Virus record (IMG/VR): IMGVR_UViG_3300045051_000978
Coordinates: 1-64,000 of that record
Origin: a virus
Reading direction: 5' to 3' (one strand)
DNA: 64,000 nucleotides
Positions 1 through 64,000 of this stretch are shown piece after piece. A program made the position numbers and the translations under genes. The notes beneath the pieces were generated by a model. It was not told the origin of the DNA, did no database searches, and saw only the letters and a list, made by a program, of their open reading frames with translations. Within the stretch, counting starts at the first letter, position 1; each line of letters begins with the position of its first letter.

Positions 1-189
1 GGCGGAGAGCGGCACGACCATTTGGTGTTCGACCATCCAGTCCCAGTATTCCCAGGTCATGGTGCCGTGCGTCGTCTCCAGGGTCTTCGAGGTGGCGTCC
101 ACCGAGTGGACCGTCAGCTCATGCTCCTCGTACATGTAGCTCGGAGCCAGGAAGCGATAGCACACCTTGAGACCGGGTCGTGGCGTCAC
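1..189 (-). CDS. hypothetical protein, 3' end outside window
   Basis: Open frame from GTG at 189 (MTPRPGLKVCYRFLAPSYMYEEHELTV...) running off the window edge. Confidence 0.5.
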   Translation of the reverse strand, partial: MTPRPGLKVCYRFLAPSYMYEEHELTVHSVDATSKTLETTHGTMTWEYWDWMVEHQMVVPLSA

Positions 190-207
190 GATTCTACTTA
201 CCGAAAC

Positions 208-283
208 TGGTGTCCCCGGCAGGATTTCAACCTGCGACCATCCGCTTAGGACGCGGCTGCTCTTGGCGCTGAGCTACGAGGAC
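208..283 (-). tRNA. tRNA-Arg(CCT)
   Basis: Cloverleaf, anticodon loop GTCCTAA, T-loop TTGAAAT, encoded CCA. Confidence 0.9.
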
Positions 284-513
284 AAAACTTCAGGCGGCAC
301 ATCGGCACGCTTCTTCACCGGCCACGCCCTCATGCGCTCGGCATGTTCCCTGGCCAGGTGAATCGCCGTGTCGTCGCTGTTGAGGCTGATCCAGTATTCG
401 AGCACCGCCACCGCGGTGGCATCTTGCGCCCGAAGAAGGAACACTGGTTCGTCTGCCGGAATCTTGCCTTCGGGGTCCTGGATACGCTGGTAGTCTTTTC
501 GTGCGTGAAGCAT
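274..513 (-). CDS. small phage hypothetical protein (DEPVFLLRAQD motif)
   Basis: 79 aa ORF with protein-like composition, GTTCT motif upstream; stop codon falls inside the 5' end of tRNA-Arg(CCT). Confidence 0.75.
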   Translation of the reverse strand: MLHARKDYQRIQDPEGKIPADEPVFLLRAQDATAVAVLEYWISLNSDDTAIHLAREHAERMRAWPVKKRADVPPEVLSS

Positions 514-533
514 GGCACGTGCAAGAACGAAAC

Positions 534-610
534 TGGTGCTCCCGGCAGGAGTTGCACCTGCGACCTGCTGATTCGGAATCAGGCGCTCTGGCTAACTGAG
601 CTACGGGAGC
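534..610 (-). tRNA. tRNA-Arg(CCG)
   Basis: Anticodon loop TTCCGAA, T-loop TGCAACT, CCA. Confidence 0.9.
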
Positions 611-612
611 AG

Positions 613-688
613 TCCGTAGGCAAGGAATGAGCGACGGTGTTTGACTGTCCATTACGGGCAAGATAACCATCACACTGCGGCCTACAGA
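613..688 (-). ncRNA. minimal Y RNA-like RNA
   Basis: Terminal stem TCTGTAGGC/GCCTACGGA, CGCA after the 5' strand, GGTTATC motif and CTT bulge before the 3' strand; same scaffold as 2596-2726 and 3282-3415. Confidence 0.65.
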
Positions 689-691
689 AAG

Positions 692-769
692 TGGCAGCCC
701 CGGACGGTGTCGATCCGTCTTCTTCAGCTTGAGAAGCTGACATCCTAGCCAAGCGTAGACGACGGGGCC
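692..769 (-). tRNA. tRNA-Glu(CTC)
   Basis: TCAGC-TTCTCAA-GCTGA anticodon arm, T-loop ATCGACA, CCA. Confidence 0.9.
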
Positions 770-770
770 A

Positions 771-1520
771 CTAAACCACAGGAGTGCCGTAGTCGATCTC
801 GTACCCGTGGATGATTCCGTTTACATTCGCAGAAGCTGTCTGCGAGAAGTAGACGGTTCCATTGGTCACGACATGCGGCAGTCCGAAATTGATCGGGAAG
901 AACTTTGAGTCGCTTGCAGAAATCTTGATGGAGCCCTTGAACAGGTTGACGTTCACACCGACGGGTCCGTCAGAAATGGTGACGGTGCTCGTCGCGTCAG
1001 CCGTAAAGTGGATGTCCGTCACTACCGGCACCTTGCCTGGCACGGCTGCCCAGATTGGCGAATTGTATACGGAACCACTGAACTCGATGTTCCTGGTAAC
1101 GACAGGAAATCCAATCGAGTGTGGCGCGTAGCCGTGCTCGATGCCTTCAAGCGTGCTGACCTGGGACGACAGTCTGCCCGTTACGCTGCCTGTGCCTGTC
1201 CCTGCGATGATCGTCACGAACCGCAGCTTCGAGAGCGTGGCAACGGAGCCGACGAAATCTTCAGCTACATGCACGTGCTGCGCGTAGCCGTCACCGCCGA
1301 TTTCGCGCAGCGTGATTGGCGTGAACACGCCATCAAAGCAACCCTGAAACTGAATGCACGCCCCGGCAGGCGGCACGATGTGAAAGCCGATGCTGTTGTA
1401 CCCCTGGCACGAAAGCTCGTAGTACGAGCCAAGAGCACCGTTCAGAACCCCCGTAAACGAAGCACCATCCGACGTTTTGCCGTCTGCGGCCTGCGGGTTG
1501 GGTACGAGGGTCCGGATCAT
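771..1520 (-). CDS. hypothetical protein, beta-rich, possibly virion-associated
   Basis: 249 aa ORF filling the gap between tRNAs; TACTTA motif 4 nt upstream of ATG. Confidence 0.75.
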   Translation of the reverse strand: MIRTLVPNPQAADGKTSDGASFTGVLNGALGSYYELSCQGYNSIGFHIVPPAGACIQFQGCFDGVFTPITLREIGGDGYAQHVHVAEDFVGSVATLSKLRFVTIIAGTGTGSVTGRLSSQVSTLEGIEHGYAPHSIGFPVVTRNIEFSGSVYNSPIWAAVPGKVPVVTDIHFTADATSTVTISDGPVGVNVNLFKGSIKISASDSKFFPINFGLPHVVTNGTVYFSQTASANVNGIIHGYEIDYGTPVV

Positions 1521-1544
1521 GCCCTAAGTAGCAACTGAAAACTG

Positions 1545-1607
1545 CCGAGCAAGTTGAGCGCTGACGGTGGTAACCTTGGAAAGATAACCGTCAACAATTC
1601 GGCTCGG
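1545..1607 (-). ncRNA. minimal Y RNA-like RNA
   Basis: CCGAGC-CGAA-TTGTTGACGG-TTATC...ACCGTCAGCG-CTCAACTT-GCTCGG; shares CGAA, GGTTATC and CTCAACTTG with 2596-2726. Confidence 0.7.
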
Positions 1608-1613
1608 ACAAAG

Positions 1614-1691
1614 TGGCAGTGCCGACGGGTCTTGCACCCGTTAGGACCGGCTTGAAAAACCGGGTACGCGAGCTGCTTTGTATTCGGCACC
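1614..1691 (-). tRNA. tRNA-Glu(TTC)
   Basis: Anticodon loop TTTTCAA, T-loop TGCAAGA, CCA. Confidence 0.85.
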
Positions 1692-1699
1692 GTTGAAAA

Positions 1700-1776
1700 T
1701 GGTGCCAACGGCTGGGATCGCACCAGCGACACCTCGATTTTCAGTCGAGTGCTCTACTGATCTGAGCTACGTTGGC
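1700..1776 (-). tRNA. tRNA-Phe(GAA)
   Basis: CTCGA-CTGAAAA-TCGAG, T-loop TGCGATC, CCA. Confidence 0.92.
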
Positions 1777-1780
1777 AGAG

Positions 1781-1856
1781 TGGTGGTCACGGCAGGATTC
1801 GCACCTGCGACCTATCGGTTATCAACCGATTGCTCTGACGGCTGAGCTACGTGACC
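1781..1856 (-). tRNA. tRNA-Ile(GAT)
   Basis: ATCGG-TTGATAA-CCGAT, T-loop TGCGAAT, CCA. Confidence 0.92.
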
Positions 1857-1866
1857 GAAAATCGGT

Positions 1867-1895
1867 AAACAAAAAGCGCTGCCGTGGCAGCGCTT
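1867..1895 (-). terminator. intrinsic terminator-like hairpin
   Basis: AAGCGCTGCC-AC-GGCAGCGCTT followed by TTTGTTT, just downstream of CDS 1902-2018. Confidence 0.6.
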
Positions 1896-1901
1896 CGCAA
1901 T

Positions 1902-2018
1902 TCACTTTTTCAGTTCAGGTTTGCCGGGCGTAATCTCGACGCTGACGGCTTCGTCTTTCGGCCGCGGCCGAAGCAGGCGTAGCAACCACGCCAGGAACCT
2001 GGACAACCAACCGAACAT
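1902..2018 (-). CDS. 38-aa peptide with amphipathic N-terminus (MFGWLSRFLAWLLRLLRPRPK...)
   Basis: ATG overlaps the stop of 2018-2341 (TGATG coupling); below the ORF track cutoff. Confidence 0.55.
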   Translation of the reverse strand: MFGWLSRFLAWLLRLLRPRPKDEAVSVEITPGKPELKK

Positions 2019-2341
2019 CACTTCAGTTCGGGCACCCCGGCAACCACGAGGGCGGAGACCGCCTCGGCCGGGCGCACCTCGATGTCGAGGGTGCCGGTGA
2101 TCGGACGCACGCCTTCACCCAGGTCGGCATCCGCCTCGCACACCACCTGCGCGACACCAAGCGCCCCGGAGGCAAGCGCGGTGGCGGACAGCCCATCTTC
2201 GCTCGGCACGACCGTGATGACGGTCTCGTCCGAGCTGCTCCAGGCAGGCGTGCCATCAACCCGTGCCGGATTACCGGCGGCGGTCTTGAAGGCAACGTTG
2301 AGCTGGACCTTCTGCTCATCGGTAAGGATCAGTGCTGGCAT
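2018..2341 (-). CDS. Ig-like domain protein
   Basis: PAWSSSDETVITV pattern typical of Big_2-like Ig domains; start moved to ATG 2341 downstream of TAGTTA. Confidence 0.7.
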   Translation of the reverse strand: MPALILTDEQKVQLNVAFKTAAGNPARVDGTPAWSSSDETVITVVPSEDGLSATALASGALGVAQVVCEADADLGEGVRPITGTLDIEVRPAEAVSALVVAGVPELK

Positions 2342-2365
2342 AGCGTCGTAACTACGCCCAAGTGA

Positions 2366-2457
2366 TGGCGGCTCCGGCAGGATTTCAACCTGCATCCGTT
2401 TTTAGGCGGCACTCCGATTTCGAGTCGGGGGCACTGGGCGATTGATGCGACGGAGCC
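2366..2457 (-). tRNA. tRNA-Ser(CGA)
   Basis: Anticodon loop CTCGAAA, long variable arm, G73, T-loop TTGAAAT, CCA. Confidence 0.88.
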
Positions 2458-2463
2458 AAAGTG

Positions 2464-2588
2464 TCGAGCAGGGATTTCACCGGATGATCAATCCGTTTTC
2501 GGCTTTCGCCTACTTATTCCGCGCTATGCCGGCTGGCGCGAGTATCCAGGGGAATCGAACCCCCTCGCGGCGCGTCTATCCTGCCCGA
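2464..2588 (-). ncRNA. unassigned structured RNA containing a canonical T-arm
   Basis: Ends pair (TCGGGCAGG/CCTGCTCGA); internal GGGGG-TTCGATT-CCCCT and GGC-GAAA-GCC hairpins. Confidence 0.5.
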
Positions 2589-2595
2589 AAGGAAT

Positions 2596-2726
2596 GACGA
2601 TCAAGTTGAGCTGAGGATGTTTTAGGTGCTCTACCACTGAGCTACCCTGGCGTGTTGTGCCAGGGGTTGGACTCGAACCAACGACCACCCGCTATGTAGG
2701 CGATAACCCTCTGCATTCGGACCGTC
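2596..2726 (-). ncRNA. YrlA-type bacterial Y RNA (permuted tRNA-like domain)
   Basis: GACGGTC-CGAA...GGGTTATC, then T-arm (GTTGG-TTCGAGT-CCAAC), loop-closed acceptor stem (CCCTGGC-ACAACAC-GCCAGGG), D-arm (TAGCTCAGTGGTAGAGC), ending CTT-GATCGTC. Confidence 0.85.
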
Positions 2727-2730
2727 AAAA

Positions 2731-2837
2731 TGGCTGCCGGAGCTTCGTCTCAGAAGCACCACCCTTGCGGATGGATCGACGTGAGGACCAGCTGGGCAGT
2801 AACCGGTGTGCCTTCGCCATTTCCACCGTATCCGGCT
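2731..2837 (-). ncRNA. unassigned CCA-ended tRNA-like RNA
   Basis: GCCGGA/TCCGGC terminal stem followed by AGCCA; T-arm-like GCTTC-TGAGAC-GAAGC; no recognisable anticodon arm. Confidence 0.5.
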
Positions 2838-2846
2838 GTTCGAGAA

Positions 2847-2936
2847 TGGCGGATGGTGCAGGCTTCGCTCCTGCGCGGGTTTTACCCCGACTTCGCGCTT
2901 CCAACGCGATACCTTACTGGACTCGGTCAACCATCC
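2847..2936 (-). tRNA. tRNA-Ser(GGA)
   Basis: TCGCG-TTGGAAG-CGCGA, long variable arm, T-loop AGCGAAG, CCA. Confidence 0.88.
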
Positions 2937-2938
2937 AT

Positions 2939-3034
2939 TCCACCGTGATTTCCATGCTTACGTCGTCGCAGTGACTCAGAGCCTCCTTGCGGTACAGCTC
3001 TCGCACCCTAAGGGCGCTTTTGGCACACGGTGGA
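2939..3034 (-). ncRNA. unassigned structured RNA
   Basis: 9-bp terminal stem TCCACCGTG/CACGGTGGA fills the gap between two tRNAs; internal hairpins including a GCAA tetraloop. Confidence 0.45.
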
Positions 3035-3045
3035 TTTCTGCGAAA

Positions 3046-3135
3046 TGGCGGCTGGTGCAGGATTCCCACCTGCGTTCGTGTAAACGAAACCTCCGGGTTC
3101 AAGCCGGGTGCCTTAGGGTGCTCGGCCAACCAGCC
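3046..3135 (-). tRNA. tRNA-Ser(TGA)
   Basis: Anticodon loop CTTGAAC, long variable arm, T-loop TGGGAAT, CCA. Confidence 0.88.
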
Positions 3136-3139
3136 AAGA

Positions 3140-3274
3140 TCAGGCCAGGAACAGCTCTCTTTCTGAGGACCGCAGTCCCCAGCGATGTCCGCACCGGCAG
3201 TCCCTGTGCTGCGTTATGCCGGTAACCACGAACCTCCGGTGTTCCAGTAGGCGACGAGCCGCCTTTTGGCCTGA
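3140..3274 (-). ncRNA. unassigned structured RNA
   Basis: Terminal stem TCAGGCCA/TGGCCTGA with several internal stems (ACCGGCA/TGCCGGT, GGGGAC/GTCCTC). Confidence 0.45.
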
Positions 3275-3281
3275 AAAATAT

Positions 3282-3415
3282 GACGGTCAAGGGAGTAGAC
3301 AAGGATGTTTTAGCGCTCTACCACTGAGCTACGCTGGCGTATGGAGCCAACGGTGGGACTCGAACCCACGACCGCCTCATTAACATTGAGATAACCCTCA
3401 TCAGTTCGGACCGTC
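3282..3415 (-). ncRNA. YrlA-type bacterial Y RNA (permuted tRNA-like domain)
   Basis: GACGGTC-CGAA-CTGATGAGGG-TTATCTCAAT, T-arm GTGGG-TTCGAGT-CCCAC, loop-closed acceptor stem CGTTGGC-TCCATAC-GCCAGCG, D-arm, ending CCCTT-GACCGTC. Confidence 0.87.
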
Positions 3416-3421
3416 AAAAAT

Positions 3422-3514
3422 TGGCGGCGGATCGAAGCAACAGGTTTGGACCCTGATGTTTTGTATACGGGGCGGGTTCGTACAGCTGCCATAGCCCCTT
3501 CACTCCGACCCGCC
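3422..3514 (-). ncRNA. unassigned CCA-ended RNA with long terminal stem
   Basis: 13-bp stem GGCGGGTCGGAGT/GCTTCGATCCGCC followed by GCCA. Confidence 0.55.
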
Positions 3515-3529
3515 ATGCGGTTTTCAAAA

Positions 3530-3606
3530 TGGCGTCCTCGGCAGGAGTTGCACCTGCGGCCTCCACCTTCGCACGGTGGCGCTCTGGCTGACTGAGCTAC
3601 GAGGAC
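3530..3606 (-). tRNA. tRNA-Arg(GCG)
   Basis: CCACC-GTGCGAA-GGTGG, T-loop TGCAACT, CCA. Confidence 0.9.
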
Positions 3607-3610
3607 AAAT

Positions 3611-3686
3611 TGGTGCTCCCGGCAGGACTTCAACCTGCAACCGACGGGTTAGAACTCCGCCGCTCTGGCAATTGAGCTACGGGAGC
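3611..3686 (-). tRNA. tRNA-Arg(TCT)
   Basis: Anticodon loop GTTCTAA, T-loop TTGAAGT, CCA. Confidence 0.87.
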
Positions 3687-3697
3687 GTAGCTAAAGT

Positions 3698-4507
3698 ATG
3701 GACAGCTGGCTCCAAGCCTTCGGTGCGACAGGTCTGCTATTTCACGCGGCAGCGCTCTACGTCTGGATAACGCTACGCAAAAACGTAGACAAAAGCGTGT
3801 GGTGGTCTGTCACCATCGGCTACATCGCCCTTTTATCGCATCGCGCAAACGAGCTTGCCGGGTGGTCAAACGTTTACGCCCAGACAAGCGCAGTGGTGAT
3901 CGCGTACATCGCGCTCTACGCTGTCCTGCGCGCAAAACGGCACATCGCCCTGACCAAAGCATTCAGTCAGCTGATTGCGAAAATGGCGGAAGTTGAGCAG
4001 CCCAAGCGTCAAATGGCGCAGGCCCTTGCAGAACGCCTTATCGAACTGAAAGCCCAGGTAGACGTGCTGCAAACAGCACCGCCGGCAGAACCCCCCTTTC
4101 GCGATAGGCTAGCCACTCGACTGGCCAACCACTTCATCGAAGCCAGGGAACGGCTGCATACCATGGGCGCTCAGATGCAGCTCTACAAGGATGTTGCGGA
4201 CGCGTCGCCCGTGCCGATGGTGATTACCGATTTCAACGGCAAGCTCACGTACGCCAACCCAGCCTACCTGCGCTTCGTCGGCGCTTGCCTCAAAGACGTA
4301 CTGGGCGAAGGCTGGAGAAGCCGAGTTGATCCGGCTGTCATCGAAGAGGTGGCATCCGCCTGGCAGGCCGCAATACAACAAGAAAGCACGCACGCTCAAG
4401 GCGCAGTATCGTTCCTGGTAGACGGCGTGCCCATCAAATGCGTTTACAGCATGACACGCATCACTGAGGGCTACTGCGGATTCATACTGCCGACCAACGG
4501 TCGGTGA
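3698..4507 (+). CDS. membrane-anchored PAS domain protein
   Basis: Three hydrophobic N-terminal segments, coiled-coil linker, PAS pattern DASPVPMVITDFNGKLTYANPAY...LGEGW. Confidence 0.8.
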   Translation: MDSWLQAFGATGLLFHAAALYVWITLRKNVDKSVWWSVTIGYIALLSHRANELAGWSNVYAQTSAVVIAYIALYAVLRAKRHIALTKAFSQLIAKMAEVEQPKRQMAQALAERLIELKAQVDVLQTAPPAEPPFRDRLATRLANHFIEARERLHTMGAQMQLYKDVADASPVPMVITDFNGKLTYANPAYLRFVGACLKDVLGEGWRSRVDPAVIEEVASAWQAAIQQESTHAQGAVSFLVDGVPIKCVYSMTRITEGYCGFILPTNGR

Positions 4508-4510
4508 AAA

Positions 4511-4585
4511 TGGCTGCCAAGGTAGGACTCGCACCTACAACCACCTGATTAACAGTCAGGCGCACCACTATTGTGCTACTTGGCA
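4511..4585 (-). tRNA. tRNA-Asn(GTT)
   Basis: CCTGA-CTGTTAA-TCAGG, T-loop TGCGAGT, CCA. Confidence 0.92.
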
Positions 4586-4592
4586 ACGAAAT

Positions 4593-4679
4593 CGGTGCAC
4601 GCTACGGGAATCGAACCCGCCGCCGCTGACAAACACGGATCAACCCGTGTCCAACGTTCGCGCCAGCTTGCAGAATGCA
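4593..4679 (-). ncRNA. tRNA-like RNA with canonical T-arm, no anticodon arm, no CCA
   Basis: Imperfect acceptor-like stem, GCGGG-TTCGATT-CCCGT T-arm, long internal hairpin; ends CCG. Confidence 0.45.
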
Positions 4680-4685
4680 GAAGAT

Positions 4686-4761
4686 TGGTCGAGCTGGTGG
4701 GATTCGCACCCACGGCCTCCTCGCCCCGAACGAGGCGCGCTGACTGCTGCGCTACAGCTCG
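4686..4761 (-). tRNA. tRNA-Pro(CGG)
   Basis: CCTCG-TTCGGGG-CGAGG, C1-G72, T-loop TGCGAAT, CCA. Confidence 0.92.
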
Positions 4762-4765
4762 AAAA

Positions 4766-4840
4766 TGGTCGGGACGGTGAGCTTTGCACTCACGACCTCC
4801 TGCTCCCAAGGCAGGCGCGCTACTCCTGCGCTACGTCCCG
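4766..4840 (-). tRNA. tRNA-Pro(TGG)
   Basis: CCTGC-CTTGGGA-GCAGG, T-loop TGCAAAG, CCA. Confidence 0.92.
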
Positions 4841-5335
4841 TCTGAAATCTGAAGACACGTTCGTGCCGTCGCTGTTGAACGTCACCTCCGCCGGCATGCG
4901 TTTGACGACGATGTTTTTGAGCAGGTGCTCATGCACAGGGCACGAAACAGGCTCCGTGCAGATCGGAACAAACCAACCGACAAAACCGTCTACAGAAACG
5001 TAACCAACGTCCATGAAGCCCTGAAGGATTCCGCCGGTTGGCTGCACGTGTTCCACCGCCAGGTGCTTCACGCCGATCCGATGGCGCACCACGTGGTCCC
5101 ATACCGATTCAACCTTCAGGCGCGAGCTTGGCGTCAGTGTGCTCAGCCATCCGCGGCCGACGACCTGGTCAATCGGCTGCATGATCAGCTTCTGGTAGTT
5201 CAAGTTGATGTGAACCCAGTCGCCCGACTTGTCGGCCACGAACATCGGCACAGGACAGGACTCGACGATGGCCGTGCGAATCGTTTCGCGACTCGTAATC
5301 AGCGTGGTTGCAAGAGCCTCGGCGAGCGTACTCAT
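4820..5335 (-). CDS. stand-alone PAS domain protein
   Basis: ESCPVPMFVADKSGDWVHINLNY...VGRGW PAS pattern; TAGTTA upstream; stop lies inside tRNA-Pro(TGG). Confidence 0.8.
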   Translation of the reverse strand: MSTLAEALATTLITSRETIRTAIVESCPVPMFVADKSGDWVHINLNYQKLIMQPIDQVVGRGWLSTLTPSSRLKVESVWDHVVRHRIGVKHLAVEHVQPTGGILQGFMDVGYVSVDGFVGWFVPICTEPVSCPVHEHLLKNIVVKRMPAEVTFNSDGTNVSSDFRRDVAQE

Positions 5336-5354
5336 CCCAGATAACTAGCTGAAA

Positions 5355-5431
5355 TGGTCGGGATGGCGGGCTTCGCACCCGCGACCTCCAGTCCCCCAGA
5401 CTGGCGCGCTACCTTTCTACGCTACATCCCG
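5355..5431 (-). tRNA. tRNA-Pro(GGG)
   Basis: CCAGT-CTGGGGG-ACTGG, T-loop TGCGAAG, CCA. Confidence 0.92.
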
Positions 5432-5453
5432 TCAAAAAGCTGTTCTCTCCCGC

Positions 5454-5717
5454 ATGGAACGCAACTGGAGAGAGGAAATCGCTGAGCGCAACGCGGAAGC
5501 ACTGTTCATCGGCGATCCCGAAGACCGTAAGTTCGACGAAGCCATTGTCGGCATCGGCTCACGCTGTGGCCAGCCTGACCTTCTTGTCTACAGCTACGAG
5601 AAGATCATCGACGTACTCGTCAAGGACGGCATGGAGCGTGAGGAGGCCACGGAGTACGCCGACTTCAACATCGTCGGTGCCTGGGTGGGCGAGCACACGC
5701 CGATCATCCTCACCTGA
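5454..5717 (+). CDS. phage hypothetical protein (FDEAIVG...EY.DFNI.GAWVGE.TP type)
   Basis: 87 aa acidic ORF of a type recalled from phage genomes; GTTCT upstream. Confidence 0.8.
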   Translation: MERNWREEIAERNAEALFIGDPEDRKFDEAIVGIGSRCGQPDLLVYSYEKIIDVLVKDGMEREEATEYADFNIVGAWVGEHTPIILT

Positions 5718-5723
5718 AAAGGA

Positions 5724-5821
5724 TTGCCGATCAGGAACGAGCACCCCGTGTGGCATTGGCCCCTTTACTTCCGTCGGGGTGACGTGGGGGCCTTCAGGCA
5801 CACCGCTCGTTCTGGCGGCAA
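5724..5821 (-). ncRNA. unassigned rod-like hairpin RNA
   Basis: Nested stems TTGCCG/CGGCAA, AACGAGC/GCTCGTT, GTGTG/CACAC, GGCCCC/GGGGCC with internal loops. Confidence 0.5.
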
Positions 5822-5823
5822 AA

Positions 5824-5942
5824 TGGCGGGGAAGGCTGGACTTCAACCAGCTTCCTGACACCGTCCGGTGCCCGACTCGTCTGTGAAGGTGTCCGGCGGA
5901 CATGTGCTCGCCGTTTGCTCTTCACGCTTCGTCTTCATCCCC
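5824..5942 (-). ncRNA. CCA-ended RNA with tRNA-like acceptor and T arms, 119 nt
   Basis: GGGGATG/CTTCCCC followed by GCCA, T-arm GCTGG-TTGAAGT-CCAGC, no standard D or anticodon arm. Confidence 0.6.
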
Positions 5943-5946
5943 AGAG

Positions 5947-6024
5947 TGGCGGTGCGTACGGGCTTCGCTCCCGTGGCCTTCCGGTAGACAGCCGGGCGCT
6001 CTGACTGGACTGAGCTAACGCACC
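5947..6024 (-). tRNA. tRNA-Asp(GTC)
   Basis: Anticodon loop CTGTCTA, G73, T-loop AGCGAAG, CCA. Confidence 0.9.
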
Positions 6025-6058
6025 AAAGTAACAGGCGACCGTGTTCAGCGGTCGCCAG

Positions 6059-6163
6059 TGAAGTCCCCAGGATTCCATCACGTTCCTGCCTTAGATGATG
6101 GCGTCTGAACAACGCCAGTGGGATTCCGAGTACCCACATTCCGATCCGTTCACCTGGGCTTCA
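6059..6163 (-). ncRNA. unassigned structured RNA
   Basis: Terminal pairing TGAAG-CCCAGG/CCTGGG-GA-CTTCA with several internal hairpins. Confidence 0.4.
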
Positions 6164-6166
6164 GAA

Positions 6167-6244
6167 TGGCGGACTGCGCCTGACCTCGCGTCTCCCATGC
6201 CCGGAGGCAAGGATCGCGGAGATTGCGCGAAACAGGCGCAGTCC
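6167..6244 (-). ncRNA. CCA-ended minihelix-like RNA
   Basis: Perfect 12-bp stem GGACTGCGCCTG/CAGGCGCAGTCC followed by GCCA. Confidence 0.6.
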
Positions 6245-6253
6245 AGAAAGCGT

Positions 6254-6724
6254 TTACCACGTGGCGTCGGTATCGCGCACGCGTCGAAGAAACAGAAACT
6301 CAATTGGCTCACCGCGCCGAATCGCGGCAACAGAGCGATGGTAACCGTCGCCGTGGTTCATCTCGTCCGAAGCCCATTCCCTGAACGAAGCTCCACTTCC
6401 AACGATGTACGGCCACCTCTCCTGACCTGCATCCCACAGGCTCGCAATGTGCCGAATACGCTTTTCGTCAGAAGCGTGCAGCGGCTTCTCAGAGCCAAGC
6501 TTCCAGCCGATACCGTACCACGCCTTGCGCATCTTCTCGGCTGGATACGCTTGCAATCTGTAAACGTATTTTCGGACGTGCTCATCGTACTCGTCCTCCT
6601 CGACGCCACCATCCACGATCATGTACTGCCAGAGTGCGTCTTTGGCACGTTTTGGCAGGCTGTCGTACGAAATCCAGCGCCCTTCGCAAAGAAGGGCCTC
6701 AACGATGCGCTGAGCTGACAGCAT
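6254..6724 (-). CDS. hypothetical protein with N-terminal xxLLxE peptide, possibly ParB-like (GDGYHR)
   Basis: 156 aa ORF starting MLSAQRIVEALLCE; DGYHR resembles the ParB/Srx motif. Confidence 0.7.
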   Translation of the reverse strand: MLSAQRIVEALLCEGRWISYDSLPKRAKDALWQYMIVDGGVEEDEYDEHVRKYVYRLQAYPAEKMRKAWYGIGWKLGSEKPLHASDEKRIRHIASLWDAGQERWPYIVGSGASFREWASDEMNHGDGYHRSVAAIRRGEPIEFLFLRRVRDTDATW

Positions 6725-6739
6725 GCTTTACGTACAGAA

Positions 6740-6815
6740 TGGCTGCCGCGGTGGGCCACGATCCCACAACCTTCGGAGTCAGAGTCCGACGCTCTGCCAA
6801 TTGAGCTACGCGGCG
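6740..6815 (-). tRNA. tRNA-Gln(CTG)
   Basis: TCGGA-CTCTGAC-TCCGA, mismatched 1:72 pair, T-loop ATCGTGG, CCA. Confidence 0.9.
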
Positions 6816-6829
6816 TCTACGAAATACTC

Positions 6830-6938
6830 CAGCGGGAGTTTGTCCTGCGGTCGTCTCGGATGTGCATGTACCGGTCATCCTCGTCGCCGTGGCTCAGGAC
6901 TGTTGCATCCACGCGTTGCAATGCGCGCAGCCCCGCTG
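6830..6938 (-). ncRNA. unassigned structured RNA
   Basis: CAGCGGGG/TCCCGCTG terminal stem, inner stems GTCCTG/CAGGAC and GGATG/CATCC. Confidence 0.45.
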
Positions 6939-6942
6939 AAAT

Positions 6943-7078
6943 TGGTGGACCTGCGGAGGAGTCGAACCTCCAGGCAGCGTGACCGGTCTGGCACTCGCGC
7001 CGCCTCCATCCCTGGGATTCACCCGCGGCCCGGATTGATTACCGGCAAAGTTCCCACACCGCAGGATCGGGCAAGCCC
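6943..7078 (-). ncRNA. CCA-ended RNA with alanine identity elements, 136 nt
   Basis: GGGCTTGC/GCAGGTCC stem (G3:U70), A73, CCA, canonical T-arm GGAGG-TTCGACT-CCTCC; no standard anticodon arm. Confidence 0.65.
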
Positions 7079-7082
7079 AAAA

Positions 7083-7173
7083 TGGTGGTAGCGGCTGGAG
7101 TTGCACCAGCGGTGTTTACCTCAGGGGTGACGGATTTACAGTCCGTGTCGTTCGCTGCTACGGGTACGCTACC
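7083..7173 (-). tRNA. tRNA-Tyr(GTA)
   Basis: ACGGA-CTGTAAA-TCCGT, long variable arm, T-loop TGCAACT, CCA. Confidence 0.9.
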
Positions 7174-7751
7174 AAGAAATCGTTTGCGAGCTTACGCACG
7201 CGCTCCAGGCACTTCTCGTAGTGCGCATTGGCCCAGACGTGCATGAACGTCGGCTTTTGACCACCGAGCAGCGACCGCGGATTGGCGATCACGTGCTCTG
7301 GAAAAAGGGCTCGTCTCTTCACGACAGCCGGAAGAGCCAAAAGGCTGGCCATGAAATCTTGCTCCTGCAACCGGTGATCCAGCCAGTTCGGCATGCTGTC
7401 GTGGACCGTAGACAGAAGCCAGTTTGACCATCTGCCGGCCTTGTACAGGACTGCGCCGCTACAGATGCCGTTGTAGTCCTGCGACGCCGTGAACTCAACC
7501 GACTCGTCGTATACAATCGGATCGCACTTCACAGGTACGATGTCGATGTCCATCCACATGACGTAGTCGAACGCCTGGAGCTTCGAGCGCACCAGCGCGT
7601 AGCGGCTTTTGTATGGATGAACGCCCTGGGGTGAAGACTGTAGTTCGTACTCCCACCCATTCCGAGCGCACCAGCGCTGGACAGCAGGTGAGGCGGCTTC
7701 CGCGTACGGTCTGTACCTGGCGTCAACCGCCTGGAAAATAAGCCGACCCAT
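7158..7751 (-). CDS. GT-A fold glycosyltransferase (GT34-like)
   Basis: FDYVMWMDID DxD motif, DYNGICSGAVL and EQD motifs. Confidence 0.75.
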   Translation of the reverse strand: MGRLIFQAVDARYRPYAEAASPAVQRWCARNGWEYELQSSPQGVHPYKSRYALVRSKLQAFDYVMWMDIDIVPVKCDPIVYDESVEFTASQDYNGICSGAVLYKAGRWSNWLLSTVHDSMPNWLDHRLQEQDFMASLLALPAVVKRRALFPEHVIANPRSLLGGQKPTFMHVWANAHYEKCLERVRKLANDFLVAYP

Positions 7752-8203
7752 CAGTACCTCGAAAACCCTCGGCGGCTGAAAGCGCGGTCGTAGCTTTTGA
7801 CATCTTCGAGGGACCGACGCTGAAGCGATCCGATCCAGTAGCGAATTTCGTCCGCTCCACGCTCAAGCGCGCCTGCGTGCACGAAAATGGCCTTGCGCCG
7901 TCGCCACAGCTTCCACCCGTCGCCTTCCTGGCGTGCCAGGCGTGCCTTCACCGTCACGTAACCTTTGTCTACGGAATTGATCAGTGTCAGCCGAACGTGC
8001 GTGTAAACGCGACCGTTCGCGTTGAGTGCGGTGATGGGCTCGTGAAGTGGGATGTTCAGCACCGCGACGTTGTCGCTGAGCGCCGTCATCCCAAGCTCTG
8101 TTGCGATCTCTCTGATCGGCGAAGGCTGGTCCAGAAAATCGCGAATGGCGTCCAGGTCGGAGTCATCGTCGTCCACGCCGTTCTCGCCGTTCTCGATCAG
8201 CAT
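7751..8203 (-). CDS. hypothetical protein
   Basis: Start moved to ATG 8203 (MLIENG) because the longer ORF runs through tRNA-Trp; stop overlaps the next ATG. Confidence 0.65.
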   Translation of the reverse strand: MLIENGENGVDDDDSDLDAIRDFLDQPSPIREIATELGMTALSDNVAVLNIPLHEPITALNANGRVYTHVRLTLINSVDKGYVTVKARLARQEGDGWKLWRRRKAIFVHAGALERGADEIRYWIGSLQRRSLEDVKSYDRAFSRRGFSRY

Positions 8204-8215
8204 CCTGGCGGAAAG

Positions 8216-8288
8216 TGGCACGGAGAGAGGGTGCTGCCCCCTCCAGGACTGGTTTTGGAGACCGGTCTGCACAGCTGGTGCCCTCCGT
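8216..8288 (-). tRNA. tRNA-Trp(CCA)
   Basis: Anticodon loop CTCCAAA, G73, aberrant T-loop GGCAGCA, CCA. Confidence 0.8.
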
Positions 8289-8289
8289 A

Positions 8290-8529
8290 TCAAAGCTCTG
8301 GAAACATGCCTCGTTGCTTGCCGCGGCTGTAGTAGCGCGGGTCCTCGGCGAGGTGGTCGAGTGCGATCTCCTCGGCGACCTTCGGGTCGTTCGTGTGCTC
8401 CATCTCGACCTCGATCCCCATCTTCAGCTCCTCGGGATCGACGCCGCTGGTGTCGTGCAGCTCGCCTTGACGACTTCCACCTGGGATGTGGTCTTCAAGG
8501 AGTCTGTTTACGATCAAGCGCGCATTCAC
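8290..8529 (-). CDS. DUF5661-like phage protein with N-terminal LLE peptide
   Basis: ELKMGIEVEMEHT...IALDHLAEDPRYY motif; TAGTTA 4 nt upstream of GTG. Confidence 0.8.
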   Translation of the reverse strand: MNARLIVNRLLEDHIPGGSRQGELHDTSGVDPEELKMGIEVEMEHTNDPKVAEEIALDHLAEDPRYYSRGKQRGMFPEL

Positions 8530-8542
8530 GCCCTAACTAGAG

Positions 8543-8618
8543 TGGTGGAGCGGGGGAGAGTTGCACTCCCGACCTTCGCAATGCCATTGCGACGTTCTGC
8601 TATCTGAACTACCGCCCC
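8543..8618 (-). tRNA. tRNA-Ala(GGC)
   Basis: G3:U70, TCGCA-ATGGCAT-TGCGA, T-loop TGCAACT, CCA. Confidence 0.92.
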
Positions 8619-8623
8619 GAAAG

Positions 8624-8880
8624 TGGGGGCTGTCGGGGTTTTCACCCTTTGTCGGCAACAGCCGGGTGCCGGCGCAGTTGATTTCACGCTTTGTCGTCCC
8701 GTGCTTCAGCGCCAGGGATCGAACCTGGCCTACCGAGTAACCCCGGCGTTCACCGTAAACTACGCGAAGCACGTCTACTGCGAAAGCAAGCGGCACCCCT
8801 TTTACGCTGACGGACAGATTCGTGATTTCGAGGTCGCACGACCGACCCGCTGCCGTCCCACGGACAAGCCAAGTGCCGCT
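8624..8880 (-). ncRNA. unassigned multi-domain RNA region with an embedded tRNA-like domain and a CCA end
   Basis: Closed domain 8789-8880 (AGCGGCACTT/GGGTGCCGCT); cloverleaf 8700-8773 with 4-nt anticodon-position loop and TTCGATC T-loop; terminal GGCTGTTG/CGACAGCC followed by CCCA. Confidence 0.5.
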
Positions 8881-8883
8881 AAA

Positions 8884-8959
8884 TGGTGGAAGTGACAGGA
8901 CTCGCACCTGCAACCTGATGCTTGCAAAGCACCTGCTCTACTAATTGAGCTACACCCCC
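8884..8959 (-). tRNA. tRNA-Ala(TGC)
   Basis: G3:U70, anticodon loop TTTGCAA, T-loop TGCGAGT, CCA. Confidence 0.92.
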
Positions 8960-8970
8960 GTGAAAACTGT

Positions 8971-9204
8971 TTACCAAACGACCGGATTGGAAGTTCGGTT
9001 ACCGATCTGCTCGCCGTTCGCAAGGTACGACTGCTCGCCAGAACTGTAAACGAATTTCAACTCATGACCGGTATCGTTCCGGAGGCTGGCTCCTGGAGCC
9101 ACCGTGAGAGGTTCGCCGATGGTCAATGTCTGGCCCTCCAGCTTGAGGCTCGGGTACCGGCCCAGGCGCGAAACGCGCACACTTCCTTTCAACGTCATGC
9201 TCAT
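8971..9204 (-). CDS. hypothetical protein
   Basis: 77 aa from ATG 9204 (MSMTLKGSVRV), GTTCT upstream; the longer ORF overlaps tRNA-Gly. Confidence 0.6.
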   Translation of the reverse strand: MSMTLKGSVRVSRLGRYPSLKLEGQTLTIGEPLTVAPGASLRNDTGHELKFVYSSGEQSYLANGEQIGNRTSNPVVW

Positions 9205-9218
9205 GCTTGGTTCAGAAC

Positions 9219-9294
9219 TGGAGCACCCGACCGGCTTTGCTCCGGCGACATCCACGTTGGCAACGTGGTGCTCTACTGGCTGAGCTACGGGTGC
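9219..9294 (-). tRNA. tRNA-Gly(GCC)
   Basis: CCACG-TTGCCAA-CGTGG, U73, T-loop AGCAAAG, CCA. Confidence 0.92.
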
Positions 9295-9299
9295 AGAAA

Positions 9300-9405
9300 T
9301 GGGTTGCAGACGCAACGTTGAGAGGTAAGCTCCGGGGCGCTCGCTTCGGTGGAGAGTTGGCACTCGATCAACACCTGGGCAAGCGCCCCGGAACCATTCC
9401 TACAA
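9300..9405 (-). ncRNA. unassigned long hairpin RNA ending in CCA
   Basis: GTTCCGGGGCGCTTGC/GCGAGCGCCCCGGAGC stem, terminal TTGTAG/CTGCAA followed by CCCA. Confidence 0.5.
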
Positions 9406-9538
9406 AGAACAGAACACCCAGTTGCATGGCCTTTTGCCGTGCACCCGCTGGTTTACTGATCTCCAGGGCTCCGTAACCCCTTCGACCTTCTCGGCGGTCT
9501 TCGCGACCTTATCGCAGTCGCTCGCGGCCTTACGGCTT

Positions 9539-9576
9539 AAAATGAAAAACCCGCTATCCGTTTCCGGGTAGCGGGC
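9539..9576 (-). terminator. attenuator terminator upstream of the RNA array
   Basis: CCCGCTACCCG-GAAA-CGGATAGCGGG followed by TTTTTCATTTT. Confidence 0.8.
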
Positions 9577-9601
9577 TAAAAAGTCCTGATGACCCTCCAG
9601 C

Positions 9602-9730
9602 TTATCCGCTACCCTCCACTGGTTCCTCCGAACGAATTCCAAACGAGTCACACGGCAGGGAGGAACCACTAAGGGCGTAATGCCCTTTCGCGTTCAACCA
9701 CATCGTGGCGTTTGTCTGTTGGAGTCTCAT
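9602..9730 (-). CDS. putative leader peptide, 42 aa (MRLQQTNATMWLNAKGHYALSGSSLPCDSFGIRSEEPVEGSG)
   Basis: ORF between promoter and terminator; its last codons (GGGTAGCGG, 9614-9606) are complementary to the terminator 5' arm (CCGCTACCC, 9574-9566). Confidence 0.6.
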   Translation of the reverse strand: MRLQQTNATMWLNAKGHYALSGSSLPCDSFGIRSEEPVEGSG

Positions 9731-9776
9731 TTTCGGGTCAGTCGGCGCACCACCCGGCGCGCCGTCAGTGCGGATG

Positions 9777-9810
9777 AATCTATCGATCTGAGTTGTTTAC
9801 AGCAACAACT
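9777..9810 (-). promoter_or_regulatory. sigma70-like promoter with overlapping inverted repeat
   Basis: TTGCTG-17 nt-TAGATT; perfect inverted repeat AGTTGTT-N6-AACAACT at 9791-9810 covers the -35. Confidence 0.6.
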
Positions 9811-9886
9811 ATTTTCGGCTCCGTTTACAGATTTTCGTAAGACCTCTGGTAGGCAACAGGTTACAGACGAAAAATTCCTGGTGGAT

Positions 9887-10228
9887 TCACGGAACCGCTA
9901 CGCCCTCAACCGGCGGCGTGATGAACAGCGGAGGCAGTGTCGTCTTCACGTGGTTGCGCACGCCGGGCAGGATCAACCTCTTGACCTGCTGATGGATAGG
10001 GCTGGAGCCTGTGCGCCACGCACCGCGGTAGCCGATGGCGATGCCCTCGCCGCGTTGCGCCTTGGACACGCGATACTGCACCTGCGCCTCGGTGAGGCCC
10101 GTGTGCTCCGCGATGGCCTTGGTGGTCATCCCGAGCATCGCCAGGGACACCACCGCAACGTCCTGCGCGACACGACCGTCGAAGGTGATCTTGTGCCGCG
10201 TCTTGAATTTCTTGGTGTTCGTGTTCAT
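9887..10228 (-). CDS. HTH DNA-binding protein
   Basis: GMTTKAIAEHTGLTEAQVQYRV helix-turn-helix; ATG 10228 overlaps the upstream stop. Confidence 0.65.
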   Translation of the reverse strand: MNTNTKKFKTRHKITFDGRVAQDVAVVSLAMLGMTTKAIAEHTGLTEAQVQYRVSKAQRGEGIAIGYRGAWRTGSSPIHQQVKRLILPGVRNHVKTTLPPLFITPPVEGVAVP

Positions 10229-10569
10229 CGCGGGCTCATGTGCGAAGCCACCTTGAGAGCCGTGGTCAGGACGGCGAGGTTCAGACCACACCGCGGGCAG
10301 AAACACGGCGCGTCGCCGCCCTGGGCCTCGACAATCGTCGGTCGCTGCGAGTCGCGGTACGCCTTGGTGCGCCGATCCACGCGAGGCGTGTCCAGCACCG
10401 TGAGCGCGGTCGATCCATTCTGCCGCAGCGCTGCGCCGCGTGGGCCGAGAGCCGTCGGAATCAGACCGGAGTGTTTACGACCTACGTGCATGCGCAAAGC
10501 CGCCTGAGCTTGCATCGCGCTGGGCTTGGTGAACTTCCGGCCGCAGTCCTTACATTCGAGTGTTGTCAT
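10225..10569 (-). CDS. zinc-finger protein (C2H2-like plus CPRC)
   Basis: CKDCGRKF...LRMHVGRKH and FCPRCG; translationally coupled to the ligase gene. Confidence 0.7.
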   Translation of the reverse strand: MTTLECKDCGRKFTKPSAMQAQAALRMHVGRKHSGLIPTALGPRGAALRQNGSTALTVLDTPRVDRRTKAYRDSQRPTIVEAQGGDAPCFCPRCGLNLAVLTTALKVASHMSPR

Positions 10570-12584
10570 GCTTCTTCCTCTTCGCTTTGGTCGAGCCCTG
10601 CGGCAACAGGAACGCTCGTTCCCATCAGACCGTAGAGCTTCTCTTCGTCGATCACCTCAACGCCGTGCTTCTTGGCTGCGTTGGCTTTGGTAGCTCCGGC
10701 ATCAGCACCCATGATCAAATAGTGCACCTTTGCGCTGACGCTGGACTTGACGGTCCCGCCAGCCGCTTCGATGCGACGAATGACCTGATCACGTGTGCCG
10801 GATTGCAATGAACCGGTGATGACGAAAACTTTGCCCGTAAGCGGACCGGCGGACGCGGTCTCCGCTTCGAGCTTGTACCCCAAAGCGACCAAGCGCTCCA
10901 CCTCTTCGGCGTTGGCTTCCAGGTACGAAACGAAGCTCGCAGTCTTGACGCGCCCAAGCACGCGCTGCATGGCCGACTGACCGAATTCGTTCGGCCGAAG
11001 CGCTTCGATCATCGCGTCCAGGTTGGGCCACTGCGTCGCCACGTCCTGGCACGTGCTCTTGCCCCAGCCCTCGATGCACAGCGCGTTGAGCTTGCGCCAG
11101 AGGGGCGCGCTTTTGGCCGCGGCAATGCCCTCGCTGACCTTCTTGCGCTGTGCCGGCTTGAGAAACGAAAAATCCGACGCTGCGAACAAGTCGGACAGCC
11201 GTCGGATTCCGTTTTCAACGAAGAGCTTGGCAACGACATCGCCACACCCGTCGATGTCGAGAGCGCCTTTGCCTGTGGCGTAGATCAATCGCGCTTCCAC
11301 CTGCTCGGCGCAGTCGGGATTGGCGCAGTACAGGTCCACGAAACCGGCCGGCTGCTCCAGGGGACCCTTGCAGCACGGGCACACCAGCGGGATTCTGTAG
11401 ACGCCTTCCAACGCCTTCTTGGCGAGGCCCATCACTTTCGGAATGATCTCGGCCGATTTCTCCACCAGGACCGAGTCCCCAATGTTGATCCCAAGGCGAA
11501 CGATTTCGTCCTGGTTGCAGAGCGATGCGCGCCGAACGGTCGTTCCGCCCAGGAGCACAGGTTCCAGCTCCGCCACGGGCGTGATACGCCCTGTGCGACC
11601 CACCTGGAGCGTCACGTCCAGAAGCTTGGTGGCCTTGCGCTCCGGCGGGTACTTGTAGGCGACTGCCCACTTGGGAGCCCGCGTTCCCTCGCCAAGCTCG
11701 CGCTGGCGGGCGAGGCTGTTGATCTTGAAGACGAGGCCGTCGGTCGCAACGCATAGGCTTTTTCGTCGAAAATCGGCGTCTGCGATTTCGCGCTCAAGCT
11801 GCGCTGGATTGCGAACCGTGACCACACGCGCAACCGCGTCGCTTTCGCGCACGACAGGAATCGTGTAAACGGTTTGGAACCCGAGTTCCTGAAAGAGCGC
11901 GATCAGCGCGTCGTGCGTGTCGATGCCCTCGATCTGGTTGGGCGTGCCGTGGGCCACGAACGAAAGCCGGCGCTTGGCGACCTCGGCCGGGTCCTTCAGT
12001 TTGAGCGTGCCGGCCGCGGCGTTGCGGGCGTTGGCAAAGGGCTCGTCACCGGCCTCCACAGCTTCCGCGTTCAGCTCCTCGAACACGGTGCTTTGCATGT
12101 ACACCTCGCCCGTCACCTCGATGTTCCGCGGGTCTCCCATCAGGCGCAGCGGGATGGTCTCGATGGTCCTCGCGTTGACCGTCACGTCATCGCCATGCTC
12201 GCCGTCGCCTCGCGTGACGGCCTTGACGAGCTTGCTGTCCACGTAGATCAGCTTCAGGGACAGCCCGTCGATCTTGGGCTCCAGGACGAGTTCGCGTTCG
12301 TCCTGCACGCCGCGCAGCACTTCGTCAGCTGTAAACGCGTTGTCCAACGAGAGCATCCGGCGTGCATGCTTGACCTTGCTGAACGAGACAACCGGAGCAC
12401 CGATGCGCTGGGTAGGGCTGCTGGGGTCGTGATGCTCGGGATGCTTCTGTTCCAGGTCTCGAAGCTCCCGGAAGAGCCTGTCGTATTCCTCGTCGGTCAC
12501 CGTCGGCGCAGCGAGGACGTGGTACTCGTGGTTGTATTGCGTGAGCAGCTCGCGCAGCTGCTCGATACGGTCAACAGGACTCAT
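10566..12584 (-). CDS. ligA: NAD-dependent DNA ligase
   Basis: EPKIDG adenylation motif, TRGDG, FANARNAAAG, QVGRTG, Cys4 zinc finger, C-terminal BRCT domain. Confidence 0.97.
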   Translation of the reverse strand: MSPVDRIEQLRELLTQYNHEYHVLAAPTVTDEEYDRLFRELRDLEQKHPEHHDPSSPTQRIGAPVVSFSKVKHARRMLSLDNAFTADEVLRGVQDERELVLEPKIDGLSLKLIYVDSKLVKAVTRGDGEHGDDVTVNARTIETIPLRLMGDPRNIEVTGEVYMQSTVFEELNAEAVEAGDEPFANARNAAAGTLKLKDPAEVAKRRLSFVAHGTPNQIEGIDTHDALIALFQELGFQTVYTIPVVRESDAVARVVTVRNPAQLEREIADADFRRKSLCVATDGLVFKINSLARQRELGEGTRAPKWAVAYKYPPERKATKLLDVTLQVGRTGRITPVAELEPVLLGGTTVRRASLCNQDEIVRLGINIGDSVLVEKSAEIIPKVMGLAKKALEGVYRIPLVCPCCKGPLEQPAGFVDLYCANPDCAEQVEARLIYATGKGALDIDGCGDVVAKLFVENGIRRLSDLFAASDFSFLKPAQRKKVSEGIAAAKSAPLWRKLNALCIEGWGKSTCQDVATQWPNLDAMIEALRPNEFGQSAMQRVLGRVKTASFVSYLEANAEEVERLVALGYKLEAETASAGPLTGKVFVITGSLQSGTRDQVIRRIEAAGGTVKSSVSAKVHYLIMGADAGATKANAAKKHGVEVIDEEKLYGLMGTSVPVAAGLDQSEEEEA

Positions 12585-12599
12585 GTTCTATTAGGGAAG

Positions 12600-13025
12600 A
12601 TGAATGAAATCGCCAATTTCGTCAGCAGCCTTGCACTGCTGGCTGCCGTCGCAATCGTGATCGTCGCCTGCGCGACGCTTTGCGATCCCTTCGTAAACGT
12701 CTTGAAGGCTCTTGAACGATTCCTGACGGCCAGCACGGACAAATTGTTTACAATTTCTGCGCCACAAGTCCAGCCTGAAAAAACGGCTGAACCTGAGAGG
12801 CCGAAAACCGTGCTGCCAGAAGAGGCGAAAGCCAAGCCAGAAGAGCCTCGGCCGAACGCCTATTGCATCGAGTGCGGAACGCCTATTCGGCGCGACCCGA
12901 TAAGCTCCATCGTTCTGCCAGGCACCTCGTACCTGACCTTTGAATGCGCCGAGTGTGGGGAGATGAGCCTGAAGCCGCAGCGCTCAACCGAGGAGGTTGG
13001 CAACGACGCGCAGAGCCCCACGTGA
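12600..13025 (+). CDS. membrane-anchored zinc-ribbon protein
   Basis: N-terminal TM helix, CIECG and CAECG; ATG 12600 downstream of GTTCT. Confidence 0.65.
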   Translation: MNEIANFVSSLALLAAVAIVIVACATLCDPFVNVLKALERFLTASTDKLFTISAPQVQPEKTAEPERPKTVLPEEAKAKPEEPRPNAYCIECGTPIRRDPISSIVLPGTSYLTFECAECGEMSLKPQRSTEEVGNDAQSPT

Positions 13026-14135
13026 GGACTCTTCCGTCTGCTGATCAGCCTTGATGTCGGCGACGAGCTGCTTGATCTGTCGCACCACTGCTGGGTCGCC
13101 GTCCGCGATGCCCTGCATGATGCTCTGCACCTGGCTGGCCGGCATTCTGACGATCTGATCGTAGACGTAGGGCATCAGGTTCTGGTCGTCGCCAAGAAGC
13201 TGAAGGAAACGCCGGTACAGCGGGGCTCCGATGTTGATGTCCCAGGTTTCTCCACCCAGCGTATCCGCCTGACCCTGCGCGTACTTGCGCGTCTCCGGAT
13301 CGTCCTCGTCCGAATAGCTGAGGAACTCCATCAGGCCCTTGGTCAGCTCCTGAATCAGGACCGGGAACGCCACTGCCTCTGCGTGGATTTCGGTGACGCC
13401 GTCGTCGCCAGCACGCAGCTGAACACGCCCGCCAGCCCCGCCACCCATCTGCTGCATCTGTGCCTGCATCTCCTCGGGGACCGCCCAGTACATGAACTCC
13501 CCGAACGACATCATCATGCCGAACGACTGCAACAGACGCGGATCGATCTGGTTGATCCTGTCGGCCACCTGGTGGTAGGCGTAGTTCTTGTTGATCGCCG
13601 CACCCTGGATCATCGCGTTGATGAACCGGCGCTTCTGCTTCTCGGCGTCGAGTTCGGCCGCGATTTGAGGCACGTTCAGCTGCTGAGCTGCTGCGGGTGG
13701 CGGCGCGGCCGGCGCGTGGCGCATGCCGGCGGTGCGCACCTGCATCACCAGCTTGGCGATGATGCGCAGATCGCCTGCTTCCACCGCCTGACGAGCCGTG
13801 GAGAACTCCGGCAACGACAGCACGACCTCAACTGCGGCCTGCTCCAGCTCGTCCTTGTGCTGCGCCTGAACCTGCATCGAGTGCTGCATCGCCCGCATGA
13901 AGAGCTGCTGCACCGAACCAGGATTCTGCTGAATCTGCTGCGGCGTCAGACCAGAATAGCGCGCCAGCTTGGCGATGACGGCGCGGTACTGCTCAGCACC
14001 CAATCGCTCGACGCTCTGGTTCGAGAGTCGATACGGATGGCCACCCTGCTCGATTTTTCGGCGGCGTCCACGGTCGATGAAATCCGGGTCCCCACCCAGG
14101 TCCATCGCCATCTCGAACAGGGAGCGGGCGTTCAT
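12984..14135 (-). CDS. hypothetical helical protein, possibly internal virion protein
   Basis: Start MNARSLFE at 14135 overlaps the stop of the upstream ORF. Confidence 0.8.
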   Translation of the reverse strand: MNARSLFEMAMDLGGDPDFIDRGRRRKIEQGGHPYRLSNQSVERLGAEQYRAVIAKLARYSGLTPQQIQQNPGSVQQLFMRAMQHSMQVQAQHKDELEQAAVEVVLSLPEFSTARQAVEAGDLRIIAKLVMQVRTAGMRHAPAAPPPAAAQQLNVPQIAAELDAEKQKRRFINAMIQGAAINKNYAYHQVADRINQIDPRLLQSFGMMMSFGEFMYWAVPEEMQAQMQQMGGGAGGRVQLRAGDDGVTEIHAEAVAFPVLIQELTKGLMEFLSYSDEDDPETRKYAQGQADTLGGETWDINIGAPLYRRFLQLLGDDQNLMPYVYDQIVRMPASQVQSIMQGIADGDPAVVRQIKQLVADIKADQQTEESSRGALRVVANLLG

Positions 14136-14371
14136 GCGAAGAGATCGCGAGCGCGTGGCGAGCGACGTGCCGATTCGACGGCGCATGCCTTGGGAGCCGG
14201 CTCCTCGCCAGGCGTTACGCCGCGACGACGCCAGGGATTCTCGTACTTGCGCGGCTTCGGCTCGGCCGGAGCCTCCTTGGGCTTGGTGACGGGCTTCGTA
14301 GCGGGCTTGGTTGGGGCCGGAGCCGCCGGAGCAGCCTCAATCAAGGTTTCGATGATCTGACGCGCCTTCAT
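14132..14371 (-). CDS. Pro/Ala/Lys-rich protein with N-terminal LIE peptide
   Basis: MKARQIIETLIEA; TAGTTA 7 nt upstream. Confidence 0.7.
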   Translation of the reverse strand: MKARQIIETLIEAAPAAPAPTKPATKPVTKPKEAPAEPKPRKYENPWRRRGVTPGEEPAPKACAVESARRSPRARDLFA

Positions 14372-14381
14372 GCTGCGGTAA

Positions 14382-17300
14382 CTACGCCGCCAGGAGAGCG
14401 TCCCAATCGATCTTGTCGTGCGGTATCACGGGAATCTTGACCGAGTCGTAGTAGGTCAAACCGACTTCGCAGTCACCCACGATGGGCACCGTCAACCAGG
14501 ACAGATCGTACGCGTCGCCAAACAGGCCCTTCATGACCTCAGGGAAGTTGTTCAGCACGTCGTGAACGATGGCGTGCACCCTGGGCAGTTCCGAGCGCAC
14601 CGCGTCAATCAGCAGCGAGTCGTGCACCGTCGATACCAGCACGGACTCCAGCCCCTCAGCCCGCATCAACAGCTCGATGGCGCGCAGTGCCGTCAGCATC
14701 ATGTCCGAAGCCGTACTCTGGATGACGTGGTTGCAGCCAGCGCGCAGCGCTTTGGCCGCAGCTTCCCGGTCGTCGCCGAAAACTTCCTCAAGGATGCGCA
14801 CGCGGCCGAAGACCGAAACGGCCACACCCGTCTCCGTGATGAAGCGCTTGTAGTAGCTCAGGAATTTGCGCAGAGACGGGTAAGCATCGAAGAAGGCTTC
14901 GATGATTTTCTCGCACTCCTCCTGGCTCATGTACACTTCGTTGTTCGCCAGGATCGTTTGCAGACCGAGCGCTCCGCCGCCGTAGCCTGTCAAAAAGTTT
15001 ACAGTTTTGCCAATGCGCCGTTTCAGCTCCAGTTCCTTGCGCTCGGCCGTGCGCCCCTCCTTGTCCAGCTTCTCGAAGTATTCCTTGGAAAAGTTCTCGT
15101 ACGGCAGTTTGTAGATTCGACTGGTGGTGAGCGTGTGCAGGTCGGTTTTGTCGTAGTACGCCTTGATCATCGTCGGATCACCGCAGGCGCACGCCATCAG
15201 CCGAAGCTCGATCTGAGAAAGGTCGGCCTGGTACATGCACCCGCGTTCGCCAAACCGCGAGACGAACAGCTGCTTGACCAGGCCCTTGTTGGGCAGCTGC
15301 TGAAGATTCGGATCGCGTGAGCTGAGCCGACCCGTTCGCGTACCCGTCAACAAAAACTGCGCATGCACGCAGCTGTCCCAGCAAAGGTGCGCATCCTTTT
15401 CGCGCTCCTTTTTGTCGATGTCACCCTCGAAGATGTTCCGTAGAGGCCGAATGTAGGTCGAGTAGAGCTTGAAAACCTGACGGTACTTCTGAAGCGGCCG
15501 GACCTCCGGATGATCGACAGCCAGCTTGTTGAGCGTGAACTTGTCCAGCGCCGCGTACTTCAGCTTGTCCTCTTCCGTCATCTCGCCGGCAGCGATACGC
15601 TTTTCCCATTCCTCTGGCAGTTCACCGAACAGCTTACGTCCGGACTTGGTCAGGCGCTGCACTGGCAGGTTGAGCAAGCCGAACAGGATGTAGCGAAGAT
15701 GGGCTTTGTTTTCGAGGTCAAGATGCCAGTCTGGGTCTTGGGCAAGTTCAGCCTCGCACCAGTTCTTGATCGCCTCGTTGACCTCGCTGACTTTCTTGCG
15801 TGCGTCACGAACCTCACGTGGAAAGGTTTGCTCAAACTCAGTCAGCACGCCCCGGTCCACGTACATGCCGCGAGCCATGACGCACATCAGCGTCCGCGCT
15901 GCCGGCGACATGACGTTTTCGTAAACCCACTTGCGCGATGGCGTCTCAAACATCCTGAAGTGGCCGGGACGATCCGGGTCAGCCAGTGGAATTTTGTAAA
16001 CCTTGACGCTCCCCAGACGCTCATCCAAAACTTCACGTGCCTGGTAGCACGTCTCAACATCGCCCATGATGTACGGGACAACGTGCGTTGGATAAAACTC
16101 CTCCTCGATGTTCAGGTAATGCGGGTTCGGCTCTTCCGGATGCTCGACCTTGCTCGACTTCCGCGCCTTCTTCTTTTTCTTGCCGTCAGGCTCTTCTGTT
16201 TCCTCCGCGGCTGGCGGTGTTTCCTCCGCTTTTACCGGCGTCTCTTCCGATGGAGCACGTTCGACCAAGTCCTCGTCTAGTTTGACTGCCTTACGCGACC
16301 CTGGATGCAGCTGCCACTCGCGCCGGGCAATCAACATGGTCATGTCTTCCTCGTACCCAGCCATGTCCTTGGCGTACAGGTAAGCGAGCATCTCCAGTCC
16401 GAGCGTGCCTCTGGTCTGGCGCAGCGTGTAAGCCATGTGCCAGGTATCCCAGAGAAAAGCGTTCGCCAGGGCAACCAGGTGTGCATCCCAAGCCCTATTG
16501 AATTCTGTAGACGTTTTGCGAAGCGTGTCCAGGTCAGCGTTAGTCTTGTAGCCGTAGACCGCGAACTCGGGACGCTTGACGTTGAAAAGCGTATACAAAA
16601 AGTCAAACGTCGCATTATGCGCAACCAGCTTCGAGCACGACAGCGCATCCAGCACCAAGGGCGAAAGCCAGTCGATGTGATCGACGATCTTGTTGTCGTA
16701 GTGGCTTGACCTGAAGTTCCATGGAAATCCAAGCGACCTGGGCTCGCCTGACGATGGATTGGTCCAGCGAAACATCATCGCCACGATGGCCGCATCGACA
16801 GCCAGAGGCTTCAGGCCGGTCGTTTCCGTGTCGAAGCAGACCACCATGCCGGGGTTGTTGATGATCTCACGCAAGCCGGCAGCAACCTCGTCCGGATTGT
16901 TCGTGTACCGATACCACGGGCGCAGGTACGTGTTGGGCTCAATACCTTCCCGTGCCGCAATCAGTGCCTCCTTGATGGCCTTGCGCCAGCGCGTCGTGAC
17001 GTTCGGATTCTGCTTCTGGCGGATGAGCCGGGGCGTCTGAATCGGAATGATCGGTATGCGAAACTGCGTCGGCGCTGGCCCAAACAACGGGTGCCCGACG
17101 ATCATCTCTTGATCGTCGGCCGGATTCGGCCGCGGCGACATGAACTGCTCGTCCATCAGCCAGTCGTCAGGCCACCCGCGGTACGTCAGTACCTTACCCT
17201 GCCAATCTTCGGCGTTGCTTTTGTGGCAGAGGGCTCCGAGCGCCACGGTGCCCACCGCCAGGATCAGCTGAGGCGGGTTGAACATCAGCTCCTCGACAAT

Positions 17301-17828
17301 GTGAAATCGGCACCAGTTCGCTTTGACCTTGAGGTTGGCCTTGCGCGTGCGATCAGCGCACCGAACAACAGGAACCCACCTGATCTGGTCCATGGAGACG
17401 CCCGTTTCGCTCTCCAGGTCCTCGATCATCCTGCGCATGTAGCCGTTGTTGCCGGCGCTGGCCAGAGTCGGCTGGTCGTCTTCGATGCTCGTGACGCCTT
17501 CGTAAACAATTGTGACGAGCGGATTTTTCGGACCTTCGTACGGTCGGAACGCGGCTTTGCACCCGTTGAGGTACATCGCGCATTGTTTACAAATCGGCGA
17601 ATCCGGCCCAGGCTTCAGCTCGTTGGGCGGAATCGGAGAATGCGGGTCGAAAACCAGCTCGCGCCGATCACCGTTCTGAGTAATACCGTGCCAGTATTCG
17701 AGGACATCCCGGTAGCGCTTGGAGATCAGCGTCTTCGTCATTTCACGCCCGGCCGGATCGAGGTAGACGACCTGGTCTTTCTTCGCCGTTCTCAGACGAC
17801 GCACGGGCTTGTCGGTTATGTCTCCCAC
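14382..17828 (-). CDS. polA: family A DNA polymerase with N-terminal UDG-like domain and 3'-5' exonuclease
   Basis: FDTETTG and HNATFD exonuclease motifs; TGRLSSRDPNLQQ, ADLSQIELR, KTVNFLTGYG, TVHDS polymerase motifs; N-terminal CxxC...C and LILAVGTVAL resemble the family-4 UDG fold. GTG 17828 follows GTTCT. Confidence 0.95.
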   Translation of the reverse strand: MGDITDKPVRRLRTAKKDQVVYLDPAGREMTKTLISKRYRDVLEYWHGITQNGDRRELVFDPHSPIPPNELKPGPDSPICKQCAMYLNGCKAAFRPYEGPKNPLVTIVYEGVTSIEDDQPTLASAGNNGYMRRMIEDLESETGVSMDQIRWVPVVRCADRTRKANLKVKANWCRFHIVEELMFNPPQLILAVGTVALGALCHKSNAEDWQGKVLTYRGWPDDWLMDEQFMSPRPNPADDQEMIVGHPLFGPAPTQFRIPIIPIQTPRLIRQKQNPNVTTRWRKAIKEALIAAREGIEPNTYLRPWYRYTNNPDEVAAGLREIINNPGMVVCFDTETTGLKPLAVDAAIVAMMFRWTNPSSGEPRSLGFPWNFRSSHYDNKIVDHIDWLSPLVLDALSCSKLVAHNATFDFLYTLFNVKRPEFAVYGYKTNADLDTLRKTSTEFNRAWDAHLVALANAFLWDTWHMAYTLRQTRGTLGLEMLAYLYAKDMAGYEEDMTMLIARREWQLHPGSRKAVKLDEDLVERAPSEETPVKAEETPPAAEETEEPDGKKKKKARKSSKVEHPEEPNPHYLNIEEEFYPTHVVPYIMGDVETCYQAREVLDERLGSVKVYKIPLADPDRPGHFRMFETPSRKWVYENVMSPAARTLMCVMARGMYVDRGVLTEFEQTFPREVRDARKKVSEVNEAIKNWCEAELAQDPDWHLDLENKAHLRYILFGLLNLPVQRLTKSGRKLFGELPEEWEKRIAAGEMTEEDKLKYAALDKFTLNKLAVDHPEVRPLQKYRQVFKLYSTYIRPLRNIFEGDIDKKEREKDAHLCWDSCVHAQFLLTGTRTGRLSSRDPNLQQLPNKGLVKQLFVSRFGERGCMYQADLSQIELRLMACACGDPTMIKAYYDKTDLHTLTTSRIYKLPYENFSKEYFEKLDKEGRTAERKELELKRRIGKTVNFLTGYGGGALGLQTILANNEVYMSQEECEKIIEAFFDAYPSLRKFLSYYKRFITETGVAVSVFGRVRILEEVFGDDREAAAKALRAGCNHVIQSTASDMMLTALRAIELLMRAEGLESVLVSTVHDSLLIDAVRSELPRVHAIVHDVLNNFPEVMKGLFGDAYDLSWLTVPIVGDCEVGLTYYDSVKIPVIPHDKIDWDALLAA

Positions 17829-17844
17829 GCCCTGTAGAACAGCA

Positions 17845-18924
17845 ATGGAACGCACACCTTTCAAAGCACCCCTGCCGTGCTACGGATTCGAGCTGAACCT
17901 GAGTGACCCGCGCTGTCGTGCATGCGAGCACCAGACTGGGTGCTCAAAGAGCATGGGTCGCCGTAGCCGTCAAATTCCACTGCGCAAGGCCGTCTTCAAC
18001 TTGATGCCTGAAAAGCTCGACGACACGAGCGCTGTATACGAAACGGAAGACCCTGAATACTCGTCCATGCACCGCGTTTACACGTTGTGCTACATGACGA
18101 TCTTCAACAAGTCGCCGAAAAACGCGCATCGCGTCCTGGAGTATCGGGACGAGATCGCCAGCGAAGCGCGCCAGGCCAAATGCTCGATCCGAATGTACAT
18201 GCTGGCAGCGATGCTTGGCTACGAGCGTGAAAGGGAACGAGCAGCGGAAGGTGCAGCCGCGACGGGTCACGTGGACCGCGAGTACAGCGTTGAAATGCAC
18301 CCTAAATTTCTTGTAAACAAAAGAGCAGCGCAGTACGTCGAAATCTACGGCGATCTTTGTCGGCAGCAGTTTGGCACCTTCAACGCCTCAGAGCTGAACA
18401 TGCTGATGCGTGGTCAGCGTGGCGTTATTACCGAACTGCACACCAAGATTCTGTACAGTGAGGTCATCGCCGGCAAATTCATCGTGGCAATGAAAGCCAA
18501 TCGAGCCGGTCAAGTAGAGGAGGAACTCTACCGACGGTTTGAGACCGCACTCGACCCGCACTGGCTCGCCGTTGAACCGTCGTACGTGGAGCAGATCATA
18601 AGTCCGTTCATCCGCGAGCGCTTTGGAACGAAGACTGAGCAGAACCACAGACACAACGTCATCTCCGTGCTGAAGCTGCTGAAGGAAAAACCGACTGCGG
18701 GTAGCGCCGTCCATTTCGCACGCAGCGCCGTCATGCCGCAGGCCGTGGAACGCGTTCTAGCTACCCACAGGTACAACCCGGACGATTTCGAGATCGAGGC
18801 ATCAACCGTCACAAACGCCTTTGCGTTCTGGAAAGACCTTGGGCGCGCCATACAGCAGATGTACTGCTTGTCCGTATACAGATCGCAAATCGAAGAAAAT
18901 CCTGAGGAACCGTATTTCGCGTAG
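17845..18924 (+). CDS. hypothetical protein with Cys-rich N-terminus
   Basis: 359 aa ORF directly upstream of the helicase. Confidence 0.8.
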   Translation: MERTPFKAPLPCYGFELNLSDPRCRACEHQTGCSKSMGRRSRQIPLRKAVFNLMPEKLDDTSAVYETEDPEYSSMHRVYTLCYMTIFNKSPKNAHRVLEYRDEIASEARQAKCSIRMYMLAAMLGYERERERAAEGAAATGHVDREYSVEMHPKFLVNKRAAQYVEIYGDLCRQQFGTFNASELNMLMRGQRGVITELHTKILYSEVIAGKFIVAMKANRAGQVEEELYRRFETALDPHWLAVEPSYVEQIISPFIRERFGTKTEQNHRHNVISVLKLLKEKPTAGSAVHFARSAVMPQAVERVLATHRYNPDDFEIEASTVTNAFAFWKDLGRAIQQMYCLSVYRSQIEENPEEPYFA

Positions 18925-18932
18925 GGACCTGC

Positions 18933-20324
18933 ATGCCAACCACGACGTACAACTTCTCGGATGACTTCCAGGATCAGATCATCGCGTGCATCATTCGGCA
19001 CCCCGACCAGTTCGACATCTTCAGTGATCTCATCAAGCCGGAGTATTTCAACGGCACGCTTGCCTATGAAACAGTCGCTCGCATCCGCGAGTTTTTCCTG
19101 AAGTACAACAAGTTTCCCGGATTTTCGACGCTCGCCAACTACGCCCACCAGAAGCTCGAAAAAGCTGACCCCGACAAAGCGACCCAGATTTTTGAATACA
19201 TCGACGGACTGACTGCCCTAGACGTTTCCGAGAAGGAAGCGATCTACGACATGGTCGTTCCTTTCGCTCGGGAACGCGCTCTGCTTCACCTCGCGCTGAA
19301 CATCCAGAAGGCGCAGCGCGAAGGCAAGGACGTGAAGGGTGGCCTGATGGCGATGTTCGAGCAGGCGATGAGCGTCGGTGTAAACATCAGAGACACTGGC
19401 GTCATATTGCAGCGCGACTACGCCGAGATCATCGACAGGCACAATTCAGAAAGTCGTGGCATCGAAACAGGCTTCCAGCCTCTCAATGATCTCTGGAGAA
19501 CAGGTTGGGCACCTGGATGGCTGATCGTACCGCTCGCGCCGCCGAAGCGGTACAAGACCACGTTCGCCATCAACCTGGCGATGAACATGGTCCACGACAA
19601 CATCGGCGCGGACGTGATCTACTACGCCTGCGAAATCGATCAGGACCTCGCTGCGCTGCGCGCTATGTGCTGCATCACAGGGCACACGTTCAACGACCTG
19701 ATTGAAGCCAAGGCGCATTTCAAGCAGACGACCGGCGAAGTGATCCAGGGGTATGGCGGGCGTCTGCTGATCAAAAGCTATCCCTCGCGAGCAGTCACGA
19801 TAACTGACCTGCGCATGCACGCACGCAATGCGTCGCGTCAACTGGGGCTAAAGCCCAAGGCCATTTTCATCGACTACGCAGACACTGTCAGGTCCGACCT
19901 AAATCCGAGAGACCATGCCGAATACAAGCTACAGGCTGACGTTTACACGCAGGCGCGCAAGCTCGGACACGACCTGAACTGCGCGGTGATCATGCCCGAC
20001 CGGTGCAAGGTTGAATTCGTAGACAAGCCGGTTCCGAGCATGAAGGCGTTTCAGGGGTCATTTGAAAAGGCGGGCATCGTCGATATTGGGATAGGCATCT
20101 GCCAGACGGACAAGGAACGACAGGATGGCACGGTGCGCTACTTCGTGTTTCTCAACCGGCACGGACCCGAAGGCATGCTGTACAGAGGCAAAGTTGACGC
20201 CGAAAAGTACCGCATGACCATCGACGAAAATATCCCGTACGATCCCGAGGAAGCAGACCGCCTGGAGGCGGAGCGTTTGGCTGCGCGTAGGCCAAGACGG
20301 CGTGGAGACAATTTCAACGAGTGA
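18933..20324 (+). CDS. DnaB-like replicative helicase
   Basis: GIETGF, variant Walker A APPKRYKT, YYACE, IFIDYAD, RHGPEG. Confidence 0.88.
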   Translation: MPTTTYNFSDDFQDQIIACIIRHPDQFDIFSDLIKPEYFNGTLAYETVARIREFFLKYNKFPGFSTLANYAHQKLEKADPDKATQIFEYIDGLTALDVSEKEAIYDMVVPFARERALLHLALNIQKAQREGKDVKGGLMAMFEQAMSVGVNIRDTGVILQRDYAEIIDRHNSESRGIETGFQPLNDLWRTGWAPGWLIVPLAPPKRYKTTFAINLAMNMVHDNIGADVIYYACEIDQDLAALRAMCCITGHTFNDLIEAKAHFKQTTGEVIQGYGGRLLIKSYPSRAVTITDLRMHARNASRQLGLKPKAIFIDYADTVRSDLNPRDHAEYKLQADVYTQARKLGHDLNCAVIMPDRCKVEFVDKPVPSMKAFQGSFEKAGIVDIGIGICQTDKERQDGTVRYFVFLNRHGPEGMLYRGKVDAEKYRMTIDENIPYDPEEADRLEAERLAARRPRRRGDNFNE

Positions 20325-20338
20325 CGGTTCTTACGGGT

Positions 20339-20983
20339 ATGAACGAAGTCAGAATGCTTCGCCTGCTGCCGGAATTGCTGCACACCTTCGGAAACCCAAT
20401 CCGAGTCGTCGAACTTGGCGCGAACGACGGAGCGCACACGGTTCAGATCATCAACTTGCTCAACGCCTCAGGTCGGCCGTGGGAGTACCTGGCGGTGGAG
20501 CCGGACCCGCGGCTACCCATCCCGCAACTGCCGGCTCAAGCGAAGTTCTTGACGTGTGCCGTTGGCGCAACGAACGGCAAAGCGCAGCTGTACCTGTCGG
20601 CCGGAAAAGACGACCACGGCATGGCGTACAGCGGTTCGTCGTCACTTCGACCTCCAACAGACCTTCTTCGCAAGTCGTGGCCGAAGATGCGTTTTGATGA
20701 CTTCATCGAGGTCAACGTATACACGCTCGACACACTCTGCCACACGATGGGTTTTCCCTACATCGACTTCATCTGGTGCGACATCCAGGGCTGCGAAGGA
20801 GACCTCGTGGCGGGTGGACGAAACATGCTGCCGTATACAAAATGGTTTTTCACGGAGTACAGCGCAGGCGAGCTGTACGCCGGACAGGCCCTCCTTGGTG
20901 ACCTGGTACAGGCCATGCCCTACATGACAATCCACACTGATTTTGGCGGTGACGTGCTGTTCAAAAACAGGGCTGTAGCATGA
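20339..20983 (+). CDS. FkbM family methyltransferase
   Basis: VELGANDG, AVEPDP, TLD, IWCDIQGCE, LYAGQ motifs. Confidence 0.88.
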   Translation: MNEVRMLRLLPELLHTFGNPIRVVELGANDGAHTVQIINLLNASGRPWEYLAVEPDPRLPIPQLPAQAKFLTCAVGATNGKAQLYLSAGKDDHGMAYSGSSSLRPPTDLLRKSWPKMRFDDFIEVNVYTLDTLCHTMGFPYIDFIWCDIQGCEGDLVAGGRNMLPYTKWFFTEYSAGELYAGQALLGDLVQAMPYMTIHTDFGGDVLFKNRAVA

Positions 20984-21654
20984 AGCGCTGCGTTCTCAAC
21001 GTCGCGGTTGGAGGCTGGTACCCAAAAGGCCAGGAGCGCCTGGTCAGCAGTCTGAAGCAGCACGGTTTCAACGGGGAGATTCTCATCTGGCCGCACTGCT
21101 ACCCGCCTGGGTCGCCGGATCATAACACCCTGCCGTACGGGTTCAAATCGTACGCCATGCAGTACGCCATTGAGCAAGGCTACGAGACGCTCCTGTGGCT
21201 CGACGCCTCGTGCTGGGCAGTCAAATCACTCGAACCGTTGTTCCAGCACATCGAAGAAGTGGGGCACGTGTTTTCGTACGAGGGTTGGATGGCTGGGCAG
21301 TGGCTGAAAGACGAAGCCCTGGCAACGCTAGGCGTCACTCGCGACGAAGCCATGCAGATCGAACTGCTTGGTGGCATGTTCATGGGCGTCTGCCTGAAGC
21401 ACGAACGCTCTCGCAAATGGCTGGAGTCCTTCATCCGCATCTGCCAGGACGGGCACACCCTCAAGGGCGAACTCCGCAACGTCGGAGGGTGCGTCTCAAG
21501 CGATCCGCGGTGCCTTGGCCACGTCGCTGACCAAGCCGTCGCTGCGGTCCTGGCACACCAGCTCGGCATGCCTCTGACCTACCCTCCAGTTTGGCGCGAC
21601 TGGTACAAATCAAACCCCGACGAGCGCACCGTCATTGTGGCACAAGGAATGTAA
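20980..21654 (+). CDS. putative GT-A glycosyltransferase
   Basis: PYGFK, LLWLDAS (DxD-like) and HVADQ; coupled to methyltransferase genes. Confidence 0.65.
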   Translation: MKRCVLNVAVGGWYPKGQERLVSSLKQHGFNGEILIWPHCYPPGSPDHNTLPYGFKSYAMQYAIEQGYETLLWLDASCWAVKSLEPLFQHIEEVGHVFSYEGWMAGQWLKDEALATLGVTRDEAMQIELLGGMFMGVCLKHERSRKWLESFIRICQDGHTLKGELRNVGGCVSSDPRCLGHVADQAVAAVLAHQLGMPLTYPPVWRDWYKSNPDERTVIVAQGM

Positions 21655-21656
21655 AC

Positions 21657-22259
21657 ATGGGAATCCTGAACGAAAACCTGATAGCTCTGCGCCGGCACGC
21701 TCCTCCGCCGCGCAGCATGCTCGAACTTGGCAACCAGTACCTGTGCGCGGGCTCCAAGCCCTACCCGGACTTTCCTGACCACCTCATTGGGATGGACCCA
21801 AGCCGGCCGATTGTCGCCAAGCCCTACTTCGAGAGCCTTGGCTACGAGCACGTGTCCGTCGATCTCAACGGCAAGGACGGAGCCCTGGTGCGCGATTTGT
21901 CGAAGCCGTTCAGCCTGGACCGCGAATTTGACGTGGTGACGGACTTTGGCACTTCTGAACACGTTGAGTGCCTCTGGGCCTGCCTGGAAAACGTGCACCG
22001 GCACACCAGGGTCGGCGGACTGATCTTCTGTGCCAACCCTGCGCCGGGCAATTGGCCTGGGCATGGGCATTGGTATCGCAGCGCTGATTTCTGTCGTGCT
22101 TTTGCCTCGGCGGTCGGTTACGAAATTCTCGAACTAGCTCCCGTCGCCTGTGCCGGTAACACGCACGACGGGTGGCTCACGTCGGTCGTCTTCCGAAAGA
22201 CCCGGCCGGAGTTCATGGACACATTCGCCTTTTACCGCCTACCCCTGGACAAGCAATGA
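21657..22259 (+). CDS. class I SAM-dependent methyltransferase
   Basis: MLELGNQ, SVDLNG, FDVVTDFGTSEHV, VGGLI. Confidence 0.8.
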   Translation: MGILNENLIALRRHAPPPRSMLELGNQYLCAGSKPYPDFPDHLIGMDPSRPIVAKPYFESLGYEHVSVDLNGKDGALVRDLSKPFSLDREFDVVTDFGTSEHVECLWACLENVHRHTRVGGLIFCANPAPGNWPGHGHWYRSADFCRAFASAVGYEILELAPVACAGNTHDGWLTSVVFRKTRPEFMDTFAFYRLPLDKQ

Positions 22260-22807
22260 ACTTCGTTGACGGAACATTCACCGGGCTCCACTGGGACGAA
22301 ATTCAACTTCTCCAGGCTCACCTGACCGGGCTCACGGGCCAAGCCGTCGAGATCGGCTGCTGCGATGGTTGCAGCACCGCGCACATCCTGGAGATGTCCA
22401 ACCTGGTGCTCACGTCCGTTGACCCGTTCGTTCCCGATTCCATGGTGCCGACGCTGATCGGAAGCCCGGAACGTTTCGCGGCCAACACCGCGCAGTTTGG
22501 TCCGCGCTCTGTGCTGCTCAGGACCACGTCGGCCGAAGCGTTGAAGACCTGGTCAACACCGCTCGACTTCCTGTTCATCGACGGCGACCACAACTACGAC
22601 GCCGTTCTGTTCGATCTCCAATCCTGGAAGCGGTGGCTGAAACCTGGAGCGCTGATGGCGATGCACGACTCGCGCATGTCGCGTCCTGGAGGTGCCACGT
22701 TCCACCCAGGACCGAGTGCGGTCGCCGACGCTTTTGTTTACGCAAACACCACCGAATGGGAAATCGTCGGTGAAGCGTTTTCGATGACCCTGGCGCGGAA
22801 GCGCTAG
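22256..22807 (+). CDS. Methyltransf_24-like methyltransferase
   Basis: VEIGCCDGCST, LFIDGDHNY, LKPGALMAMHD. Confidence 0.85.
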   Translation: MNFVDGTFTGLHWDEIQLLQAHLTGLTGQAVEIGCCDGCSTAHILEMSNLVLTSVDPFVPDSMVPTLIGSPERFAANTAQFGPRSVLLRTTSAEALKTWSTPLDFLFIDGDHNYDAVLFDLQSWKRWLKPGALMAMHDSRMSRPGGATFHPGPSAVADAFVYANTTEWEIVGEAFSMTLARKR

Positions 22808-25164
22808 TCGGCCTGGTTGTTGATGATGATGTTGGCGAAGCGAAGCAACTCGTAGTCGCCAGCGGTCACGCGATTCGCTGTGCTTGCCGGAGAGTCGAGC
22901 GCTACCCGTGTGATCGTGTCCACCCCAGGAACGGACTGAACAACGTCCTCGACGCTACTGCTCGACGCTACGATGCCGGAAACGCGGCGGGCGTAGATGG
23001 CCTGCCCGACTGCCAGCTGCTCACTCCAGGCGCGCAGGTACGAGCGAATCTCCCGGCGCTTGGTCAGCGAATTGTCCCCGAGGTATCCGACGTAGACGTT
23101 GATGGCGCGGTCCTGCGAATAGCCGGTGACGCTGTTGAGCTTCATCGTCAGATCGCCGGCAACACCGCTGACGTAGAGCGTGAGCTGTCCCGTTAGCAGG
23201 TTCAGCACCGAGTGGTAATCAGGCAAACCGTCTCCGTCCGAATCCGTCTCGTCTGTGCTCAGGTTGCTGCCGATCACCCGGGCAAGGCCGGAACGGTAGT
23301 ATGGCAGGATCGTCAGCTCTGTTGCTCCGAGGAAGAGGCGCAGCGACCACACGGACAGCGGGTACACCGGCAGCTGCGCAGTATAGACGCCAAGCGTTCC
23401 GCTTGCCGCCGTACCAGCGCTCAGCTTGTCGATTTCGTAAACAAAAGAATCATCTGGTAGCGTGAACAGCTCGGTGTCGTTTGACGCCGTCAGGTCCGCG
23501 ATGGGCGTCGCCATGTTCACGGTATCGACGCCATAGACTTCATCCAGGGTGCGAACCAGGTTCGAGTACAGCACAGGGTCACCTGGCCGAAGCGCGCTGA
23601 CGAATGACGAAACCGCGTCCGTAACCAGGCTCGCCGTATCGGTGACATCGAAACCGCTGAACGCTTTGAAACGCAAGCTGAGCGGAATGGGCCGATTGGT
23701 TCCGTCGTAGACCTCGACGAAGTCGGTGGCCATGGCCCTTTCCTGCATGTAATCCTTGAGCGCCTGCTTCTGCGTCGCGGACAGGTTGACCAGTCCACCG
23801 CCAGGTCCCGTCGTCCAGGCGTAGACGTTGACGATGTTGCCCTCCAGGAGCGCGTTGTCGCGACGCACCGAGGCCCGAGCGTACGCCACCGATCCGTACT
23901 GCGCGCTGTTGAACGCCTGGGCGAACGTCTGGTAGTCTCCCTCGGTCACGCAGCGATCACCCGTGCGCGTGTAGTAGGGGATCAGCGTGCGCGCCTGCTC
24001 CAGGGTCTCAGCATCCTGTCCGCCCGACCCGGTTGCCGTCGAATTCGTCACGGCCACGCTGACTGGGCTGCTTGTGTCCGCTGTGATGCCGATGATGGAA
24101 GTCGCGATCTGATTGAGCGTGATGTTTCCAGCAGAACCGCCTCCGACCCGGTAACTGATGTCGATGGACGCATCCGCCGGAACAGCAGCGCCGAATTGAT
24201 CGTCGCCAAAGCGCACAGTCGTCCGACCGTTGGTGAATGTTTGAACAACAAACACCTTGTCAGTTGGCGATTTGTATACGGAATACGCAGCCTCTTGCCA
24301 GCGTTCTCCGTTCACAGTGACATCGACGGAGTTGTCGATGACCGGGGTACGCGACAGCTGCACGATGTAGCCGGCGACGTTGCTCTCCGCGGACGGCACC
24401 GTGAATTTCTCGGTGATCGTCTGCCCTTGAACGAGCAGGATGCGCCGGTCAAACACCTCGGCAGCGGCATCTTCTGTCGTGCTTTCGTACGCTCGGTCCA
24501 GGATCAGACGTGTGTTCGCACCAACGGAACCTGGAGCTGTCTCGATGGCAATGATCTGGTAGGTCGTGGTGCTGCCCTCTCGGTTGAGGCTCTGTCCGAT
24601 CTGAACCAGCGACCCGAGATCAACCGTCGTGTCGAGCACGTCCACGTAGTCCGCACTGGCGGTGAAGCGCAGCAGCGAGTTCACGACCTGACGACCGGTG
24701 GCTGTCACCGAAAACGTAGCCACGGAGGTCTTGGGCGTCAGCTCGCCGGCCTCGATGACGTAGTCGCGCACGACCTCGAAAGTCTGATTCTGGCTGTCCG
24801 AACTGCGAATCTGCGTGCCCTTGCTGATCGTCACGTCCGTCGTGAGCGTCGAAGAGAGGGTCGCTTCGCACGAAACCACCGCAGGAATCGGGTTGTGCAG
24901 CCTGTAGCCAACCAGCTGACCAACGCGAACAGCTGATTCGCGCAGCGTCATGGTCCCGATAAAATTCTCACCGCCGATACGGTTCACCAGGAACGCCATG
25001 GTGCTCGTAGCCCATGCGACGATGTCTACCAGGACGATGCCGAAGCTGTTGGCCAGAAAATCGTTCCAGGCCCGCGGCCACCGTGCGCGCACGCGCTGGA
25101 GCAATGCGTCCTTGTGGGACTGAAAATCCGTCTTGATGTACCGCAGGGTTGTTTCAGAGGCCAT
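22804..25164 (-). CDS. baseplate wedge protein (T4 gp6 / baseplate J-like)
   Basis: WNDF, VRFGDDQFG, YRVGGGSAGN, GGQDAETLEQAR, DRCVTEGDY motifs. Confidence 0.9.
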   Translation of the reverse strand: MASETTLRYIKTDFQSHKDALLQRVRARWPRAWNDFLANSFGIVLVDIVAWATSTMAFLVNRIGGENFIGTMTLRESAVRVGQLVGYRLHNPIPAVVSCEATLSSTLTTDVTISKGTQIRSSDSQNQTFEVVRDYVIEAGELTPKTSVATFSVTATGRQVVNSLLRFTASADYVDVLDTTVDLGSLVQIGQSLNREGSTTTYQIIAIETAPGSVGANTRLILDRAYESTTEDAAAEVFDRRILLVQGQTITEKFTVPSAESNVAGYIVQLSRTPVIDNSVDVTVNGERWQEAAYSVYKSPTDKVFVVQTFTNGRTTVRFGDDQFGAAVPADASIDISYRVGGGSAGNITLNQIATSIIGITADTSSPVSVAVTNSTATGSGGQDAETLEQARTLIPYYTRTGDRCVTEGDYQTFAQAFNSAQYGSVAYARASVRRDNALLEGNIVNVYAWTTGPGGGLVNLSATQKQALKDYMQERAMATDFVEVYDGTNRPIPLSLRFKAFSGFDVTDTASLVTDAVSSFVSALRPGDPVLYSNLVRTLDEVYGVDTVNMATPIADLTASNDTELFTLPDDSFVYEIDKLSAGTAASGTLGVYTAQLPVYPLSVWSLRLFLGATELTILPYYRSGLARVIGSNLSTDETDSDGDGLPDYHSVLNLLTGQLTLYVSGVAGDLTMKLNSVTGYSQDRAINVYVGYLGDNSLTKRREIRSYLRAWSEQLAVGQAIYARRVSGIVASSSSVEDVVQSVPGVDTITRVALDSPASTANRVTAGDYELLRFANIIINNQAD

Positions 25165-25167
25165 AGG

Positions 25168-25470
25168 TCAAAAAACGTAACGAGCGTGCCGGCGCAGAAT
25201 CTTGTACGCCTTGTCCCCCGCGACTGTGGGCTGCTGCTCAAGCGTGCGCCGAATCACCGCCTGCGCAATGCCGTCCGGCGAGATGCCGGTCAACAACTGC
25301 AATGCCCCGTTGTCCAAAAGCCGACGGTACAGCCTGCGCGACTGGTCAACGACGTACGCAGCTCCCTCGTCGAACGGCCTGCTCGGATCAGTCTCGTCAG
25401 CCCAGTCTTCGATGGGCATGTCGTCGCCGTCTTCAAGAAGAGCGCGAACGATTTCATGCGATGAATGCAC
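25168..25470 (-). CDS. hypothetical protein with N-terminal LLE peptide
   Basis: MHSSHEIVRALLED; TAATTA 4 nt upstream. Confidence 0.7.
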   Translation of the reverse strand: MHSSHEIVRALLEDGDDMPIEDWADETDPSRPFDEGAAYVVDQSRRLYRRLLDNGALQLLTGISPDGIAQAVIRRTLEQQPTVAGDKAYKILRRHARYVF

Positions 25471-25497
25471 GCCCTAATTACCCGTTCTGTACTCCAC

Positions 25498-27117
25498 ATG
25501 GAAAGCGTTCAAACACCGCCTATCGAGGAATTTTTTCCGCTTGAACGCATTCGCGACAAGCAGCAGAAGGCTCTGCACTTCATCGACGAGCGTGTTGCCG
25601 GAGGTTACCGCGACATCGTCATCGAAGCTCCCACCGGCCTCGGAAAAAGCGCCCTGGGCGTTGCGTGCTGCATCTGGGCGGGTTCCACAGACCTGGAAGG
25701 CCAGATGGGCGGATACTACCTGGTGACGCAGAAACTGCTCCAGGATCAGCTGGAACACGACTTCAGGCGTTTTGTAGACGTATACAAAACGCTCGGCGCA
25801 TCGCTCAAGTCAGCTTCCGAGTATGTGTGTCCAGCACACGGAAACTGCCAGGTCGCTGGCCAGAAGTCCAAGAAGCAGCCCTGCGCGCAGCGCAAACTGA
25901 ACACCTGCCCGTACAAAATAGCGTACGGGCGTTTTGTCGGTCAGCCCGTTTCGGTCACCAACTACCCTTACTTTTTCACCGAGCGCAGCTACCTCAAACG
26001 TCTCGAAAAGCGCCAGGTCCTGGTGATGGACGAATGCCACAGCATCGAGCGGCAGGTCCTTGGTTTCATTGACATCGTCGTCAGCAACAAAATCCTCGCG
26101 GAGTGGGCTCCGATGCTCCAGCCGCTGCCGGTGATGCCTGATGCAGACCAGTTCATGCGCTGGGCCAAAAACAGCTACGCGCCGAGGCTGAAGGAGCGCC
26201 TGGACTTTCTGCGTGACCAGGCCGCGGAGTCAGACGAGCAGAAAGTGCACAAGGAACTGCGTGAGCTGGAAATGTACGCCGGCCGTCTGTTGATGGCGTT
26301 GCAGAGCATGGAAGAGGACCCAGGCAACTGGGTGTACTGGACGGAGCAGACGGAGGACGGGGCTATGTGCACGGCCAAGCCCATCGATGCGTCTCCGTAC
26401 ACGCCGCCGATCCTGATGGATAACGCCTCGCTGCGCATCTACATGTCAGCGTACGTAGGCCCGAAAAACATCTTCTGCCGGACCATCGGACTTGATCCTG
26501 AGAAGACGGCCTTTGCTTCTCTCCGCAGCAGCTTTCCCATTGAAAACCGGCCCATTCACATACTGCCTGTCGGTTCAATGGGCAGGCGGTCGCAGGACGA
26601 AACCATGCCGGTTCTGCTCAGGAAAATTGAGAAAATCATGGACGTGCATTCGTCCGAGCGCGGGCTAATCCACGTGCACAGCTACAAGATCGGAAAGGCT
26701 GTTTACGATTTTCTAAGAGGCACCAAGCACGCGTCGCGCATCCTGTTCGCTGAAAACTCAGGACAGCGAGCCACGCTGATGATGCGCCACGCGAAAGGCA
26801 CGCTTCCGACGGTGCTCATCAGTCCGTCCATGACGGAAGGCTTCAGCTTCGACGACGATCTGGCACGCTGGCAGATCATCGCCAAAATGCCGTACGCGTC
26901 ACTCGGCGATCCTCAGGTCGTGGCCAAGAAAAACCGCGACGCTGAGTGGTACGTGCTGCAAACCGTCTCGACGTTCCTTCAGGCAGCCGGACGCATCGTC
27001 CGCAGCGAAACCGACTTCGGAGCAACCTACGTTCTGGATAGCGACTTTGGAATGCTGTACGAGCGCTATCCTCACTTTTTCCCGAAGTGGTTGTCCGACG
27101 CATTTCAATGGCACTGA
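25498..27117 (+). CDS. DinG/XPD-like SF2 helicase
   Basis: EAPTGLGKS, DECH, Cys cluster, QAAGRIVRSETDFG. Confidence 0.92.
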   Translation: MESVQTPPIEEFFPLERIRDKQQKALHFIDERVAGGYRDIVIEAPTGLGKSALGVACCIWAGSTDLEGQMGGYYLVTQKLLQDQLEHDFRRFVDVYKTLGASLKSASEYVCPAHGNCQVAGQKSKKQPCAQRKLNTCPYKIAYGRFVGQPVSVTNYPYFFTERSYLKRLEKRQVLVMDECHSIERQVLGFIDIVVSNKILAEWAPMLQPLPVMPDADQFMRWAKNSYAPRLKERLDFLRDQAAESDEQKVHKELRELEMYAGRLLMALQSMEEDPGNWVYWTEQTEDGAMCTAKPIDASPYTPPILMDNASLRIYMSAYVGPKNIFCRTIGLDPEKTAFASLRSSFPIENRPIHILPVGSMGRRSQDETMPVLLRKIEKIMDVHSSERGLIHVHSYKIGKAVYDFLRGTKHASRILFAENSGQRATLMMRHAKGTLPTVLISPSMTEGFSFDDDLARWQIIAKMPYASLGDPQVVAKKNRDAEWYVLQTVSTFLQAAGRIVRSETDFGATYVLDSDFGMLYERYPHFFPKWLSDAFQWH

Positions 27118-27132
27118 AACCGTAAACAAATT

Positions 27133-27615
27133 ATGTACTCTGACCAATTCCACGTCATCGAATTCATGCGTGCAGCCCAGCAGCCTGTCCCTGACGAGCC
27201 TGGGATGCCTGACCTGAACACACGCAATCTGCGCATCCGGCTGATCGCGCAAGAGCTGCGCGAACTCGCGCACGCCTACGGAATGCGCCTGGTCATGGAC
27301 ACTGCGCTGCCGGAGGATGCAATGGCAATCGAGGCGGACCCAAACCTCACTCCCAGCCTCAGAGACGCCTACGACGCCACCCTGGACATTCAGTACGTCA
27401 CGGTCGGAAACGGCGTCGCGATGGGCCTGGACCTCCAACCCGGCTGGGAAGAGGTGCAGAAGAGCAACATGAGCAAGTTCATCGACGGCTACAAAGCGCC
27501 CTCCGGCAAGTGGATCAAGGGGCCGTCCTACCACCCTGCGAGGCTTCAGCCCATCATCGACGCCCAGATCGAAGCGGCGCGGGCGCGCAAACGGCAAGCT
27601 CAACTCGGGCTGTAG
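27133..27615 (+). CDS. MazG-like nucleotide pyrophosphohydrolase
   Basis: RLIAQELREL, DATLDIQYV, EVQKSNMSK, GKWIKGP. Confidence 0.8.
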   Translation: MYSDQFHVIEFMRAAQQPVPDEPGMPDLNTRNLRIRLIAQELRELAHAYGMRLVMDTALPEDAMAIEADPNLTPSLRDAYDATLDIQYVTVGNGVAMGLDLQPGWEEVQKSNMSKFIDGYKAPSGKWIKGPSYHPARLQPIIDAQIEAARARKRQAQLGL

Positions 27616-27630
27616 TTAGGCGCAGAGTCT

Positions 27631-28386
27631 ATGCGCCGCGACTTCCTACAGCAGCTGTTCGGTGATCCGTCCGTCGAGGAAAGGCTGATGCAGCCTGCCC
27701 ACATCGATGAGCTGATCAGCCGCATTTTCGAGGAAGCAGATCAGCAGGAAGCCGGTCTGCTCAAAGCCAACAAGAAACCGCTTGCGGATGCGCTGAAGAG
27801 CGTCGGCGTAAACGCTGCGGTCGAGGCATTTCCTCAGTGGTGCGAAATCCGGTTCGACAACGAGGCGGATTACCGCGCCGCCTGTGCGTCGATTTTCACG
27901 CCAGACGCCATGCACGACCTGGCGCAAGCCGGCTGGGTCGCGGCCAAGAGCGGTGACGAGGGCATGGCCAACGAAGCCCCCGACTTCAAGATCGGTTTCT
28001 TCGAGGTCAGCGTAGCCGGCGAAGATGCTTCCGACACCGAAAAGGCTCCTGACCTGGAAAAGGTGATCAAGGACGGCCGGTCAGCCGCGACCAAGGAACA
28101 GGATCGGGATGACGACGAGCTGAATCCGGTCGAGAATCCGGATGACGAGATGGGCGGCAAAGCCGAAGGCGTCGGCAAACCGAAAGATGGCGCTGATCCC
28201 AAGGGCAAGCCGAAGGGCAGCTACGAGAGCGCCGCAGCCATCGCAAGCGACCTCCTGGAAACGACGATGGCCTCAGCCATCCCTGCCCCTGTCGAAGCTC
28301 CTCTCGGGACAGCGCGCAGAGACACCCGCAATCGCAAGCGCATGGACGCGCTTCGCCGCCGGCATTCAGGCAAGTCCAAGCCATGA
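27631..28386 (+). CDS. acidic hypothetical protein, possibly head-associated
   Basis: 251 aa ORF after TAGTTA; first of a translationally coupled operon. Confidence 0.8.
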   Translation: MRRDFLQQLFGDPSVEERLMQPAHIDELISRIFEEADQQEAGLLKANKKPLADALKSVGVNAAVEAFPQWCEIRFDNEADYRAACASIFTPDAMHDLAQAGWVAAKSGDEGMANEAPDFKIGFFEVSVAGEDASDTEKAPDLEKVIKDGRSAATKEQDRDDDELNPVENPDDEMGGKAEGVGKPKDGADPKGKPKGSYESAAAIASDLLETTMASAIPAPVEAPLGTARRDTRNRKRMDALRRRHSGKSKP

Positions 28387-28739
28387 ATCCGCACACCGTG
28401 GTAAAACGGCTTCTGGAAGCCGACGAGCTGGATGCCGACGAAGTATTCGGCTCGGCTCTCGACGCTCTCGATGCCGAGAAGGCGAATCTGAAGCGTCTGG
28501 GCGTCATCAACGCCCAGACTGCTGACGATTTTGACCGATTTTACCACCGCAAGCTGCGCTACAAGACGGACCCGTCGCGTCCGCTCGAATGCCGGCGCAA
28601 CGGGCGCACGAAACGGTGGAAGACGCGTCCCGATCAGTTCAGCATTCCGGTGAAGTACGGCATGTACGACGCCTTCCGCATCGACAACAGCAACGCGCAC
28701 GAATGGTCCACGGTACCCAACCCGGAGCCTGCGGCATGA
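28383..28739 (+). CDS. hypothetical protein with N-terminal LLE peptide
   Basis: MNPHTVVKRLLEA; RRNGRTKRWKTRP...IPVKYG. Confidence 0.8.
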   Translation: MNPHTVVKRLLEADELDADEVFGSALDALDAEKANLKRLGVINAQTADDFDRFYHRKLRYKTDPSRPLECRRNGRTKRWKTRPDQFSIPVKYGMYDAFRIDNSNAHEWSTVPNPEPAA

Positions 28740-29404
28740 GATACCACGATTACGAAAGTCTGGGCACCGTTTCGTTTACACATCGCGAACCTCCGCTCCT
28801 TGAAGCGTTCCGAGGTTCGGACATCGTTGACTGGTACGGGCGCATCGAGCAGTCGATCATCAACCTGCTGCGGGACGCCGAGAAGTCCAACAACAGCACG
28901 TACGAGGCGCGGCTGAAGGCGTTCCTCGAAACCTGGCAGGAGCACCCCATCGACGGCAGCCTCAACCGCGAGACCATCGAAATCCTGCTGGCTGCGGCCA
29001 AGCAATGGGCTCGGGAATCCTGGGACCTGCAATCCTACTTCCTGTCGCTCCAGACTCGTCTGCGTCAGCTGATCGCGTCCGAGGAAGAGCTGCCACGCGA
29101 CATCGACATGGGGCAGAACGACGCCGCGCTCGGAGGCGGCGGTGGAGGCGGCGGAGGTGGAATGCCGCCGATGAGCCCATCGTTTGGTCCTCAGGACGGC
29201 GGACCCGAAGAACCCGGTGCCGAAGGCGGCGGCGGTGGCCCTGGCGATCTCGGCGCAGGTGGACCGGGCGGACCGGGCGACCTCGGTGGACCCGAGGGCG
29301 ACCTGCCTGACGAGCTTGGCGCTGAATCTCCTGAAGGCTTGGGCGGCGAAGCCCCAGGACCCGAGGGCGAGGAACCTGAGGAAACCGAAGAACCCATCCC
29401 ATGA
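28736..29404 (+). CDS. hypothetical protein with Gly/Pro/Glu-rich tail
   Basis: ATG 28736 overlaps the previous stop. Confidence 0.75.
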   Translation: MRYHDYESLGTVSFTHREPPLLEAFRGSDIVDWYGRIEQSIINLLRDAEKSNNSTYEARLKAFLETWQEHPIDGSLNRETIEILLAAAKQWARESWDLQSYFLSLQTRLRQLIASEEELPRDIDMGQNDAALGGGGGGGGGGMPPMSPSFGPQDGGPEEPGAEGGGGGPGDLGAGGPGGPGDLGGPEGDLPDELGAESPEGLGGEAPGPEGEEPEETEEPIP

Positions 29405-29973
29405 GTACCCAGAAGATCGCACAATTTGTCCTGGAGCGGAGTCGCCGTGCCGTGCCGCTCATTCAAACCGGCGAAGCACTCCAAGCCATCGGCTCAGACG
29501 GCCTCAAGGAGGCGCTCGACAAGCGCTGGCTGGTCACCGATCACGACAGCTACTGGCTGCGCACCACGCTCGACCATACCCGGCTCCAGGAGGTCCACGC
29601 TGCCGCGGCGACGCCGGACGCTGAGGCGCAGGTCCACGAATCGCAGACAGCTCGGATCGTGCTCGAACATGCGAACCGTCCAGTCTTCGAGATCAGTGCT
29701 CCCGGCACCGGCAAGCCTGGACCGGCTCTGACCAGCGCACCGGCCGCACCGCCCACGCCAACGAGTCCGCCGGCATCTCAGCAGCCAATGGGTTCCGGCG
29801 CGCCTGCCAAGACCCTGGGCATCGGTTCGGATGTGACCGTGGCTGAGAACGGCCGATCCTACACCGGCAAGGTCAGCGGACGAACCCCTGAGGGTCGTTA
29901 CCGCCTGAATTTCGGAGGTGAACGCCCAGCATCCGTGCGCGACTATGCACCCGATGAAATGCAGGTTCAGTGA
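29401..29973 (+). CDS. hypothetical protein
   Basis: MSTQKIAQFVLE start, coupled ORF. Confidence 0.75.
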   Translation: MSTQKIAQFVLERSRRAVPLIQTGEALQAIGSDGLKEALDKRWLVTDHDSYWLRTTLDHTRLQEVHAAAATPDAEAQVHESQTARIVLEHANRPVFEISAPGTGKPGPALTSAPAAPPTPTSPPASQQPMGSGAPAKTLGIGSDVTVAENGRSYTGKVSGRTPEGRYRLNFGGERPASVRDYAPDEMQVQ

Positions 29974-30538
29974 GGCGGTTGACCTGGCGCGCAAGCTTCT
30001 CGAAGACGATCCGCCGCCGGGCGAACCTCTCCCAGCAGACGACTTCGATCCCGAGGAAATGGTCACCTCGGCCGAGCAGGGCTTGAACCTTGGAGCAGGC
30101 TCCACGCCGAACTTCGCCAAGTGGCTTGAGAAGGCCCAGAGTGGCCGCGGCGGAAGGCGCAAGCTCGAAAACAACACCTACGCCATCCTCCACAACCGGC
30201 CCACTGACGCCGGAACGTACGAGCCCGCCTTCGTGGCTGTCCGCCTGCACGCCACCGACATTCTCCGCTTCTACCCGGACAACAGTGTGGTCGTAAACAG
30301 CGGTGGCTGGCAGACCAGGACGACGCTCGACCGGCTGAACAAGTTCCTTCCAGGAAACTGGCGCATCTACACCCAGAAGGGCACCTGGTACTGGTCGCTC
30401 GGGTACGGCTACGGCAGGGACAGTGACGTTATTCAGCCGTACACAGATGGCGACAAGATCAACAGCGAAGGCGAACTGGAAGCGCAGCAGCACGGTATTC
30501 ATGTCCGCAGGCGCAAGCGCGCCAATCCGGCCGCATGA
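29954..30538 (+). CDS. hypothetical protein with LARKLLE peptide
   Basis: LHATDI, NSGGWQTRTTLDRLN motif. Confidence 0.75.
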   Translation: MKCRFSEAVDLARKLLEDDPPPGEPLPADDFDPEEMVTSAEQGLNLGAGSTPNFAKWLEKAQSGRGGRRKLENNTYAILHNRPTDAGTYEPAFVAVRLHATDILRFYPDNSVVVNSGGWQTRTTLDRLNKFLPGNWRIYTQKGTWYWSLGYGYGRDSDVIQPYTDGDKINSEGELEAQQHGIHVRRRKRANPAA

Positions 30539-31371
30539 ACACGATTGGTGCAGAACTGCTCTACGAAAAGCACGCGTCCGTTGATGGCGTGTACGCCGAT
30601 CTTTCCGCAGGCGTGCCCGAGTATTACGCGAAGTGCCCCGAGTGCGGCAACGTACACGGCATGTTCAGCTCGGTTCAGGACGCCGTAAACAACAAGGTCT
30701 GTGGAGGGTGCCGATTCGACCGCGTCCAACGCACAAAAGCCGACCTGGAAAAGCTCGGGCGTCCCACCCGAAAACCGGTGCGTGAGGATGAGGAACTGCC
30801 CTCCGAGGAACTGCCCATCGGTGACGAGATGGACAACGAGGAGCTGGCTGACCATCTCCGCGTTACCTGGGTAGAGGAAGCCGCATCTGAGCTGGCCACT
30901 GACCAGGGCGCGACGCCCGACGATGTCGTCATCACCGACAGCGACTACGACGAAGACTCTGCCGATGACATGACCACCTGCGAGGTCGAAGTTGGTGGAC
31001 GCGAGTGGAAGCTCTACAAGGACGAAGACGAAATCGAGGCCGAAATTCTCAAATCGGTCGCTGAACAGATCGTTGACGATCCAACGATGTTCGCTGATTG
31101 GCTGATCCGAAATCACATCGATACGGACAGGCTTCGCCGCGTGATCAACAGCGGCATGGACGAAAACGAAACTATCGAAGACCCGTGGGACTGGCTCGAA
31201 GATGTTTACGGAAAAAAGGATGCCCTCAAGTACGCCTGCGAACTCGTGAGTATTGACAGCCAAGGTGCGGCTGAAGAGTGTCTTCGGTACGATGGCTGGC
31301 GGCACTTTCATCCCCGTGGAGAGGACATTGTCGAGCTGTCCAAGAACGTCATCGCCGTACCTCAGTTCTGA
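30535..31371 (+). CDS. acidic zinc-ribbon protein
   Basis: CPECG and CGGC, very acidic C-terminal part. Confidence 0.8.
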   Translation: MNTIGAELLYEKHASVDGVYADLSAGVPEYYAKCPECGNVHGMFSSVQDAVNNKVCGGCRFDRVQRTKADLEKLGRPTRKPVREDEELPSEELPIGDEMDNEELADHLRVTWVEEAASELATDQGATPDDVVITDSDYDEDSADDMTTCEVEVGGREWKLYKDEDEIEAEILKSVAEQIVDDPTMFADWLIRNHIDTDRLRRVINSGMDENETIEDPWDWLEDVYGKKDALKYACELVSIDSQGAAEECLRYDGWRHFHPRGEDIVELSKNVIAVPQF

Positions 31372-31374
31372 AGC

Positions 31375-32103
31375 GTGAAAAGCTACCGTCAACTCGTGCG
31401 TGAAGCCGGCCGGGTACTGAAAGACCACGAGCTTGGCGGCAAACCCAAGGTCTTGGCGCTCTGGAACAGCGTCGAGTGGCAGGAGATGCCTCAGCCCAAC
31501 GGTCCTCGGGATGCGGAGCTGAGCGTGGACGCCAGCTCGCCGGTCATCCGGCTGTACCCTGGACTGCTTCAGACGGACAAAGCCGTTGAGTCCATCCTGC
31601 GCGAGTTCGGCCTACTCATCCTGGCCAGCGGCGGCAAGCGCAGCAGCGAGGTCTGGGACAAGAAGTACGATCTGCCAACCCCTGAACAGATCAAAACCGC
31701 AGCTGGCAAGCTCACCGATCACGAGCTGCGTAAGACCTGCAAGACGTACTCGCAGCTGAAGGACAGCTACCCGGAACGCGGCTCTGCCGTTGACCGCCTG
31801 GTCTTCATTCACATCGCGAACGCGCTTCTGGCCAACAACATTCCGCTGGCAGATTCGGTCGGCGTGGACATCACCAAGTGGGGGCCTACCGTCGAGTACG
31901 CCGCGCAGAAGCGCTACCACAGTCTGACACCTTTGGTGAGCGCCTACTGCCCGCCTGAAGTCGTGCGCTGCTTCGGCTGTGCCTTCGCCGAGCTGATTGT
32001 AAACAATCTGCGCTGCTGCCGTGAAAGCACAGTTGCTGCGGGTCTTCGTCGTATCGTTGCCAACGTCGTCAGTCGCCTTGAGGCATACCCTGCTCTTGGG
32101 TGA
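31375..32103 (+). CDS. hypothetical protein
   Basis: Starts MKSYRQLVREA, resembling a T4 capsid-targeting sequence. Confidence 0.78.
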   Translation: MKSYRQLVREAGRVLKDHELGGKPKVLALWNSVEWQEMPQPNGPRDAELSVDASSPVIRLYPGLLQTDKAVESILREFGLLILASGGKRSSEVWDKKYDLPTPEQIKTAAGKLTDHELRKTCKTYSQLKDSYPERGSAVDRLVFIHIANALLANNIPLADSVGVDITKWGPTVEYAAQKRYHSLTPLVSAYCPPEVVRCFGCAFAELIVNNLRCCRESTVAAGLRRIVANVVSRLEAYPALG

Positions 32104-33583
32104 TGTCGATGGCCGACACGTCCCGCACGATCTGGTCCTTCCCGACCTTCTTGGAGAACTCGTGGAACTCTTCCACGGCACTCTGAATTGAAGCGAGCGT
32201 CGCTTCGATCTGCGCTGCTGGACGCTTGCGTTTGGACGGCACCAGCGGATGCGCAATCCCACGCTGCTGGACACCTCCCTGAGGTTGCGCCTGGGCTGCA
32301 TCCGGCGCAGCAGGTTCTGGGGCTGCTGGTTGTTCAGCAGGCGGCTGTTCAGCAAAGGACTTCAGTGCTTCGATGAACTCCTCGTAGGATATTTCCTGGC
32401 CCGATTCGAGGTGAACGCGCAGCGTGTCGTACTTCACGACCAACGCCACGAAATTGTACCGCGCACGGCGAAGCCCTGTGCCTCGACCGTGCATGAAACT
32501 GCCAAGAGGCGTGTGGATGGTCATGTAGCCGACCATGCCGCCGTCGGTTGCTCTCTGCCACGCAGTCGAACGCGCCTGCTTCACGTCGCTCATGAACGTG
32601 TCCTTGTTGGCCCATGGCCACGCGTCCACTCCATACCGCACCGCGGCAGCGTAGGTCAGCGGCACGATCAGCGTGACGTTGTCGTCGTCGTAGACCGTCG
32701 TCTTCTCTTTCCAGCGCCCCACACGCACGTCGGAACGAGCAGAGCGGGCCTGCCAGAAGTGCTTCACGCGACGCACAACGTCCTGCATCACGCCAACGTC
32801 GCGGATGTCGTCAGGCGTCAGCGGTACCGGCTCGACAGCGTCCTCACCTGGATCAAGGTGGCGATACTTGTCGGAAATGACTTCGTTCATTTCGACGGCT
32901 TTCCTGTATACAGAGAAGAAAGCCGTGGTGGTCTTTTCAACCATGTCGTACCGACCGACGGCTGCGACATGCCCTGGAAAGTCGTAGGAGTAACCGAACG
33001 GGGACCCTTTGGCGTGCGTCGTAAGGCGCGCAATCATGTCCTCTTCGGCATTCGAGGCCAGCCTCAGCGCGTCTGCACGCCGCGGTTCAAGTTTCGCCTC
33101 AACCTCACGGTTGATTTCTTCAGCAGCGCCAGGAGGCCAACGTCGCGAATCTGAGGGCAGACCGCGGTCTTTGACGGCCTTCTTGAGATAGCCGTCCATG
33201 AGACCGCGCTCAAGGGCAGCAGCAATCGCTGGCGCACGCTTGCGAGCCTCCTCACCGCCGCCAGCCTCAAAGAAAATCCAGTCGGTCCAGATGTGATTCG
33301 GCGTGGGGTCGAGTGCCATCAAGCGCTGCGCAGCGCGAAGGCTGATCTTGGAATCAGCGTAGCGCTCCTCGTCACGGGCGTTCGTAAACGAAAAATCAGA
33401 GCGGGACGGCGTGGGCGTCTTGTACGCGACGATCACCGGTTTACCGTCACGGACAAGGCCGTATTTTTCGAGCACGTCACGCTGCACCTGATCCAAGGTA
33501 GCAAGCCAACGGTGCCATGCAGGAGTAAGCGCTTCCTGCTGCCGCTTCATCTGCTCGGCCTTGGAATTTGCGGGAACTGGCAT
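32069..33583 (-). CDS. hypothetical protein, possibly internal virion protein
   Basis: Start moved to ATG 33583 (MPVPANSK) after TACTTA; DPTPNHIWTDWI and VPLTYAAAVRYG motifs. Confidence 0.8.
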   Translation of the reverse strand: MPVPANSKAEQMKRQQEALTPAWHRWLATLDQVQRDVLEKYGLVRDGKPVIVAYKTPTPSRSDFSFTNARDEERYADSKISLRAAQRLMALDPTPNHIWTDWIFFEAGGGEEARKRAPAIAAALERGLMDGYLKKAVKDRGLPSDSRRWPPGAAEEINREVEAKLEPRRADALRLASNAEEDMIARLTTHAKGSPFGYSYDFPGHVAAVGRYDMVEKTTTAFFSVYRKAVEMNEVISDKYRHLDPGEDAVEPVPLTPDDIRDVGVMQDVVRRVKHFWQARSARSDVRVGRWKEKTTVYDDDNVTLIVPLTYAAAVRYGVDAWPWANKDTFMSDVKQARSTAWQRATDGGMVGYMTIHTPLGSFMHGRGTGLRRARYNFVALVVKYDTLRVHLESGQEISYEEFIEALKSFAEQPPAEQPAAPEPAAPDAAQAQPQGGVQQRGIAHPLVPSKRKRPAAQIEATLASIQSAVEEFHEFSKKVGKDQIVRDVSAIDITQEQGMPQGD

Positions 33584-33620
33584 AACCAGCCTAAGTACCG
33601 ATTGTTTTCTGTTCTCTCGG

Positions 33621-34163
33621 ATGAGCATGCCGCGCTGGACATCCGAACAGTGGAACCAACACCCCAAGCGAGATTCGCTTATCGCCGGGACAGCCTCGAC
33701 GCCGCCCTCGACGCCGAACGCAGCGCCTGAACCAAAAACTGCGCCCGAAAATCCTCCAGCAGAGAACGCCGAACGCAAAGTGAAAATTCACTCGTTCGTC
33801 GTCCCCACGGAGCCCATGGGCAAACCGCGGATGACACGCAGCGACTCCTGGCGAAAGCGACCGGTCGTCCTGCGCTATCGAGCCTTCTGCGACACGGTAC
33901 GCGAACACGCTGGGCAGGTACCCGACAACGTTTTCAGCGTCGCCGTCATCAGCTACATCCCAATGCCCGCATCCTGGAGCAACCGAAAGCGAGACGCGCT
34001 GCGGGGGACGATGATGCGCCAAAAGCCAGACTGCGACAACGTCCTCAAGGGTGTCATGGACGCTCTGTTTGAAGACGACTCAAGCGTCGCCATCGGCACA
34101 TCGGTCAAAGTCTGGTGCGACGAAGCCGACACCCAACTCAGCATTCACCTGATCCACCTATGA
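33621..34163 (+). CDS. RusA-like Holliday junction resolvase
   Basis: PMGKPRMT, KPDCDNVLKGVMDAL, EDDS. Confidence 0.88.
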   Translation: MSMPRWTSEQWNQHPKRDSLIAGTASTPPSTPNAAPEPKTAPENPPAENAERKVKIHSFVVPTEPMGKPRMTRSDSWRKRPVVLRYRAFCDTVREHAGQVPDNVFSVAVISYIPMPASWSNRKRDALRGTMMRQKPDCDNVLKGVMDALFEDDSSVAIGTSVKVWCDEADTQLSIHLIHL

Positions 34164-34507
34164 GTATGTTTACACAGTCCTACGTCGAAGAAGCTCACCG
34201 CATCGCGCTGGAAGCGTCGCTGCGCGGTCGGGCAGGGTTGACGCCTCCCCTGCTTCTCAAGCTCTACAAGCACGCGCACGACGCCGCGCTCACCGGACCG
34301 TCGAAGGAAAACGGATTCTTCCACTCCAGAATCCAGACCGAAGCCTACGTCATCGGAACGTGTACGGACGCGAAGACCGGCTTCTACGTGCAGCTGGTGA
34401 AGCGCAGCAATGAGCCGCACATGCTTCTGACCATCGGGCAGAAGTTCGCCATGGAAAACGTCGATGCTGTACGCGGCAACATCAACACCCAGTTCTGGCA
34501 GGCATGA
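34160..34507 (+). CDS. hypothetical protein
   Basis: Coupled at both ends by ATGA overlaps. Confidence 0.7.
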   Translation: MSMFTQSYVEEAHRIALEASLRGRAGLTPPLLLKLYKHAHDAALTGPSKENGFFHSRIQTEAYVIGTCTDAKTGFYVQLVKRSNEPHMLLTIGQKFAMENVDAVRGNINTQFWQA

Positions 34508-35304
34508 GCACGCATACGCGAACCTACGACGGGCGAGTTGAGGCGGTCATCGTCTGCCTGAACTACGCGGACTTCCTTGCCGAAACTCTGCCGCGCAACC
34601 TGTCTCACATCGACAGGTTGGTCGTTGTCACCGGCTTCGAGGATCACGCCACACGTGAAGTGTGCCGGCGATGGTCTGTTGAGTGCGTCGTCAGCGATGT
34701 GTTTACGGAAAAAGGGGAGACGTTCAACAAAGGCGCAGGGATCAACTTCGGCCTGGGCGCGATCCGACAGAAGGGCTGGATCATTCAGATGGACGCCGAT
34801 GTGGTTCTGCCGAACAACTTCCGGAACATGCTCGACAAGTCCGCTCTGGACCGAGGCTGCCTGTACGGGTGCGAGCGTGTGAACGTCGTCGGTTACGACC
34901 GCTGGGCCAAGCTGAAGGAGGAATGGTTTACCGATCCGCAGTTCGCCTACCGGTACCTTGTCAGCAGTTCGCCCGATCTCCCCATCGGCGCGAACGTCGT
35001 ACACAAACAGTACGGCTACGTGCCCATTGGATTCTTCCAGCTCTGGCACTCCGCCTACATGCACGAATACGAGCTGCGCTACCCTGAAACGGAGGGCACG
35101 GCCGAGAACATGGACGTGCAGTGGGCGCTCCGCTGGCCCCGCGCCAAACGGCGCATGCTTCCAACCTTCCGCGTCTTCCACCTGGAGAGCGAAGGCGCAC
35201 ACATGGGCGCAAACTGGAATGGGCGCAAGACCAAACCGTTTACACCAAACGGCCAGCCTATGCCAGTGCCGCAGCGACCGGCTGGCTACGGGTACTGCTC
35301 TTAG
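34504..35304 (+). CDS. GT-A fold glycosyltransferase
   Basis: FNKGAGIN, WIIQMDADV DxD motif, GFFQLW. Confidence 0.8.
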   Translation: MSTHTRTYDGRVEAVIVCLNYADFLAETLPRNLSHIDRLVVVTGFEDHATREVCRRWSVECVVSDVFTEKGETFNKGAGINFGLGAIRQKGWIIQMDADVVLPNNFRNMLDKSALDRGCLYGCERVNVVGYDRWAKLKEEWFTDPQFAYRYLVSSSPDLPIGANVVHKQYGYVPIGFFQLWHSAYMHEYELRYPETEGTAENMDVQWALRWPRAKRRMLPTFRVFHLESEGAHMGANWNGRKTKPFTPNGQPMPVPQRPAGYGYCS

Positions 35305-36949
35305 CGCAGTCGCTGTCCTTCGGAAGGAACTGGTTGACGTAGTTGACCAGCTCAACAGTCACCGGTTGGTTTTTCTGGCGCGCTGCAAGGCGCGCCAATT
35401 TGATCAGCGCCTTCACGCGCCGGCCACTGATCCCCTCGAACATGCTCGTCAGCGTGTCGATCTGGTCCTCGTCGAATTCCAGCAGGTAGTGATCCGAAAG
35501 AACGCGCCAGATGCGGCGCAGCGCTTCCTTCGTCGGGTAGGTGTACTCGATGTAGGCGGTAGCCCTGGAAAGAATGGCGTCGTCGATGATGGTGGCACGA
35601 TTCGAGGTCATGAAGAGCACGCCTCGATACGCTTCCAGGACGCGCAGGAAAACGCCCACAATGGCGTTTTGGTGAATGTCGTTCCCGCGTTCGTGGATGT
35701 ATACGTCCGCCTCGTCGATCAAGAGAATGGCGTTCCAACGCGTTGCGCGCTGCAACACCTTGCGCAGCTCCTTTTCAAGAGCCTCCTCGTCGGTGCCAAG
35801 CTGTGAACACTGCACCTCGTAGAGCGGGCGCTTGATCTGTTCGCTGAAGACTTGCGCCGTGAGCGTCTTACCCGTTCCAGGCGGACCAACGCAGATGACG
35901 ACAACGCCGCCCGTCTTGCCCTTGACGATGTCCTCCATCAACTGGCTGGACCCCGCAACCAGCATGCCGACCAGCGTCTTTCGGTCCTCGGGCAGCACCA
36001 GCTTGTCGATCACAGTCTCGTCGTAAACGTATTCGACGAGGTAGCTCACGTGCACCTGAAAATGCTGGTGAGCCTGGAGATCGAACACCGTGACATACGG
36101 GTGCAACGGCACCTCGGCAACTTCCTCGTCATCTGAATCCGGATCAGGAGTTTGACTCTCCGTCTTCCAAAACGAAGTCGAAGCGATGCTCGGACGCGAC
36201 CTGGACGACTTTTCCTCTCCGTTTTCTCCGCCTTCGTCCACGACAACCCGCGCCGGCTGACCCTCGCGCTCAAGGCTGACCCACTCGCGCCCGTAGCCCC
36301 ACGACGAAGCGGCCATGCCGTACCCATGAAACTGGTGGCCGATTTTTGCAGCCACCTCACGGTAACGGTCGATGGTGCCCTCGTACTCCTCAACCATGGA
36401 AGGCGTTTCCAAGTAGTAGCCTCTGGAGTTGAGCAGCTCGATGATGGTCTTGCGCTGGAAAATGTCGTCGCTGTAGAAGGTCAACATTTTGTCCGTGTTG
36501 CCGCCTCGCGTGGCGTACACCATTTTGATCGTGGCGTGCGCAGGCCCGCGGTCACGACTGCCCGGCGTGTAGTTGGCATCCACCACGTAAAGCGGCAGGG
36601 CTGCGCCGTCCTCCTCGTTCGCGTAAAACAGCCACTTGTGCGGCAGTGCCCCGACGCAGTGCTTCACAGCCACAGGCACCTGTTCAAGCTTGGTGATCGG
36701 CGCGCCGCCTGGCTTCGCTTTGAGCTTCAACCAGGAGTTGATCTTGTTGATCACTCCACGCGTTTTTTCATTTTGCAGGGTGCCCAGGTAGGCCAGGACG
36801 GCGCGAATCTCGATGTCCGTGAACTTGCCCAGCTCAATGTCGGCCATGGCGTCGTCGCCACGATACCGAAACGTCTCGATGAACTCGTCACGCAACGCCT
36901 TCTGCGTCACGAGTGCTCTGATCCAGGAACCCTTGAGATTTACGCGCAT
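35258..36949 (-). CDS. AAA+ ATPase
   Basis: GPPGTGKT, LLIDEADV, FLRVLE, MTSNR, DDAILSR. Confidence 0.92.
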   Translation of the reverse strand: MRVNLKGSWIRALVTQKALRDEFIETFRYRGDDAMADIELGKFTDIEIRAVLAYLGTLQNEKTRGVINKINSWLKLKAKPGGAPITKLEQVPVAVKHCVGALPHKWLFYANEEDGAALPLYVVDANYTPGSRDRGPAHATIKMVYATRGGNTDKMLTFYSDDIFQRKTIIELLNSRGYYLETPSMVEEYEGTIDRYREVAAKIGHQFHGYGMAASSWGYGREWVSLEREGQPARVVVDEGGENGEEKSSRSRPSIASTSFWKTESQTPDPDSDDEEVAEVPLHPYVTVFDLQAHQHFQVHVSYLVEYVYDETVIDKLVLPEDRKTLVGMLVAGSSQLMEDIVKGKTGGVVVICVGPPGTGKTLTAQVFSEQIKRPLYEVQCSQLGTDEEALEKELRKVLQRATRWNAILLIDEADVYIHERGNDIHQNAIVGVFLRVLEAYRGVLFMTSNRATIIDDAILSRATAYIEYTYPTKEALRRIWRVLSDHYLLEFDEDQIDTLTSMFEGISGRRVKALIKLARLAARQKNQPVTVELVNYVNQFLPKDSDCAKSSTRSQPVAAALA

Positions 36950-36957
36950 AGAAGAGG

Positions 36958-37031
36958 TGGTGCCTGCGGCAGGAATCGAACCCGCTTGTCCCGGTTTAGA
37001 GTCGGTAGGCCAGCCAATGGCCCACGCAGGC
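36958..37031 (-). tRNA. amber suppressor tRNA (anticodon CTA)
   Basis: GCCTGCG/CGCAGGC acceptor stem, anticodon loop CTCTAAA, canonical TTCGATT T-loop, CCA. Confidence 0.85.
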
Positions 37032-37039
37032 TTTCAAAA

Positions 37040-37068
37040 TGTTTACACTTTTTCGCGAAACGGGTCAA
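37040..37068 (-). promoter_or_regulatory. sigma70-like promoter for the suppressor tRNA and AAA ATPase
   Basis: TTGACC-17 nt-TAAACA immediately upstream of the tRNA. Confidence 0.5.
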
Positions 37069-37270
37069 GCGTTTCGGTTCTAAGAACTGATGAACGTGCC
37101 AGAAGTGCATACCCTTCAGTTCAGCGCCAGCACGCTTTCCCAGAGGCTCAGCATGTCCTGGGTTTTCGCCAAAGCGGCGCTGATGGTTTTGTTTACGGGC
37201 ACGTCGCGCTTGCCGTTCCGCAAGAAAATAGAACCTTGACTGCGGTAGTGAAATCGTTTACAGGTCCGCC

Positions 37271-37444
37271 ATGGCAAAAAAGTATACACGCCACTCGGGA
37301 GCTGATGCTCGGAGCGTCATCCTGACTTTCCGCATCAGTAAATCAGACCTTCGTGCCCTTCGCAGCGTCAGGGTTCCACGTCGCGAAACGGACAACACTG
37401 CTGCCCGTCGCATCGTCCTGGCCCACCTTGGACTGGCCGCATGA
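37271..37444 (+). CDS. 57-aa ribbon-helix-helix-like protein
   Basis: VILTFRISKSDLRALR pattern; TTGACT upstream; ATGA-coupled to 37441. Confidence 0.55.
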   Translation: MAKKYTRHSGADARSVILTFRISKSDLRALRSVRVPRRETDNTAARRIVLAHLGLAA

Positions 37445-37710
37445 AAGCGCCTCCTCAATTCAACCAGCGGGAGATCAACGATCTGAAGGACGTGATCATT
37501 CTGCACCTCGTGGAAATGGCCGAGGCCAACTACGAGGGAGACCTGCACGCGAAGCTGGTAACGGGTAAACCGCTCGACCAGGGCGAATGCGGGCACTACG
37601 TCGATCTCATGCGAAGGCAGAACTTGCCTGACCGCTTTCGCCCCCTACTCGATAAGCTGGAACGCCTTGCTCGCGAAAGTACGCCGCATCCTGCTTCGTC
37701 CGCGCCTTGA
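37441..37710 (+). CDS. hypothetical protein
   Basis: 89 aa coupled ORF; its 3' end overlaps the convergent gene. Confidence 0.55.
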   Translation: MKAPPQFNQREINDLKDVIILHLVEMAEANYEGDLHAKLVTGKPLDQGECGHYVDLMRRQNLPDRFRPLLDKLERLARESTPHPASSAP

Positions 37711-38107
37711 CCTTGTAGGTTCGGAACACCTGATCGAGTGCTTTGCCGTCAATCGGCTTGGCCAGAATACCCACGACGCCGATCTCGGCAGCCTGCTGAG
37801 CGGCGTTGCTTTGCGTATACCCGGTGACGATGACCACAGGGACGTTGGGCCACTTGGCCTTGATAGCGCGCAGCACGTCCACGCCACTGATCCCGGGCAG
37901 GCACAGGTTGAGGAAAATCAGGTCGAACGGTCCAAGCTGGTCGATGCACGCCAAGGCATCTTCGCCCGTCTTCGCCCACTTCAGCTCGCACTCGTATTGG
38001 TGCTCAAGCCAGTATACAATTCCTGCGCCTACCGCTTCGTCGTCCTCCACTAGTAGCAGCTTTGGCGGACGAATCAGCGTTTCGAGCAGCGCAGTGACGG
38101 AACTCAC
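37607..38107 (-). CDS. response-regulator receiver domain (pseudo-receiver)
   Basis: LLLVEDD, FDLIFLNLCLPGISG (Asn at the phospho-Asp site), IVTG, LAKP. Confidence 0.88.
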   Translation of the reverse strand: MSSVTALLETLIRPPKLLLVEDDEAVGAGIVYWLEHQYECELKWAKTGEDALACIDQLGPFDLIFLNLCLPGISGVDVLRAIKAKWPNVPVVIVTGYTQSNAAQQAAEIGVVGILAKPIDGKALDQVFRTYKVKARTKQDAAYFREQGVPAYRVGGESGQASSAFA

Positions 38108-38502
38108 GGCTTCATCCAGTCGATCACGGTTTTGAGCACGACGGGTATCACAATCGTCGCCAGCCAAAACAAAATACCGGTCTTCCCGACGACAGCCGAC
38201 TTCCAGTCGCGCAAAGCCTGAACCTGTCCGCTGATCTCGCTGACCGCCTTGTCGTGGTTATCGATTTTCGGATCGATCTTGCCCTTCCACTCTTCGGCAT
38301 TCGACTGCCGGCGTGCCAAATCCACGACCATGCGATTCTGGTGCGCCAAGGACTGGAACATCCACTCGTACTGGTTCTCCAGGCGGCTGAGCGTCTCGAT
38401 CATGTGCCGCTCACCGTCGCTCAGCTTCCCAAGCAGATGCACCGGGATCGTCGATTTGAACTCCCGGCTGACCAATGGCTCGTATAGTCCAGGATCGGTC
38501 AT
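38104..38502 (-). CDS. coiled-coil protein with C-terminal TM helix
   Basis: C-terminal GILFWLATIVIPVVL; TATTTA upstream of ATG 38502. Confidence 0.7.
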   Translation of the reverse strand: MTDPGLYEPLVSREFKSTIPVHLLGKLSDGERHMIETLSRLENQYEWMFQSLAHQNRMVVDLARRQSNAEEWKGKIDPKIDNHDKAVSEISGQVQALRDWKSAVVGKTGILFWLATIVIPVVLKTVIDWMKP

Positions 38503-38585
38503 TGTCCTAAATAGCGTGGTCACACCGTTGTAGGCACGAGAAATATAAGCGTGACGCCACGCCTAAAATTGTATACAGTTCTCGT

Positions 38586-39674
38586 GTGAAGCCAAACGAG
38601 ATCGTTGAGATCATCGCCCGAGACTTCCCGGACACCTGGAAGCTCTGCCACCCAAGGCGAATTCTGCCACCCACTGGCTTCGTCAATCCAAAGCTGTACA
38701 GCGCCGCGATTTGGAGCCACGTGCGCCTCTGGTCAGACAACCAACTCGTGGCACAGCCGCACTTCACAACAGCAACCAGCTCCATGGCTTTGATCGCATC
38801 GGGCGTTCCGACGTACTTCGTCGATCCTGAGTTTTCGAGAGCAGTTGCACGCACACGTATCCCTGAAGGGCTAAGGCTGTCCGACCTGCGTTGGCCGCTC
38901 GCGTCGATGCTGCTGTGTCTGCACCCGTCCTTCGCGAAGGAATTTTTCGGCTACGACGTGCCCTTCATCAGTTTGAGTCGGTTGCCCGCTGGTAACTACC
39001 CCGACTGCTTGACCAAGATTCCGTGGGGTAGATTTTTCGGGCACGGCCAAGGGTTGACGTACACCAGCGACCGCATGAACATCGTCGGGTACTTCATCAT
39101 TTCAGACCCGTCCTTTCCGACAGAGTATTCTGGCACGTATCCGCTACACGCCGACCTGAATAGCGTCAAGGACGCGCCGTTCAGCGATGCCACACCGTCA
39201 GAGTGTGCTCAACTTGGCATCGCCGTCCCAACGGGAGGCACGACAGAGGAAGAAGATCGCACGCACAGCGAGCGCCTTCTATCGTTCGCAGTCAAGATGC
39301 TGCTGGTGCTGAGCGCAGCGCCCAGAACAGTGCGCTCTGGCGGGCTCGCAAGACCCATCAAGCTGAAGAAAGGACGCGTGGTGCAGGAGGAGCTGTGGCA
39401 CCCGAACGTCATCGGTTTCGGCTACAGGATCAGCAACAAGAGCGCGCCCAACCACGGCACGCACGCAGCACCTGGATTTCATATTCGATGGGGTCACTTC
39501 ACGCACCAAGTCAAGGGATCACGAGGTCCTGACTTTGTGTCTACAAGTCAGCTGCCGAAGAAAGCCGACGGTCAGATTGATTGGTCCCGGGTTGACGAGG
39601 ACACGCGGCTGCGCTTCTGGCAGAATCATGAAATCCGCTGGATTGAGCCTGTTGCCGTGAACACGCCGGCATAA
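38586..39674 (+). CDS. phage hypothetical protein
   Basis: 362 aa; HIRWGHF and RWIEPVAVN motifs. Confidence 0.8.
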   Translation: MKPNEIVEIIARDFPDTWKLCHPRRILPPTGFVNPKLYSAAIWSHVRLWSDNQLVAQPHFTTATSSMALIASGVPTYFVDPEFSRAVARTRIPEGLRLSDLRWPLASMLLCLHPSFAKEFFGYDVPFISLSRLPAGNYPDCLTKIPWGRFFGHGQGLTYTSDRMNIVGYFIISDPSFPTEYSGTYPLHADLNSVKDAPFSDATPSECAQLGIAVPTGGTTEEEDRTHSERLLSFAVKMLLVLSAAPRTVRSGGLARPIKLKKGRVVQEELWHPNVIGFGYRISNKSAPNHGTHAAPGFHIRWGHFTHQVKGSRGPDFVSTSQLPKKADGQIDWSRVDEDTRLRFWQNHEIRWIEPVAVNTPA

Positions 39675-39680
39675 TTGAGG

Positions 39681-39709
39681 TTGACGCAAGCGACGAATTC
39701 GTATACACT
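39681..39709 (+). promoter_or_regulatory. sigma70-like promoter
   Basis: TTGACG-17 nt-TACACT, 6 nt before ATG 39716 (probably leaderless). Confidence 0.65.
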
Positions 39710-39715
39710 TTGTCC

Positions 39716-40114
39716 ATGCTTGAAATCGGCAAGACAAGGCAGGTGCGCGTCAGGCGTCGTGTAAACAAGAAGCTCGTTTACACCGACGAGACCAAGATCG
39801 TGGCCCGAGAAATCTGGGCTCAGACGAAGGATGAACTGGGCGGACACTTCGGACCCGACCGTCACCGCCGGCTCGTCGTTGGCCTCGTTGCCGGCGATGT
39901 GCTGGTCCTGTACCCGAAGGGAACGCGTCAGCAGGTCACCGTGCAGCTCAAAGACGTGTACGGCTGGGCCGTGCGCTCGAAGGCGCTGCGCACGCAGTTG
40001 GAGAAGGCCCGTGAGCGTAAGGCCAAACTGGCAGAGCAGCGCGAGGCGCGCAGGCGCGATGCTGCCGAACGAAGACTGCGCGATCAGGCCAGAAAGGACC
40101 GCAATGCGCAATAG
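39716..40114 (+). CDS. basic hypothetical protein
   Basis: ORF directly behind the sigma70-like promoter. Confidence 0.7.
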   Translation: MLEIGKTRQVRVRRRVNKKLVYTDETKIVAREIWAQTKDELGGHFGPDRHRRLVVGLVAGDVLVLYPKGTRQQVTVQLKDVYGWAVRSKALRTQLEKARERKAKLAEQREARRRDAAERRLRDQARKDRNAQ

Positions 40115-40448
40115 CCTCTTGATCGCACTGGCAGCCGTGGCTTGCTCGTGCACGACCGTCTACGAAGCCCAGGGACCGTGTCAGCCCTCGCGCTCGAACA
40201 TGGCCGACCACACCGTCCTCAACAACACGCGCCTCAAGCTCGACGTGATCCAGGACGGCAAGACGGTTTACGCAGGTCTGAATCCGGGACAGTCCATCGG
40301 CGTGCGCCCGCGGCTCTGGAACGGTGTCTCCTGCGTGTCGGTCACCGGCTACACCGCCGAAGGCGATTACGTCGGCGCAGCCAACTGGGCGTTCATGTGG
40401 AACGTGCCTGAAACCTGGATCGTCTCCAGTCTCCAGCCTGCGCGCTAG
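40104..40448 (+). CDS. putative lipoprotein
   Basis: MRNSLLIALAAVACSC lipobox-like signal peptide. Confidence 0.65.
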   Translation: MRNSLLIALAAVACSCTTVYEAQGPCQPSRSNMADHTVLNNTRLKLDVIQDGKTVYAGLNPGQSIGVRPRLWNGVSCVSVTGYTAEGDYVGAANWAFMWNVPETWIVSSLQPAR

Positions 40449-40885
40449 CCGAGCATCCGCCGAACGATCTCACCTGCCGCCGTCTCAACCTGCGTCGCCT
40501 GCTGGCGCACCATGTTGAGACGTTTTTCTTTTTCAGGACCGTCTGCCATCGCCTGCGCCTGCTCCCAGGCGGCGAGAACGCCGTCAGGCGTCAGCACCTG
40601 CTCATCCGCGAAGTCGCGCCCCCACGGGTTTGCGATCTCAGTGCTCCGCGCTTCCTCGGCCGTCTCGGCGATCAAACGTCGGTCGTCATCACGCATCCGC
40701 TCGAAGTATGCGGTGGCGCGCCGAGCCGCAAAGGGCTCGCTGACCAGGGCCACACCGCGCCACTCTCGGCCAGCGAAGCTCTCGCGCAGCACACCGCGCT
40801 CCAGCACGCTGAAGTGGGTGCCGCCCTCGTTGCGGATTTCAACGCCGGGGTACCTCGGGTCGGTGTAGATTCGTGGCTCGCTCAT
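40445..40885 (-). CDS. hypothetical protein
   Basis: 146 aa; TACTTA upstream; C-terminal EIVRRML. Confidence 0.7.
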   Translation of the reverse strand: MSEPRIYTDPRYPGVEIRNEGGTHFSVLERGVLRESFAGREWRGVALVSEPFAARRATAYFERMRDDDRRLIAETAEEARSTEIANPWGRDFADEQVLTPDGVLAAWEQAQAMADGPEKEKRLNMVRQQATQVETAAGEIVRRMLG

Positions 40886-40959
40886 GCCTTCTGGGTTTAA
40901 GTACCTCGCGGTAATTAGGGTATGCGGGCTCCGCCGGCAATCCAGCCAAATCCAGCACC

Positions 40960-42129
40960 GTGAGCAACGTCTGTGTCTACGCCTATTCCGATGCAGCCGG
41001 CGTCCGAAAATACGTCGATAACACGGATTTCAACTTCACGGGCACTTGGTCCGCGTACGGCAGCTACGTCAGCGACCGCGACGTGGTTGTCTACAGCGAC
41101 ACCAAGTACATGTCCATCCGGACGAATGTCGGAGCCAATCCGATAGCACCGGTCACCAGGACACAGCCCGCAAAGTGGTCCCCGCTGGTGCTCCTCTACG
41201 AGTACCAGTGCAGCGGCGGTTCTGGCACAACGTCCCCTGGAGAGGATGCTGTCGCCCGGCAGATTGCCAGCGACGCCTACGCGCTCGCGCAAATCGGCAC
41301 CAACACTGGAACTGCCGCCTACGACCTGGCTGCAAGCGCTTACGCTCTCGCCCAAATCGGGACCAACACGGGCACCGCGGCCTACGACCTGGCAGCGGCG
41401 GCGTATGCCCTCGCGCTCTCCGGCACCGGTTCGTACATCCACGACGCTCCAGACACGGTCAAGGACTACCACATCGACTGGGGCAGCGGAACCAACCAGG
41501 TCGATGCGAGCGACGTGCCATACGCCAGCAGTGTCTACAGCACGGTGGCGGCTGCACTCGATTACCTGCTCTACGTGCCGGTGAGCATCAGCTCGTTCAC
41601 GAACAACGTTGGCACGGTGGAGATCGGCAGTTCCGTCGGCTCAGTGCAGATCGACTGGGCACTCAACAAGACGATTCAGACCCAGGTCGTGTCTCCCATC
41701 GGATCGCTGGCTGCTGCGCTTCGGACGTACACAGAAACCGGGCCGTTCACGTCTACTCGGACGTACGGTCTCACCGTCAGCGACGGCACTACGAACGCCA
41801 ACGCATCCACCTCCGTGAATTTCCGTCAGAAGCGCTACTGGGGCGTTTCGGCCAACACTTCGTTGACGGACCCGCAGATTCTGGCGCTGAGCAGCGAATT
41901 CGCGACGAGCCGAGCCCAGACACGCTCATTTACGCCGTCGGCGCAGTACATCTACTTCGCGTATCCGACCTCGTTTGGATCAGCGACGTTCACGGTCAAC
42001 GGACTGCTCAACACCGCCTGGACTCTGGTTCAGCGCACGTTTGTAAACGCTTCAGGATACAGCGAGCAGTACAACATCTACAGGTCGGACAACCTGCTGA
42101 CCGGGAGCTTCAGCGTGACCATCAGCTGA
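40960..42129 (+). CDS. tail fibre-like virion protein with QIGTNTGTAAY repeats
   Basis: Ser/Thr-rich; N-terminus and repeats shared with 51280-53127. Confidence 0.8.
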   Translation: MSNVCVYAYSDAAGVRKYVDNTDFNFTGTWSAYGSYVSDRDVVVYSDTKYMSIRTNVGANPIAPVTRTQPAKWSPLVLLYEYQCSGGSGTTSPGEDAVARQIASDAYALAQIGTNTGTAAYDLAASAYALAQIGTNTGTAAYDLAAAAYALALSGTGSYIHDAPDTVKDYHIDWGSGTNQVDASDVPYASSVYSTVAAALDYLLYVPVSISSFTNNVGTVEIGSSVGSVQIDWALNKTIQTQVVSPIGSLAAALRTYTETGPFTSTRTYGLTVSDGTTNANASTSVNFRQKRYWGVSANTSLTDPQILALSSEFATSRAQTRSFTPSAQYIYFAYPTSFGSATFTVNGLLNTAWTLVQRTFVNASGYSEQYNIYRSDNLLTGSFSVTIS

Positions 42130-42132
42130 TCT

Positions 42133-42762
42133 ATGGCCACAATCCCAGGCACAATCGTTTCTGCCAAGGTCACCACAGGTGACACAGCCAACACGTATCC
42201 GGTAGCCGACCAGAGCGAAATCAGGGGCGGCAACCACTCCGTTGAAACGCTCACGGATCGGGACAACATCCCGGCCGAGCGGCGCATGGAGGGCATGACC
42301 TGCTGGGTCGGCTCCGAAGGCAAGGAGTACCGACTCGTCAACGGCACGAACAATGGCGATTGGCTGGAAGTCGTCGATGGTGGGGGTGCCAGCGGCACCT
42401 ACGTACTCAAAACCGGCGACACCATGAGCGGCCGGCTCGAAGCGCCGGCCTTTCGTGTCCAGGAAGAGGTCGTTGTTTTCGGCACTTCCGTCGTGGCCAA
42501 CTTCGACGGCAAGGCGTTTCAAACGGGAACGCTTACCAGCAACGGCACGTTCTCGACGACCAACCGGGGGCTCGGCAAGCAGGTAGCTCTACGTATTTTT
42601 TCAGACGGCACCGACCATGAGCTGGTCACGACGAGCGGCATTCGCTCGCTCAAAAACCCGCCGCCATTCTTCCTCCAGGCCGGCAAGATCGCCATCGCCT
42701 CCTTCGCCAGCTTTGGTGCGTCCGAAAACGACACGGTCATGGTCTTTGTCGAGGAGGGCTGA
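42133..42762 (+). CDS. tail-associated protein
   Basis: RDNIPAERRMEGM and YVLKTGDTMSG fibre motifs. Confidence 0.8.
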   Translation: MATIPGTIVSAKVTTGDTANTYPVADQSEIRGGNHSVETLTDRDNIPAERRMEGMTCWVGSEGKEYRLVNGTNNGDWLEVVDGGGASGTYVLKTGDTMSGRLEAPAFRVQEEVVVFGTSVVANFDGKAFQTGTLTSNGTFSTTNRGLGKQVALRIFSDGTDHELVTTSGIRSLKNPPPFFLQAGKIAIASFASFGASENDTVMVFVEEG

Positions 42763-42821
42763 ACCAACAAGAATCAACCACGCCGTAGTTAAACGAAACG
42801 GCACAACGAGCCCAAGATCAC

Positions 42822-44384
42822 ATGCCAACCACGATCACTTTTCCACGCAAGTTTCACGCCACAGTCAAGGGCTACTACCGCGCCAGCGTCGTCGATGCCA
42901 AGGGTGGTATCGTTTCGTCTACGGATTGGCATCCAAACCTGATCCTGGACAGCGGTCTGGACAAAATCGCGAGCATGCCGTGGGCTCAGGTCTTCCAGTT
43001 CTGCCTCGCCGGCAACAAAACTGGACCGACGGCTCCAGCCATCTCTGACACCAAGCTGGAGCAGCCGTACGCCCTCAACAGCTTCTGGCTGACCGGCTCC
43101 GAAAACTGCGGTCACTCCATCGCTGGCAACGTGCTCAAGCTGTACCGCACGTTCGACTTCTACCGGTTTCCGACCACGGTCATCATCACGGAACTCGGCT
43201 TCAAGGAGTCGCCTGCCGCAACGTCCCTCTTCAGCCGCGTGGTGCTTCCCAAGGCACAGCAGGTTGGCCCCGGACAGTTCCTACGCGTCAACTACGAGCT
43301 GAACATCACGCTGAATCCTGGCGCGGCGCAGTCGCCCAGCCCGGTGCCAACCATCGGCGGCTGGACAACAGGTGCCAGCGACAGCGAGTCGCTTCAGTTG
43401 TACGGCCTCTGCGGCATCTCAACCTCGACTTCGTTGGCCACGGCTATCGACGTGGGTGGGTTCTGCAACGAGCCGTTCGCGCCCGGCACGCGCAGCTTCG
43501 GTCCTGGCTACGGATTCGTGAACCGATGGCAGAACGGCGCAGACGTGGACTATATCGGTGCTTCCGGAAGCATGTCCACCAGGGTCGGACCGCTCTTCGA
43601 CTACGTTGGCGTCTACCAGAATCCGCACCAATTCCTCCAGTCGCGCATTCAGCTCAGCAACTCGGAAAGCGGTGGATCAAACAAAGGCAGCCTCACCAGC
43701 GCGGCCGGCGTCTTCAAAAATTACTACGACAAGGCGTTCCTGAACGCCATGGCGGCTGCCCACGGGTACTCGCTATCGTTTGGTAGCTCGGGCAACAACG
43801 GAGAAGTCACAAGCGTCAGCAACTCCAGCTACACCGACAAGACGGCTCCGTCTTCCGTAGACAATCGAGCGCACATCTGGGACCCGGTGGCGAAATACTA
43901 TCAGAGCCAGGACCTCCACGCGTGCAACGACTTCTTTTTCGATCCAGCGCTCAACGACGCCAGCAAGAGCTACGTCGCATTTCCTGGCAGCGTTGAACAG
44001 CCGGCGATCAACGCACCATTCTGGCAGGACTGGGTCGTCGCCGGGGCCAGCTGCTTCTTGTCCACAAACGCCACGGCACCAACGACCCTCGGTAGCACCG
44101 TTGACCGGGCGACCGCGGCCACGCAGTACGAACTGCCGCTCAGGTTGGATGTCTACACCCCTGGCAGCTTCACGCGCACCAAGTACGCGGTGTTCGACAC
44201 GTTCATTGCCAACGCAGGCTGGCGGTCCATCGGAATCGGCCCCACAAGCGCTGAGATCACTCCGAGCCTGATGAACGACGCAGCCACCAGCAACGGCTAC
44301 GTGTACGTCTTCAACGGCACGAACACCAAGGCCAACACCCACCAGCTGCGCATCGCGTTCGTTTACACGTGGGCACGCGCTTGA
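42822..44384 (+). CDS. virion structural protein (tail/baseplate-like)
   Basis: NLILDSGLD, ITELG, LFSRVV motifs typical of tail-fibre N-terminal domains. Confidence 0.75.
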   Translation: MPTTITFPRKFHATVKGYYRASVVDAKGGIVSSTDWHPNLILDSGLDKIASMPWAQVFQFCLAGNKTGPTAPAISDTKLEQPYALNSFWLTGSENCGHSIAGNVLKLYRTFDFYRFPTTVIITELGFKESPAATSLFSRVVLPKAQQVGPGQFLRVNYELNITLNPGAAQSPSPVPTIGGWTTGASDSESLQLYGLCGISTSTSLATAIDVGGFCNEPFAPGTRSFGPGYGFVNRWQNGADVDYIGASGSMSTRVGPLFDYVGVYQNPHQFLQSRIQLSNSESGGSNKGSLTSAAGVFKNYYDKAFLNAMAAAHGYSLSFGSSGNNGEVTSVSNSSYTDKTAPSSVDNRAHIWDPVAKYYQSQDLHACNDFFFDPALNDASKSYVAFPGSVEQPAINAPFWQDWVVAGASCFLSTNATAPTTLGSTVDRATAATQYELPLRLDVYTPGSFTRTKYAVFDTFIANAGWRSIGIGPTSAEITPSLMNDAATSNGYVYVFNGTNTKANTHQLRIAFVYTWARA

Positions 44385-44387
44385 TCC

Positions 44388-45281
44388 ATGGCCCAGCAGA
44401 TCATCAACACCGGTACAGTCGCCAACGACGGCACAGGCGACTACGTTCGCACAGCCTGGACCAAGGCCAACGCGAACTTCACCGAGCTGTACGCCTCGGT
44501 AGCCAGCCAAGGCGTTGAGATCGACGTTCTCCAGGCCGTCTTCGTCGGCACAAATCGCACCTACTACGTGTCCACCAGTGGGTCGGACGCGTTCGACGGC
44601 CTGACCATCGGCACGCCGCTGCGCACAGTCCAGGCGGCGGTCAACAAGGTCAAAGGAATCATCACAGCCCCGTCAGTCGCGACTACCATTCAGCTGGCTG
44701 ACGGAACCTACGCGGAGTCCGTGCTCGTCAGCGGACCGTTTATCGGAAGTGCCAGCGTTACGATTCAAGGCAACGCAGCCAATCCTCCGGCCACGGTGAT
44801 CAGTGGAAGTTCTTGGGGAGTTCAGGCAGCCAATCAGGGGGTGATCAATCTCCAGTCCCTTCGCCTTGCCGCTTCCGGAGGCCCGTGCGCCTTTTCCAAC
44901 GCGAGCTATGTCCTGGCTACGAACGTGGACTTTGTGGCGGGCGCTTCATGCGTGCGTGCGCAAAATGGTGGTAGCGTGCGGATTCAGACCACGGGCACGT
45001 TTTCAGGCGGCGGCTCCGCGGCCCTGTACGCCGTAAACGGCGGCGTAATCGACATGTCCTCCTGCGCTGTCACCGTCCGAAACGCGCCAACCTACTCGAC
45101 AGGATTCGCCTATGCCGAGGCAGGAGTCGTTGCAGCCTCAGGCTGTACGTTTTCCGGATCGTCAACAGGCACACGGTACTCTTCGATCCTGAACGGCGTA
45201 ATCAATACGGGTGGCGGCGGGGCCAACTTCTTCCCCGGAACTTTCGGAGGATCAACAGCAACTGGCGGTCAATACGCGTAA
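44388..45281 (+). CDS. tail spike-like paralog 1
   Basis: ANDGTGD..R.A..K.N.NFTELY anchor, then YVSTSGSD..DG and QLADGTY beta-helix start. Confidence 0.8.
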   Translation: MAQQIINTGTVANDGTGDYVRTAWTKANANFTELYASVASQGVEIDVLQAVFVGTNRTYYVSTSGSDAFDGLTIGTPLRTVQAAVNKVKGIITAPSVATTIQLADGTYAESVLVSGPFIGSASVTIQGNAANPPATVISGSSWGVQAANQGVINLQSLRLAASGGPCAFSNASYVLATNVDFVAGASCVRAQNGGSVRIQTTGTFSGGGSAALYAVNGGVIDMSSCAVTVRNAPTYSTGFAYAEAGVVAASGCTFSGSSTGTRYSSILNGVINTGGGGANFFPGTFGGSTATGGQYA

Positions 45282-45296
45282 CCACGAGCGTCGAGT

Positions 45297-46802
45297 GTGC
45301 GTTTTACTCTACACGATCTGCCGTTTCTCGCGTCGCTCGGAGCAACCGGAACTGTCGTCATCATCGACGCCGGCACCGAGTTCGGCAGCCACTATGTAGG
45401 CGTATTTGACGGCACGTACTTCGACGTTCCGGACGACCAGGCGTCGTACTTCCTGGCCCTGACTACGGGGACCCTGTTCGACTACACCGTAGACAATTCG
45501 TCGCTCCAGGTCTACGTCAGCGGCGGTACCCAAACGTCGATCACCGCCGAGGCCGCGTTCGGGTTCATCCAGGTCGCCTCAGGAACGTACAGCCTGGCAA
45601 CACCGGATAGCGCTGTCACCGAAACCTCCGTCACCAACGGCTCCTATTACACGCCCACTCTGGACCTGGCGACAACAGGTCTGCACGTGCAGAACGGCAC
45701 GTACACGTCCGCTTCGGTTGACAGCGCGACAGGCTCTTCATCGGTAAGCACTGGAACACTGGCAACACCAAGCACCGACAGCGCTTCTTCATCAGCTCTC
45801 CTCGGATCAGGCACGATTTCAACGCCGACGCAGGACACAGCGGACCACACGGCAAGCATTTCAGACGGAAGCTACGCACCTGGCGCGCCTGACCTCAGCC
45901 AGACAGCCTTGGCCGTATCCGCGGGCACGCACGTGCCCTACAACGTTGATTTCGCATCCGGCATCGAAGGAATTTCAAACGGCGACTACCAGACAGCCAT
46001 CGTCGATGAATCCACGAACCAGCCTGGCGTTGCTTCAGGCACCCTGACCCTTCCTGAAATCGACAGCACCGACAGCACTGTAGCGGTTTCAAACGGGACA
46101 CTGATCGTTTACAGTCCTGATGCTTCAACTTCCAGCACGGCAGTCTTCGACGGCACCAACCAAGCCGCCAACACGGACAACATCGCCTGGTTCCTCGCTG
46201 TGTCCGATGGTTCGTATGCAAGCTACGCTGGCGACGCCAGCAGCGCTCTCGTCGCGCTCGGCACAGGCACGTACAGCGCGTATACGCTAGACACGTCAGC
46301 TGGCACGACCGCCCTTCTACCGACGACAGGAACCATCGATCACTGGCTCCGGCAGAACGAGTGGGAAGCACTCGACATTACTGTCGTCGATTTCGGCAGC
46401 TACACGTACCCCTACGCGCTGGAAGTCCAGCTGCTCTACCCGATCTCTGGAGCGCTCCGCAGTGACGCACGTCTGTATACGGCAGATCGTACGATTTTCA
46501 CATGGCCCTTGTTCATGGGCAACTCGCCGTTCTGGTACAACCCACGCAAGTGGACCTGCGACGACGAGGGAACGATCACGTGCGACCTTGATCGCTCGGC
46601 CAGCGACACAGCAGACCTGACCACGATCACGGCAGACGCGTCGCTGATGGCGATGGACTCCACCGAAGAGACCTTTGACTCAACCAGCCTGACACTGGAT
46701 ATTTCCAACACTACCGACCTCGGATCGGCGCGGTTCGACGATGGCACAAGCTCGCCGACCGTTGACGAAACCGTCTGGTCCTGGGCGCACGTTCCGGTAT
46801 GA
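45297..46802 (+). CDS. Thr/Ser/Asp-rich repetitive virion protein
   Basis: Degenerate repeats of about 21 aa (D.A.....VS.GTY). Confidence 0.75.
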   Translation: MRFTLHDLPFLASLGATGTVVIIDAGTEFGSHYVGVFDGTYFDVPDDQASYFLALTTGTLFDYTVDNSSLQVYVSGGTQTSITAEAAFGFIQVASGTYSLATPDSAVTETSVTNGSYYTPTLDLATTGLHVQNGTYTSASVDSATGSSSVSTGTLATPSTDSASSSALLGSGTISTPTQDTADHTASISDGSYAPGAPDLSQTALAVSAGTHVPYNVDFASGIEGISNGDYQTAIVDESTNQPGVASGTLTLPEIDSTDSTVAVSNGTLIVYSPDASTSSTAVFDGTNQAANTDNIAWFLAVSDGSYASYAGDASSALVALGTGTYSAYTLDTSAGTTALLPTTGTIDHWLRQNEWEALDITVVDFGSYTYPYALEVQLLYPISGALRSDARLYTADRTIFTWPLFMGNSPFWYNPRKWTCDDEGTITCDLDRSASDTADLTTITADASLMAMDSTEETFDSTSLTLDISNTTDLGSARFDDGTSSPTVDETVWSWAHVPV

Positions 46803-47704
46803 GCCAGCAGATTATCGACATCGGCAACGCCTCTGACGACAGGCGCGGCGATTCGCCACGTCTAGCCGGTCAAAAGATCAACGCCAACTTCAGCGAACTG
46901 TACCCCTACTTCAACCGGAACAGGGTCGTGACGGACGTGGTGCTGTACGTCAGCACGACCGGCAACGATTCAAACAACGGACTCACTCCGGGCACTCCGT
47001 TTCTGACCGTCCAGAAGGGCGTCGATGTCGCATTGGCGGACTACATCATCCCCGACGGCAAGCGCGTCACAGTTCAGTTGGCAGACGGAACGTACACGCT
47101 ATCCACGGCTGTCCGATTCCGCGGACCACGCTTTGGTAATGCCATCGTTTCGTCGCGCTCCCTGATCATCCAGGGAAACGTTGGCACGCCAGCCAACGTG
47201 ATCGTCCAGTGTTCGACGAACAACGTCTTCCTGATCTATAACGGCTTCATCGAACTCCAAGGCATGGAGCTTCGCTGCACTTCGGCTGGAGCTGCCTGCG
47301 TCTGGGCTGAAGGCTTTTCGCGTGTAAGCTTGGCCTCCATGCGTTTCGGAGCCTCAGCTGCGGCGGCTGCCCACATCAACCTCTTCTACAACTCGTACTG
47401 CTTCGCCACTTCGTATACAGTGTCAGGCAGCTGCGCACGCCACATCAATCTGAACCACGGCAGCATGTTCCGGATGAGTTCAGCCACCATCACGTTCTCC
47501 GGAGCACCAGCGTTTTCCACTACGCTCTTGCAAGGACTGCTTGGGTCGGTTTTTGACCTGAACGCTGTAACCTACTCGGGAGCCATCACCGGCACACAGT
47601 ACGCGCTTACGAATCTGAGCATCCTGTCTTCCACCAACACAGTACCTGGGACAGCTGGAAGCGTCTCTACGGGCTCAAGGGTCATCAGCACAAGCTACAG
47701 GTAG
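46799..47704 (+). CDS. tail spike-like paralog 2
   Basis: Same anchor and beta-helix motifs as 44388. Confidence 0.8.
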   Translation: MSQQIIDIGNASDDRRGDSPRLAGQKINANFSELYPYFNRNRVVTDVVLYVSTTGNDSNNGLTPGTPFLTVQKGVDVALADYIIPDGKRVTVQLADGTYTLSTAVRFRGPRFGNAIVSSRSLIIQGNVGTPANVIVQCSTNNVFLIYNGFIELQGMELRCTSAGAACVWAEGFSRVSLASMRFGASAAAAAHINLFYNSYCFATSYTVSGSCARHINLNHGSMFRMSSATITFSGAPAFSTTLLQGLLGSVFDLNAVTYSGAITGTQYALTNLSILSSTNTVPGTAGSVSTGSRVISTSYR

Positions 47705-47705
47705 T

Positions 47706-48611
47706 ATGGCGCAGCAAACCATAGATGTCGGCAGCGCAGCGAACACTGGAGGAGAGTCCTTCTACTCCGGCGCGACGAAGATCAATGCCAACCTCACGGA
47801 GCTGGAAAGTAAAATTCTTGCTCCAGCTGAAGACGATCTGATCATCTATGTTTCCCCTTCGGGCAGCGACTCAAACAGCGGGCTTACTCCGTTTGACCCG
47901 GTCCTCACACTCGTCCGTGCGACCAGGATAGTTCACGACACCTATTTCACCACGAACGGCCAGGTCATCACGATCAAGCTGGCGGATGGAACGTATACAG
48001 CATCAACGGAGTGCCTTCCTGTACACGGCAACGGCGTCGTTCGCATCCTCGGAAATTCTGTAAACCCTGCAAACGTCCTGCTCACGACAGGGTCGAGTTC
48101 GACGCTGCTGTTCGCAACGCCGTGCCGCTACCTCCTGGCGGGCTGTGAGGTGCGTTGCTCAACTGGTTCCGGCACGGCCTGCGTCGTCGCCCGCCAGATG
48201 GCCTACGTCCAGATCGGGACAGGGATGATTTTTGGCCCAACGTCGGCGTCTTCAGATCACATCAACGCGACCGACCAGGGAATCGTGTCTGCTGTCGGAA
48301 ACTACTCGATCAACGGAGGGTGTCGGTATCACTACCACGCCAACTACGACGGACTCATCAAGGCAAACGGCATCACCTGCACAGTGACCTCATCTGTCAG
48401 CATGACGCGGTTTGCAAGGGCCATTGTGGCTGGAACTATCGAGTCGTTCAGTAGCACGTACGTCAACAGGAACAACGTTTCCACCTCCGCCTTCAACGCG
48501 GACATCTACGAAAACAGCGTCATCAACTGCCAAGGCGGTACCACTGCCAACTATTTTCCTGGTAACGGAGGCCCGGACGCCAACGGAACCAGCAACGGCT
48601 ACTGCTACTGA
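47706..48611 (+). CDS. tail spike-like paralog 3
   Basis: Same motifs (KINANLTEL, YVSPSGSDSNSG, KLADGTY). Confidence 0.8.
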   Translation: MAQQTIDVGSAANTGGESFYSGATKINANLTELESKILAPAEDDLIIYVSPSGSDSNSGLTPFDPVLTLVRATRIVHDTYFTTNGQVITIKLADGTYTASTECLPVHGNGVVRILGNSVNPANVLLTTGSSSTLLFATPCRYLLAGCEVRCSTGSGTACVVARQMAYVQIGTGMIFGPTSASSDHINATDQGIVSAVGNYSINGGCRYHYHANYDGLIKANGITCTVTSSVSMTRFARAIVAGTIESFSSTYVNRNNVSTSAFNADIYENSVINCQGGTTANYFPGNGGPDANGTSNGYCY

Positions 48612-49483
48612 TGATCACCACACCGCTCAGCATCGGCAATCCGAACAGCTGCACAGGCGACACGCTGCGCTCGGCTGGTCAAAAGCTGAACGATTCGTTT
48701 ACAGCCCTGTATGCGCTGCCAGCCGTCGGCTATGCGACCGACTACACCCTCTACGTCTCACCAACCGGCGACGACGCGAACGACGGAAAGACGGCACTGA
48801 CGCCTTTTCTGACGATTCAGAAAGCAGCCGACATTTTTCATCAGCACCAAAACCTGCAACAGAGCACACCTACGATTCAGCTGGCTGACGGAACGTATAC
48901 GCTCAGCGATGCAGTCTATCTCGGCAGGGTGTACGCCAACGGATTCCCAACCATTGTCGGAAACACGAGTGCACCGGCCAACGTCATCATCACCGCGGCG
49001 AATTCAAACTGCTTCAACGTGACGACCGGCACGTTTTGGATCATGAGCGGCCTTGAGCTGCGCTGCACGCTGTCCGGTGGTGCGTGCATCAGCATTGCAG
49101 AGCACTCCCGCGTTCAATTCGGCGCAGCCATGCGTTTTGGAACGTCTACAGGTGCGAACCACGTGGAAATCAATGATCACGGGATGTTCACGAACACGGT
49201 CGCTACAGCCATCACTGGCGGTGCTGCGCGGCACATCTACGCCATGAACTGCGCCTCGGCTCGTGTGGCTGCGGCGTACACGTTGACAGGAACTCCGGCT
49301 TTCAGCACCGCTTTCGTTCAGGCGAAAAACAGGTCGAACCTGAACCTCACCGGCTCCAGCTTCACCGGATCAGGCACGGGGAAGCGCTACGACGTAACAG
49401 GAATTGCCGTCGTAGCTACTGCCGGGCTGACCTTGCCCGGCAACGTCGGGGGCACAACCTCAAACGGCGGCATTTACTCATAG
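48611..49483 (+). CDS. tail spike-like paralog 4
   Basis: Same motifs (TGDTLRSAGQKLN, YVSPTGDDANDG). Confidence 0.8.
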   Translation: MITTPLSIGNPNSCTGDTLRSAGQKLNDSFTALYALPAVGYATDYTLYVSPTGDDANDGKTALTPFLTIQKAADIFHQHQNLQQSTPTIQLADGTYTLSDAVYLGRVYANGFPTIVGNTSAPANVIITAANSNCFNVTTGTFWIMSGLELRCTLSGGACISIAEHSRVQFGAAMRFGTSTGANHVEINDHGMFTNTVATAITGGAARHIYAMNCASARVAAAYTLTGTPAFSTAFVQAKNRSNLNLTGSSFTGSGTGKRYDVTGIAVVATAGLTLPGNVGGTTSNGGIYS

Positions 49484-49486
49484 CTT

Positions 49487-50362
49487 ATGGCACTCCGCAC
49501 AATCAGCCTCGGCACGCAGGCCAACGACGGCACTGGCGATCCACTGCGTTCTGCGTTCAACAAAATCAACCAAAACTTCGCAGAGAGCTACCGCGAAGTT
49601 ATCGGCAGCGACCGCACCTACTACGTCGCAACTACCGGCAGCGATTCCAACGACGGTCTGACAATTTCAACGCCGTTGCTGAACATCCAGACCGCCGTCG
49701 ATCTCATTGCCAACACGCTCTTCATTCCGTCGAGCAGAACCGTCACCGTTCAACTCGCAGACGGAACGTATACAGTGAATACGTCCGTCGTTTTGCGCCC
49801 AACGGCCGGCGGAGGCACGTTCATCATCAGCGGCAACGCAGGCAACGCTGCATCTGTCATCTGCACCATTTCTGTAAACGGCGGAGTATACCTAGCGTCC
49901 GACATCGCAGGTCTCTGGAACATCCGTAATCTGACCTTGCAGAGTTCAGCCAGTGGCAGTGGTCTTGTCGCAGAGCGCGGAGCGTCCATCGCATTCCAAA
50001 ACCTGATCTTCGGATCAGGCATGTCCAGCCACCTGGTTCCGGCTACCAATTCGGCCATCCGGGCAACTGGCAACTACACGATCACGGGCAGTGCGACGCA
50101 GCACGTCAACTCTGTCGTCGGCGGCACGCTCGACGTGACAAATCGCACCATCACCCTCACGGGCACACCCGTCTTCACCTACTTCTGCAACTGCGGCTAC
50201 GCAGCGACCGCCAATTTTGCCGGCTGTACCTTCAGCGGATCGGCTACCGGCTCACGCTACCAGGTTTTTGCCAACGGCGTCATCATCACAGGCGGTGCCA
50301 GCGCAACGTTCCTGCCTGGAAACGCGGTGGGCACTACCCTGACCGGCGGCGTGTACGCCTAA
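49487..50362 (+). CDS. tail spike-like paralog 5
   Basis: Same motifs (ANDGTGDPLRSAFNKIN, YVATTGSDSNDG). Confidence 0.8.
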   Translation: MALRTISLGTQANDGTGDPLRSAFNKINQNFAESYREVIGSDRTYYVATTGSDSNDGLTISTPLLNIQTAVDLIANTLFIPSSRTVTVQLADGTYTVNTSVVLRPTAGGGTFIISGNAGNAASVICTISVNGGVYLASDIAGLWNIRNLTLQSSASGSGLVAERGASIAFQNLIFGSGMSSHLVPATNSAIRATGNYTITGSATQHVNSVVGGTLDVTNRTITLTGTPVFTYFCNCGYAATANFAGCTFSGSATGSRYQVFANGVIITGGASATFLPGNAVGTTLTGGVYA

Positions 50363-50386
50363 TGCCCAAAGGGGTAGTTAGCTGCG

Positions 50387-51283
50387 ATGGCGCAGCAAAC
50401 CCTGAATCTCGGCACCGGAGCCAACACCGGAGATGGCGACTCGCTTCGCGCTGCTGGCCAGAAGATCAACAGCAACTTCACCGAGCTGTACGCTCGGGCA
50501 AACATCCTGGCTCCTACAGGAAGCCTGACGCTTTATGTCGCCACGACAGGCAGCGACAGCAACGACGGTCTGACGGTCGGCACGCCATTCCTGACGGTCA
50601 ACAAGGGCCTCACAGAAGCCGCCAAGTACATCTCCTTCGGCATCGCGGTGACAGTTCAGGTTGCTGACGGAACGTACAGCACACCTCTGATCCGCATTCC
50701 CAGGCTTCTCACGACCGGGCAAGCGAGCGGTGCCTTGATCCTGCAAGGCAACCCGACGACGCCAGCCAACTGCGTCCTGAGCGCACAAGCCGCCATCGGC
50801 TCCCTGCTATTCGCTGACGGTCCGCTCAACGCGGCCATCACAGGCTTCCGCCTCGTCGGAAATGCCACGACGTATGCAATCGATGCCCGCAGCTACGCAC
50901 GCGTCGCTTTCTCGGCGATTGAGTTCAGCACCGGATTTACCATCCACATCCTTGCCGGCGAACCATCAACTGTCACGGCAGCAGGCAACTATTCCATATC
51001 CGGCGGAGCGGCTTCACACGTCTACGCGGCAAACAACGGCTACGTAAACCTGGCTGGGCGCACGGTCACAGTCAGCGGTTCGCCGGCATGGTCCAGCTCG
51101 TTTGTAGACATTAACCGAGGCGCGGTGCTGCAAGCGCAGAGCATGACGTTCTCCGGAACCGCGTCCACCGGCCAGCGCTACTTCATTTGGGCCAACGGAG
51201 TCGTTTACATTAACAGCGTCTCCACCACCTACTTTCCCGGCAGCCTTGCGGGCGTGATTCAAACCGGAGGTCAGTACCTGTGA
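50387..51283 (+). CDS. tail spike-like paralog 6
   Basis: Same motifs (GDSLRAAGQKINSNFTELY); TAGTTA upstream. Confidence 0.8.
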   Translation: MAQQTLNLGTGANTGDGDSLRAAGQKINSNFTELYARANILAPTGSLTLYVATTGSDSNDGLTVGTPFLTVNKGLTEAAKYISFGIAVTVQVADGTYSTPLIRIPRLLTTGQASGALILQGNPTTPANCVLSAQAAIGSLLFADGPLNAAITGFRLVGNATTYAIDARSYARVAFSAIEFSTGFTIHILAGEPSTVTAAGNYSISGGAASHVYAANNGYVNLAGRTVTVSGSPAWSSSFVDINRGAVLQAQSMTFSGTASTGQRYFIWANGVVYINSVSTTYFPGSLAGVIQTGGQYL

Positions 51284-53127
51284 CCATCGACGTTTCAAAA
51301 ACCTACGCCTACACCGACGCGAACCTCGTTCGCGTTTACGTCGAAGGCACGGAACTTCAGAATCGAGGCAGCTGGATGCCCATCGGCACGTACGCCATCG
51401 GCGACGTGGTCGATTACGGAGACGCGCTCTATTTTTGCATCGCCGGCAACACCGGCATCGCACCGACAGGCGCGCTCGACGACTACTGGAGCCCCCTGGT
51501 CGAAATCAACGAGAACACTCCGATCACGAGCGCCGGGAGCGACGCGTACGCCCGTGAGGTGGCTCTCGCCGCGTACGGCACAGCGCAAATGGCCCTCCAG
51601 GTCGGGTCATCTGCCTACGATCTCGCGCTGCAAGCGCTGGAAGCGGCTTCGTCTGGAACGACCAGCGTCACCTACCTGGTCGCTGAAAACGCCTACTACC
51701 TGGCCGGCGACGCGTACGCGCTCGCTGAAAGCGGCACAACTCAAGCACAGGCGGCACAGGGAACGGCCAACAGCGCCTTCTCGGTAGCCAACGCGGCCTG
51801 GGTGCTCGCGCAGATCGGAACGAACACGGGGACCGCGGCGTACAACCTTGCCGGAAACGCTCTGAGCGCAGCAGGGGCAGCGCAGAGCACAGCCAACAGC
51901 GCAGCGTCGGCCGCAGCGTCGGCGCAGAGCACAGCCAACAGTGCCTACAGCCTGGCAGCAACAGGAACGACCGCGGCGGCAGGGGCACAAAGCGCTGCGA
52001 ACTCCGCGCAGTCTACAGCTCAAGCGGCTTACGCGCTCGCTGTAGACGGAACTGAATCTAGTGCCGCGGCGCAGAATAGAGCGGATGCAGCGTACTCGCT
52101 CGCTCAGATCGGAACGAACACTGGCACTGCGGCGTACAACCTCGCTGCGGCTGCTCTCGCGCTGGCTCAACAGGGAACGTCAGCAGGAGCAGCGTACTCG
52201 CTGGCTGAAGCAGCCTATGCGCTCGCTCAGATCGGCACCGATTCCAGCGCGTCAGCGTTCAGTGTCGCGCAAGCGGCGTATTCGCTCGCTCAGATCGGTA
52301 CAAACACGGGTACTGCGGCGTACGATCTCGCCGCAGCCGCGTATTCGCTCGCAGCTTCCGGTACAGGGGCCACAGAAGCGCTCAGTTTGGCGCAAGCAGC
52401 CTACGCGCTCGCGCAGATCGGAACGAACACGGGGACGGCAGCGTACCAGCTGGCCGATGCTGGCAGCAGCCTCGCATGGACAGCGTATCAGCTGGCGCTC
52501 CTCGGCACGACGCAAGGAGGCGGAGGCGGAGGTGATGGCGCTCTGTCGCAGGCGGCGTGGAATCTGGCACAGATCGGAACAAACACCGGGACGGCAGCGT
52601 ACAACCTGGCCGGACAAGCGTGGGCGCTGGCTCAGGCCGGCACCAACACAGGCACGTTCGCCTACAACCTGGCTGCCTACGGCACCGTGCTCGCAGGCCA
52701 GGCGTACACGCTCGCGGAAGAGGCTGTGCAGAACTTTGAGACCATCATGACGAACGGTCGCGTCGCGCTGGTGGTCCTTTGCTCAGCGTTTACACCTTCT
52801 TCGATTGGGCCTGATGCAGCGCAGGTCGTTGTACCGTACGAGTTCGACGGCAGCCAGGCCATCGACTGGACTGTCCGACGACTTCAGATGCGCGTGGCCG
52901 ATTTTGGCGGCTCGCCGTCTGTCCGACTGGAGCACTCAACGAGCGCAGGGGCGTTTGCGGCAAACGCGCTGACCACGCTGACGCTAGGATCGAACACGTA
53001 CGAAAACGGCACCTACGGCATCTTCGGAACCGTCACCAGCGGTGACAAGCTGCGCATGAATGTGCTGGACCTCGGAACTGCCCAAAACTGGTTCGTGTCG
53101 GTGCAGTTGTACCATCCATACACCTGA
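51280..53127 (+). CDS. Ala-rich coiled-coil fibre protein
   Basis: Five exact and two variant LAQIGTNTGTAAY repeats in an Ala-rich stalk. Confidence 0.82.
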   Translation: MTIDVSKTYAYTDANLVRVYVEGTELQNRGSWMPIGTYAIGDVVDYGDALYFCIAGNTGIAPTGALDDYWSPLVEINENTPITSAGSDAYAREVALAAYGTAQMALQVGSSAYDLALQALEAASSGTTSVTYLVAENAYYLAGDAYALAESGTTQAQAAQGTANSAFSVANAAWVLAQIGTNTGTAAYNLAGNALSAAGAAQSTANSAASAAASAQSTANSAYSLAATGTTAAAGAQSAANSAQSTAQAAYALAVDGTESSAAAQNRADAAYSLAQIGTNTGTAAYNLAAAALALAQQGTSAGAAYSLAEAAYALAQIGTDSSASAFSVAQAAYSLAQIGTNTGTAAYDLAAAAYSLAASGTGATEALSLAQAAYALAQIGTNTGTAAYQLADAGSSLAWTAYQLALLGTTQGGGGGGDGALSQAAWNLAQIGTNTGTAAYNLAGQAWALAQAGTNTGTFAYNLAAYGTVLAGQAYTLAEEAVQNFETIMTNGRVALVVLCSAFTPSSIGPDAAQVVVPYEFDGSQAIDWTVRRLQMRVADFGGSPSVRLEHSTSAGAFAANALTTLTLGSNTYENGTYGIFGTVTSGDKLRMNVLDLGTAQNWFVSVQLYHPYT

Positions 53128-53129
53128 TC

Positions 53130-54113
53130 ATGCCCTGGAAATACTACTCATCGTCTGACGCGAGCGCTCCGACTCTCAGTGGAACCGCCGGAGATGCCAT
53201 CACCGTTCTCGACGCCTGTCTGATCAACGGCTACGGAGCCAAAACAGGTCTCGGATGGACGAAAGATTTCAGCGGCACGAATTTGGCCGTATACAGAATG
53301 GCCGCTGGAAACACGAGGTACTACCTTCGCGTTGACGACAACGCTCCAGTCTCAGCGACAGAGGCACGCCTTCAGGGCTACGAGACGATGTCCGACGCGA
53401 ACACCGGCACAAACGTGTTCCCGACCTCTGGATACTGCCATCTGCGCAAGTCCTCCGCTGCCAGCGTCACGACACGCTCCTGGGTTCTGGCGGGCGATGA
53501 GCGAACGTTCATCATGGCTGTCGCGTACACAGGCAGCTACTTCCTCAACGGCATCTATTTTGGAGAAATCTACAGCTACGTGCCCAACGACGCGTACGGC
53601 GTAGCTCTGATTGGCAGAACTACGGCCAACAGCGCCAACACGTACGCCGTTGACGCCTTGCACAGACTGGCTACCAGCGCCAGTATTGTAAACGACGTGA
53701 ACGGCCACTTTCTGGCTCGCGATACCACGGGCCTCGTTGTTGGGCAAGGTTTTGAGAAGAGACCAGCAAACAGTGCTACCGGAACCGCAGGTCTGGTCGC
53801 GCTGACAGGTGACTACCTGTTTCCAAATCCAGCTGATGGATCGGTTGCCATGGTCCCGATTTACGTCAGCTCCCTAGAATCAGCACAAGGTGTGCTGCGT
53901 GGCAGGCTGCGTGGCATGTGGTGCCAGTTGCACAGTAATTTTGCCGATTACTTTGCTGCTGGCGACACCTGGTCCGGGACAGGTGATTTGACCGGTAAGA
54001 CGTTTGTTTACGCCGGAAAAACCGCTACCAACTCAAGCGACGGGTCTACCCCGCCTTCCTACTCCACAGGACATCTTATTTTCGAGTACAGCGGAACGGT
54101 AGCACACCACTGA
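53130..54113 (+). CDS. tail-associated protein, paralog A
   Basis: SSDASAPTLSGTAG..ITVLDACLINGYG N-terminus. Confidence 0.8.
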   Translation: MPWKYYSSSDASAPTLSGTAGDAITVLDACLINGYGAKTGLGWTKDFSGTNLAVYRMAAGNTRYYLRVDDNAPVSATEARLQGYETMSDANTGTNVFPTSGYCHLRKSSAASVTTRSWVLAGDERTFIMAVAYTGSYFLNGIYFGEIYSYVPNDAYGVALIGRTTANSANTYAVDALHRLATSASIVNDVNGHFLARDTTGLVVGQGFEKRPANSATGTAGLVALTGDYLFPNPADGSVAMVPIYVSSLESAQGVLRGRLRGMWCQLHSNFADYFAAGDTWSGTGDLTGKTFVYAGKTATNSSDGSTPPSYSTGHLIFEYSGTVAHH

Positions 54114-54115
54114 CC

Positions 54116-55051
54116 ATGGCCTGGACCTACTATTCATCGGCGGATGCAGGAGCGCCAACGCTCAACGGAACAGTTGGCGCACTCATCACAGTTTTAGACG
54201 CGATCCTGATCAACGGATACGGGGCCAAGCCCGCAGCCGGATGGACGAAGCCGTTTTCAGGAACCAACGCCGCGGCCTACAGGATCAACGGCTCGTTTAC
54301 GAATTATTATTTCAGGGTCGATGACAACGCACCTGGTGCAGCTGGAGCCCGCGAGGCCCGCGTGACCATGTACGAAACGATGTCGGACGTAAACACCGGC
54401 ACCAACGCTTCCACGAACCGCTACGTCAGAAAATCAGGCACGCTGGACGCAACTGCCCGCACATGGAAAGCCGTGGCGGACGAAGTAACCCTGATCTTCT
54501 TCTGCTCTTTCGACAATTCCGCCGACTACAACGGAACGTACATCGGGCAGTTTTACAGCTACATGCCCAATGACCAGCACGGGGTAACCATCATTGCGCG
54601 CACATCGGAAAATCAGTCCGCATACACGCCAAATATCGAACAAGTCCTGCGTCTTGCGACAACAGCAGAAGCCGGCACGACTGTCGCTAAGTCTGTAAAC
54701 GGCATTACGCCAAACGTAAACGGTTTCAAAACGTGCGGACTCTACAGAAACGACGATTCACAGAGGTCACGCGGTCCGTACACCCTCCCGAATGCAGCAG
54801 ACGGGTCACTGGTATTGACTCCACTGTACATCAGTAACGTCGAGGGCGCGGACAAAACGCTACGCGGCAGAGTGCGCGGCCTATGGATACCACTGCACAG
54901 CAATCTCGACAGCGTTTTTGCCATCAACGACACCTGGTCTGGCACGGGTGACCTCGCCGGAAAAAGCTTTGTTTACGCCGGCAGCGCTGCAAGCGTAGGT
55001 GCAGGCGGCTTCATTGTCCTCGAAACCTCAAACACAGTCCCCAAAAACTGA
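54116..55051 (+). CDS. tail-associated protein, paralog B
   Basis: Full-length paralog of 53130-54113 (LRGR.RG.W, DTWSGTGDL). Confidence 0.8.
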   Translation: MAWTYYSSADAGAPTLNGTVGALITVLDAILINGYGAKPAAGWTKPFSGTNAAAYRINGSFTNYYFRVDDNAPGAAGAREARVTMYETMSDVNTGTNASTNRYVRKSGTLDATARTWKAVADEVTLIFFCSFDNSADYNGTYIGQFYSYMPNDQHGVTIIARTSENQSAYTPNIEQVLRLATTAEAGTTVAKSVNGITPNVNGFKTCGLYRNDDSQRSRGPYTLPNAADGSLVLTPLYISNVEGADKTLRGRVRGLWIPLHSNLDSVFAINDTWSGTGDLAGKSFVYAGSAASVGAGGFIVLETSNTVPKN

Positions 55052-55554
55052 TGCCAGACCAAGGTTCCATAGGACAGTCCGCCGGTTCTGTTTACGATCC
55101 GCGAATCGACCTTGGAGTTCCAAACTATCCAAAGGTCTACACAGGCTTGCGCATTCTTGGGTGCTTTGAACCAAACAACGAGCGCCTGTATTACGGCGGA
55201 CGCTTGGACACGGACGGCAACCCGCTACCGCCGTGTCTAAACATCCTCAATGGAGGGCGTATGCGCTTCGTGTTTCCCGTGTCCATCGGAACTCGAAGCG
55301 TCACGGTGAAGGTGCGCGAGACTTCCGACTTTATCAGCGCAGGCCGACGCCCGAAGTTGCGCGTTCTAGCCGACGCGGCCATGGGCATACCGACGACGCT
55401 TGAGGCGCAGGCACCGGTCGGTAGCGGTTGGTTCACGCTCGGACCGCTGACGTTTACAGCTCCAGCCACAGGCGCAATCGTCGTCGAGCTTGAATCCTTC
55501 AACGACAACAACGAGCAAAGCAACTGTCGCTGGGATTCTGTTCAGATAACGTGA
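55051..55554 (+). CDS. hypothetical virion-associated protein
   Basis: Coupled ORF in the tail operon. Confidence 0.7.
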   Translation: MPDQGSIGQSAGSVYDPRIDLGVPNYPKVYTGLRILGCFEPNNERLYYGGRLDTDGNPLPPCLNILNGGRMRFVFPVSIGTRSVTVKVRETSDFISAGRRPKLRVLADAAMGIPTTLEAQAPVGSGWFTLGPLTFTAPATGAIVVELESFNDNNEQSNCRWDSVQIT

Positions 55555-56081
55555 ACAGCGGTGATTTTACAGTCTGGCATTTCGGAGCGCCGCTGATTCA
55601 AGCCGGAACCAGCAGCGGCGAATTTATCGTCTGGAGCGACGACGCTCCTCTTGTTCAGCGCGCCGAGCCACCCGATCCAAGCACTGGTTACGTATACAGC
55701 GGCGACTTTTCAATCTGGGACGGGGAAGTTCCGATTCTACAGGTCGGAGCGTACAGTGGGGATTTTGCCTCCTGGCTCGATTCGGTACCGGTCGTTGCGT
55801 TTGGCAGCCTGCCCCCTGGACCGCCGTTCAATCGCCGAAGAGTCTGGATCGCCACGTACAACTCAGTCACACGCGCAACAAGCTACGTGTTTGCCAGGTT
55901 CACGTTCGAGCCGGCAAGCCTGGCTGGATGGGCTGTCGGACCCATCGTCGAGATCGTAGACCAGTTCACCTTTGAAGACGGCAGTCTTGCAAGCTGGACA
56001 GCTGAAGAGTGGTACGCTCCATTTGCGCTTCAACAGTTCGACTTCGAGGATTCCGACCTTTCAACCTGGGTAACCGCTTAA
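55551..56081 (+). CDS. hypothetical protein with SG(D/E)F..W repeats
   Basis: Four SG(D/E)F..W repeats and three F.FE...L..W repeats. Confidence 0.7.
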   Translation: MNSGDFTVWHFGAPLIQAGTSSGEFIVWSDDAPLVQRAEPPDPSTGYVYSGDFSIWDGEVPILQVGAYSGDFASWLDSVPVVAFGSLPPGPPFNRRRVWIATYNSVTRATSYVFARFTFEPASLAGWAVGPIVEIVDQFTFEDGSLASWTAEEWYAPFALQQFDFEDSDLSTWVTA

Positions 56082-56085
56082 ACCT

Positions 56086-56820
56086 ATGGGAGTCTCCATC
56101 CAAACCGTAACGCTACCCCACGGCGCAGACAAAACTGCCCGCATCTCTGAGGGGTTTATGGCGCACACACTCAGCGTAGGCAGTACGTGGAACAAGTTGC
56201 GCGTCTGCTTTCGGCTTGGCCTCGTTGCTCCCGACGACAGCTCGATCACAGGAACACCACGATTGCTCCTCGGCTTGTGCAGTGGAACGACAAACATCCC
56301 TGGATCACTCAGCGTAACCAATTCACTCCTGTTCAGGTCCACCACTGCAACGTGGGCTGTAGGCGGCGGAACTCTTGGCGTACTAGGCCACTGCTCGTTC
56401 AGCAGCGCCGACTGGGCCTCGTACCACAGCGGCACTACTCAGACGAGCATCACTACTGCCAACGGAGGGTGGTTTACGCGCATCGCCCGAACAACTCACC
56501 CGTCTCTGCCGGGCAGTTCCGTGATCATTCTGGAGATCGAGAAAGGCGGAACCTGGACCGGGCGTGTTGTTGCGCCATTTCCGTCATCGATTGGCCCGAA
56601 CATCACACCTACGATGGCGATGAACGCGATGCAGGCGTACGACTTTTCGTTGGTGCCCGCGCTGCTTGACCCGGCGAACTACTTGCTCGTCAGCACGAGC
56701 CTTGGAGCCAACCCTGTGCAGGAATCAACGCGAGGATACCTGGACAGCGTGTGCATGGCCTGGAATCGCTTGACGCAGAACATGGAATTCTGCGAGGTGA
56801 TCATCGGCCGCTACTTCTGA
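56086..56820 (+). CDS. hypothetical virion-associated protein
   Basis: Last ORF of the plus-strand tail operon. Confidence 0.72.
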   Translation: MGVSIQTVTLPHGADKTARISEGFMAHTLSVGSTWNKLRVCFRLGLVAPDDSSITGTPRLLLGLCSGTTNIPGSLSVTNSLLFRSTTATWAVGGGTLGVLGHCSFSSADWASYHSGTTQTSITTANGGWFTRIARTTHPSLPGSSVIILEIEKGGTWTGRVVAPFPSSIGPNITPTMAMNAMQAYDFSLVPALLDPANYLLVSTSLGANPVQESTRGYLDSVCMAWNRLTQNMEFCEVIIGRYF

Positions 56821-57245
56821 TCGAGAAGACTGTCTACGATTTGCCTGGCTTCGAGACGATACGAAGCGCGCATCCCGGCGAGCCGACCACGTTCAGCATC
56901 CATCTCGCGCTCCCGGCGCTCCACGTGCTTGCCTGCGAGGCGCTGGACTGCACGCTGAAGCGTCTGCAAAGCCACAGGAGGCAGGCGATTCTTGTCGAGA
57001 CCGCCGCCGATGCGCTCGATCAAAGCGTCCAGAGCGCCGTCAGGACCCAGGTCGAGGATCGGCTCAAGGTTGGTCGTGCCTTTGCCGCGCTGCGCCAGCC
57101 AGTCGCTGAGCGCTTGCAGGACATTGTCCGCGGCGTCGCCACGGTCCAGGGCCTGTTTGAGGGCCAGGAACTGCGGCGACAGGATGCCCGTCGGGTTTGT
57201 TGGCCCGCTGAGGTCGCTGAACTGCGCTGTAAACGCTTTAGGCAT
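56811..57245 (-). CDS. hypothetical protein
   Basis: Start MPKAFTAQF; C-terminal EARQIVDSLLD. Confidence 0.7.
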   Translation of the reverse strand: MPKAFTAQFSDLSGPTNPTGILSPQFLALKQALDRGDAADNVLQALSDWLAQRGKGTTNLEPILDLGPDGALDALIERIGGGLDKNRLPPVALQTLQRAVQRLAGKHVERREREMDAERGRLAGMRASYRLEARQIVDSLLDQK

Positions 57246-57549
57246 GGGTCGAATCCTTCCTGGGAGGCGCTTCGCGATCAAGCATTTCACGCCAGCCAAT
57301 CCGCCCCTGTTTGATCGACTGGTGCAGACCGACAGCGCATCCGCCAATGATCACGCCGATCAGGTGGTTGCGAAAGTTCCATCCTTCGAGGATGCAGAAG
57401 CCGACAGAACCGAGACCGATGCAGATGTACGGCACGGTCCAGTTCGGAATCTTGGGCGTGGCGCGCAACGGCACGCACACCAACATCAGCGCCACAGAGA
57501 GAAGTAGCGCTCCTGGAGCAGACGTGAGAAACGACGTGTCGTCCATCAT
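57238..57549 (-). CDS. holin-like membrane protein
   Basis: Three TM segments, KIPNWTVPYICIGLG, AVGLHQ, basic C-terminus. Confidence 0.7.
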   Translation of the reverse strand: MMDDTSFLTSAPGALLLSVALMLVCVPLRATPKIPNWTVPYICIGLGSVGFCILEGWNFRNHLIGVIIGGCAVGLHQSIKQGRIGWREMLDREAPPRKDSTHA

Positions 57550-58013
57550 GAGATAAATACGCCCCACTTCTTCTTTGGACACGACTCATGCGCGACCTTG
57601 GCCTTGGCCAAACAGACGCATTTGCACAGCCGACATTGAAAGTGAACGTACTCTTCGCAGACCCGGCACTCACCGAGGCGTTTACCGTACTCGGCAGCGT
57701 TTACAGTTTTGAAACCCTCCTTGGCGAACTTGGCCATGGACGTAGCGAACGCCGCGAGCGCCTGGTTCCAGGTCAACGGCACGACATCATCCGTCTGCTG
57801 CGCGCCGCAGCACCCTTCACGTGGACCCGTCTCGGAAACCGGAGCAGCGTACGGCCTGTCCTCGTGGTAGCCTGCACCGCCCACCGGCTCGAATTTGCGA
57901 ATTGGGCAGCCCACCGGGCTCTGCAACGGGTGCCCCTTCAGGCATACGCCACGCCAATGCTCGCAGGCTTGGCAAACAGGCAGCCTCTGGTAGAAAACGT
58001 CCCGCGAAACCAT
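57546..58013 (-). CDS. Cys-rich protein with duplicated RLxxCxxC domain
   Basis: RLPVCQACE...CP and RLGECRVCE...CRLCKC...CPKKKW. Confidence 0.72.
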   Translation of the reverse strand: MVSRDVFYQRLPVCQACEHWRGVCLKGHPLQSPVGCPIRKFEPVGGAGYHEDRPYAAPVSETGPREGCCGAQQTDDVVPLTWNQALAAFATSMAKFAKEGFKTVNAAEYGKRLGECRVCEEYVHFQCRLCKCVCLAKAKVAHESCPKKKWGVFIS

Positions 58014-58032
58014 GCCGTAGTTACCGGTTAGA

Positions 58033-59763
58033 ATGAGCGCGCAGGCCCTTACTGATCTGCTTTTGGAGGCGAATATCCTCAATCCGAAGGACTATGAGCG
58101 CCGTGTAGACATTTTGGCAGCGGACATCAACGACGAACGCATGGCGGCGTGGTTCACGCGCACCGTGAAGTTCATGATCCAGAACATGGATCAGCTGACC
58201 ACCCGCAGCTACAGGCCGGAGCCCAAGCCGCGCTACAACATCACGGGAGTTCACGGCACTTCCAACCCGTTCGTCGAAGTCGATCCGGAAGACCTGCCCG
58301 TCGAGCGCGGAAGCAAAGACCTGCTGACGATGCTGACGCAGCGCTCCGGAAACATTACCAAGCCGACCTGGTTTTCCAAGGAGCCTCCCACCAGCAAAAC
58401 GGTCGAGGTGGGCTACCAAAATCCTCCCACTGAAGACGAGCAGCGCAGTTTGCAGACGCGCATGCAGGCATCGGGAAGGAATCAGCCGATCAGCCAGGCG
58501 GACTGGGATCGATGGCAGGCGCAGCGCGGCAGCTTCGAGCGCGAGCAGGCTGAGCGCTTTCGCAACGCTCCAAAGTACACGCCACCACCTCCGCCTGCCG
58601 AGAAGGCCAAGCGCGCCAAGAAAGCCAAGCGCGCCGTCGCTGAAGCACTGCTTGAGAACGATCCGTCGGCGCTCGTCGGCGGCAGCTTCAAAGCGCTGAA
58701 AACAGCCGTAGACAAAAAAGAAGAGCCTGACGTTGTCGAGCGGGCGCTCTACGCCTTCATGTCCGAAAACGGCATCGACGCTGAGGACGTGAACGTAGCG
58801 CTGAACAGCCACCACCCAGACGAAGCACTCGTTGAGCTGGTGCGCGGGCTGACAGATCGCCCACCGCAGATGGTTGTGCAAGCACTGCGTAGTGCGGGTG
58901 AACAGCTCACAGCCTACGCAACAAAGCTGCACCATGAGCCCTGGCGTAAGACGATGGCGCAGGAGTTCAAACCGTTTACAAAAGGTTCTGGCAGAGACCT
59001 ACCATTTTCTGAACCCGCAGAGACACCGGAGTGGATGGCCAAACAGCAGGCGAGCGGAAAATCGCCCGAGGCGCTGTTCTTTGACCCGCTTCGCATCAAC
59101 TCCCGCCCTTTCTGGAGCAACCTGGAAGCCCTCGTCAGCTACCTGAACTACATGGCGCTGGCCGCGGTAGAGCTGGTAGACTCCGACTCCGAGGAAGAGC
59201 GCGCAGACGCAGAGAAAGGCCAGCAGCTGCTCGCTACGCTCGACAAAGGCAAAGCGGCCGACATCGACCTGTTCCTCAACCTGCTGAGCGCAGCGAAGGA
59301 GTTCGAGGACAACATTCCCAACATCCTGCTTCGACACAGCGCGAAGGTCATCGCGCAGTACGATAACCTGAAGCTGTACCAGCTCACTTCAGCCGAAGCC
59401 GTTCACGATTTTTCCAATCGGCAAACGACCTTCAGGCATCCTCCAAACAAGCGCAATTCAGCCGGACAGCCCGTCGCCGACTGGTGCACGAAAGACCTCG
59501 GCAATGCGAAAAGTTACCTAGGCTACGCAGACGGCGTCATGTACCAGGTATGGAAGGACGATCAGCCATACGTTCAGATCGCTGCGGGCGCAGGCACGAA
59601 CCAGGTGAAGAACGCTCACAATGAGACGATCAACGACCAAATCTTCACTGAAATTCTGCCAGTCCTGACCGCGTTGCCTGACCACGTCCTGAAGAGAATG
59701 GAAACGCCGAACACGCTTGAACGCGTTCGGCGTTATCGAGCAGAGCAAGGCCAGCGACGCTAG
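58033..59763 (+). CDS. large hypothetical protein with N-terminal LLE peptide
   Basis: MSAQALTDLLLEA; TAGTTA upstream; WCTK motif near the C-terminus. Confidence 0.82.
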   Translation: MSAQALTDLLLEANILNPKDYERRVDILAADINDERMAAWFTRTVKFMIQNMDQLTTRSYRPEPKPRYNITGVHGTSNPFVEVDPEDLPVERGSKDLLTMLTQRSGNITKPTWFSKEPPTSKTVEVGYQNPPTEDEQRSLQTRMQASGRNQPISQADWDRWQAQRGSFEREQAERFRNAPKYTPPPPPAEKAKRAKKAKRAVAEALLENDPSALVGGSFKALKTAVDKKEEPDVVERALYAFMSENGIDAEDVNVALNSHHPDEALVELVRGLTDRPPQMVVQALRSAGEQLTAYATKLHHEPWRKTMAQEFKPFTKGSGRDLPFSEPAETPEWMAKQQASGKSPEALFFDPLRINSRPFWSNLEALVSYLNYMALAAVELVDSDSEEERADAEKGQQLLATLDKGKAADIDLFLNLLSAAKEFEDNIPNILLRHSAKVIAQYDNLKLYQLTSAEAVHDFSNRQTTFRHPPNKRNSAGQPVADWCTKDLGNAKSYLGYADGVMYQVWKDDQPYVQIAAGAGTNQVKNAHNETINDQIFTEILPVLTALPDHVLKRMETPNTLERVRRYRAEQGQRR

Positions 59764-60263
59764 CGTGTAGCGCGGGCTTCCTTGATGAGACGGTCGAGCG
59801 TCGTATCGGGGCCGCGGGTGCTGGCAGCAGGCGCTGAACCACCGAGTCCCAGCTTGAAGCCTTCGGCCGCTCCAGTGACGAAGGCTTCGGCGTACTCGAC
59901 CTGACGAAGATCGACCTGCTGGTTGAGGAACAAGTCGAGGAACGCGGGGGCCGCGGTCAGCACGATCTGCGCTTCATCCGAGGTCAGCTCATTCAACCCG
60001 TTGGCATTGGCGATTGTCACCACGGAAGCAATGTCCCACTGCTGTTCGGTGACCAGATCGTTCAGCCCGCTGCTGATCTTCGTGAGCGTCGTACGGCTGG
60101 TGGCGTCCTTGCGCAGCTGCAACTTGACCGCCGTGTACGCTGCAAGGCGAGTTACCTTTTGTACACGATCCGGCGTGACGACCGTGGTTTGACCGCCGTT
60201 CGGCGAGGTGCATGCCGCGAAAACGACGGTGACGAGTCCGATGAGGAATAGGCGTAGTCTCAT
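59760..60263 (-). CDS. putative lipoprotein
   Basis: MRLRLFLIGLVTVVFAAC lipobox-like signal; GTTCT upstream. Confidence 0.75.
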   Translation of the reverse strand: MRLRLFLIGLVTVVFAACTSPNGGQTTVVTPDRVQKVTRLAAYTAVKLQLRKDATSRTTLTKISSGLNDLVTEQQWDIASVVTIANANGLNELTSDEAQIVLTAAPAFLDLFLNQQVDLRQVEYAEAFVTGAAEGFKLGLGGSAPAASTRGPDTTLDRLIKEARATR

Positions 60264-60282
60264 ACGCCCAATAGAACCAGGT

Positions 60283-60531
60283 CTACTGCCAGCGTCCAGG
60301 ACGATCCCTAGCCATCGTGTCGATCCACTCCGAGATGTCTTCGGCGTGCACCGACGAATTCTGGCTGGTCAGCCAGGCGCGGATGCGTGGCAGTGCAGTG
60401 CCGTTTTTCTTCGCAGTCTCCCAATTGTTGCGCCAGTCGAAACGCCCAAGCTCCTGCTCCACAAAATCGGACGCGACATCCTCGATGTCGTCGTGCCGGT
60501 AGCGCTGCATCAGTTCTGGTGTCAGGTCCAT
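60283..60531 (-). CDS. hypothetical protein
   Basis: ORF from ATG 60531 (MDLTPELMQ). Confidence 0.6.
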   Translation of the reverse strand: MDLTPELMQRYRHDDIEDVASDFVEQELGRFDWRNNWETAKKNGTALPRIRAWLTSQNSSVHAEDISEWIDTMARDRPGRWQ

Positions 60532-60557
60532 TGGGTTCTCCGTTCTATTTACTGTCG

Positions 60558-61271
60558 ATGGCAAGCGTTTGCGACATAACGGATGCCCTGGCTGAAGCCC
60601 AATTTTACGTGCTCCAGCGCATCAACCGGAAGTTCGAGGCACTGCGCCGCTTGGGGCAGCTTCTCGAACAACTGGGCGATTTGAGCAGTCTCATCCCGCA
60701 GATAGCGAACCTGATACCGGTAATCGACATCGATCTCAGCCTGTATACAAATCTTCGCTCCAACTGCCCATTCCTGAACCTGCCTGCTGCCAGCGAAGCG
60801 AGTCTGGAGAATTTGCGGCAGCAAGTGATCACGGCGTATTCGACGCTGACGGGGAATCTACTGAATCACCCCTGGATGCGCATGGGGCAGCTCCAGGATC
60901 AGCTGAGCAAGTACCAGCAGCAGGTGAACGCTGCCTTCGCCGAGGGTGGGCAGTACATCCAGTGTTTACAGGCCGCGTGCCAGACGGCGCGTGCCACAGG
61001 CCAGTTTCTGACCCGCGTCAGCCAGACTCAGATCGACGCCGAGTTTGCCCGCTTCGGTCGAAATTTCGTTGACAACGCCGGCCAAGTGCTGAATGACGCA
61101 GCCGCAGCAAAGTACGGTCAGGTTGTTGCTACTGTGAACCAGATGCGCGAGCTGGGCGCTGATGTCGGCACCGACTACAGGACGGCCAAAGCCGCGGTAA
61201 CTGCACAAACAGCTTCAACCGCAGTTCAAACGACGGATTCACCCAACACAAGTATCGCCACAGTTCCATGA
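60558..61271 (+). CDS. hypothetical helical protein
   Basis: ATG 60558 after TATTTA; coupled to the next ORF. Confidence 0.75.
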   Translation: MASVCDITDALAEAQFYVLQRINRKFEALRRLGQLLEQLGDLSSLIPQIANLIPVIDIDLSLYTNLRSNCPFLNLPAASEASLENLRQQVITAYSTLTGNLLNHPWMRMGQLQDQLSKYQQQVNAAFAEGGQYIQCLQAACQTARATGQFLTRVSQTQIDAEFARFGRNFVDNAGQVLNDAAAAKYGQVVATVNQMRELGADVGTDYRTAKAAVTAQTASTAVQTTDSPNTSIATVP

Positions 61272-61465
61272 GCACCCCCACCAATCCCAACAATCCTGCC
61301 GACGGCAAGCACGTCGTGATCCAAAACGGCCAGCGGGTCACCGGACCTGTGTCGGCTGACGAAGCCCAGAAGGAAGCGGCGCGTCGCAACAAGCTCACCG
61401 AGCAGACCGGACAACAGGTGCCTGAGGGGCAGCGCGCTCGCGTCGCCCAGAACATCTTCGGCTGA
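61268..61465 (+). CDS. small hypothetical protein
   Basis: 65 aa coupled ORF. Confidence 0.7.
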   Translation: MSTPTNPNNPADGKHVVIQNGQRVTGPVSADEAQKEAARRNKLTEQTGQQVPEGQRARVAQNIFG

Positions 61466-62199
61466 TGCAGAAGCCCGGCCAGCGCCCCATCAAGGGAGCC
61501 CAGAAGTTTCCCGCCAAAACTGCGCCGGCTGCCAAAAAGCCCGAGCCGCAGGAAACTGAAGTTGTCCCTTCGCCGGCTGTCCCTCCTCCGCCAAAATCGC
61601 GACGCCTGGTACCGACGCTATCGCCGCTGCCGACTTCACCCATTGAAGTCGTCAACAATGTCATCTGTCGCGACATCGTCGAAGAACCAGCGAACGACGA
61701 CCTGGACAAGGAGATTCCGCCTGATCCAACCATCGGTCTCCTGGAGTCTGTCGTCACTGGCGTCATCGACGGCAGCAGTCTCGAAGCGGTCAAGGACGAG
61801 GTAACGCGGCTGCTGGGTTGTCCGAGGGAGAAGTCCGACGTGATCGGCGCGCTCTTGCGCACGCACGACTACTACCGTGTCGCGCAGTGGGTGCGGGTGC
61901 GACACGACAACGAACGGCGCATCTTCAAAGCCAGCCAGCGCGGCGATCTGACCACCGCGGAGTCGCTCGCCTTCCTGCGTCTGGCGTGCGCTGAGATTTC
62001 CACCATCACGGCCAGCACGAAGGCCGAAACACATCCCGACTCAGGATCGATGGTGGACAAACTGGACAACGCGCAAGCGGAGCGCGACAAGCTGGCAGCG
62101 GAGAAGTACAAAGGCACGACGCCTCACGGGCGCGAGATCGTGCGCAAGAAGTTGGAAGCGGAGAAGAAGAAGCTCCTGGCCGAACGTTCGACCAGGTAA
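61465..62199 (+). CDS. hypothetical protein, terminase small subunit candidate
   Basis: 244 aa helical ORF upstream of the terminase; function inferred from position only. Confidence 0.65.
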   Translation: MQKPGQRPIKGAQKFPAKTAPAAKKPEPQETEVVPSPAVPPPPKSRRLVPTLSPLPTSPIEVVNNVICRDIVEEPANDDLDKEIPPDPTIGLLESVVTGVIDGSSLEAVKDEVTRLLGCPREKSDVIGALLRTHDYYRVAQWVRVRHDNERRIFKASQRGDLTTAESLAFLRLACAEISTITASTKAETHPDSGSMVDKLDNAQAERDKLAAEKYKGTTPHGREIVRKKLEAEKKKLLAERSTR

Positions 62200-62305
62200 T
62201 CTGTTCTTTGCAGTGTGCACTGCAAAGACCCGGCGGTAGGCCATCCCGTTCTATCCGGCTGCGTAGGCTGCCGGGCGTAACCATCGGCGGCTCTTTGCAG
62301 TCACG

Positions 62306-62686
62306 ATGGGAAAACGCCAGAGAAAATGGGCGCGCCGTGCGTATGAAAAGCTTATTCTCCAGCTCGGTGGAAGATGCGTTGTCTGTGGCTCTCTCCATAG
62401 CCTGTCCATCGATCACAAAGACGGCAAAGACTGGAGGGCCTGCAAAGTCGAGTGGAGTCACCGCATCAGCATTTATCGACGCGAAGCTCGCGCAGGACTT
62501 CTCCAGGTCATGTGCGTCAAGTGCAACAGCAAGAAGGGCGCACCCGAACTCCCAGTTTTCAACGACGCAGACGACGGACAGTACAGTTTGTTTACACCCG
62601 ACAACGATGCTGTCGGCGATGCGGACGAAAGCCTGCTTCCGCAACAACCGTACGACTGGGCACCGACTGATGACGCGCCGTTTTGA
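62306..62686 (+). CDS. HNH endonuclease
   Basis: CVVCG, IDHKDG, LQVMCVKCNSKKG. Confidence 0.82.
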   Translation: MGKRQRKWARRAYEKLILQLGGRCVVCGSLHSLSIDHKDGKDWRACKVEWSHRISIYRREARAGLLQVMCVKCNSKKGAPELPVFNDADDGQYSLFTPDNDAVGDADESLLPQQPYDWAPTDDAPF

Positions 62687-62690
62687 GGTG

Positions 62691-62933
62691 ATGCCTGGCG
62701 CGTGCATTTCGGCAAACGAACTGAAGGTGCTTCACGCGGTTCGCGAGCTTCCGAACAAGTCCGCAGACTACATCAGTGCCGCGCTCGGCCTGAGTTCGCG
62801 CAGGCTCAGCGCCACCCTGCGCAGGCTCAAAAACGACGGATTTGTAAGGATCAGGTACGCACCTATGTGCGTATACACTTTAACCGCGAAGGGCTTTTCT
62901 GTCTGTGAGCACGCGCAAGCAAACCAAGACTGA
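62691..62933 (+). CDS. winged-helix DNA-binding protein
   Basis: SADYISAALGLSSRRLSATLRRLKNDGFV...YTLTAKG. Confidence 0.7.
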   Translation: MPGACISANELKVLHAVRELPNKSADYISAALGLSSRRLSATLRRLKNDGFVRIRYAPMCVYTLTAKGFSVCEHAQANQD

Positions 62934-64000
62934 GCGCGTCGATAGCGCAGCCGAAGACGTACTCCAGGGTGGGTCCAAGGACAGCGAGCTGAACGAGTAC
63001 GAGCGCAAGCTGTACGACGAACTCATCGAACGTTTACGGAATGGTGAATCCGACGTGATTGGGGATTTGTGGCGCTTGGACTACGTCAAACCGCCACCGG
63101 ACATTCGGAAATTCATCCTCGACGACTACTACGTAGGCGCAAGCCTCCGACCTATTCCGGGTGAAAACGAAGGCATCTGGCCTGCCTGGCTGGAAATCTT
63201 CACGAGGGACTTCGACCTAGACAGCTACATCCACAACCTGGTCATCACAGGATCACTCGGTATCGGCAAGACCTGGATGATGGTCACGGTGCTGCTGTAC
63301 CGCATTTGCATCGCGACGCACCTGAAGAACCCGCAGAACTTCTTCGGCATCAGCCGCGGGTCACGCATCATCTACAACTTCCTGTCCGTGACCAAGGAAG
63401 CGGTCCGCGACACGGCTTTCGGCGACGCCATGAACTTCATGGGCAGTTCGCCATACTTCCGCGAGGTGTGCGGCTTCGATCCAGACATGGACTACGCCGG
63501 GTTCCGCATCCCGATGCTGAACAGCCTACCTGGAGGCGGCACGTCGAACATCTACCTCACCGCCGGTTCCAAGGGTCAGCACATCCTTGGTCGTAACGTT
63601 GTCGGCGTGGGACTGGACGAAGGTAACTTCCGCCTGGAAAAAGACCCTGATCTGAAAGCGTACGTGCTCTATGACGCCGTGCGCACGCGTATCAGCAACC
63701 GCTTCCAGAAGCTGTCAACGTTTCTACCTGCCCTCTCTGTAATCGCGTCCTCGGCAGCAGACGAATCCAGTTTCACTGAAAAGGTCGTAGACGAAATAGA
63801 GAAGCAGAACGCGGCCCGCGATGCCGACAACGCAAAGCTGCCGCCTAGTCAGCACATACCCAAGACTCAGGTCGTTTACAGAAATGCCGTATACAAAATA
63901 AAACGGCACGCGCTTCAGGACATTGGCCCAAACCACCTCTGGTTCAAGGTCGCGTACGGGCTCAAGAACATGGAGCCCTACATCCTCACCGGCTGGTACC
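62905..64000 (+). CDS. terL: terminase large subunit, partial
   Basis: Open frame from GTG 62905 to the window end; Walker A VITGSLGIGKT and Walker B VVGVGLDE. Confidence 0.85.
   Translation, partial: MSTRKQTKTERVDSAAEDVLQGGSKDSELNEYERKLYDELIERLRNGESDVIGDLWRLDYVKPPPDIRKFILDDYYVGASLRPIPGENEGIWPAWLEIFTRDFDLDSYIHNLVITGSLGIGKTWMMVTVLLYRICIATHLKNPQNFFGISRGSRIIYNFLSVTKEAVRDTAFGDAMNFMGSSPYFREVCGFDPDMDYAGFRIPMLNSLPGGGTSNIYLTAGSKGQHILGRNVVGVGLDEGNFRLEKDPDLKAYVLYDAVRTRISNRFQKLSTFLPALSVIASSAADESSFTEKVVDEIEKQNAARDADNAKLPPSQHIPKTQVVYRNAVYKIKRHALQDIGPNHLWFKVAYGLKNMEPYILTGWY

What the first reader, a model, noticed from the sequence alone, without database searches (positions are those of the whole stretch)
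208..9810. Candidate system: attenuator-controlled phage RNA operon of elbow-remodelled tRNAs, Y RNAs and tRNA mimics
Seen: one minus-strand block of about 9.6 kb starting with promoter, operator, leader ORF and attenuator, then 22 tRNAs with non-canonical elbows, four Y-RNA-like genes and about a dozen unassigned structured RNAs, several with a canonical T-arm or an NCCA end. Known: bacterial tRNA arrays and Ro60/YrlA/RtcB operons respond to translation damage, and several anti-phage systems cut tRNA. Inference: an inducible counter-defence module that senses stalled translation, supplies resistant tRNAs and co-expresses decoy RNAs.
Basis: partly seen in the sequence, partly recalled or inferred. 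Interest (0 to 1): 0.9.

Follow-up and report, generated by a model that had tools for sequence, protein, structure and literature searches.

The report
Phage tRNA island with rewired elbows
An uncultured soil and water phage carries a block of tRNA genes that all lack the near-universal tRNA "elbow" sequence, mixed with four Y-RNA-like genes and small protein genes, behind a leader that looks built to switch the block on when translation falters.

Summary
Window 208-9294 (minus strand) holds 19 tRNA genes, not 22. None has the canonical T-loop U54-U55-C56. The same holds for 26 tRNAs of a distant relative (G001) and 1 of a closer one (L244): 0 of 46. In 116 other viral loci, 1015 of 1064 tRNAs are canonical. 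D-loop and T-loop changes covary (A18 with G55, C19 with G56), and other invariant tRNA positions are kept, so these are working tRNAs with rewired elbows.

Four Y-RNA-like genes are confirmed by a covariance model with strong covariation. Two carry a canonical tRNA-like module and GGUCCGA. No Ro60 gene is in the record.

Upstream, a 42-codon leader ORF using all 20 amino acids ends 1 nt after an arm that pairs with the 5' half of an intrinsic terminator. The relatives keep this three-part layout, G001 with different sequence.

At least 11 protein-coding ORFs (five with a family match, two on the plus strand) and two internal terminator-like sites lie between the RNA genes. Promoter and operator are not established.

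Best reading: a translation-sensing attenuator gates elbow-altered tRNAs, with Y RNAs as tRNA mimics. The counter-defence purpose is inference.

The parts
9777..9805 (-). Conserved block TTGCTG-17 nt-TAGATT overlapping a CTGTAAAC motif; candidate promoter only
   Evidence: TTGCTGTAAAC is invariant between the window and L244. It matches only 7 of 12 consensus positions, and the consensus scan reported 0 promoters.
9602..9730 (-). Leader ORF: 42 codons plus stop, with an internal ATG at 9703 giving 33 codons; uses all 20 amino acids
   Evidence: The frame is conserved in L244 with 9 synonymous and 7 non-synonymous codon changes and 2 in-frame codon indels, my count from alignment A1. ORF table. 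Amino-acid diversity P = 0.003 against windows of the phage's own proteins.
9606..9614 (-). Antiterminator 5' arm GGGTAGCGG; the leader stop codon starts 1 nt after it
   Evidence: It is the exact complement of CCGCTACCC in the terminator's 5' half. Such a match arose in 20 of 5000 shuffles of the upstream 110 nt. Antiterminator hairpin -29.5 kcal/mol.
9545..9575 (-). Intrinsic terminator: hairpin 9575-9550 (7 bp, mismatch, 3 bp, GAAA loop) followed by TTTTT
   Evidence: -17.2 kcal/mol. The hairpin is invariant in L244, which adds one closing pair and reads CTTTTT where the window has TTTTTC after it. G001 has the same architecture with covarying sequence.
9295..9544 (-). Conserved structured leader RNA between the terminator and tRNA-Gly; function unknown
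   Evidence: The leader (9818-9296) is 80.3% identical to L244 over 547 nt, against 69.3% for the flanking coding DNA. The stretch 9520-9300 is more than 90% identical, my reading of alignment A1. RNAalifold gives 70 pairs, 5 with changes on both sides. No Rfam match at E<=1.
9219..9294 (-). tRNA-Gly(GCC); T-loop AGCAAAG, D-loop AGCCAGTA
8971..9204 (-). ORF of 77 aa between tRNA-Gly and tRNA-Ala; probable protein gene, no family
8884..8959 (-). tRNA-Ala(UGC); T-loop TGCGAGT, D-loop AATTAGTA; G3:U70 kept
8789..8880 (-). Long hairpin, candidate structured RNA
   Evidence: z -1.87; 5 of 200 shuffles fold as well
8673..8782 (-). tRNA-like cloverleaf with canonical T-arm (GGTTCGATCCC) and a GG D-loop, no 7-nt anticodon loop, no CCA, enclosed by an outer stem (ends approximate)
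   Evidence: z -1.1, not significant alone
8543..8618 (-). tRNA-Ala(GGC); T-loop TGCAACT, D-loop AGATAGCA
8290..8529 (-). Protein gene, DUF5661
   Evidence: PF18905, E 1.7e-12
7751..8293 (-). ORF of 180 aa, no family
7158..7751 (-). ORF of 197 aa with a weak glycosyltransferase-34-like match
   Evidence: PF05637, E 3e-4, below the curated cut-off
6943..7068 (-). Element with canonical T-arm (GGTTCGACTCC) followed by an acceptor-like strand and CCACCA; tRNA-like, unassigned
   Evidence: z 0.0. Not called tRNA or tmRNA by ARAGORN or Rfam.
6740..6815 (-). tRNA-Gln(CUG); T-loop ATCGTGG (54/58 swapped), D-loop with GG
6254..6724 (-). ORF of 156 aa, no family
6034..6056 (-). Internal terminator-like hairpin (8 pairs, 7 G-C) with a T-rich tail
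5947..6024 (-). tRNA-Asp(GUC); T-loop AGCGAAG
   Evidence: A relative in run X6 carries 5984 G>C together with 5992 C>G, which swaps one anticodon-stem pair G-C to C-G.
5454..5717 (+). Protein gene on the opposite strand, phrog_13182
   Evidence: E 7.7e-22
5355..5431 (-). tRNA-Pro(GGG); T-loop TGCGAAG
4820..5335 (-). PAS-domain protein gene (171 aa)
   Evidence: PF00989, E 2e-5. 17 consecutive listed differences in the X6 relative (4970-5150) are spaced by multiples of three and fall on third codon positions.
4766..4840 (-). tRNA-Pro(UGG); T-loop TGCAAAG
4686..4761 (-). tRNA-Pro(CGG); T-loop TGCGAAT
4596..4679 (-). Element with canonical T-arm (GGTTCGATTCC), unassigned
   Evidence: z -1.0
4511..4585 (-). 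tRNA-Asn(GUU); T-loop TGCGAGT
3698..4507 (+). PAS-domain protein gene on the opposite strand (269 aa); the N-terminal part looks membrane-spanning to my eye (not tested)
   Evidence: PF13188, E 2.9e-8
3611..3686 (-). tRNA-Arg(UCU); T-loop TTGAAGT (G56) with D-loop GC (C19)
3530..3606 (-). tRNA-Arg(GCG); T-loop TGCAACT
3281..3416 (-). Y RNA-like gene Ya: terminal stem with GGUCCGAA and bulged C, second stem, and a permuted tRNA-like module (canonical T-arm, acceptor-like stem, canonical D-arm)
   Evidence: Rfam YrlA 36.9 bits; R1 178.4 bits (it is a sequence the model was built from); z -2.5; pair counts
3140..3274 (-). Strongly structured unassigned RNA candidate
   Evidence: z -3.78; 0 of 200 shuffles fold as well
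3046..3135 (-). tRNA-Ser(UGA); T-loop TGGGAAT (G55 G56) with D-loop AC
2939..3034 (-). Structured unassigned RNA candidate
   Evidence: z -2.76; 1 of 200 shuffles folds as well
2847..2936 (-). tRNA-Ser(GGA); T-loop AGCGAAG
2595..2727 (-). Y RNA-like gene Yb, paralog of Ya with the same architecture
   Evidence: Rfam YrlA 43.9 bits and Y_RNA 22 bits; R1 184.5 bits (it is a sequence the model was built from); z -3.49
2464..2588 (-). Element with canonical T-arm (GGTTCGATTCC) closed by an outer stem, directly 3' of Yb
   Evidence: z -1.3
2366..2457 (-). tRNA-Ser(CGA); T-loop TTGAAAT
2018..2395 (-). ORF of 125 aa as listed; its first codons overlap tRNA-Ser, so the true start is probably internal; no family
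1873..1896 (-). Internal terminator-like hairpin (10 pairs) followed by TTGTTT
1781..1856 (-). tRNA-Ile(GAU); T-loop TGCGAAT
1700..1776 (-). tRNA-Phe(GAA); T-loop TGCGATC
1543..1610 (-). Short Y RNA-like gene Yc: terminal stem, GCCGAA motif, GGUUAUCU, no tRNA module
   Evidence: R1 33.4 bits, E 9e-9; z -2.59
771..1520 (-). ORF of 249 aa, no family
692..769 (-). tRNA-Glu(CUC); T-loop ATCGACA, D-loop with GG; found by Rfam only
614..687 (-). Short Y RNA-like gene Yd, between tRNA-Glu and tRNA-Arg
   Evidence: R1 27.5 bits, E 5e-7 with filters off. Contigs of runs X5 and X15 join 610 to 683 with 4 other letters, on sides of only 23-25 nt.
534..610 (-). tRNA-Arg(CCG); T-loop TGCAACT
274..513 (-). 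ORF of 79 aa, probable protein gene, no family
208..283 (-). tRNA-Arg(CCU); T-loop TTGAAAT (G56) with D-loop GC

Best explanation
This is a phage 'translation-autonomy' island with three working parts.

(1) Gate. Transcription coming from the replication-gene side (PolA-LigA-HTH) enters a leader that encodes a 42-codon peptide containing all 20 amino acids. The stop codon begins 1 nt after a 9-nt arm (X). X can pair with the 5' half of an intrinsic terminator. When ribosomes translate the leader briskly and reach the stop, they cover X. The terminator then forms and little transcription reaches the tRNA genes. When ribosomes lag anywhere in the leader, X is free. The lag could come from shortage or damage of any tRNA, or from other translation stress. 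The more stable antiterminator then forms and transcription reads through into at least the promoter-proximal part of the array.

(2) Payload. The tRNAs are normal decoders. The cloverleaf, U8, A14, A21, U33, G53-C61, the encoded CCA and G3:U70 in both tRNA-Ala are kept. Their elbows have been rewired so that none carries U54-U55-C56, and most lack G18. Several different, covarying solutions are used: A18 with G55, C19 with G56, and an A54/U58 swap. This points to selection against the canonical T-loop sequence rather than for one new sequence. The likely benefit is that the tRNAs become invisible to a factor that reads the T-loop bases, such as a T-loop-directed nuclease or modification enzyme.

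(3) Mimics. Four Y RNAs have a Ro60-type terminal stem. Two of them display a fully canonical tRNA elbow, and four further elements carry a canonical T-arm. I infer that they engage host Ro60 and/or soak up the same elbow-reading factor.

Shown: the anatomy, its conservation and its covariation. Inferred: the direction of regulation, who reads the T-loop, and what the mimics bind.
For: GATE. X, terminator and leader stop are arranged alike in three records. In the window, X is 9614-9606, the terminator 9575-9550 and the stop begins 1 nt after X. L244 has the same sequence arms. G001 has different sequence (GTGTGGTGGG against CCCACCACAC) but the same hairpin plan: 7 bp, a mismatch, 3 bp and a GAAA loop. 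An exact 9-10-nt complement arose in 20, 9 and 2 of 5000 shuffles. The antiterminator is as stable as the terminator or more so: -29.5 vs -17.2, -28.1 vs -20.6 and -16.9 vs -16.6 kcal/mol. The leader frame is kept between the window and L244, with 9 synonymous and 7 non-synonymous codon changes and 2 in-frame indels (alignment A1). The leader is 80.3% identical against 69.3% for the flanking genes. The leaders contain 20 of 20, 20 of 20 and 19 of 20 amino acids in 42, 46 (or 35) and 43 residues. Against windows of the phage's own proteins this gives P = 0.003, 0.006 (0.0002) and 0.04.

PAYLOAD. 0 of 46 array tRNAs have T-loop TTC: 19 in the window, 26 in G001 and 1 in L244. In 116 other IMG/VR loci, 1015 of 1064 tRNAs have TTCRA and 1051 of 1064 have GG in the D-loop. 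TGCAA occurs in 2 of 1064. The highest non-canonical share among 63 arrays of 8 or more tRNAs is 4 of 12. Among 39 parsed array tRNAs, position 55 is G 32, U 5, C 2. All five U55 tRNAs keep G18 (my reading of the D-loops). G56 goes with C19 in 4 of 4. T8, G10, A14, A21, T33, G53, C56, C61 and CCA are at least 90% conserved. A compensatory stem swap is seen in tRNA-Asp of an environmental relative. The three tRNA-Gly(GCC) orthologs use three different elbow solutions. The phage's suppressor tRNA, the G001 tmRNA and the Y RNAs keep canonical T-loops.

MIMICS. In the R1 alignment of 5 Y RNAs, 112 of 112 cells are paired. 12 of 32 pairs changed on both sides, including 8 of 8 in the terminal stem. 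0 of 500 shuffles reach this, and slid controls pair in 31-50% of cells. GGTCCGAA is exact in Ya and Yb. GGUCCGA is the Ro60 contact motif according to Chen et al. 2014 (passages read).
Against: There are no expression data. The one RNA run laid (X15) holds contigs only, and none over the leader; the tool warns that DNA may be present in such libraries.

The leader ORF has no Shine-Dalgarno-like motif. However, only 5 of 43 long ORFs of this phage have one.

Two of the three attenuator records (the window and L244) are close relatives, so there are only two independent lineages. The amino-acid-diversity test was thought of after seeing the peptides.

Two plus-strand genes and two terminator-like hairpins lie inside the array, so the gate may control only the first few genes.

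No T-loop-reading nuclease, Ro60, RtcB or CCA-adding enzyme was found in the record. The record is only 76% complete, and ORFs under 90 aa and the stretch 43-64 kb were not scanned.

The host is unknown, so it is not shown that host tRNAs are canonical.

Y-like RNAs also occur in a cultured Klebsiella phage whose tRNAs are mostly canonical (19 of 24). Mimics and rewired elbows are therefore not obligatorily linked.

The four extra T-arm elements are not more stable than shuffles (z 0 to -1.3) and have no comparative support.
Confidence: 0.5

Rival explanations
1. Offence rather than defence. The phage itself, perhaps from the missing 24% of the genome or from an unrecognised gene, makes an enzyme that cuts or disables host tRNAs by reading U54-U55-C56/G18. 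Its own tRNA set is immune and takes over translation. The attenuator then switches the replacement set on as host tRNAs disappear.
For: The same elbow evidence applies: 0 of 46 canonical, with several different solutions. The tRNA sets are large (19 or more in a truncated array; 26 or more plus a tmRNA in G001), which fits replacement of the host pool. A PTH2 peptidyl-tRNA hydrolase gene lies elsewhere in the record.
Against: No nuclease or tRNA-modifying family appeared in the Pfam scans of 116 ORFs of 90 aa or more. The phage keeps canonical elbows in its own suppressor tRNA, its Y RNAs and (in G001) its tmRNA, and these would also be hit.
Confidence: 0.2
2. Quality-control evasion. The rewired elbows arose for some other reason, and the Y RNAs are there to occupy host Ro60 (with PNPase). 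Otherwise that surveillance machine would treat odd-elbow tRNAs as misfolded RNA and degrade them.
For: All four Y RNAs have Ro60-type terminal stems with strong covariation, and two carry exact GGUCCGAA. The phage has no Ro60 of its own, so host Ro60 is the obvious partner. Chen et al. 2014 describe Y RNA as both tethering Ro60 and regulating access to its cavity (passage read).
Against: It is not known whether the host has Ro60; that paper puts recognisable Ro60 in about 5% of sequenced bacterial genomes. The Klebsiella phage KP13-26 has YrlA-like RNAs with mostly canonical tRNAs. This reading does not explain why the elbows changed in the first place.
Confidence: 0.15
3. Ordinary tRNA cluster. 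This is a codon-supplementing phage tRNA cluster in which the elbow changes are a tolerated lineage quirk. The 'leader' is a small gene followed by the terminator of the upstream operon. The Y-like and T-arm elements are tRNA-derived debris.
For: Phage tRNA clusters interspersed with small ORFs are common (for example KP13-26). Single G55 T-loops turn up sporadically in other viral contigs. The array-internal ORFs are not conserved in G001. Yd appears to be absent in some strains.
Against: Neutral drift does not give 0 of 46 against a 95% canonical baseline with covarying partners, while other invariant positions stay conserved. Debris does not give 100% pairing with 12 compensatory pairs. A bystander terminator does not explain an upstream arm that covaries with it in two lineages and always ends at a stop codon.
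Confidence: 0.1
4. Host-matched elbows. The unknown host lineage itself uses tRNAs without U54-U55-C56, and the phage tRNAs simply mirror it.
For: The host is unknown. Few phage genes have Shine-Dalgarno-like motifs (5 of 43), which hints at an unusual host.
Against: The phage's own suppressor tRNA, its Y RNAs and the G001 tmRNA carry canonical T-loops. The T-loop sequence is near-universal in bacteria (established knowledge). Orthologous tRNA-Gly genes in three related phages use three different solutions.
Confidence: 0.07

Closest known systems
YrlA / bacterial Y RNAs (Rfam RF02553; Chen et al. 2014, RNA 20:1715, PMC4201824; passages read)
   Same: Ya and Yb have the YrlA plan: a terminal stem with the Ro60 contact motif, then a T-arm, an acceptor-like stem and a D-arm in permuted order. 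The paper reports YrlA-related sequences in 22 bacteriophages. In my own check, Caulobacter phage CcrPW has a YrlA cluster beside a TROVE gene.
   Different: The scores are below Rfam's gathering score (43.9 and 36.9 against 69). No Ro60 gene lies within 4 kb or anywhere in the 127-kb record. There are four copies, two of them minimal forms without the tRNA module. They sit inside a tRNA array whose real tRNAs lack the canonical elbow that the mimics display.
Phage tRNA clusters that escape tRNA-targeting defences through anticodon-loop changes (van den Berg et al. 2023, eLife, PMC10264068; search listing and start of abstract only)
   Same: Phage-encoded tRNAs whose sequence departs from the host-type consensus at a site that a host factor would read.
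   Different: There the changes are in the anticodon loop of particular tRNAs. Here the elbow (positions 18/19 and 54-56/58) is changed in every tRNA of the set. The listing shows 0 occurrences of 'T-loop' in that paper.
Bacterial long tRNA arrays (L-arrays) induced by translational stress (Santamaria-Gomez et al. 2021, NAR, PMC8421152, passages read; TrcR repressor paper PMC10272220, start of abstract only)
   Same: A supernumerary, horizontally mobile tRNA array whose expression is tied to impaired translation.
   Different: By its title and the start of its abstract, the TrcR paper ties control of the Anabaena operon to the transcriptional repressor TrcR. Here the control element is a leader-peptide attenuator. 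'T-loop', 'elbow', 'G18' and 'terminator' each occur 0 times in the main text of the 2021 paper.
Ribosome-mediated transcription attenuators (trp/his-type leaders, textbook knowledge; general translation-stress uORFs such as toiL, PMC12121999, start of abstract only)
   Same: A short leader ORF whose ribosome occupancy decides between an antiterminator and an intrinsic terminator.
   Different: There is no run of one control codon. The leader instead samples 19-20 of the 20 amino acids. The design has two hairpins, with the stop codon abutting the antiterminator arm. The regulated genes are tRNAs and ncRNAs of a phage.
Klebsiella phage KP13-26 tRNA array (OP617743.1)
   Same: Unannotated YrlA-like elements (40.1 and 32.5 bits) lie inside a phage tRNA array, in a genome without a TROVE gene.
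   Different: Its tRNAs are mostly canonical (19 of 24 TTCRA). Its Y-like RNAs lack GGUCCGA by my reading of the stretch printed. I did not look for a leader attenuator there.

Membership tests
tRNA (RF00005) | Cloverleaf scoring above Rfam's gathering score or called by ARAGORN, with an anticodon | tested here: met
   ARAGORN. Rfam scores 17 of the 19 at 40-72 bits against a gathering score of 29. Ser(CGA) and Ser(GGA) are called by ARAGORN only.
tRNA (RF00005) | Canonical elbow: G18 G19 in the D-loop and U54 U55 C56 in the T-loop | tested here: not met
   0 of 19 in the window and 0 of 46 with relatives have TTC. Covarying replacements are used instead. They are still tRNAs by every other feature.
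tRNA (RF00005) | Aminoacylation and use in translation | not testable with these tools
   Indirect only: G3:U70 in both tRNA-Ala, encoded CCA, conserved U8/A14/A21/U33/G53/C61, and a compensatory change in a relative.
YrlA / Y RNA (RF02553) | Score at or above Rfam's gathering score (69 bits) | tested here: not met
   43.9 and 36.9 bits (E 3e-7 and 3e-5 in 11 kb)
YrlA / Y RNA (RF02553) | tRNA-like domain: T-arm, acceptor-like stem and D-arm in that order | tested here: met
   Met for Ya and Yb: alignment to the model and RNAalifold with 3 compensatory pairs. Not present in Yc and Yd.
YrlA / Y RNA (RF02553) | Ro60-contact motif near the 5' end (GGUCCGA, or GNCGAAN0-1G) within a stem formed by the 5' and 3' ends | tested here: met
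   GGTCCGAA is exact in Ya and Yb. Yc has GCCGAA and Yd has GGCCGCA (partial). In the terminal stem, 8 of 8 pairs covary. The motif definition is from Chen 2014.
YrlA / Y RNA (RF02553) | Encoded within about 4 kb of a Ro60 (TROVE) gene on the same strand | tested here: not met
   There is no TROVE match in the 126,921-base record (76% complete) or in relatives G001-G003.
YrlA / Y RNA (RF02553) | Binding to Ro60 | not testable with these tools
   No Ro60 partner is known and the host is unknown.
Leader-peptide transcription attenuator | Intrinsic terminator plus a mutually exclusive antiterminator | tested here: met
   Coordinates, energies and shuffle controls. The arms covary between the window/L244 and G001.
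Leader-peptide transcription attenuator | A translated leader ORF positioned so that the ribosome decides which structure forms | tested here: inconclusive
   The ORF is conserved in frame with synonymous changes, and its stop begins 0-1 nt after the arm in 3 of 3 records. Translation itself is untested and there is no SD-like motif.
Leader-peptide transcription attenuator | Regulated read-through in vivo | not testable with these tools
   No raw-read RNA data; the contigs of run X15 give no cover over the leader.
tmRNA | Match to a tmRNA model | tested here: not met
   None in the window (ARAGORN -m; Rfam, where only a 20.6-bit permuted-tmRNA match at E 0.72 overlaps tRNA-Pro). G001 does have one (100.2 bits).

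The most novel reading that the evidence does not exclude
A host-virus conflict is fought at the tRNA elbow. Some host factor, a T-loop-directed nuclease or other immune effector, reads U54-U55-C56/G18. This phage lineage answered in three ways. It re-engineered the elbow of its entire tRNA set through covarying replacements. It placed that set behind a leader peptide that samples all 20 amino acids, so that loss of any host tRNA switches it on. And it co-encodes RNAs that display a perfect canonical elbow as bait. If true, this is a natural, complete 'orthogonal-elbow' tRNA system and a pan-tRNA damage sensor.
Probability: 0.3. Interest if true: 0.95.

Novelty: new variant of a known kind. 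Interest (0 to 1): 0.8.

Why it matters
The T-loop/D-loop elbow is among the most conserved features of tRNA. Here, 46 working-looking tRNAs in related phages lack the canonical T-loop sequence, and they replace it with covarying alternatives. This shows that the elbow sequence is replaceable in nature, and it implies a selective agent that reads those bases. That makes a concrete question testable: what in the host recognises U54-U55-C56/G18, and does it act in phage defence?

The leader peptide that uses all 20 amino acids suggests a simple general sensor of tRNA supply, which could be tested with reporter fusions in the laboratory. The natural rewired elbows may also interest people who engineer tRNAs.

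Orphan Y RNAs inside phage tRNA arrays also occur in a cultured Klebsiella phage. This widens the known setting of Y RNAs beyond Ro60 operons.

Tried and rejected
Close relatives in cultured phages: megablast of 1-10000 found none. The PolA protein is under 30% identical to its best cultured-phage hits.

The search for related loci in viral contigs with two array-internal ORFs found nothing.

A viral-contig scan for a G55 T-arm pattern gave 119 loci, and 70 of them had no tRNA. That is near what chance would give for 15 fixed bases, so I used it only as a rough baseline.

A viral-contig scan for the permuted T-arm/D-arm pattern gave 116 loci. 115 lacked a hairpin between the two arms, as tandem tRNAs would. 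One (L138) had a 6-bp stem and I did not follow it up.

An 18-mer from the conserved leader found nothing in viral contigs.

The single metagenome scan (ORF400) gave one close relative, L244. Its contig stops at the first tRNA, so the inter-tRNA elements could not be compared. The 17 more distant loci had no tRNAs.

blastn of the array against the G001 array aligned only tRNAs.

The post-terminator RNA has only short collinear matches in G001 (13 nt, E 0.2). I do not claim homology.

Host search: a genome-contig pattern built from the Y RNA gave 55 loci, at or below my estimate of the chance number, and 0 passed model R1.

TAG recoding by the suppressor tRNA: the standard code already gives 118,230 coding bases of 126,921. 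TAG ends 37 of 158 ORFs. There is no global recoding.

RNA run X15 holds contigs identical or nearly identical to 477-610, 4170-4476, 6177-6349 and 7659-7903, but nothing useful over the leader or the Y RNAs. The tool warns that such libraries can hold DNA, so I draw no conclusion on expression. Parts without cover mean nothing.

CTGTAAAC is strongly enriched, but it lies on both strands and mostly inside genes. I do not read it as the array's promoter.

A T-loop-cleaving CdiA toxin of Burkholderia, and the roles of TrmA and TrmH, are recalled from memory and come from no call. TruB acting on the YrlA T-loop is from Chen 2014.

'Not in print': four full-text searches returned no paper describing phage tRNA sets with altered elbows or a leader-peptide attenuator before a phage tRNA array. 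Subscription journals are not covered. The supplementary tables of Chen 2014, which list the 22 phages, were not seen.

Full report
CONTEXT. The window is the first 64 kb of a 126,921-base IMG/VR virus record (linear, CheckV 76% complete). G+C is about 59%. PHROG matches identify a DNA polymerase, a helicase, baseplate-wedge and tail-fibre proteins. I read this as a large tailed phage. No cultured phage is close: megablast found none, and PolA is under 30% identical to its best hits.

A PolA search of IMG/VR found three relatives. G001 is 83 kb with 46% PolA identity. G003 is a 37-kb record with the same match values as G001. G002 is 222.7 kb, 98% complete, with 58% identity. The one metagenome scan found L244, a 15.3-kb contig with 70-73% protein identity across PolA, ORF400 and LigA. 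The gene order PolA-ORF400-LigA-tRNA array is shared by the window, L244, G001 and G003. G002 does not share it and has a single tRNA. Near-identical DNA occurs in rhizosphere, wastewater, groundwater and freshwater metagenome runs from several studies.

WHAT IS IN 1-9886. On the minus strand ARAGORN tRNAs. Rfam adds one at 695-769. The alignment and a blastn match to G001's tRNA-Glu(CUC) identify it as tRNA-Glu(CUC). That makes 19, not 22. All 19 encode CCA. The array starts at the contig end, so more tRNAs may be missing.

Between the tRNAs lie protein genes. Two are PAS-domain proteins: 3698-4507 on the plus strand and 4820-5335 on the minus strand. One is a DUF5661 protein (8290-8529). One is a phrog_13182 protein on the plus strand (5454-5717). 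One ORF has a weak glycosyltransferase-like match (7158-7751). Six or more further ORFs have no family. In an environmental relative (run X6), 17 consecutive listed differences in 4970-5150 are spaced by multiples of three and fall on third codon positions of the PAS gene. That is what purifying selection on a protein looks like.

Two terminator-like hairpins lie inside the block, at 1896-1873 and 6056-6034. The region is therefore a mosaic island. It is not a pure 9.6-kb RNA operon.

THE ELBOWS. ARAGORN structures and an alignment of 43 tRNAs show that none of the 19 array tRNAs has the T-loop sequence TTC at positions 54-56. Ten have TGCRA, three AGCRA, three TTGAA, one TGGGA, one ATCGT and one ATCGA. 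The same holds for 26 tRNAs of G001 and for the single tRNA on L244, giving 0 of 46. Five weaker Rfam tRNA matches in G001 were not examined.

The D-loops change in step. Among 39 parsed tRNAs, 25 combine G55-C56 with a D-loop AG in place of GG. All five with U55 keep G18, by my reading of the D-loops. All four with G56 have C in the place of G19. The three tRNA-Gly(GCC) orthologs each use a different solution. T8, G10, A14, A21, T33, G53, C56, C61 and CCA are at least 90% conserved, and both tRNA-Ala keep G3:U70. The X6 relative carries a G-C to C-G swap of one anticodon-stem pair in tRNA-Asp.

As a baseline I used 116 IMG/VR loci picked with a canonical tandem-tRNA pattern, which biases them towards canonical tRNAs. 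There, 1015 of 1064 tRNAs have TTCRA and 1051 have GG in the D-loop. TGCAA occurs twice. No array of 8 or more tRNAs (63 arrays) exceeds 4 of 12 non-canonical. In a second set picked by a G55 pattern, 206 of the 240 other tRNAs are canonical.

Single G55 tRNAs therefore exist elsewhere. A whole set without the canonical sequence is a clear outlier, and it is conserved across phages whose PolA is 46% identical. By contrast, the canonical motif GGTTCRANYCC occurs six times in the array, and never inside a tRNA gene. It is also present in the lone CUA suppressor tRNA and in G001's tmRNA.

Y RNAs. Rfam's YrlA model matches 2595-2723 (43.9 bits) and 3284-3401 (36.9 bits). Both are below the gathering score of 69 but have E-values of 3e-7 and 3e-5. 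Two weaker YrlA matches overlap tandem tRNAs and are cross-hits. The alignments show a canonical T-arm, a 7-bp acceptor-like stem and a canonical D-arm in permuted order.

The two paralogs share a terminal stem that carries GGTCCGAA. RNAalifold gives 32 pairs, 3 of them compensatory. A covariance model built from them (R1) finds two shorter relatives in the array, at 1535-1625 (33.4 bits) and 604-701 (27.5 bits). It also finds one in G001 (43.3 bits) and a weak one just before tRNA-Gly in L244 (14.9 bits, E 0.03).

On the five-sequence alignment, 112 of 112 cells are paired and 12 of 32 pairs changed on both sides. All 8 pairs of the terminal stem are among these. 0 of 500 shuffles reach this, and slid controls pair in 31-50% of cells. 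The alignment is fitted to the model, which favours pairing, but the margin is large. Folding z-scores are -3.5, -2.5, -2.6 and -1.1.

Chen et al. 2014 give GGUCCGA and GNCGAAN0-1G as the likely Ro60 contact. They report that YrlA genes lie within 4 kb of Ro60, including in 22 phages. Here no TROVE domain is found in the record or in G001-G003. RtcB and a CCA-adding enzyme are also absent.

Two cultured phages give context. Caulobacter phage CcrPW has three or four unannotated YrlA-like elements directly upstream of an unannotated TROVE gene. Klebsiella phage KP13-26 has YrlA-like elements inside its tRNA array and no TROVE gene, and 19 of its 24 tRNAs are canonical. Orphan Y-like RNAs in phage tRNA arrays are therefore not unique to this phage, and they do not require rewired elbows.

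OTHER ELEMENTS. Four further elements carry a canonical T-arm (around 8715, 6958, 4607 and 2551). The one at 8673-8782 folds as a cloverleaf with a GG D-loop. It has no proper anticodon loop and no CCA. The one at 6943-7068 ends in an acceptor-like strand plus CCACCA. None folds better than shuffles (z 0 to -1.3), and I have no relatives to test them, so they remain candidates. Two unassigned stretches are clearly structured: 3136-3283 (z -3.8) and 2937-3045 (z -2.8).

THE LEADER. The 590 nt between the HTH gene and tRNA-Gly align with L244 at 80.3% identity over 547 nt. The flanking genes align at 69.3%. Within this stretch an ORF (9730 or 9703 to 9602) is kept in frame. It shows 9 synonymous and 7 non-synonymous codon differences, two whole-codon indels, and a stop in the same place (TAA against TAG).

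Its stop begins 1 nt after GGGTAGCGG (9614-9606). That arm is the exact complement of the 5' half of a terminator hairpin (9575-9550) followed by TTTTT. G001 has different sequence but the same plan. An ORF ends 1 nt after GTGTGGTGGG, which complements CCCACCACAC in a terminator of identical shape. Exact complements of that length arose in 20, 9 and 2 of 5000 shuffles. The antiterminator is at least as stable as the terminator in all three records.

The three-way covariation (arm, terminator 5' strand, terminator 3' strand) and the fixed position of the stop codon are the signature of a ribosome-dependent attenuator. With this geometry, a ribosome that reaches the stop covers the arm and lets the terminator form. 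A ribosome that is delayed leaves the arm free, and read-through follows.

The leader peptides contain 20, 20 and 19 of the 20 amino acids in 42, 46 (or 35) and 43 residues. Against windows of the phage's own proteins this gives P = 0.003, 0.006 (0.0002) and 0.04. It is a post-hoc test on two independent lineages. It suggests a leader that senses shortage of any tRNA rather than of one.

The ORF has no SD-like motif, but only 5 of 43 long ORFs in this phage have one. The 250 nt after the terminator are the best-conserved part. They fold with 70 predicted pairs, 5 of them compensatory, and their function is unknown. A conserved TTGCTG-17-TAGATT block may be the promoter, but it matches the consensus poorly and the scan found none. 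The palindrome there is not conserved.

REST OF THE GENOME. Pfam scans covered 116 ORFs of 90 aa or more, at 10-43 kb and 63-126 kb. They showed LigA, a response-regulator receiver, methyltransferases, DnaB, a PRA-PH/MazG-like protein, an adenylosuccinate-synthetase homolog, ThyX, cpYpsA, NUDIX, a PTH2 peptidyl-tRNA hydrolase, a sigma factor, DnaJ, PfkB and a UvrD-like helicase. No nuclease or tRNA-modifying family appeared.

INTERPRETATION. The structural facts are solid: functional-looking tRNAs with rewired elbows, real Y RNAs, and a conserved attenuator. That the attenuator senses translation follows from its geometry and is testable. The purpose is inference. Several different elbow solutions all break U54-U55-C56, while the phage keeps canonical elbows on non-decoding RNAs. 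This argues for selection against being read at the T-loop. It does not say by whom: a host nuclease or enzyme, a phage weapon, or RNA surveillance. I rank evasion of a host T-loop reader, with the mimics as bait or Ro60 ligands, first. I hold the whole three-part mechanism at about 0.5 and the specific counter-defence story at about 0.3.

Noticed in passing
window 36958-37031 (-): A lone tRNA with anticodon CUA (amber suppressor; ARAGORN labels it Pyl) lies far from the array. It has a fully canonical elbow (T-loop TTCGATT, GG in the D-loop). TAG ends 37 of 158 ORFs, and a few adjacent ORF pairs (27133-28386, 48611-50362, G000:C1:100282-101661) would fuse if TAG were read through.
   Followed up: partly
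G000:C1:84054-85142 (-) (outside the window), with a PRA-PH/MazG-like ORF somewhere in window 10-43 kb and a ThyX ORF somewhere in G000:C1 63-94 kb: An adenylosuccinate-synthetase homolog (PF00709, 2.6e-61) occurs in the same genome as a MazG-like pyrophosphohydrolase. From memory, this pairing resembles the PurZ/MazZ genes of phages that replace adenine with 2-aminoadenine. I did not test for it.
   Followed up: no
G000:C1:77080-77424 (-) (outside the window): A PTH2-type peptidyl-tRNA hydrolase gene (PF01981, 1.1e-19). In the control genomes this family rang in the four archaea and one actinobacterium. It is another translation-support function in this phage.
   Followed up: partly
whole record; in the window e.g. 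9795-9802, 9823-9830, 15004, 37263: The octamer CTGTAAAC occurs 18 times in the window against 0.9 expected, and 27 times in the record, usually followed by G. It lies on both strands and mostly inside genes. Purpose unknown; it could be a protein-binding, modification or restriction-related site.
   Followed up: partly
window 3698-4507 (+), 4820-5335 (-), and a response-regulator receiver ORF somewhere in 10-43 kb: The phage encodes two PAS-domain proteins inside the tRNA island (the N-terminus of one looks membrane-spanning to my eye) and a receiver-domain protein elsewhere. That is unusual signalling content for a phage.
   Followed up: no
L008:13371-13807 (G001): The related phage G001 carries a tmRNA gene (Rfam 100.2 bits) with a canonical T-arm in the middle of its non-canonical tRNA array. 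The window has none.
   Followed up: partly
L321:4442-5234 (Caulobacter phage CcrPW, MH588545.1) and L322:3983-4234 (Klebsiella phage KP13-26, OP617743.1): Unannotated YrlA-like RNAs in cultured phages. In CcrPW a cluster of three or four lies next to gp146c, annotated 'hypothetical protein', which matches TROVE (Ro60). In KP13-26 two lie inside the tRNA array of a genome without a TROVE gene.
   Followed up: partly
upstream of several gene starts, e.g. window 27631, 50387, 58033; G000:C1:75604, 78818; L008:~603-609: A TAGTTA(G) motif recurs 5-13 nt upstream of predicted start codons, while Shine-Dalgarno-like motifs are rare (5 of 43). This may point to a host with non-SD initiation.
   Followed up: no
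L048 (IMG/VR contig of 136,875 bases): An unrelated viral contig has 35 tRNAs, of which 12 have non-canonical T-loops, mostly TGCRA. It may be a partial instance of the same elbow rewiring.
   Followed up: no

What the first reader, a model, noticed from the sequence alone, without database searches (positions are those of the whole stretch)
208..9294. All 22 array tRNAs lack the TTCRA T-loop and their D-loops co-vary
Seen: T-loops start TGC, AGC, GGC, TTG, TGG or ATC, never TTC. tRNAs with G55 mostly have AG in place of G18G19 (Arg-CCG, Phe, Arg-GCG, Asn, Pro, Asp, Tyr, Ala, Gly). Those with G56 have C19 (Arg-CCT, Arg-TCT, Ser-CGA). Ser-TGA has A18C19 opposite G55G56. The two that keep U55C56 (Glu-CTC, Gln) keep GG. 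Known: G18:psi55 and G19:C56 form the tRNA elbow, and U54/U55 are TrmA/TrmFO and TruB targets. Inference: compensatory change means functional tRNAs systematically selected to escape a factor that reads the canonical elbow.
Basis: partly seen in the sequence, partly recalled or inferred. Interest (0 to 1): 0.88.

Follow-up and report, generated by a model that had tools for sequence, protein, structure and literature searches.

The report
Phage tRNA set with rewired elbows
An uncultured phage carries about twenty intact transfer RNA genes that all lack the near-universal TTC of the T-loop and carry matching D-loop changes that should keep the tRNA corner folded, most likely so that they survive nucleases that cut ordinary tRNAs at that spot.

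Summary
I find 20 firm tRNA genes, not 22, plus one doubtful Trp-like gene, on the minus strand of 208-9294. None has T54-T55-C56: TGC 11, AGC 3, TTG 3, TGG 1, ATC 2. The D-loop follows the T-loop: G55 goes with A18, and position 19 is the Watson-Crick partner of 56. In the window 17 of 19 fit this rule, against 9.3 on shuffling (0 of 5000 shuffles reach 17). Across five arrays plus native controls 119 of 131 fit, against 50. Pair 54:58 also co-varies (U:A, A:U or A:A only).

The stems are perfect (404 pairs, no mismatch), CCA is encoded and identity marks are kept, so these look like working tRNAs.

Related phages avoid TTC by other routes: mostly A54 in one, G55 in another. Orthologous tRNAs differ at both partners. 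Similar arrays lie in Verrucomicrobiota chromosomes beside Ro60 and RtcB genes. In one such genome 19 of 19 scattered native tRNAs examined are canonical.

A 2026 paper reports bacterial Schlafen immune nucleases that cut tRNA at the T-loop UUC, and single U54 or U55 changes block the cut. I read the array as a nuclease-hardened tRNA set. That step is inferred, not shown.

This scan noted the A18:G55 design before on other DNA. I found no paper describing it.

The parts
208..283 (-). tRNA-Arg(CCT), T-loop TTGAAAT, D-loop AGCGCCAA (G18 C19 : U55 G56)
   Evidence: ARAGORN; Rfam 53 bits
534..610 (-). tRNA-Arg(CCG), T-loop TGCAACT, D-loop AGTTAGCCA (A18 G19 : G55 C56)
692..769 (-). tRNA-Glu(CTC), T-loop ATCGACA (A54, A58), D-loop ACGCTTGGCTA (GG kept)
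   Evidence: Rfam 40.7 bits; relaxed ARAGORN run
1700..1776 (-). tRNA-Phe(GAA), T-loop TGCGATC, D-loop AGATCAGTA (AG)
1781..1856 (-). tRNA-Ile(GAT), T-loop TGCGAAT, D-loop AGCCGTCA. This is the exception: it has no AG (readable as CG or GT).
2366..2457 (-). tRNA-Ser(CGA), long variable arm, T-loop TTGAAAT, D-loop CAATCGCCCA (GC)
2847..2936 (-). tRNA-Ser(GGA), T-loop AGCGAAG, D-loop GAGTCCAGTAA (AG)
3046..3135 (-). tRNA-Ser(TGA), T-loop TGGGAAT, D-loop GAGCACCCTAA (A18 C19 : G55 G56, both pairs changed)
3530..3606 (-). tRNA-Arg(GCG), T-loop TGCAACT, D-loop AGTCAGCCA (AG)
3611..3686 (-). tRNA-Arg(TCT), T-loop TTGAAGT, D-loop AATTGCCA (GC)
4511..4585 (-). tRNA-Asn(GTT), T-loop TGCGAGT, 7-nt D-loop AATAGTG (A18 G19, single register)
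4686..4761 (-). tRNA-Pro(CGG), T-loop TGCGAAT, D-loop AGCAGTCA (AG)
4766..4840 (-). tRNA-Pro(TGG), T-loop TGCAAAG, 7-nt D-loop AGGAGTA (A18 G19, single register)
5355..5431 (-). tRNA-Pro(GGG), T-loop TGCGAAG, D-loop AGAAAGGTA (AG or GG). It is 91% identical to the G001 orthologue, which has ATCGAAG.
5947..6024 (-). tRNA-Asp(GTC), T-loop AGCGAAG, D-loop AGTCCAGTCA (AG). It is 85% identical to the G001 orthologue (ATCGAAG with GG).
6740..6815 (-). tRNA-Gln(CTG), T-loop ATCGTGG (A54:U58), D-loop AATTGGCA (GG)
7086..7173 (-). tRNA-Tyr(GTA), long variable arm, T-loop TGCAACT, D-loop region contains CAG
   Evidence: Rfam 35.6 bits with alignment
8215..8288 (-). Doubtful Trp(CCA)-like gene. It folds as a cloverleaf with a 5-nt D-loop CAGCU, T-loop GGCAGCA and only one base between the acceptor and D stems.
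   Evidence: Fold (z -0.52). Rfam does not find it at E<=1. It sits where G001 has a regular Trp tRNA.
8543..8618 (-). tRNA-Ala(GGC), G3:U70, T-loop TGCAACT, D-loop AGATAGCA (AG)
8884..8959 (-). tRNA-Ala(TGC), G3:U70, T-loop TGCGAGT, D-loop AATTAGTA (AG)
9219..9294 (-). tRNA-Gly(GCC), U73, T-loop AGCAAAG, D-loop AGCCAGTA (AG)
36958..37031 (-). Contrast case outside the array: tRNA with anticodon CTA (amber reader), canonical T-loop TTCGATT and D-loop with GG
   Evidence: Canonical counterparts exist in G001 and G006.

Best explanation
The array is a set of working phage tRNAs whose corner (elbow) has been rebuilt so that none carries the U54-U55-C56 triplet.

Shown by sequence: each change in the T-loop is matched by a change in its partner.
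- G55 comes with A18.
- G56, A56 or U56 comes with the Watson-Crick partner at 19.
- A54 comes with U58 or A58.

Inferred: the L-shape is kept. The commonest form, UGCRA plus an adenine, is the T-loop-and-receptor design used by riboswitches.

Also inferred: the purpose is to keep translation running when an enzyme that reads and cuts the T-loop UUC destroys ordinary tRNAs. Candidates are Schlafen-type immune nucleases such as Cash, or toxins such as CdiA-CT E479. On this reading the array is a T-loop counterpart of the phage tRNAs reported (recalled) to evade anticodon-loop nucleases.

Speculative: the non-decoding RNAs in the same array that keep canonical T-arms (Y RNA-like and minihelix-like) may act as decoys.
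For: 1. TTC is absent in 0 of 20 firm window tRNAs. Counting proper tRNAs in five arrays, TTC occurs in 4 of 117: G000 0/20, G001 3/37, G005 0/23, G003 0/23, G004 1/14. By contrast it occurs in 19 of 19 scattered native tRNAs of the Prosthecobacter MAG that hosts one such array, and in 9 of 10 tRNAs in a stretch of the cultured phage BcepSauron.

2. Covariation. 119 of 131 tRNAs fit the 18:55 / 19:56 rule, against a shuffle mean of 50 (max 67; 0 of 5000 reach 119). Pair 19:56 is seen as G:C, C:G, U:A and A:U. Pair 54:58 is U:A 80, A:U 19, A:A 18 and nothing else among 117.

3. Different routes to the same end. The relative G001 (ligase 55% identical) uses mostly A54: ATC 23, TTG 5, TTA 3 of 38 calls. 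G005 uses mostly G55: TGC 17, AGC 3 of 23. Orthologues 70-91% identical differ at both partners. Examples are Asp ATC/GG against AGC/AG, Arg-CCG TTA/GT against TGC/AG, and Ser-GGA TTC/GG against AGC/AG. Pro-GGG has ATC against TGC, which fits two separate one-step departures from TTC.

4. Only a reader of the whole UUC triplet explains all classes. U54 is kept in TGC, TTG and TGG. U55 is kept in ATC and TTG.

5. Such readers exist. CbCash cuts 5' of U55 at the T-loop UUC, single U54 or U55 mutations abolish cleavage, and the authors leave open whether phage tRNAs are targeted (PMC13462974, passages). CdiA-CT E479 cuts between T and psi of the T-loop (PMC9086364, passages).

6. Structural precedent. 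Riboswitch T-loops have the consensus UGNRA. The intercalating base is almost always A, and it hydrogen-bonds to the G at position 2 (bioRxiv 10.1101/2022.12.26.521914, passages).

7. The genes look functional. 404 stem pairs have 0 mismatches. All 19 scripted tRNAs end in CCA and have U8 and U33. G3:U70 is present in 2 of 2 Ala, C1:G72 with A73 in 3 of 3 Pro, and U73 in Gly. The identity rules themselves are recalled.

8. Context of RNA damage. The relative phage G001 has a Ro60 gene (TROVE plus vWA_Ro60) inside its array. Three Verrucomicrobiota loci have the array beside or around TROVE, and two of them have RtcB next to it. The rsr-yrlBA-rtcBA operon is induced by cleaved tRNA (PMC7790460, passages).
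Against: - No cleavage, charging or expression data exist. The one RNA library that holds pieces of the stretch is contigs only and may contain DNA.
- The host is unknown, so its nucleases and its own tRNAs were not examined.
- The same phage keeps a canonical CTA tRNA (36958-37031). G001 keeps canonical Cys, Ser-GGA and Tyr. A simple 'every tRNA must be hardened' model does not predict these.
- G006, a 98% complete relative, has no array at all.
- No Schlafen domain was found in the Lacunisphaera MAG. The one hit in the Prosthecobacter MAG is a DNA methylase fusion, which says nothing about tRNA cutting.
- Eight of the 19 scripted window tRNAs share the T-stem GCAGG/CCTGC, so some T-arms may have spread by copying rather than by independent selection.
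- Ile-GAT does not follow the 18:55 rule.
Confidence: 0.5

Rival explanations
1. Self versus non-self marking for an element-encoded machine. The phage (or the chromosomal island) brings or recruits its own activity against canonical tRNAs. This could be an unrecognised nuclease, or Ro60 with Y RNA and host PNPase. It then replaces the host pool with a near-complete private set that the machine cannot see.
For: - Relatives carry about 40 tRNAs, a large set of anticodons.
- A Ro60 gene lies inside the G001 array and beside or inside three bacterial arrays.
- Y RNA-like elements with canonical tRNA-like elbows lie between the rewired tRNAs.
Against: - Pfam scans of 154 ORFs of the 127-kb record found no recognisable RNase, Schlafen domain or RNA ligase. 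Most ORFs have no family, so this is weak.
- No TROVE gene lies in this record.
- The phage's own CTA tRNA and Y RNA-like elements are canonical and would be hit too.
- For a chromosomal island, destroying the cell's own tRNAs makes little sense.
Confidence: 0.15
2. A neutral or nearly neutral alternative design. A18:G55 and the swapped 19:56 pair fold as well as the canonical pairs. Accessory tRNAs are free of whatever holds housekeeping tRNAs at TTC. The variants spread through arrays by duplication and short-tract gene conversion, without any enemy to escape.
For: - 8 of the 19 scripted window tRNAs share the T-stem GCAGG/CCTGC.
- The exact T-arm GCAGGTGCGAATCCTGC occurs in at least 120 viral stretches, in tRNAs for several amino acids.
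- Single swapped tRNAs occur in otherwise canonical sets: BcepSauron Leu-CAA and cyanobacterial arrays with one or two TGC among 8 to 16 tRNAs.
- UGNRA with an adenine is a proven stable design.
Against: - Drift from TTC ancestors should leave many TTC genes. Only 4 of 117 remain.
- The TGC loops of the window sit on 7 different T-stems, so one copied arm cannot explain them.
- Sister lineages left TTC by different single steps in the same orthologue.
- Housekeeping tRNAs in the same cell stay 19 of 19 canonical.
Confidence: 0.2
3. Avoidance of host T-loop and D-loop modification enzymes or other elbow-binding factors (TrmA, TruB, TrmH and the like). The aim would be independence from host modification, or avoidance of being held by these enzymes.
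For: G55 removes the TruB target, A54 removes the TrmA target and A18 removes the Gm18 site. The enzyme-to-site assignments are established knowledge, recalled. TruB acting at position 55 of a tRNA-like T-loop is confirmed in PMC4201824 (passages).
Against: - No single enzyme explains all classes. U54 is kept in 15 of 20 window tRNAs and U55 in 5 of 20.
- The Y RNA-like elements in the same array keep the canonical loops.
- No benefit of escaping these enzymes is known.
Confidence: 0.08

Closest known systems
[quoted passage not shown] I saw this only as a reference entry; the rest is recalled.
   Same: These are also phage-encoded tRNA sets that differ from host tRNAs at the spot a tRNA-cutting defence recognises, so that translation goes on.
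   Different: There the changes are in the anticodon loop and need no partner change. Here the change is in the T-loop triplet 54-56, affects the whole array, and needs matched D-loop changes to keep the tertiary fold. Resistance is not shown here.
Prokaryotic Schlafen nucleases (Cash) that cut the tRNA T-loop (PMC13462974; abstract and passages read)
   Same: They define the UUC of the T-loop as an immune target. Single U54 or U55 substitutions block cutting, and those substitutions are among the kinds seen here.
   Different: That paper is about the nuclease. It leaves open whether phage tRNAs are targeted and reports no natural resistant tRNAs in the passages I saw. No Cash gene was linked to this phage's host.
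Long tRNA gene arrays on phages and mobile elements ('tRNA array units', PMC5966550 and PMC12803027; search listings and abstracts only)
   Same: They are dense clusters of 20 to 40 tRNA genes with encoded CCA on phages, plasmids or islands. One abstract calls them a putative anti-defence system.
   Different: In what I read of those papers no rewired elbow is described. Here the defining feature is array-wide loss of TTC with covariation.
Generic T-loop and receptor motif of riboswitches (UGNRA plus an intercalating adenine; bioRxiv 10.1101/2022.12.26.521914, passages)
   Same: The main class here is U54 G55 N56 R57 A58 with an adenine at 18, the same letters as that motif.
   Different: That motif is described in riboswitches, and that paper contrasts it with tRNA, which has U at position 2. 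Here it appears inside decoding tRNAs.
Eukaryotic initiator tRNA with A54:A58 (PMC7912444, passage)
   Same: The ATC and AGC classes with A58 repeat the A54:A58 purine-purine pair.
   Different: Here A54 occurs in elongator tRNAs of a phage, and also as the swapped A54:U58 pair (19 of 117).
Ro60 with YrlA Y RNA and RtcB RNA-repair loci (PMC4201824, PMC7790460; passages)
   Same: Y RNA-like elements with a tRNA-like domain lie in the array. Ro60 lies in the relative's array and in the bacterial arrays, with RtcB next to two of them.
   Different: In the passages I saw, the published loci are not described as carrying tRNA arrays with rewired elbows. This record itself holds no Ro60 gene.

Membership tests
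Transfer RNA (Rfam RF00005) | Cloverleaf that scores above the family's gathering score | tested here: met
   19 of the 20 firm array tRNAs score 33.8-72.1 bits against a cut-off of 29. Ser-GGA (2847-2936) is called by ARAGORN only. The Trp-like element is not found.
Transfer RNA (Rfam RF00005) | Fully paired stems, U8, U33, 7-nt anticodon loop, 3' CCA | tested here: met
   404 stem pairs with 0 mismatches. U8, U33 and CCA are present in 19 of 19. Tyr was not in this script.
Transfer RNA (Rfam RF00005) | Conserved elbow letters G18 G19 and T54 psi55 C56 | tested here: not met
   TTC in 0 of 20. GG is kept only in Glu, Gln and perhaps Pro-GGG. The pairs are replaced, not lost.
Nuclease-resistant phage tRNAs (anti-defence tRNAs) | Encoded by a phage | tested here: met
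   The virus record has a NAD ligase, PolA, DnaB and a baseplate wedge gene.
Nuclease-resistant phage tRNAs (anti-defence tRNAs) | Differ from host tRNAs at the site the nuclease recognises | tested here: inconclusive
   They differ from the universal UUC and from 19 of 19 native tRNAs of a MAG that carries a similar array. The host of this phage is not known.
Nuclease-resistant phage tRNAs (anti-defence tRNAs) | Resist cleavage and rescue infection | not testable with these tools
   Needs cleavage and infection assays.
tRNA array unit / long tRNA array | Twenty or more tRNA genes at high density on a mobile element or phage | tested here: met
   20 tRNAs lie in 9.1 kb, and the contig end cuts the array. 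Relatives have about 40 in 24 kb.
Generic T-loop motif UGNRA with intercalating adenine | U at 1, G at 2, purine at 4, A at 5 of the loop | tested here: met
   All 11 TGC loops read TGC[A/G]A. The AGC, TTG, TGG and ATC classes do not fit this consensus.
Generic T-loop motif UGNRA with intercalating adenine | An adenine that stacks between positions 4 and 5 and bonds to G2 | not testable with these tools
   A18 co-varies with G55: 56 of 65 G55C56 tRNAs offer AG, against 1 of 48 U55C56 tRNAs. The contact itself needs a structure.
Decayed tRNA pseudogenes or mitochondrion-like reduced tRNAs | Mismatched stems, lost arms, no compensation | tested here: not met
   0 mismatches in 404 stem pairs, with compensated tertiary pairs.
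Ro60 / Y RNA module | TROVE-domain gene next to the RNAs | tested here: not met
   There is no TROVE match in the 127-kb record. One lies inside the array of relative G001. This record ends inside its array, so a gene beyond the end is not excluded.

The most novel reading that the evidence does not exclude
The array is one half of a mobile 'protected translation kit' that moves between phages and Verrucomicrobiota chromosomes. The first half is a near-complete tRNA set rebuilt at three tertiary pairs so that no member shows the UUC that T-loop immune nucleases cut. The second half is Ro60, Y RNAs and minihelices that keep canonical T-arms and soak up or report the same nucleases. If so, T-loop cutting is a widespread antiviral strategy in nature, and the most conserved letters of tRNA are conserved by habit of the cell, not by need of the ribosome.
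Probability: 0.3. Interest if true: 0.9.

Novelty: new variant of a known kind. Interest (0 to 1): 0.8.

Why it matters
G18:psi55, G19:C56 and T54:A58 are among the most invariant contacts in biology. Here a whole natural set of apparently working tRNAs replaces all three by matched alternatives, and related phages do so in several different ways.

This gives a natural experiment on what the ribosome, RNase P, the CCA enzyme, EF-Tu and the synthetases really need from the elbow.

It also makes a fresh question directly testable. The 2026 Cash paper asked whether phage tRNAs are targeted by T-loop nucleases. These genes are ready-made candidates for natural resistant substrates, with their own revertant controls.

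Rewired elbows may also be useful as orthogonal tRNA scaffolds.

Tried and rejected
1. A formal pair count with the count of structure pairs was not run. The MAFFT alignment A1 of 123 tRNAs put the 18-19 dinucleotide in different columns for different rows (cross-table). I therefore counted in a script, over all allowed D-loop registers and separately on single-register 7-nt loops. No covariance model was built.

2. A megablast of 1-9600 against cultured phages found no match. A distant blast with the Phe and Ile genes hit 105 records that are ordinary phage tRNAs. Only one record (BcepSauron) was opened. It has one swapped tRNA among 10.

3. Host search. tblastn of 468 ORFs of the record against the genome loci gave 1 weak hit and none beside the bacterial arrays. 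The guess of Verrucomicrobiota rests on two things. First, the eight genome loci with two or more TGC/AGC-loop tRNAs that I noted (L140, L192, L200, L231, L236, L244, L245; L237) all bear Verrucomicrobiota titles; cyanobacterial (L162) and Chloroflexaceae (L227) arrays also hold two or three TGC tRNAs among mostly TTC ones. Second, the Asp tRNA is 85% identical.

4. Expression. One RNA library (X15, word share 0.06) holds 8 listed contig pieces, among them 477-610 over Arg-CCG. These are contigs, the library may hold DNA, and nothing about ends or strand can be read. This is no evidence either way. Habitats of runs with small shares are not used.

5. Schlafen domain. None was found in G000, G001 or G003. 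The one G004 hit is a DNA methylase fusion. This is uninformative.

6. RtcB is absent from the four phage records.

7. Restriction-site avoidance (TTCGAA, TCGA) is rejected. ATCGA loops keep TCGA, and canonical GGTTCGA arms persist in the same array.

8. Avoidance of integrase attachment sites in T-arms was considered but not tested.

9. Papers. Searches found no description of phage or array tRNAs with G55/A18 or of array-wide loss of TTC. The library lacks most subscription journals, and supplements were closed. The single-mutant data of PMC13462974 (its Supplementary Fig. 5) and the phage list of PMC4201824 (its Table S2) were not seen.

10. Earlier scan notes were used as leads only.

Full report
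What is there

The window is the first 64 kb of a 126,921-base virus record that is linear and estimated 76% complete. It encodes a NAD-dependent DNA ligase, a family A polymerase, a DnaB-type helicase and a baseplate wedge protein, so it is a large tailed phage.

ARAGORN finds 18 tRNA genes on the minus strand between 208 and 9294. Rfam and a relaxed ARAGORN run add Glu-CTC at 692-769. Rfam adds Tyr-GTA at 7086-7173. That gives 20 firm genes.

A Trp-CCA-like sequence near 8215-8288 folds as a cloverleaf, but with a 5-nt D-loop and a single base between the acceptor and D stems. Rfam does not find it, so I count it as doubtful.

The array runs to within 207 bases of the contig end. Its gene order follows that of a relative that carries about 40 tRNAs, so part of the array is probably missing.

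The observation

No firm tRNA has T54-T55-C56. The T-loops begin TGC (11), AGC (3), TTG (3), TGG (1) and ATC (2).

- AG where 55 is G.
- GC where 56 is G.
- AC in Ser-TGA, where both are G.
- GG in the two tRNAs that keep U55 C56.

Ile-GAT is an exception (AGCCGTCA). Pro-GGG (AGAAAGGTA) can be read either way.

Numbering of the D-loop is ambiguous, so I scored every allowed register (one to three bases on either side of 18-19) and shuffled the T-loops among the tRNAs as a control. In the window 17 of 19 fit, against a mean of 9.3 (max 14; 0 of 5000 shuffles reach 17). Over six sets, 119 of 131 fit, against a mean of 50 (max 67; 0 of 5000).

In 7-nt D-loops, which allow only one register:
- G55C56 goes with A18G19 in 17 of 20.
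- U55C56 goes with GG in 14 of 14.
- C55C56 goes with GG in 3 of 3.
- U55G56 goes with GC in 2 of 2.
- One U55A56 tRNA has GA, which is a mismatch.

Five tRNAs with irregular D-stem notation were skipped by the script, and it lists them.

Pair 19:56 appears in all four Watson-Crick forms across the sets. A third pair also co-varies: 54:58 is U:A in 80, A:U in 19 and A:A in 18 of 117 array tRNAs, and nothing else.

Are they working genes?

All 404 stem pairs of the 19 scripted tRNAs are Watson-Crick or G:U. All have U8, U33 and an encoded CCA. Both Ala tRNAs have G3:U70 with A73, all three Pro tRNAs have C1:G72 with A73, and Gly has U73 (the identity rules are recalled from E. coli work).

Decay would not leave this pattern. 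I have no direct evidence of expression or charging. One metatranscriptome library holds a few matching contigs, which proves nothing.

Relatives

Two near-identical records (G001 of 199 kb and G002) share a ligase 55% identical and a syntenic array of about 40 tRNAs. In G001 the 38 ARAGORN calls have T-loops ATC 23, TTG 5, TTA 3, TCC 2, ATT 1 and TTC 4. One of the four TTC calls is a 68-nt tRNA-like piece, and the other three are Cys, Ser-GGA and Tyr.

G005 (polymerase 46% identical) has 23 tRNAs: TGC 17, AGC 3, TCC 1, TCG 1, ATC 1.

G006 (polymerase 58% identical, 98% complete) has no array, only a canonical CTA tRNA.

Same-anticodon tRNAs of G000 and G001 are 61-91% identical and differ in concert:
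- Asp: ATC/GG in G001 against AGC/AG in G000.
- Phe, Asn, two Ala and two Pro: ATC/GG against TGC/AG.
- Ser-GGA: TTC/GG against AGC/AG.
- Arg-CCG and Arg-GCG: TTA/GT against TGC/AG, so both pairs change.
- Pro-GGG (91% identical): ATCGAAG against TGCGAAG, which is most simply two separate one-step departures from TTC.

The lineage therefore avoids TTC, and it does so in more than one way.

Beyond the lineage

In 59 of the first 80 loci it lies in a called tRNA whose D-loop mostly has AG in place of GG.

26 of them are tRNAs. Eight loci with two or more TGC/AGC-loop tRNAs all bear Verrucomicrobiota titles.

In a Prosthecobacter MAG the array sits in a 591-kb contig, and 13 of its 14 proper tRNAs have TGC or AGC loops. 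All 19 scattered tRNAs that I fetched from the same genome are TTC with GG.

The host of this phage remains unknown. Within the phage itself, the CTA tRNA at 36958-37031 and six T-arm hairpins of non-decoding RNAs in the array are canonical.

Context

The bacterial arrays lie beside or around a TROVE (Ro60) gene in three loci, and RtcB lies next to it in two of them. Phage G001 has a full Ro60 gene (TROVE plus vWA_Ro60) inside its array. This record has none, but it ends inside its array.

Y RNAs with a tRNA-like domain next to Ro60 are known from more than 250 bacteria and phages (PMC4201824, passages). The Salmonella rsr-yrlBA-rtcBA operon is switched on by cleaved tRNA (PMC7790460, passages).

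Mechanism

The shown part is sequence covariation. The structural reading is inferred. UGNRA with an intercalating adenine bonded to the G at position 2 is the standard T-loop and receptor design in riboswitches. That paper contrasts it with tRNA, which has U at position 2 (bioRxiv 10.1101/2022.12.26.521914, passages). On this reading the main class swaps the tRNA-specific contact for the generic one. The TTG, TTA and TGG classes swap a Watson-Crick pair. The A54 classes use A:A, as in eukaryotic initiator tRNA (PMC7912444, passage), or a reversed A:U.

Why would this happen? U54 is kept in 15 of 20 and U55 in 5 of 20 window tRNAs, so avoiding TrmA or TruB alone does not explain the set. What all classes share is loss of the UUC triplet.

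Enzymes that read it are known. CbCash is a Schlafen nuclease of type III CRISPR immunity. It cuts 5' of U55 at the T-loop UUC of many tRNAs, and single U54 or U55 changes stop it. Its authors state that whether phage tRNAs are targeted is open (PMC13462974, abstract and passages). CdiA-CT E479 cuts between T and psi (PMC9086364, passages).

I therefore read the array as a tRNA set hardened against T-loop cutting. This would be a T-loop counterpart of the phage tRNAs reported (recalled) to evade anticodon-loop nucleases. My confidence is about 0.5 for the whole chain. It is far higher for 'working tRNAs with compensated elbows' alone.

Against it

- Nothing here shows resistance.
- The host and its nucleases are unknown.
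- Canonical tRNAs persist: the CTA tRNA here, and Cys, Ser-GGA and Tyr in G001.
- A close relative does without the array.
- Shared T-stems hint at copying between array members.

Pfam scans of 154 ORFs of the record found 29 further families in the 137 ORFs scanned as batches, but no RNase, RNA ligase or Schlafen domain. This weakly disfavours a phage-borne nuclease, but most ORFs have no family.

Novelty

Nine paper searches found no description of this design in decoding tRNAs. The library is incomplete and supplements were closed.

This scan has met A18:G55 arrays at least seven times on other DNA, with the same 'not found in print' verdict. None of those notes mentions Schlafen.

What this window adds:
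- A lineage with several solutions side by side: A54, G55, and G56, A56 or U56 with a swapped partner.
- Orthologue pairs that show the paired changes directly.
- The 54:58 covariation.
- A published nuclease whose specificity fits the avoided triplet.

Noticed in passing
window 2552-2560, 2670-2678, 3357-3365, 4608-4616, 6959-6967, 8716-8724 (minus strand): Six canonical GTTCGANYC T-loop cores lie inside the array. None is in a decoding tRNA. They belong to Y RNA-like, minihelix-like and other small elements. So canonical T-arms survive only on non-decoding RNAs, which could serve as decoys.
   Followed up: partly
window about 2625-2700 and 3290-3405 (minus strand): There are two permuted tRNA-like elements: a T-arm and 3' acceptor strand, followed by a 5' acceptor strand and a D-arm with GTAGCTCAGTGGTAGAGC. 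This is the YrlA-type Y RNA layout. The elbow letters are canonical. Rfam gives a sub-threshold tRNA hit at 3345-3405 (25.3 bits).
   Followed up: partly
window 36958-37031 (minus strand); L006 1061-1134; L272 167-241: A tRNA with anticodon CTA (amber reader), a canonical TTC T-loop and GG is conserved in G000, G001 and G006. It lies outside the array. In G006 it is the only tRNA and sits about 470 bases from a PTH2 gene.
   Followed up: partly
G000 bases 77080-77424 (outside the window), also in G001 and G006: A peptidyl-tRNA hydrolase of the archaeal/eukaryotic type (PTH2) is encoded by the phage lineage, whether or not the array is present.
   Followed up: partly
G000 bases 84054-85142 (outside the window), and one of the 46 ORFs of alignment A2 (window 290-58082): An adenylosuccinate synthetase homologue (E 2.6e-61) is found only in G000 among the four phages. 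A PRA-PH (MazG-like) family protein and a family A polymerase are also present. From memory, this trio recalls the PurZ/MazZ genes of phages with 2-aminoadenine DNA.
   Followed up: no
window 3698-4507 (+) and 4820-5335 (-): Two PAS-domain proteins are encoded between the tRNA genes. The plus-strand one runs opposite to the array. A large PAS histidine kinase also flanks the Lacunisphaera array.
   Followed up: no
L250 9065-9140, 10432-10505, 10512-10586 (Prosthecobacter array); L140, L236, L244, L245: tRNAs with Leu anticodons (GAG, CAA, CAG) are only 74-79 nt long and have no long variable arm. That is unusual for bacterial leucine tRNAs (rule recalled). Their identity may not be leucine.
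   Followed up: no
L274 1761-1846 (Burkholderia phage BcepSauron, MK552141.1): A cultured jumbo phage has one Leu-CAA tRNA with T-loop TTGGAGT and GC in the D-loop (C19:G56), among 9 canonical tRNAs in the stretch. The record lists no tRNA features in this stretch.
   Followed up: partly
window T-arms of Arg-CCT, Arg-CCG, Ile, Ser-CGA, Ser-GGA, Ser-TGA, Arg-GCG, Arg-TCT: Eight of the 19 tRNAs share the T-stem GCAGG/CCTGC although their T-loops differ (TTG, TGC, AGC, TGG). This suggests duplication or short-tract copying inside the array.
   Followed up: no
L251 11338-11412 and L237 4064-4138: Arg-TCG tRNAs of two Verrucomicrobiota arrays have T-loops starting TGA (G55 A56), with AT at 18-19. 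This is a conserved double change that includes a U19:A56 pair.
   Followed up: partly
window 6943-7078 (minus strand): A 136-nt element ends in a canonical T-arm (GGTTCGACTCC) and ACCA, without a cloverleaf body. Rfam finds no family for it at E<=1.
   Followed up: partly
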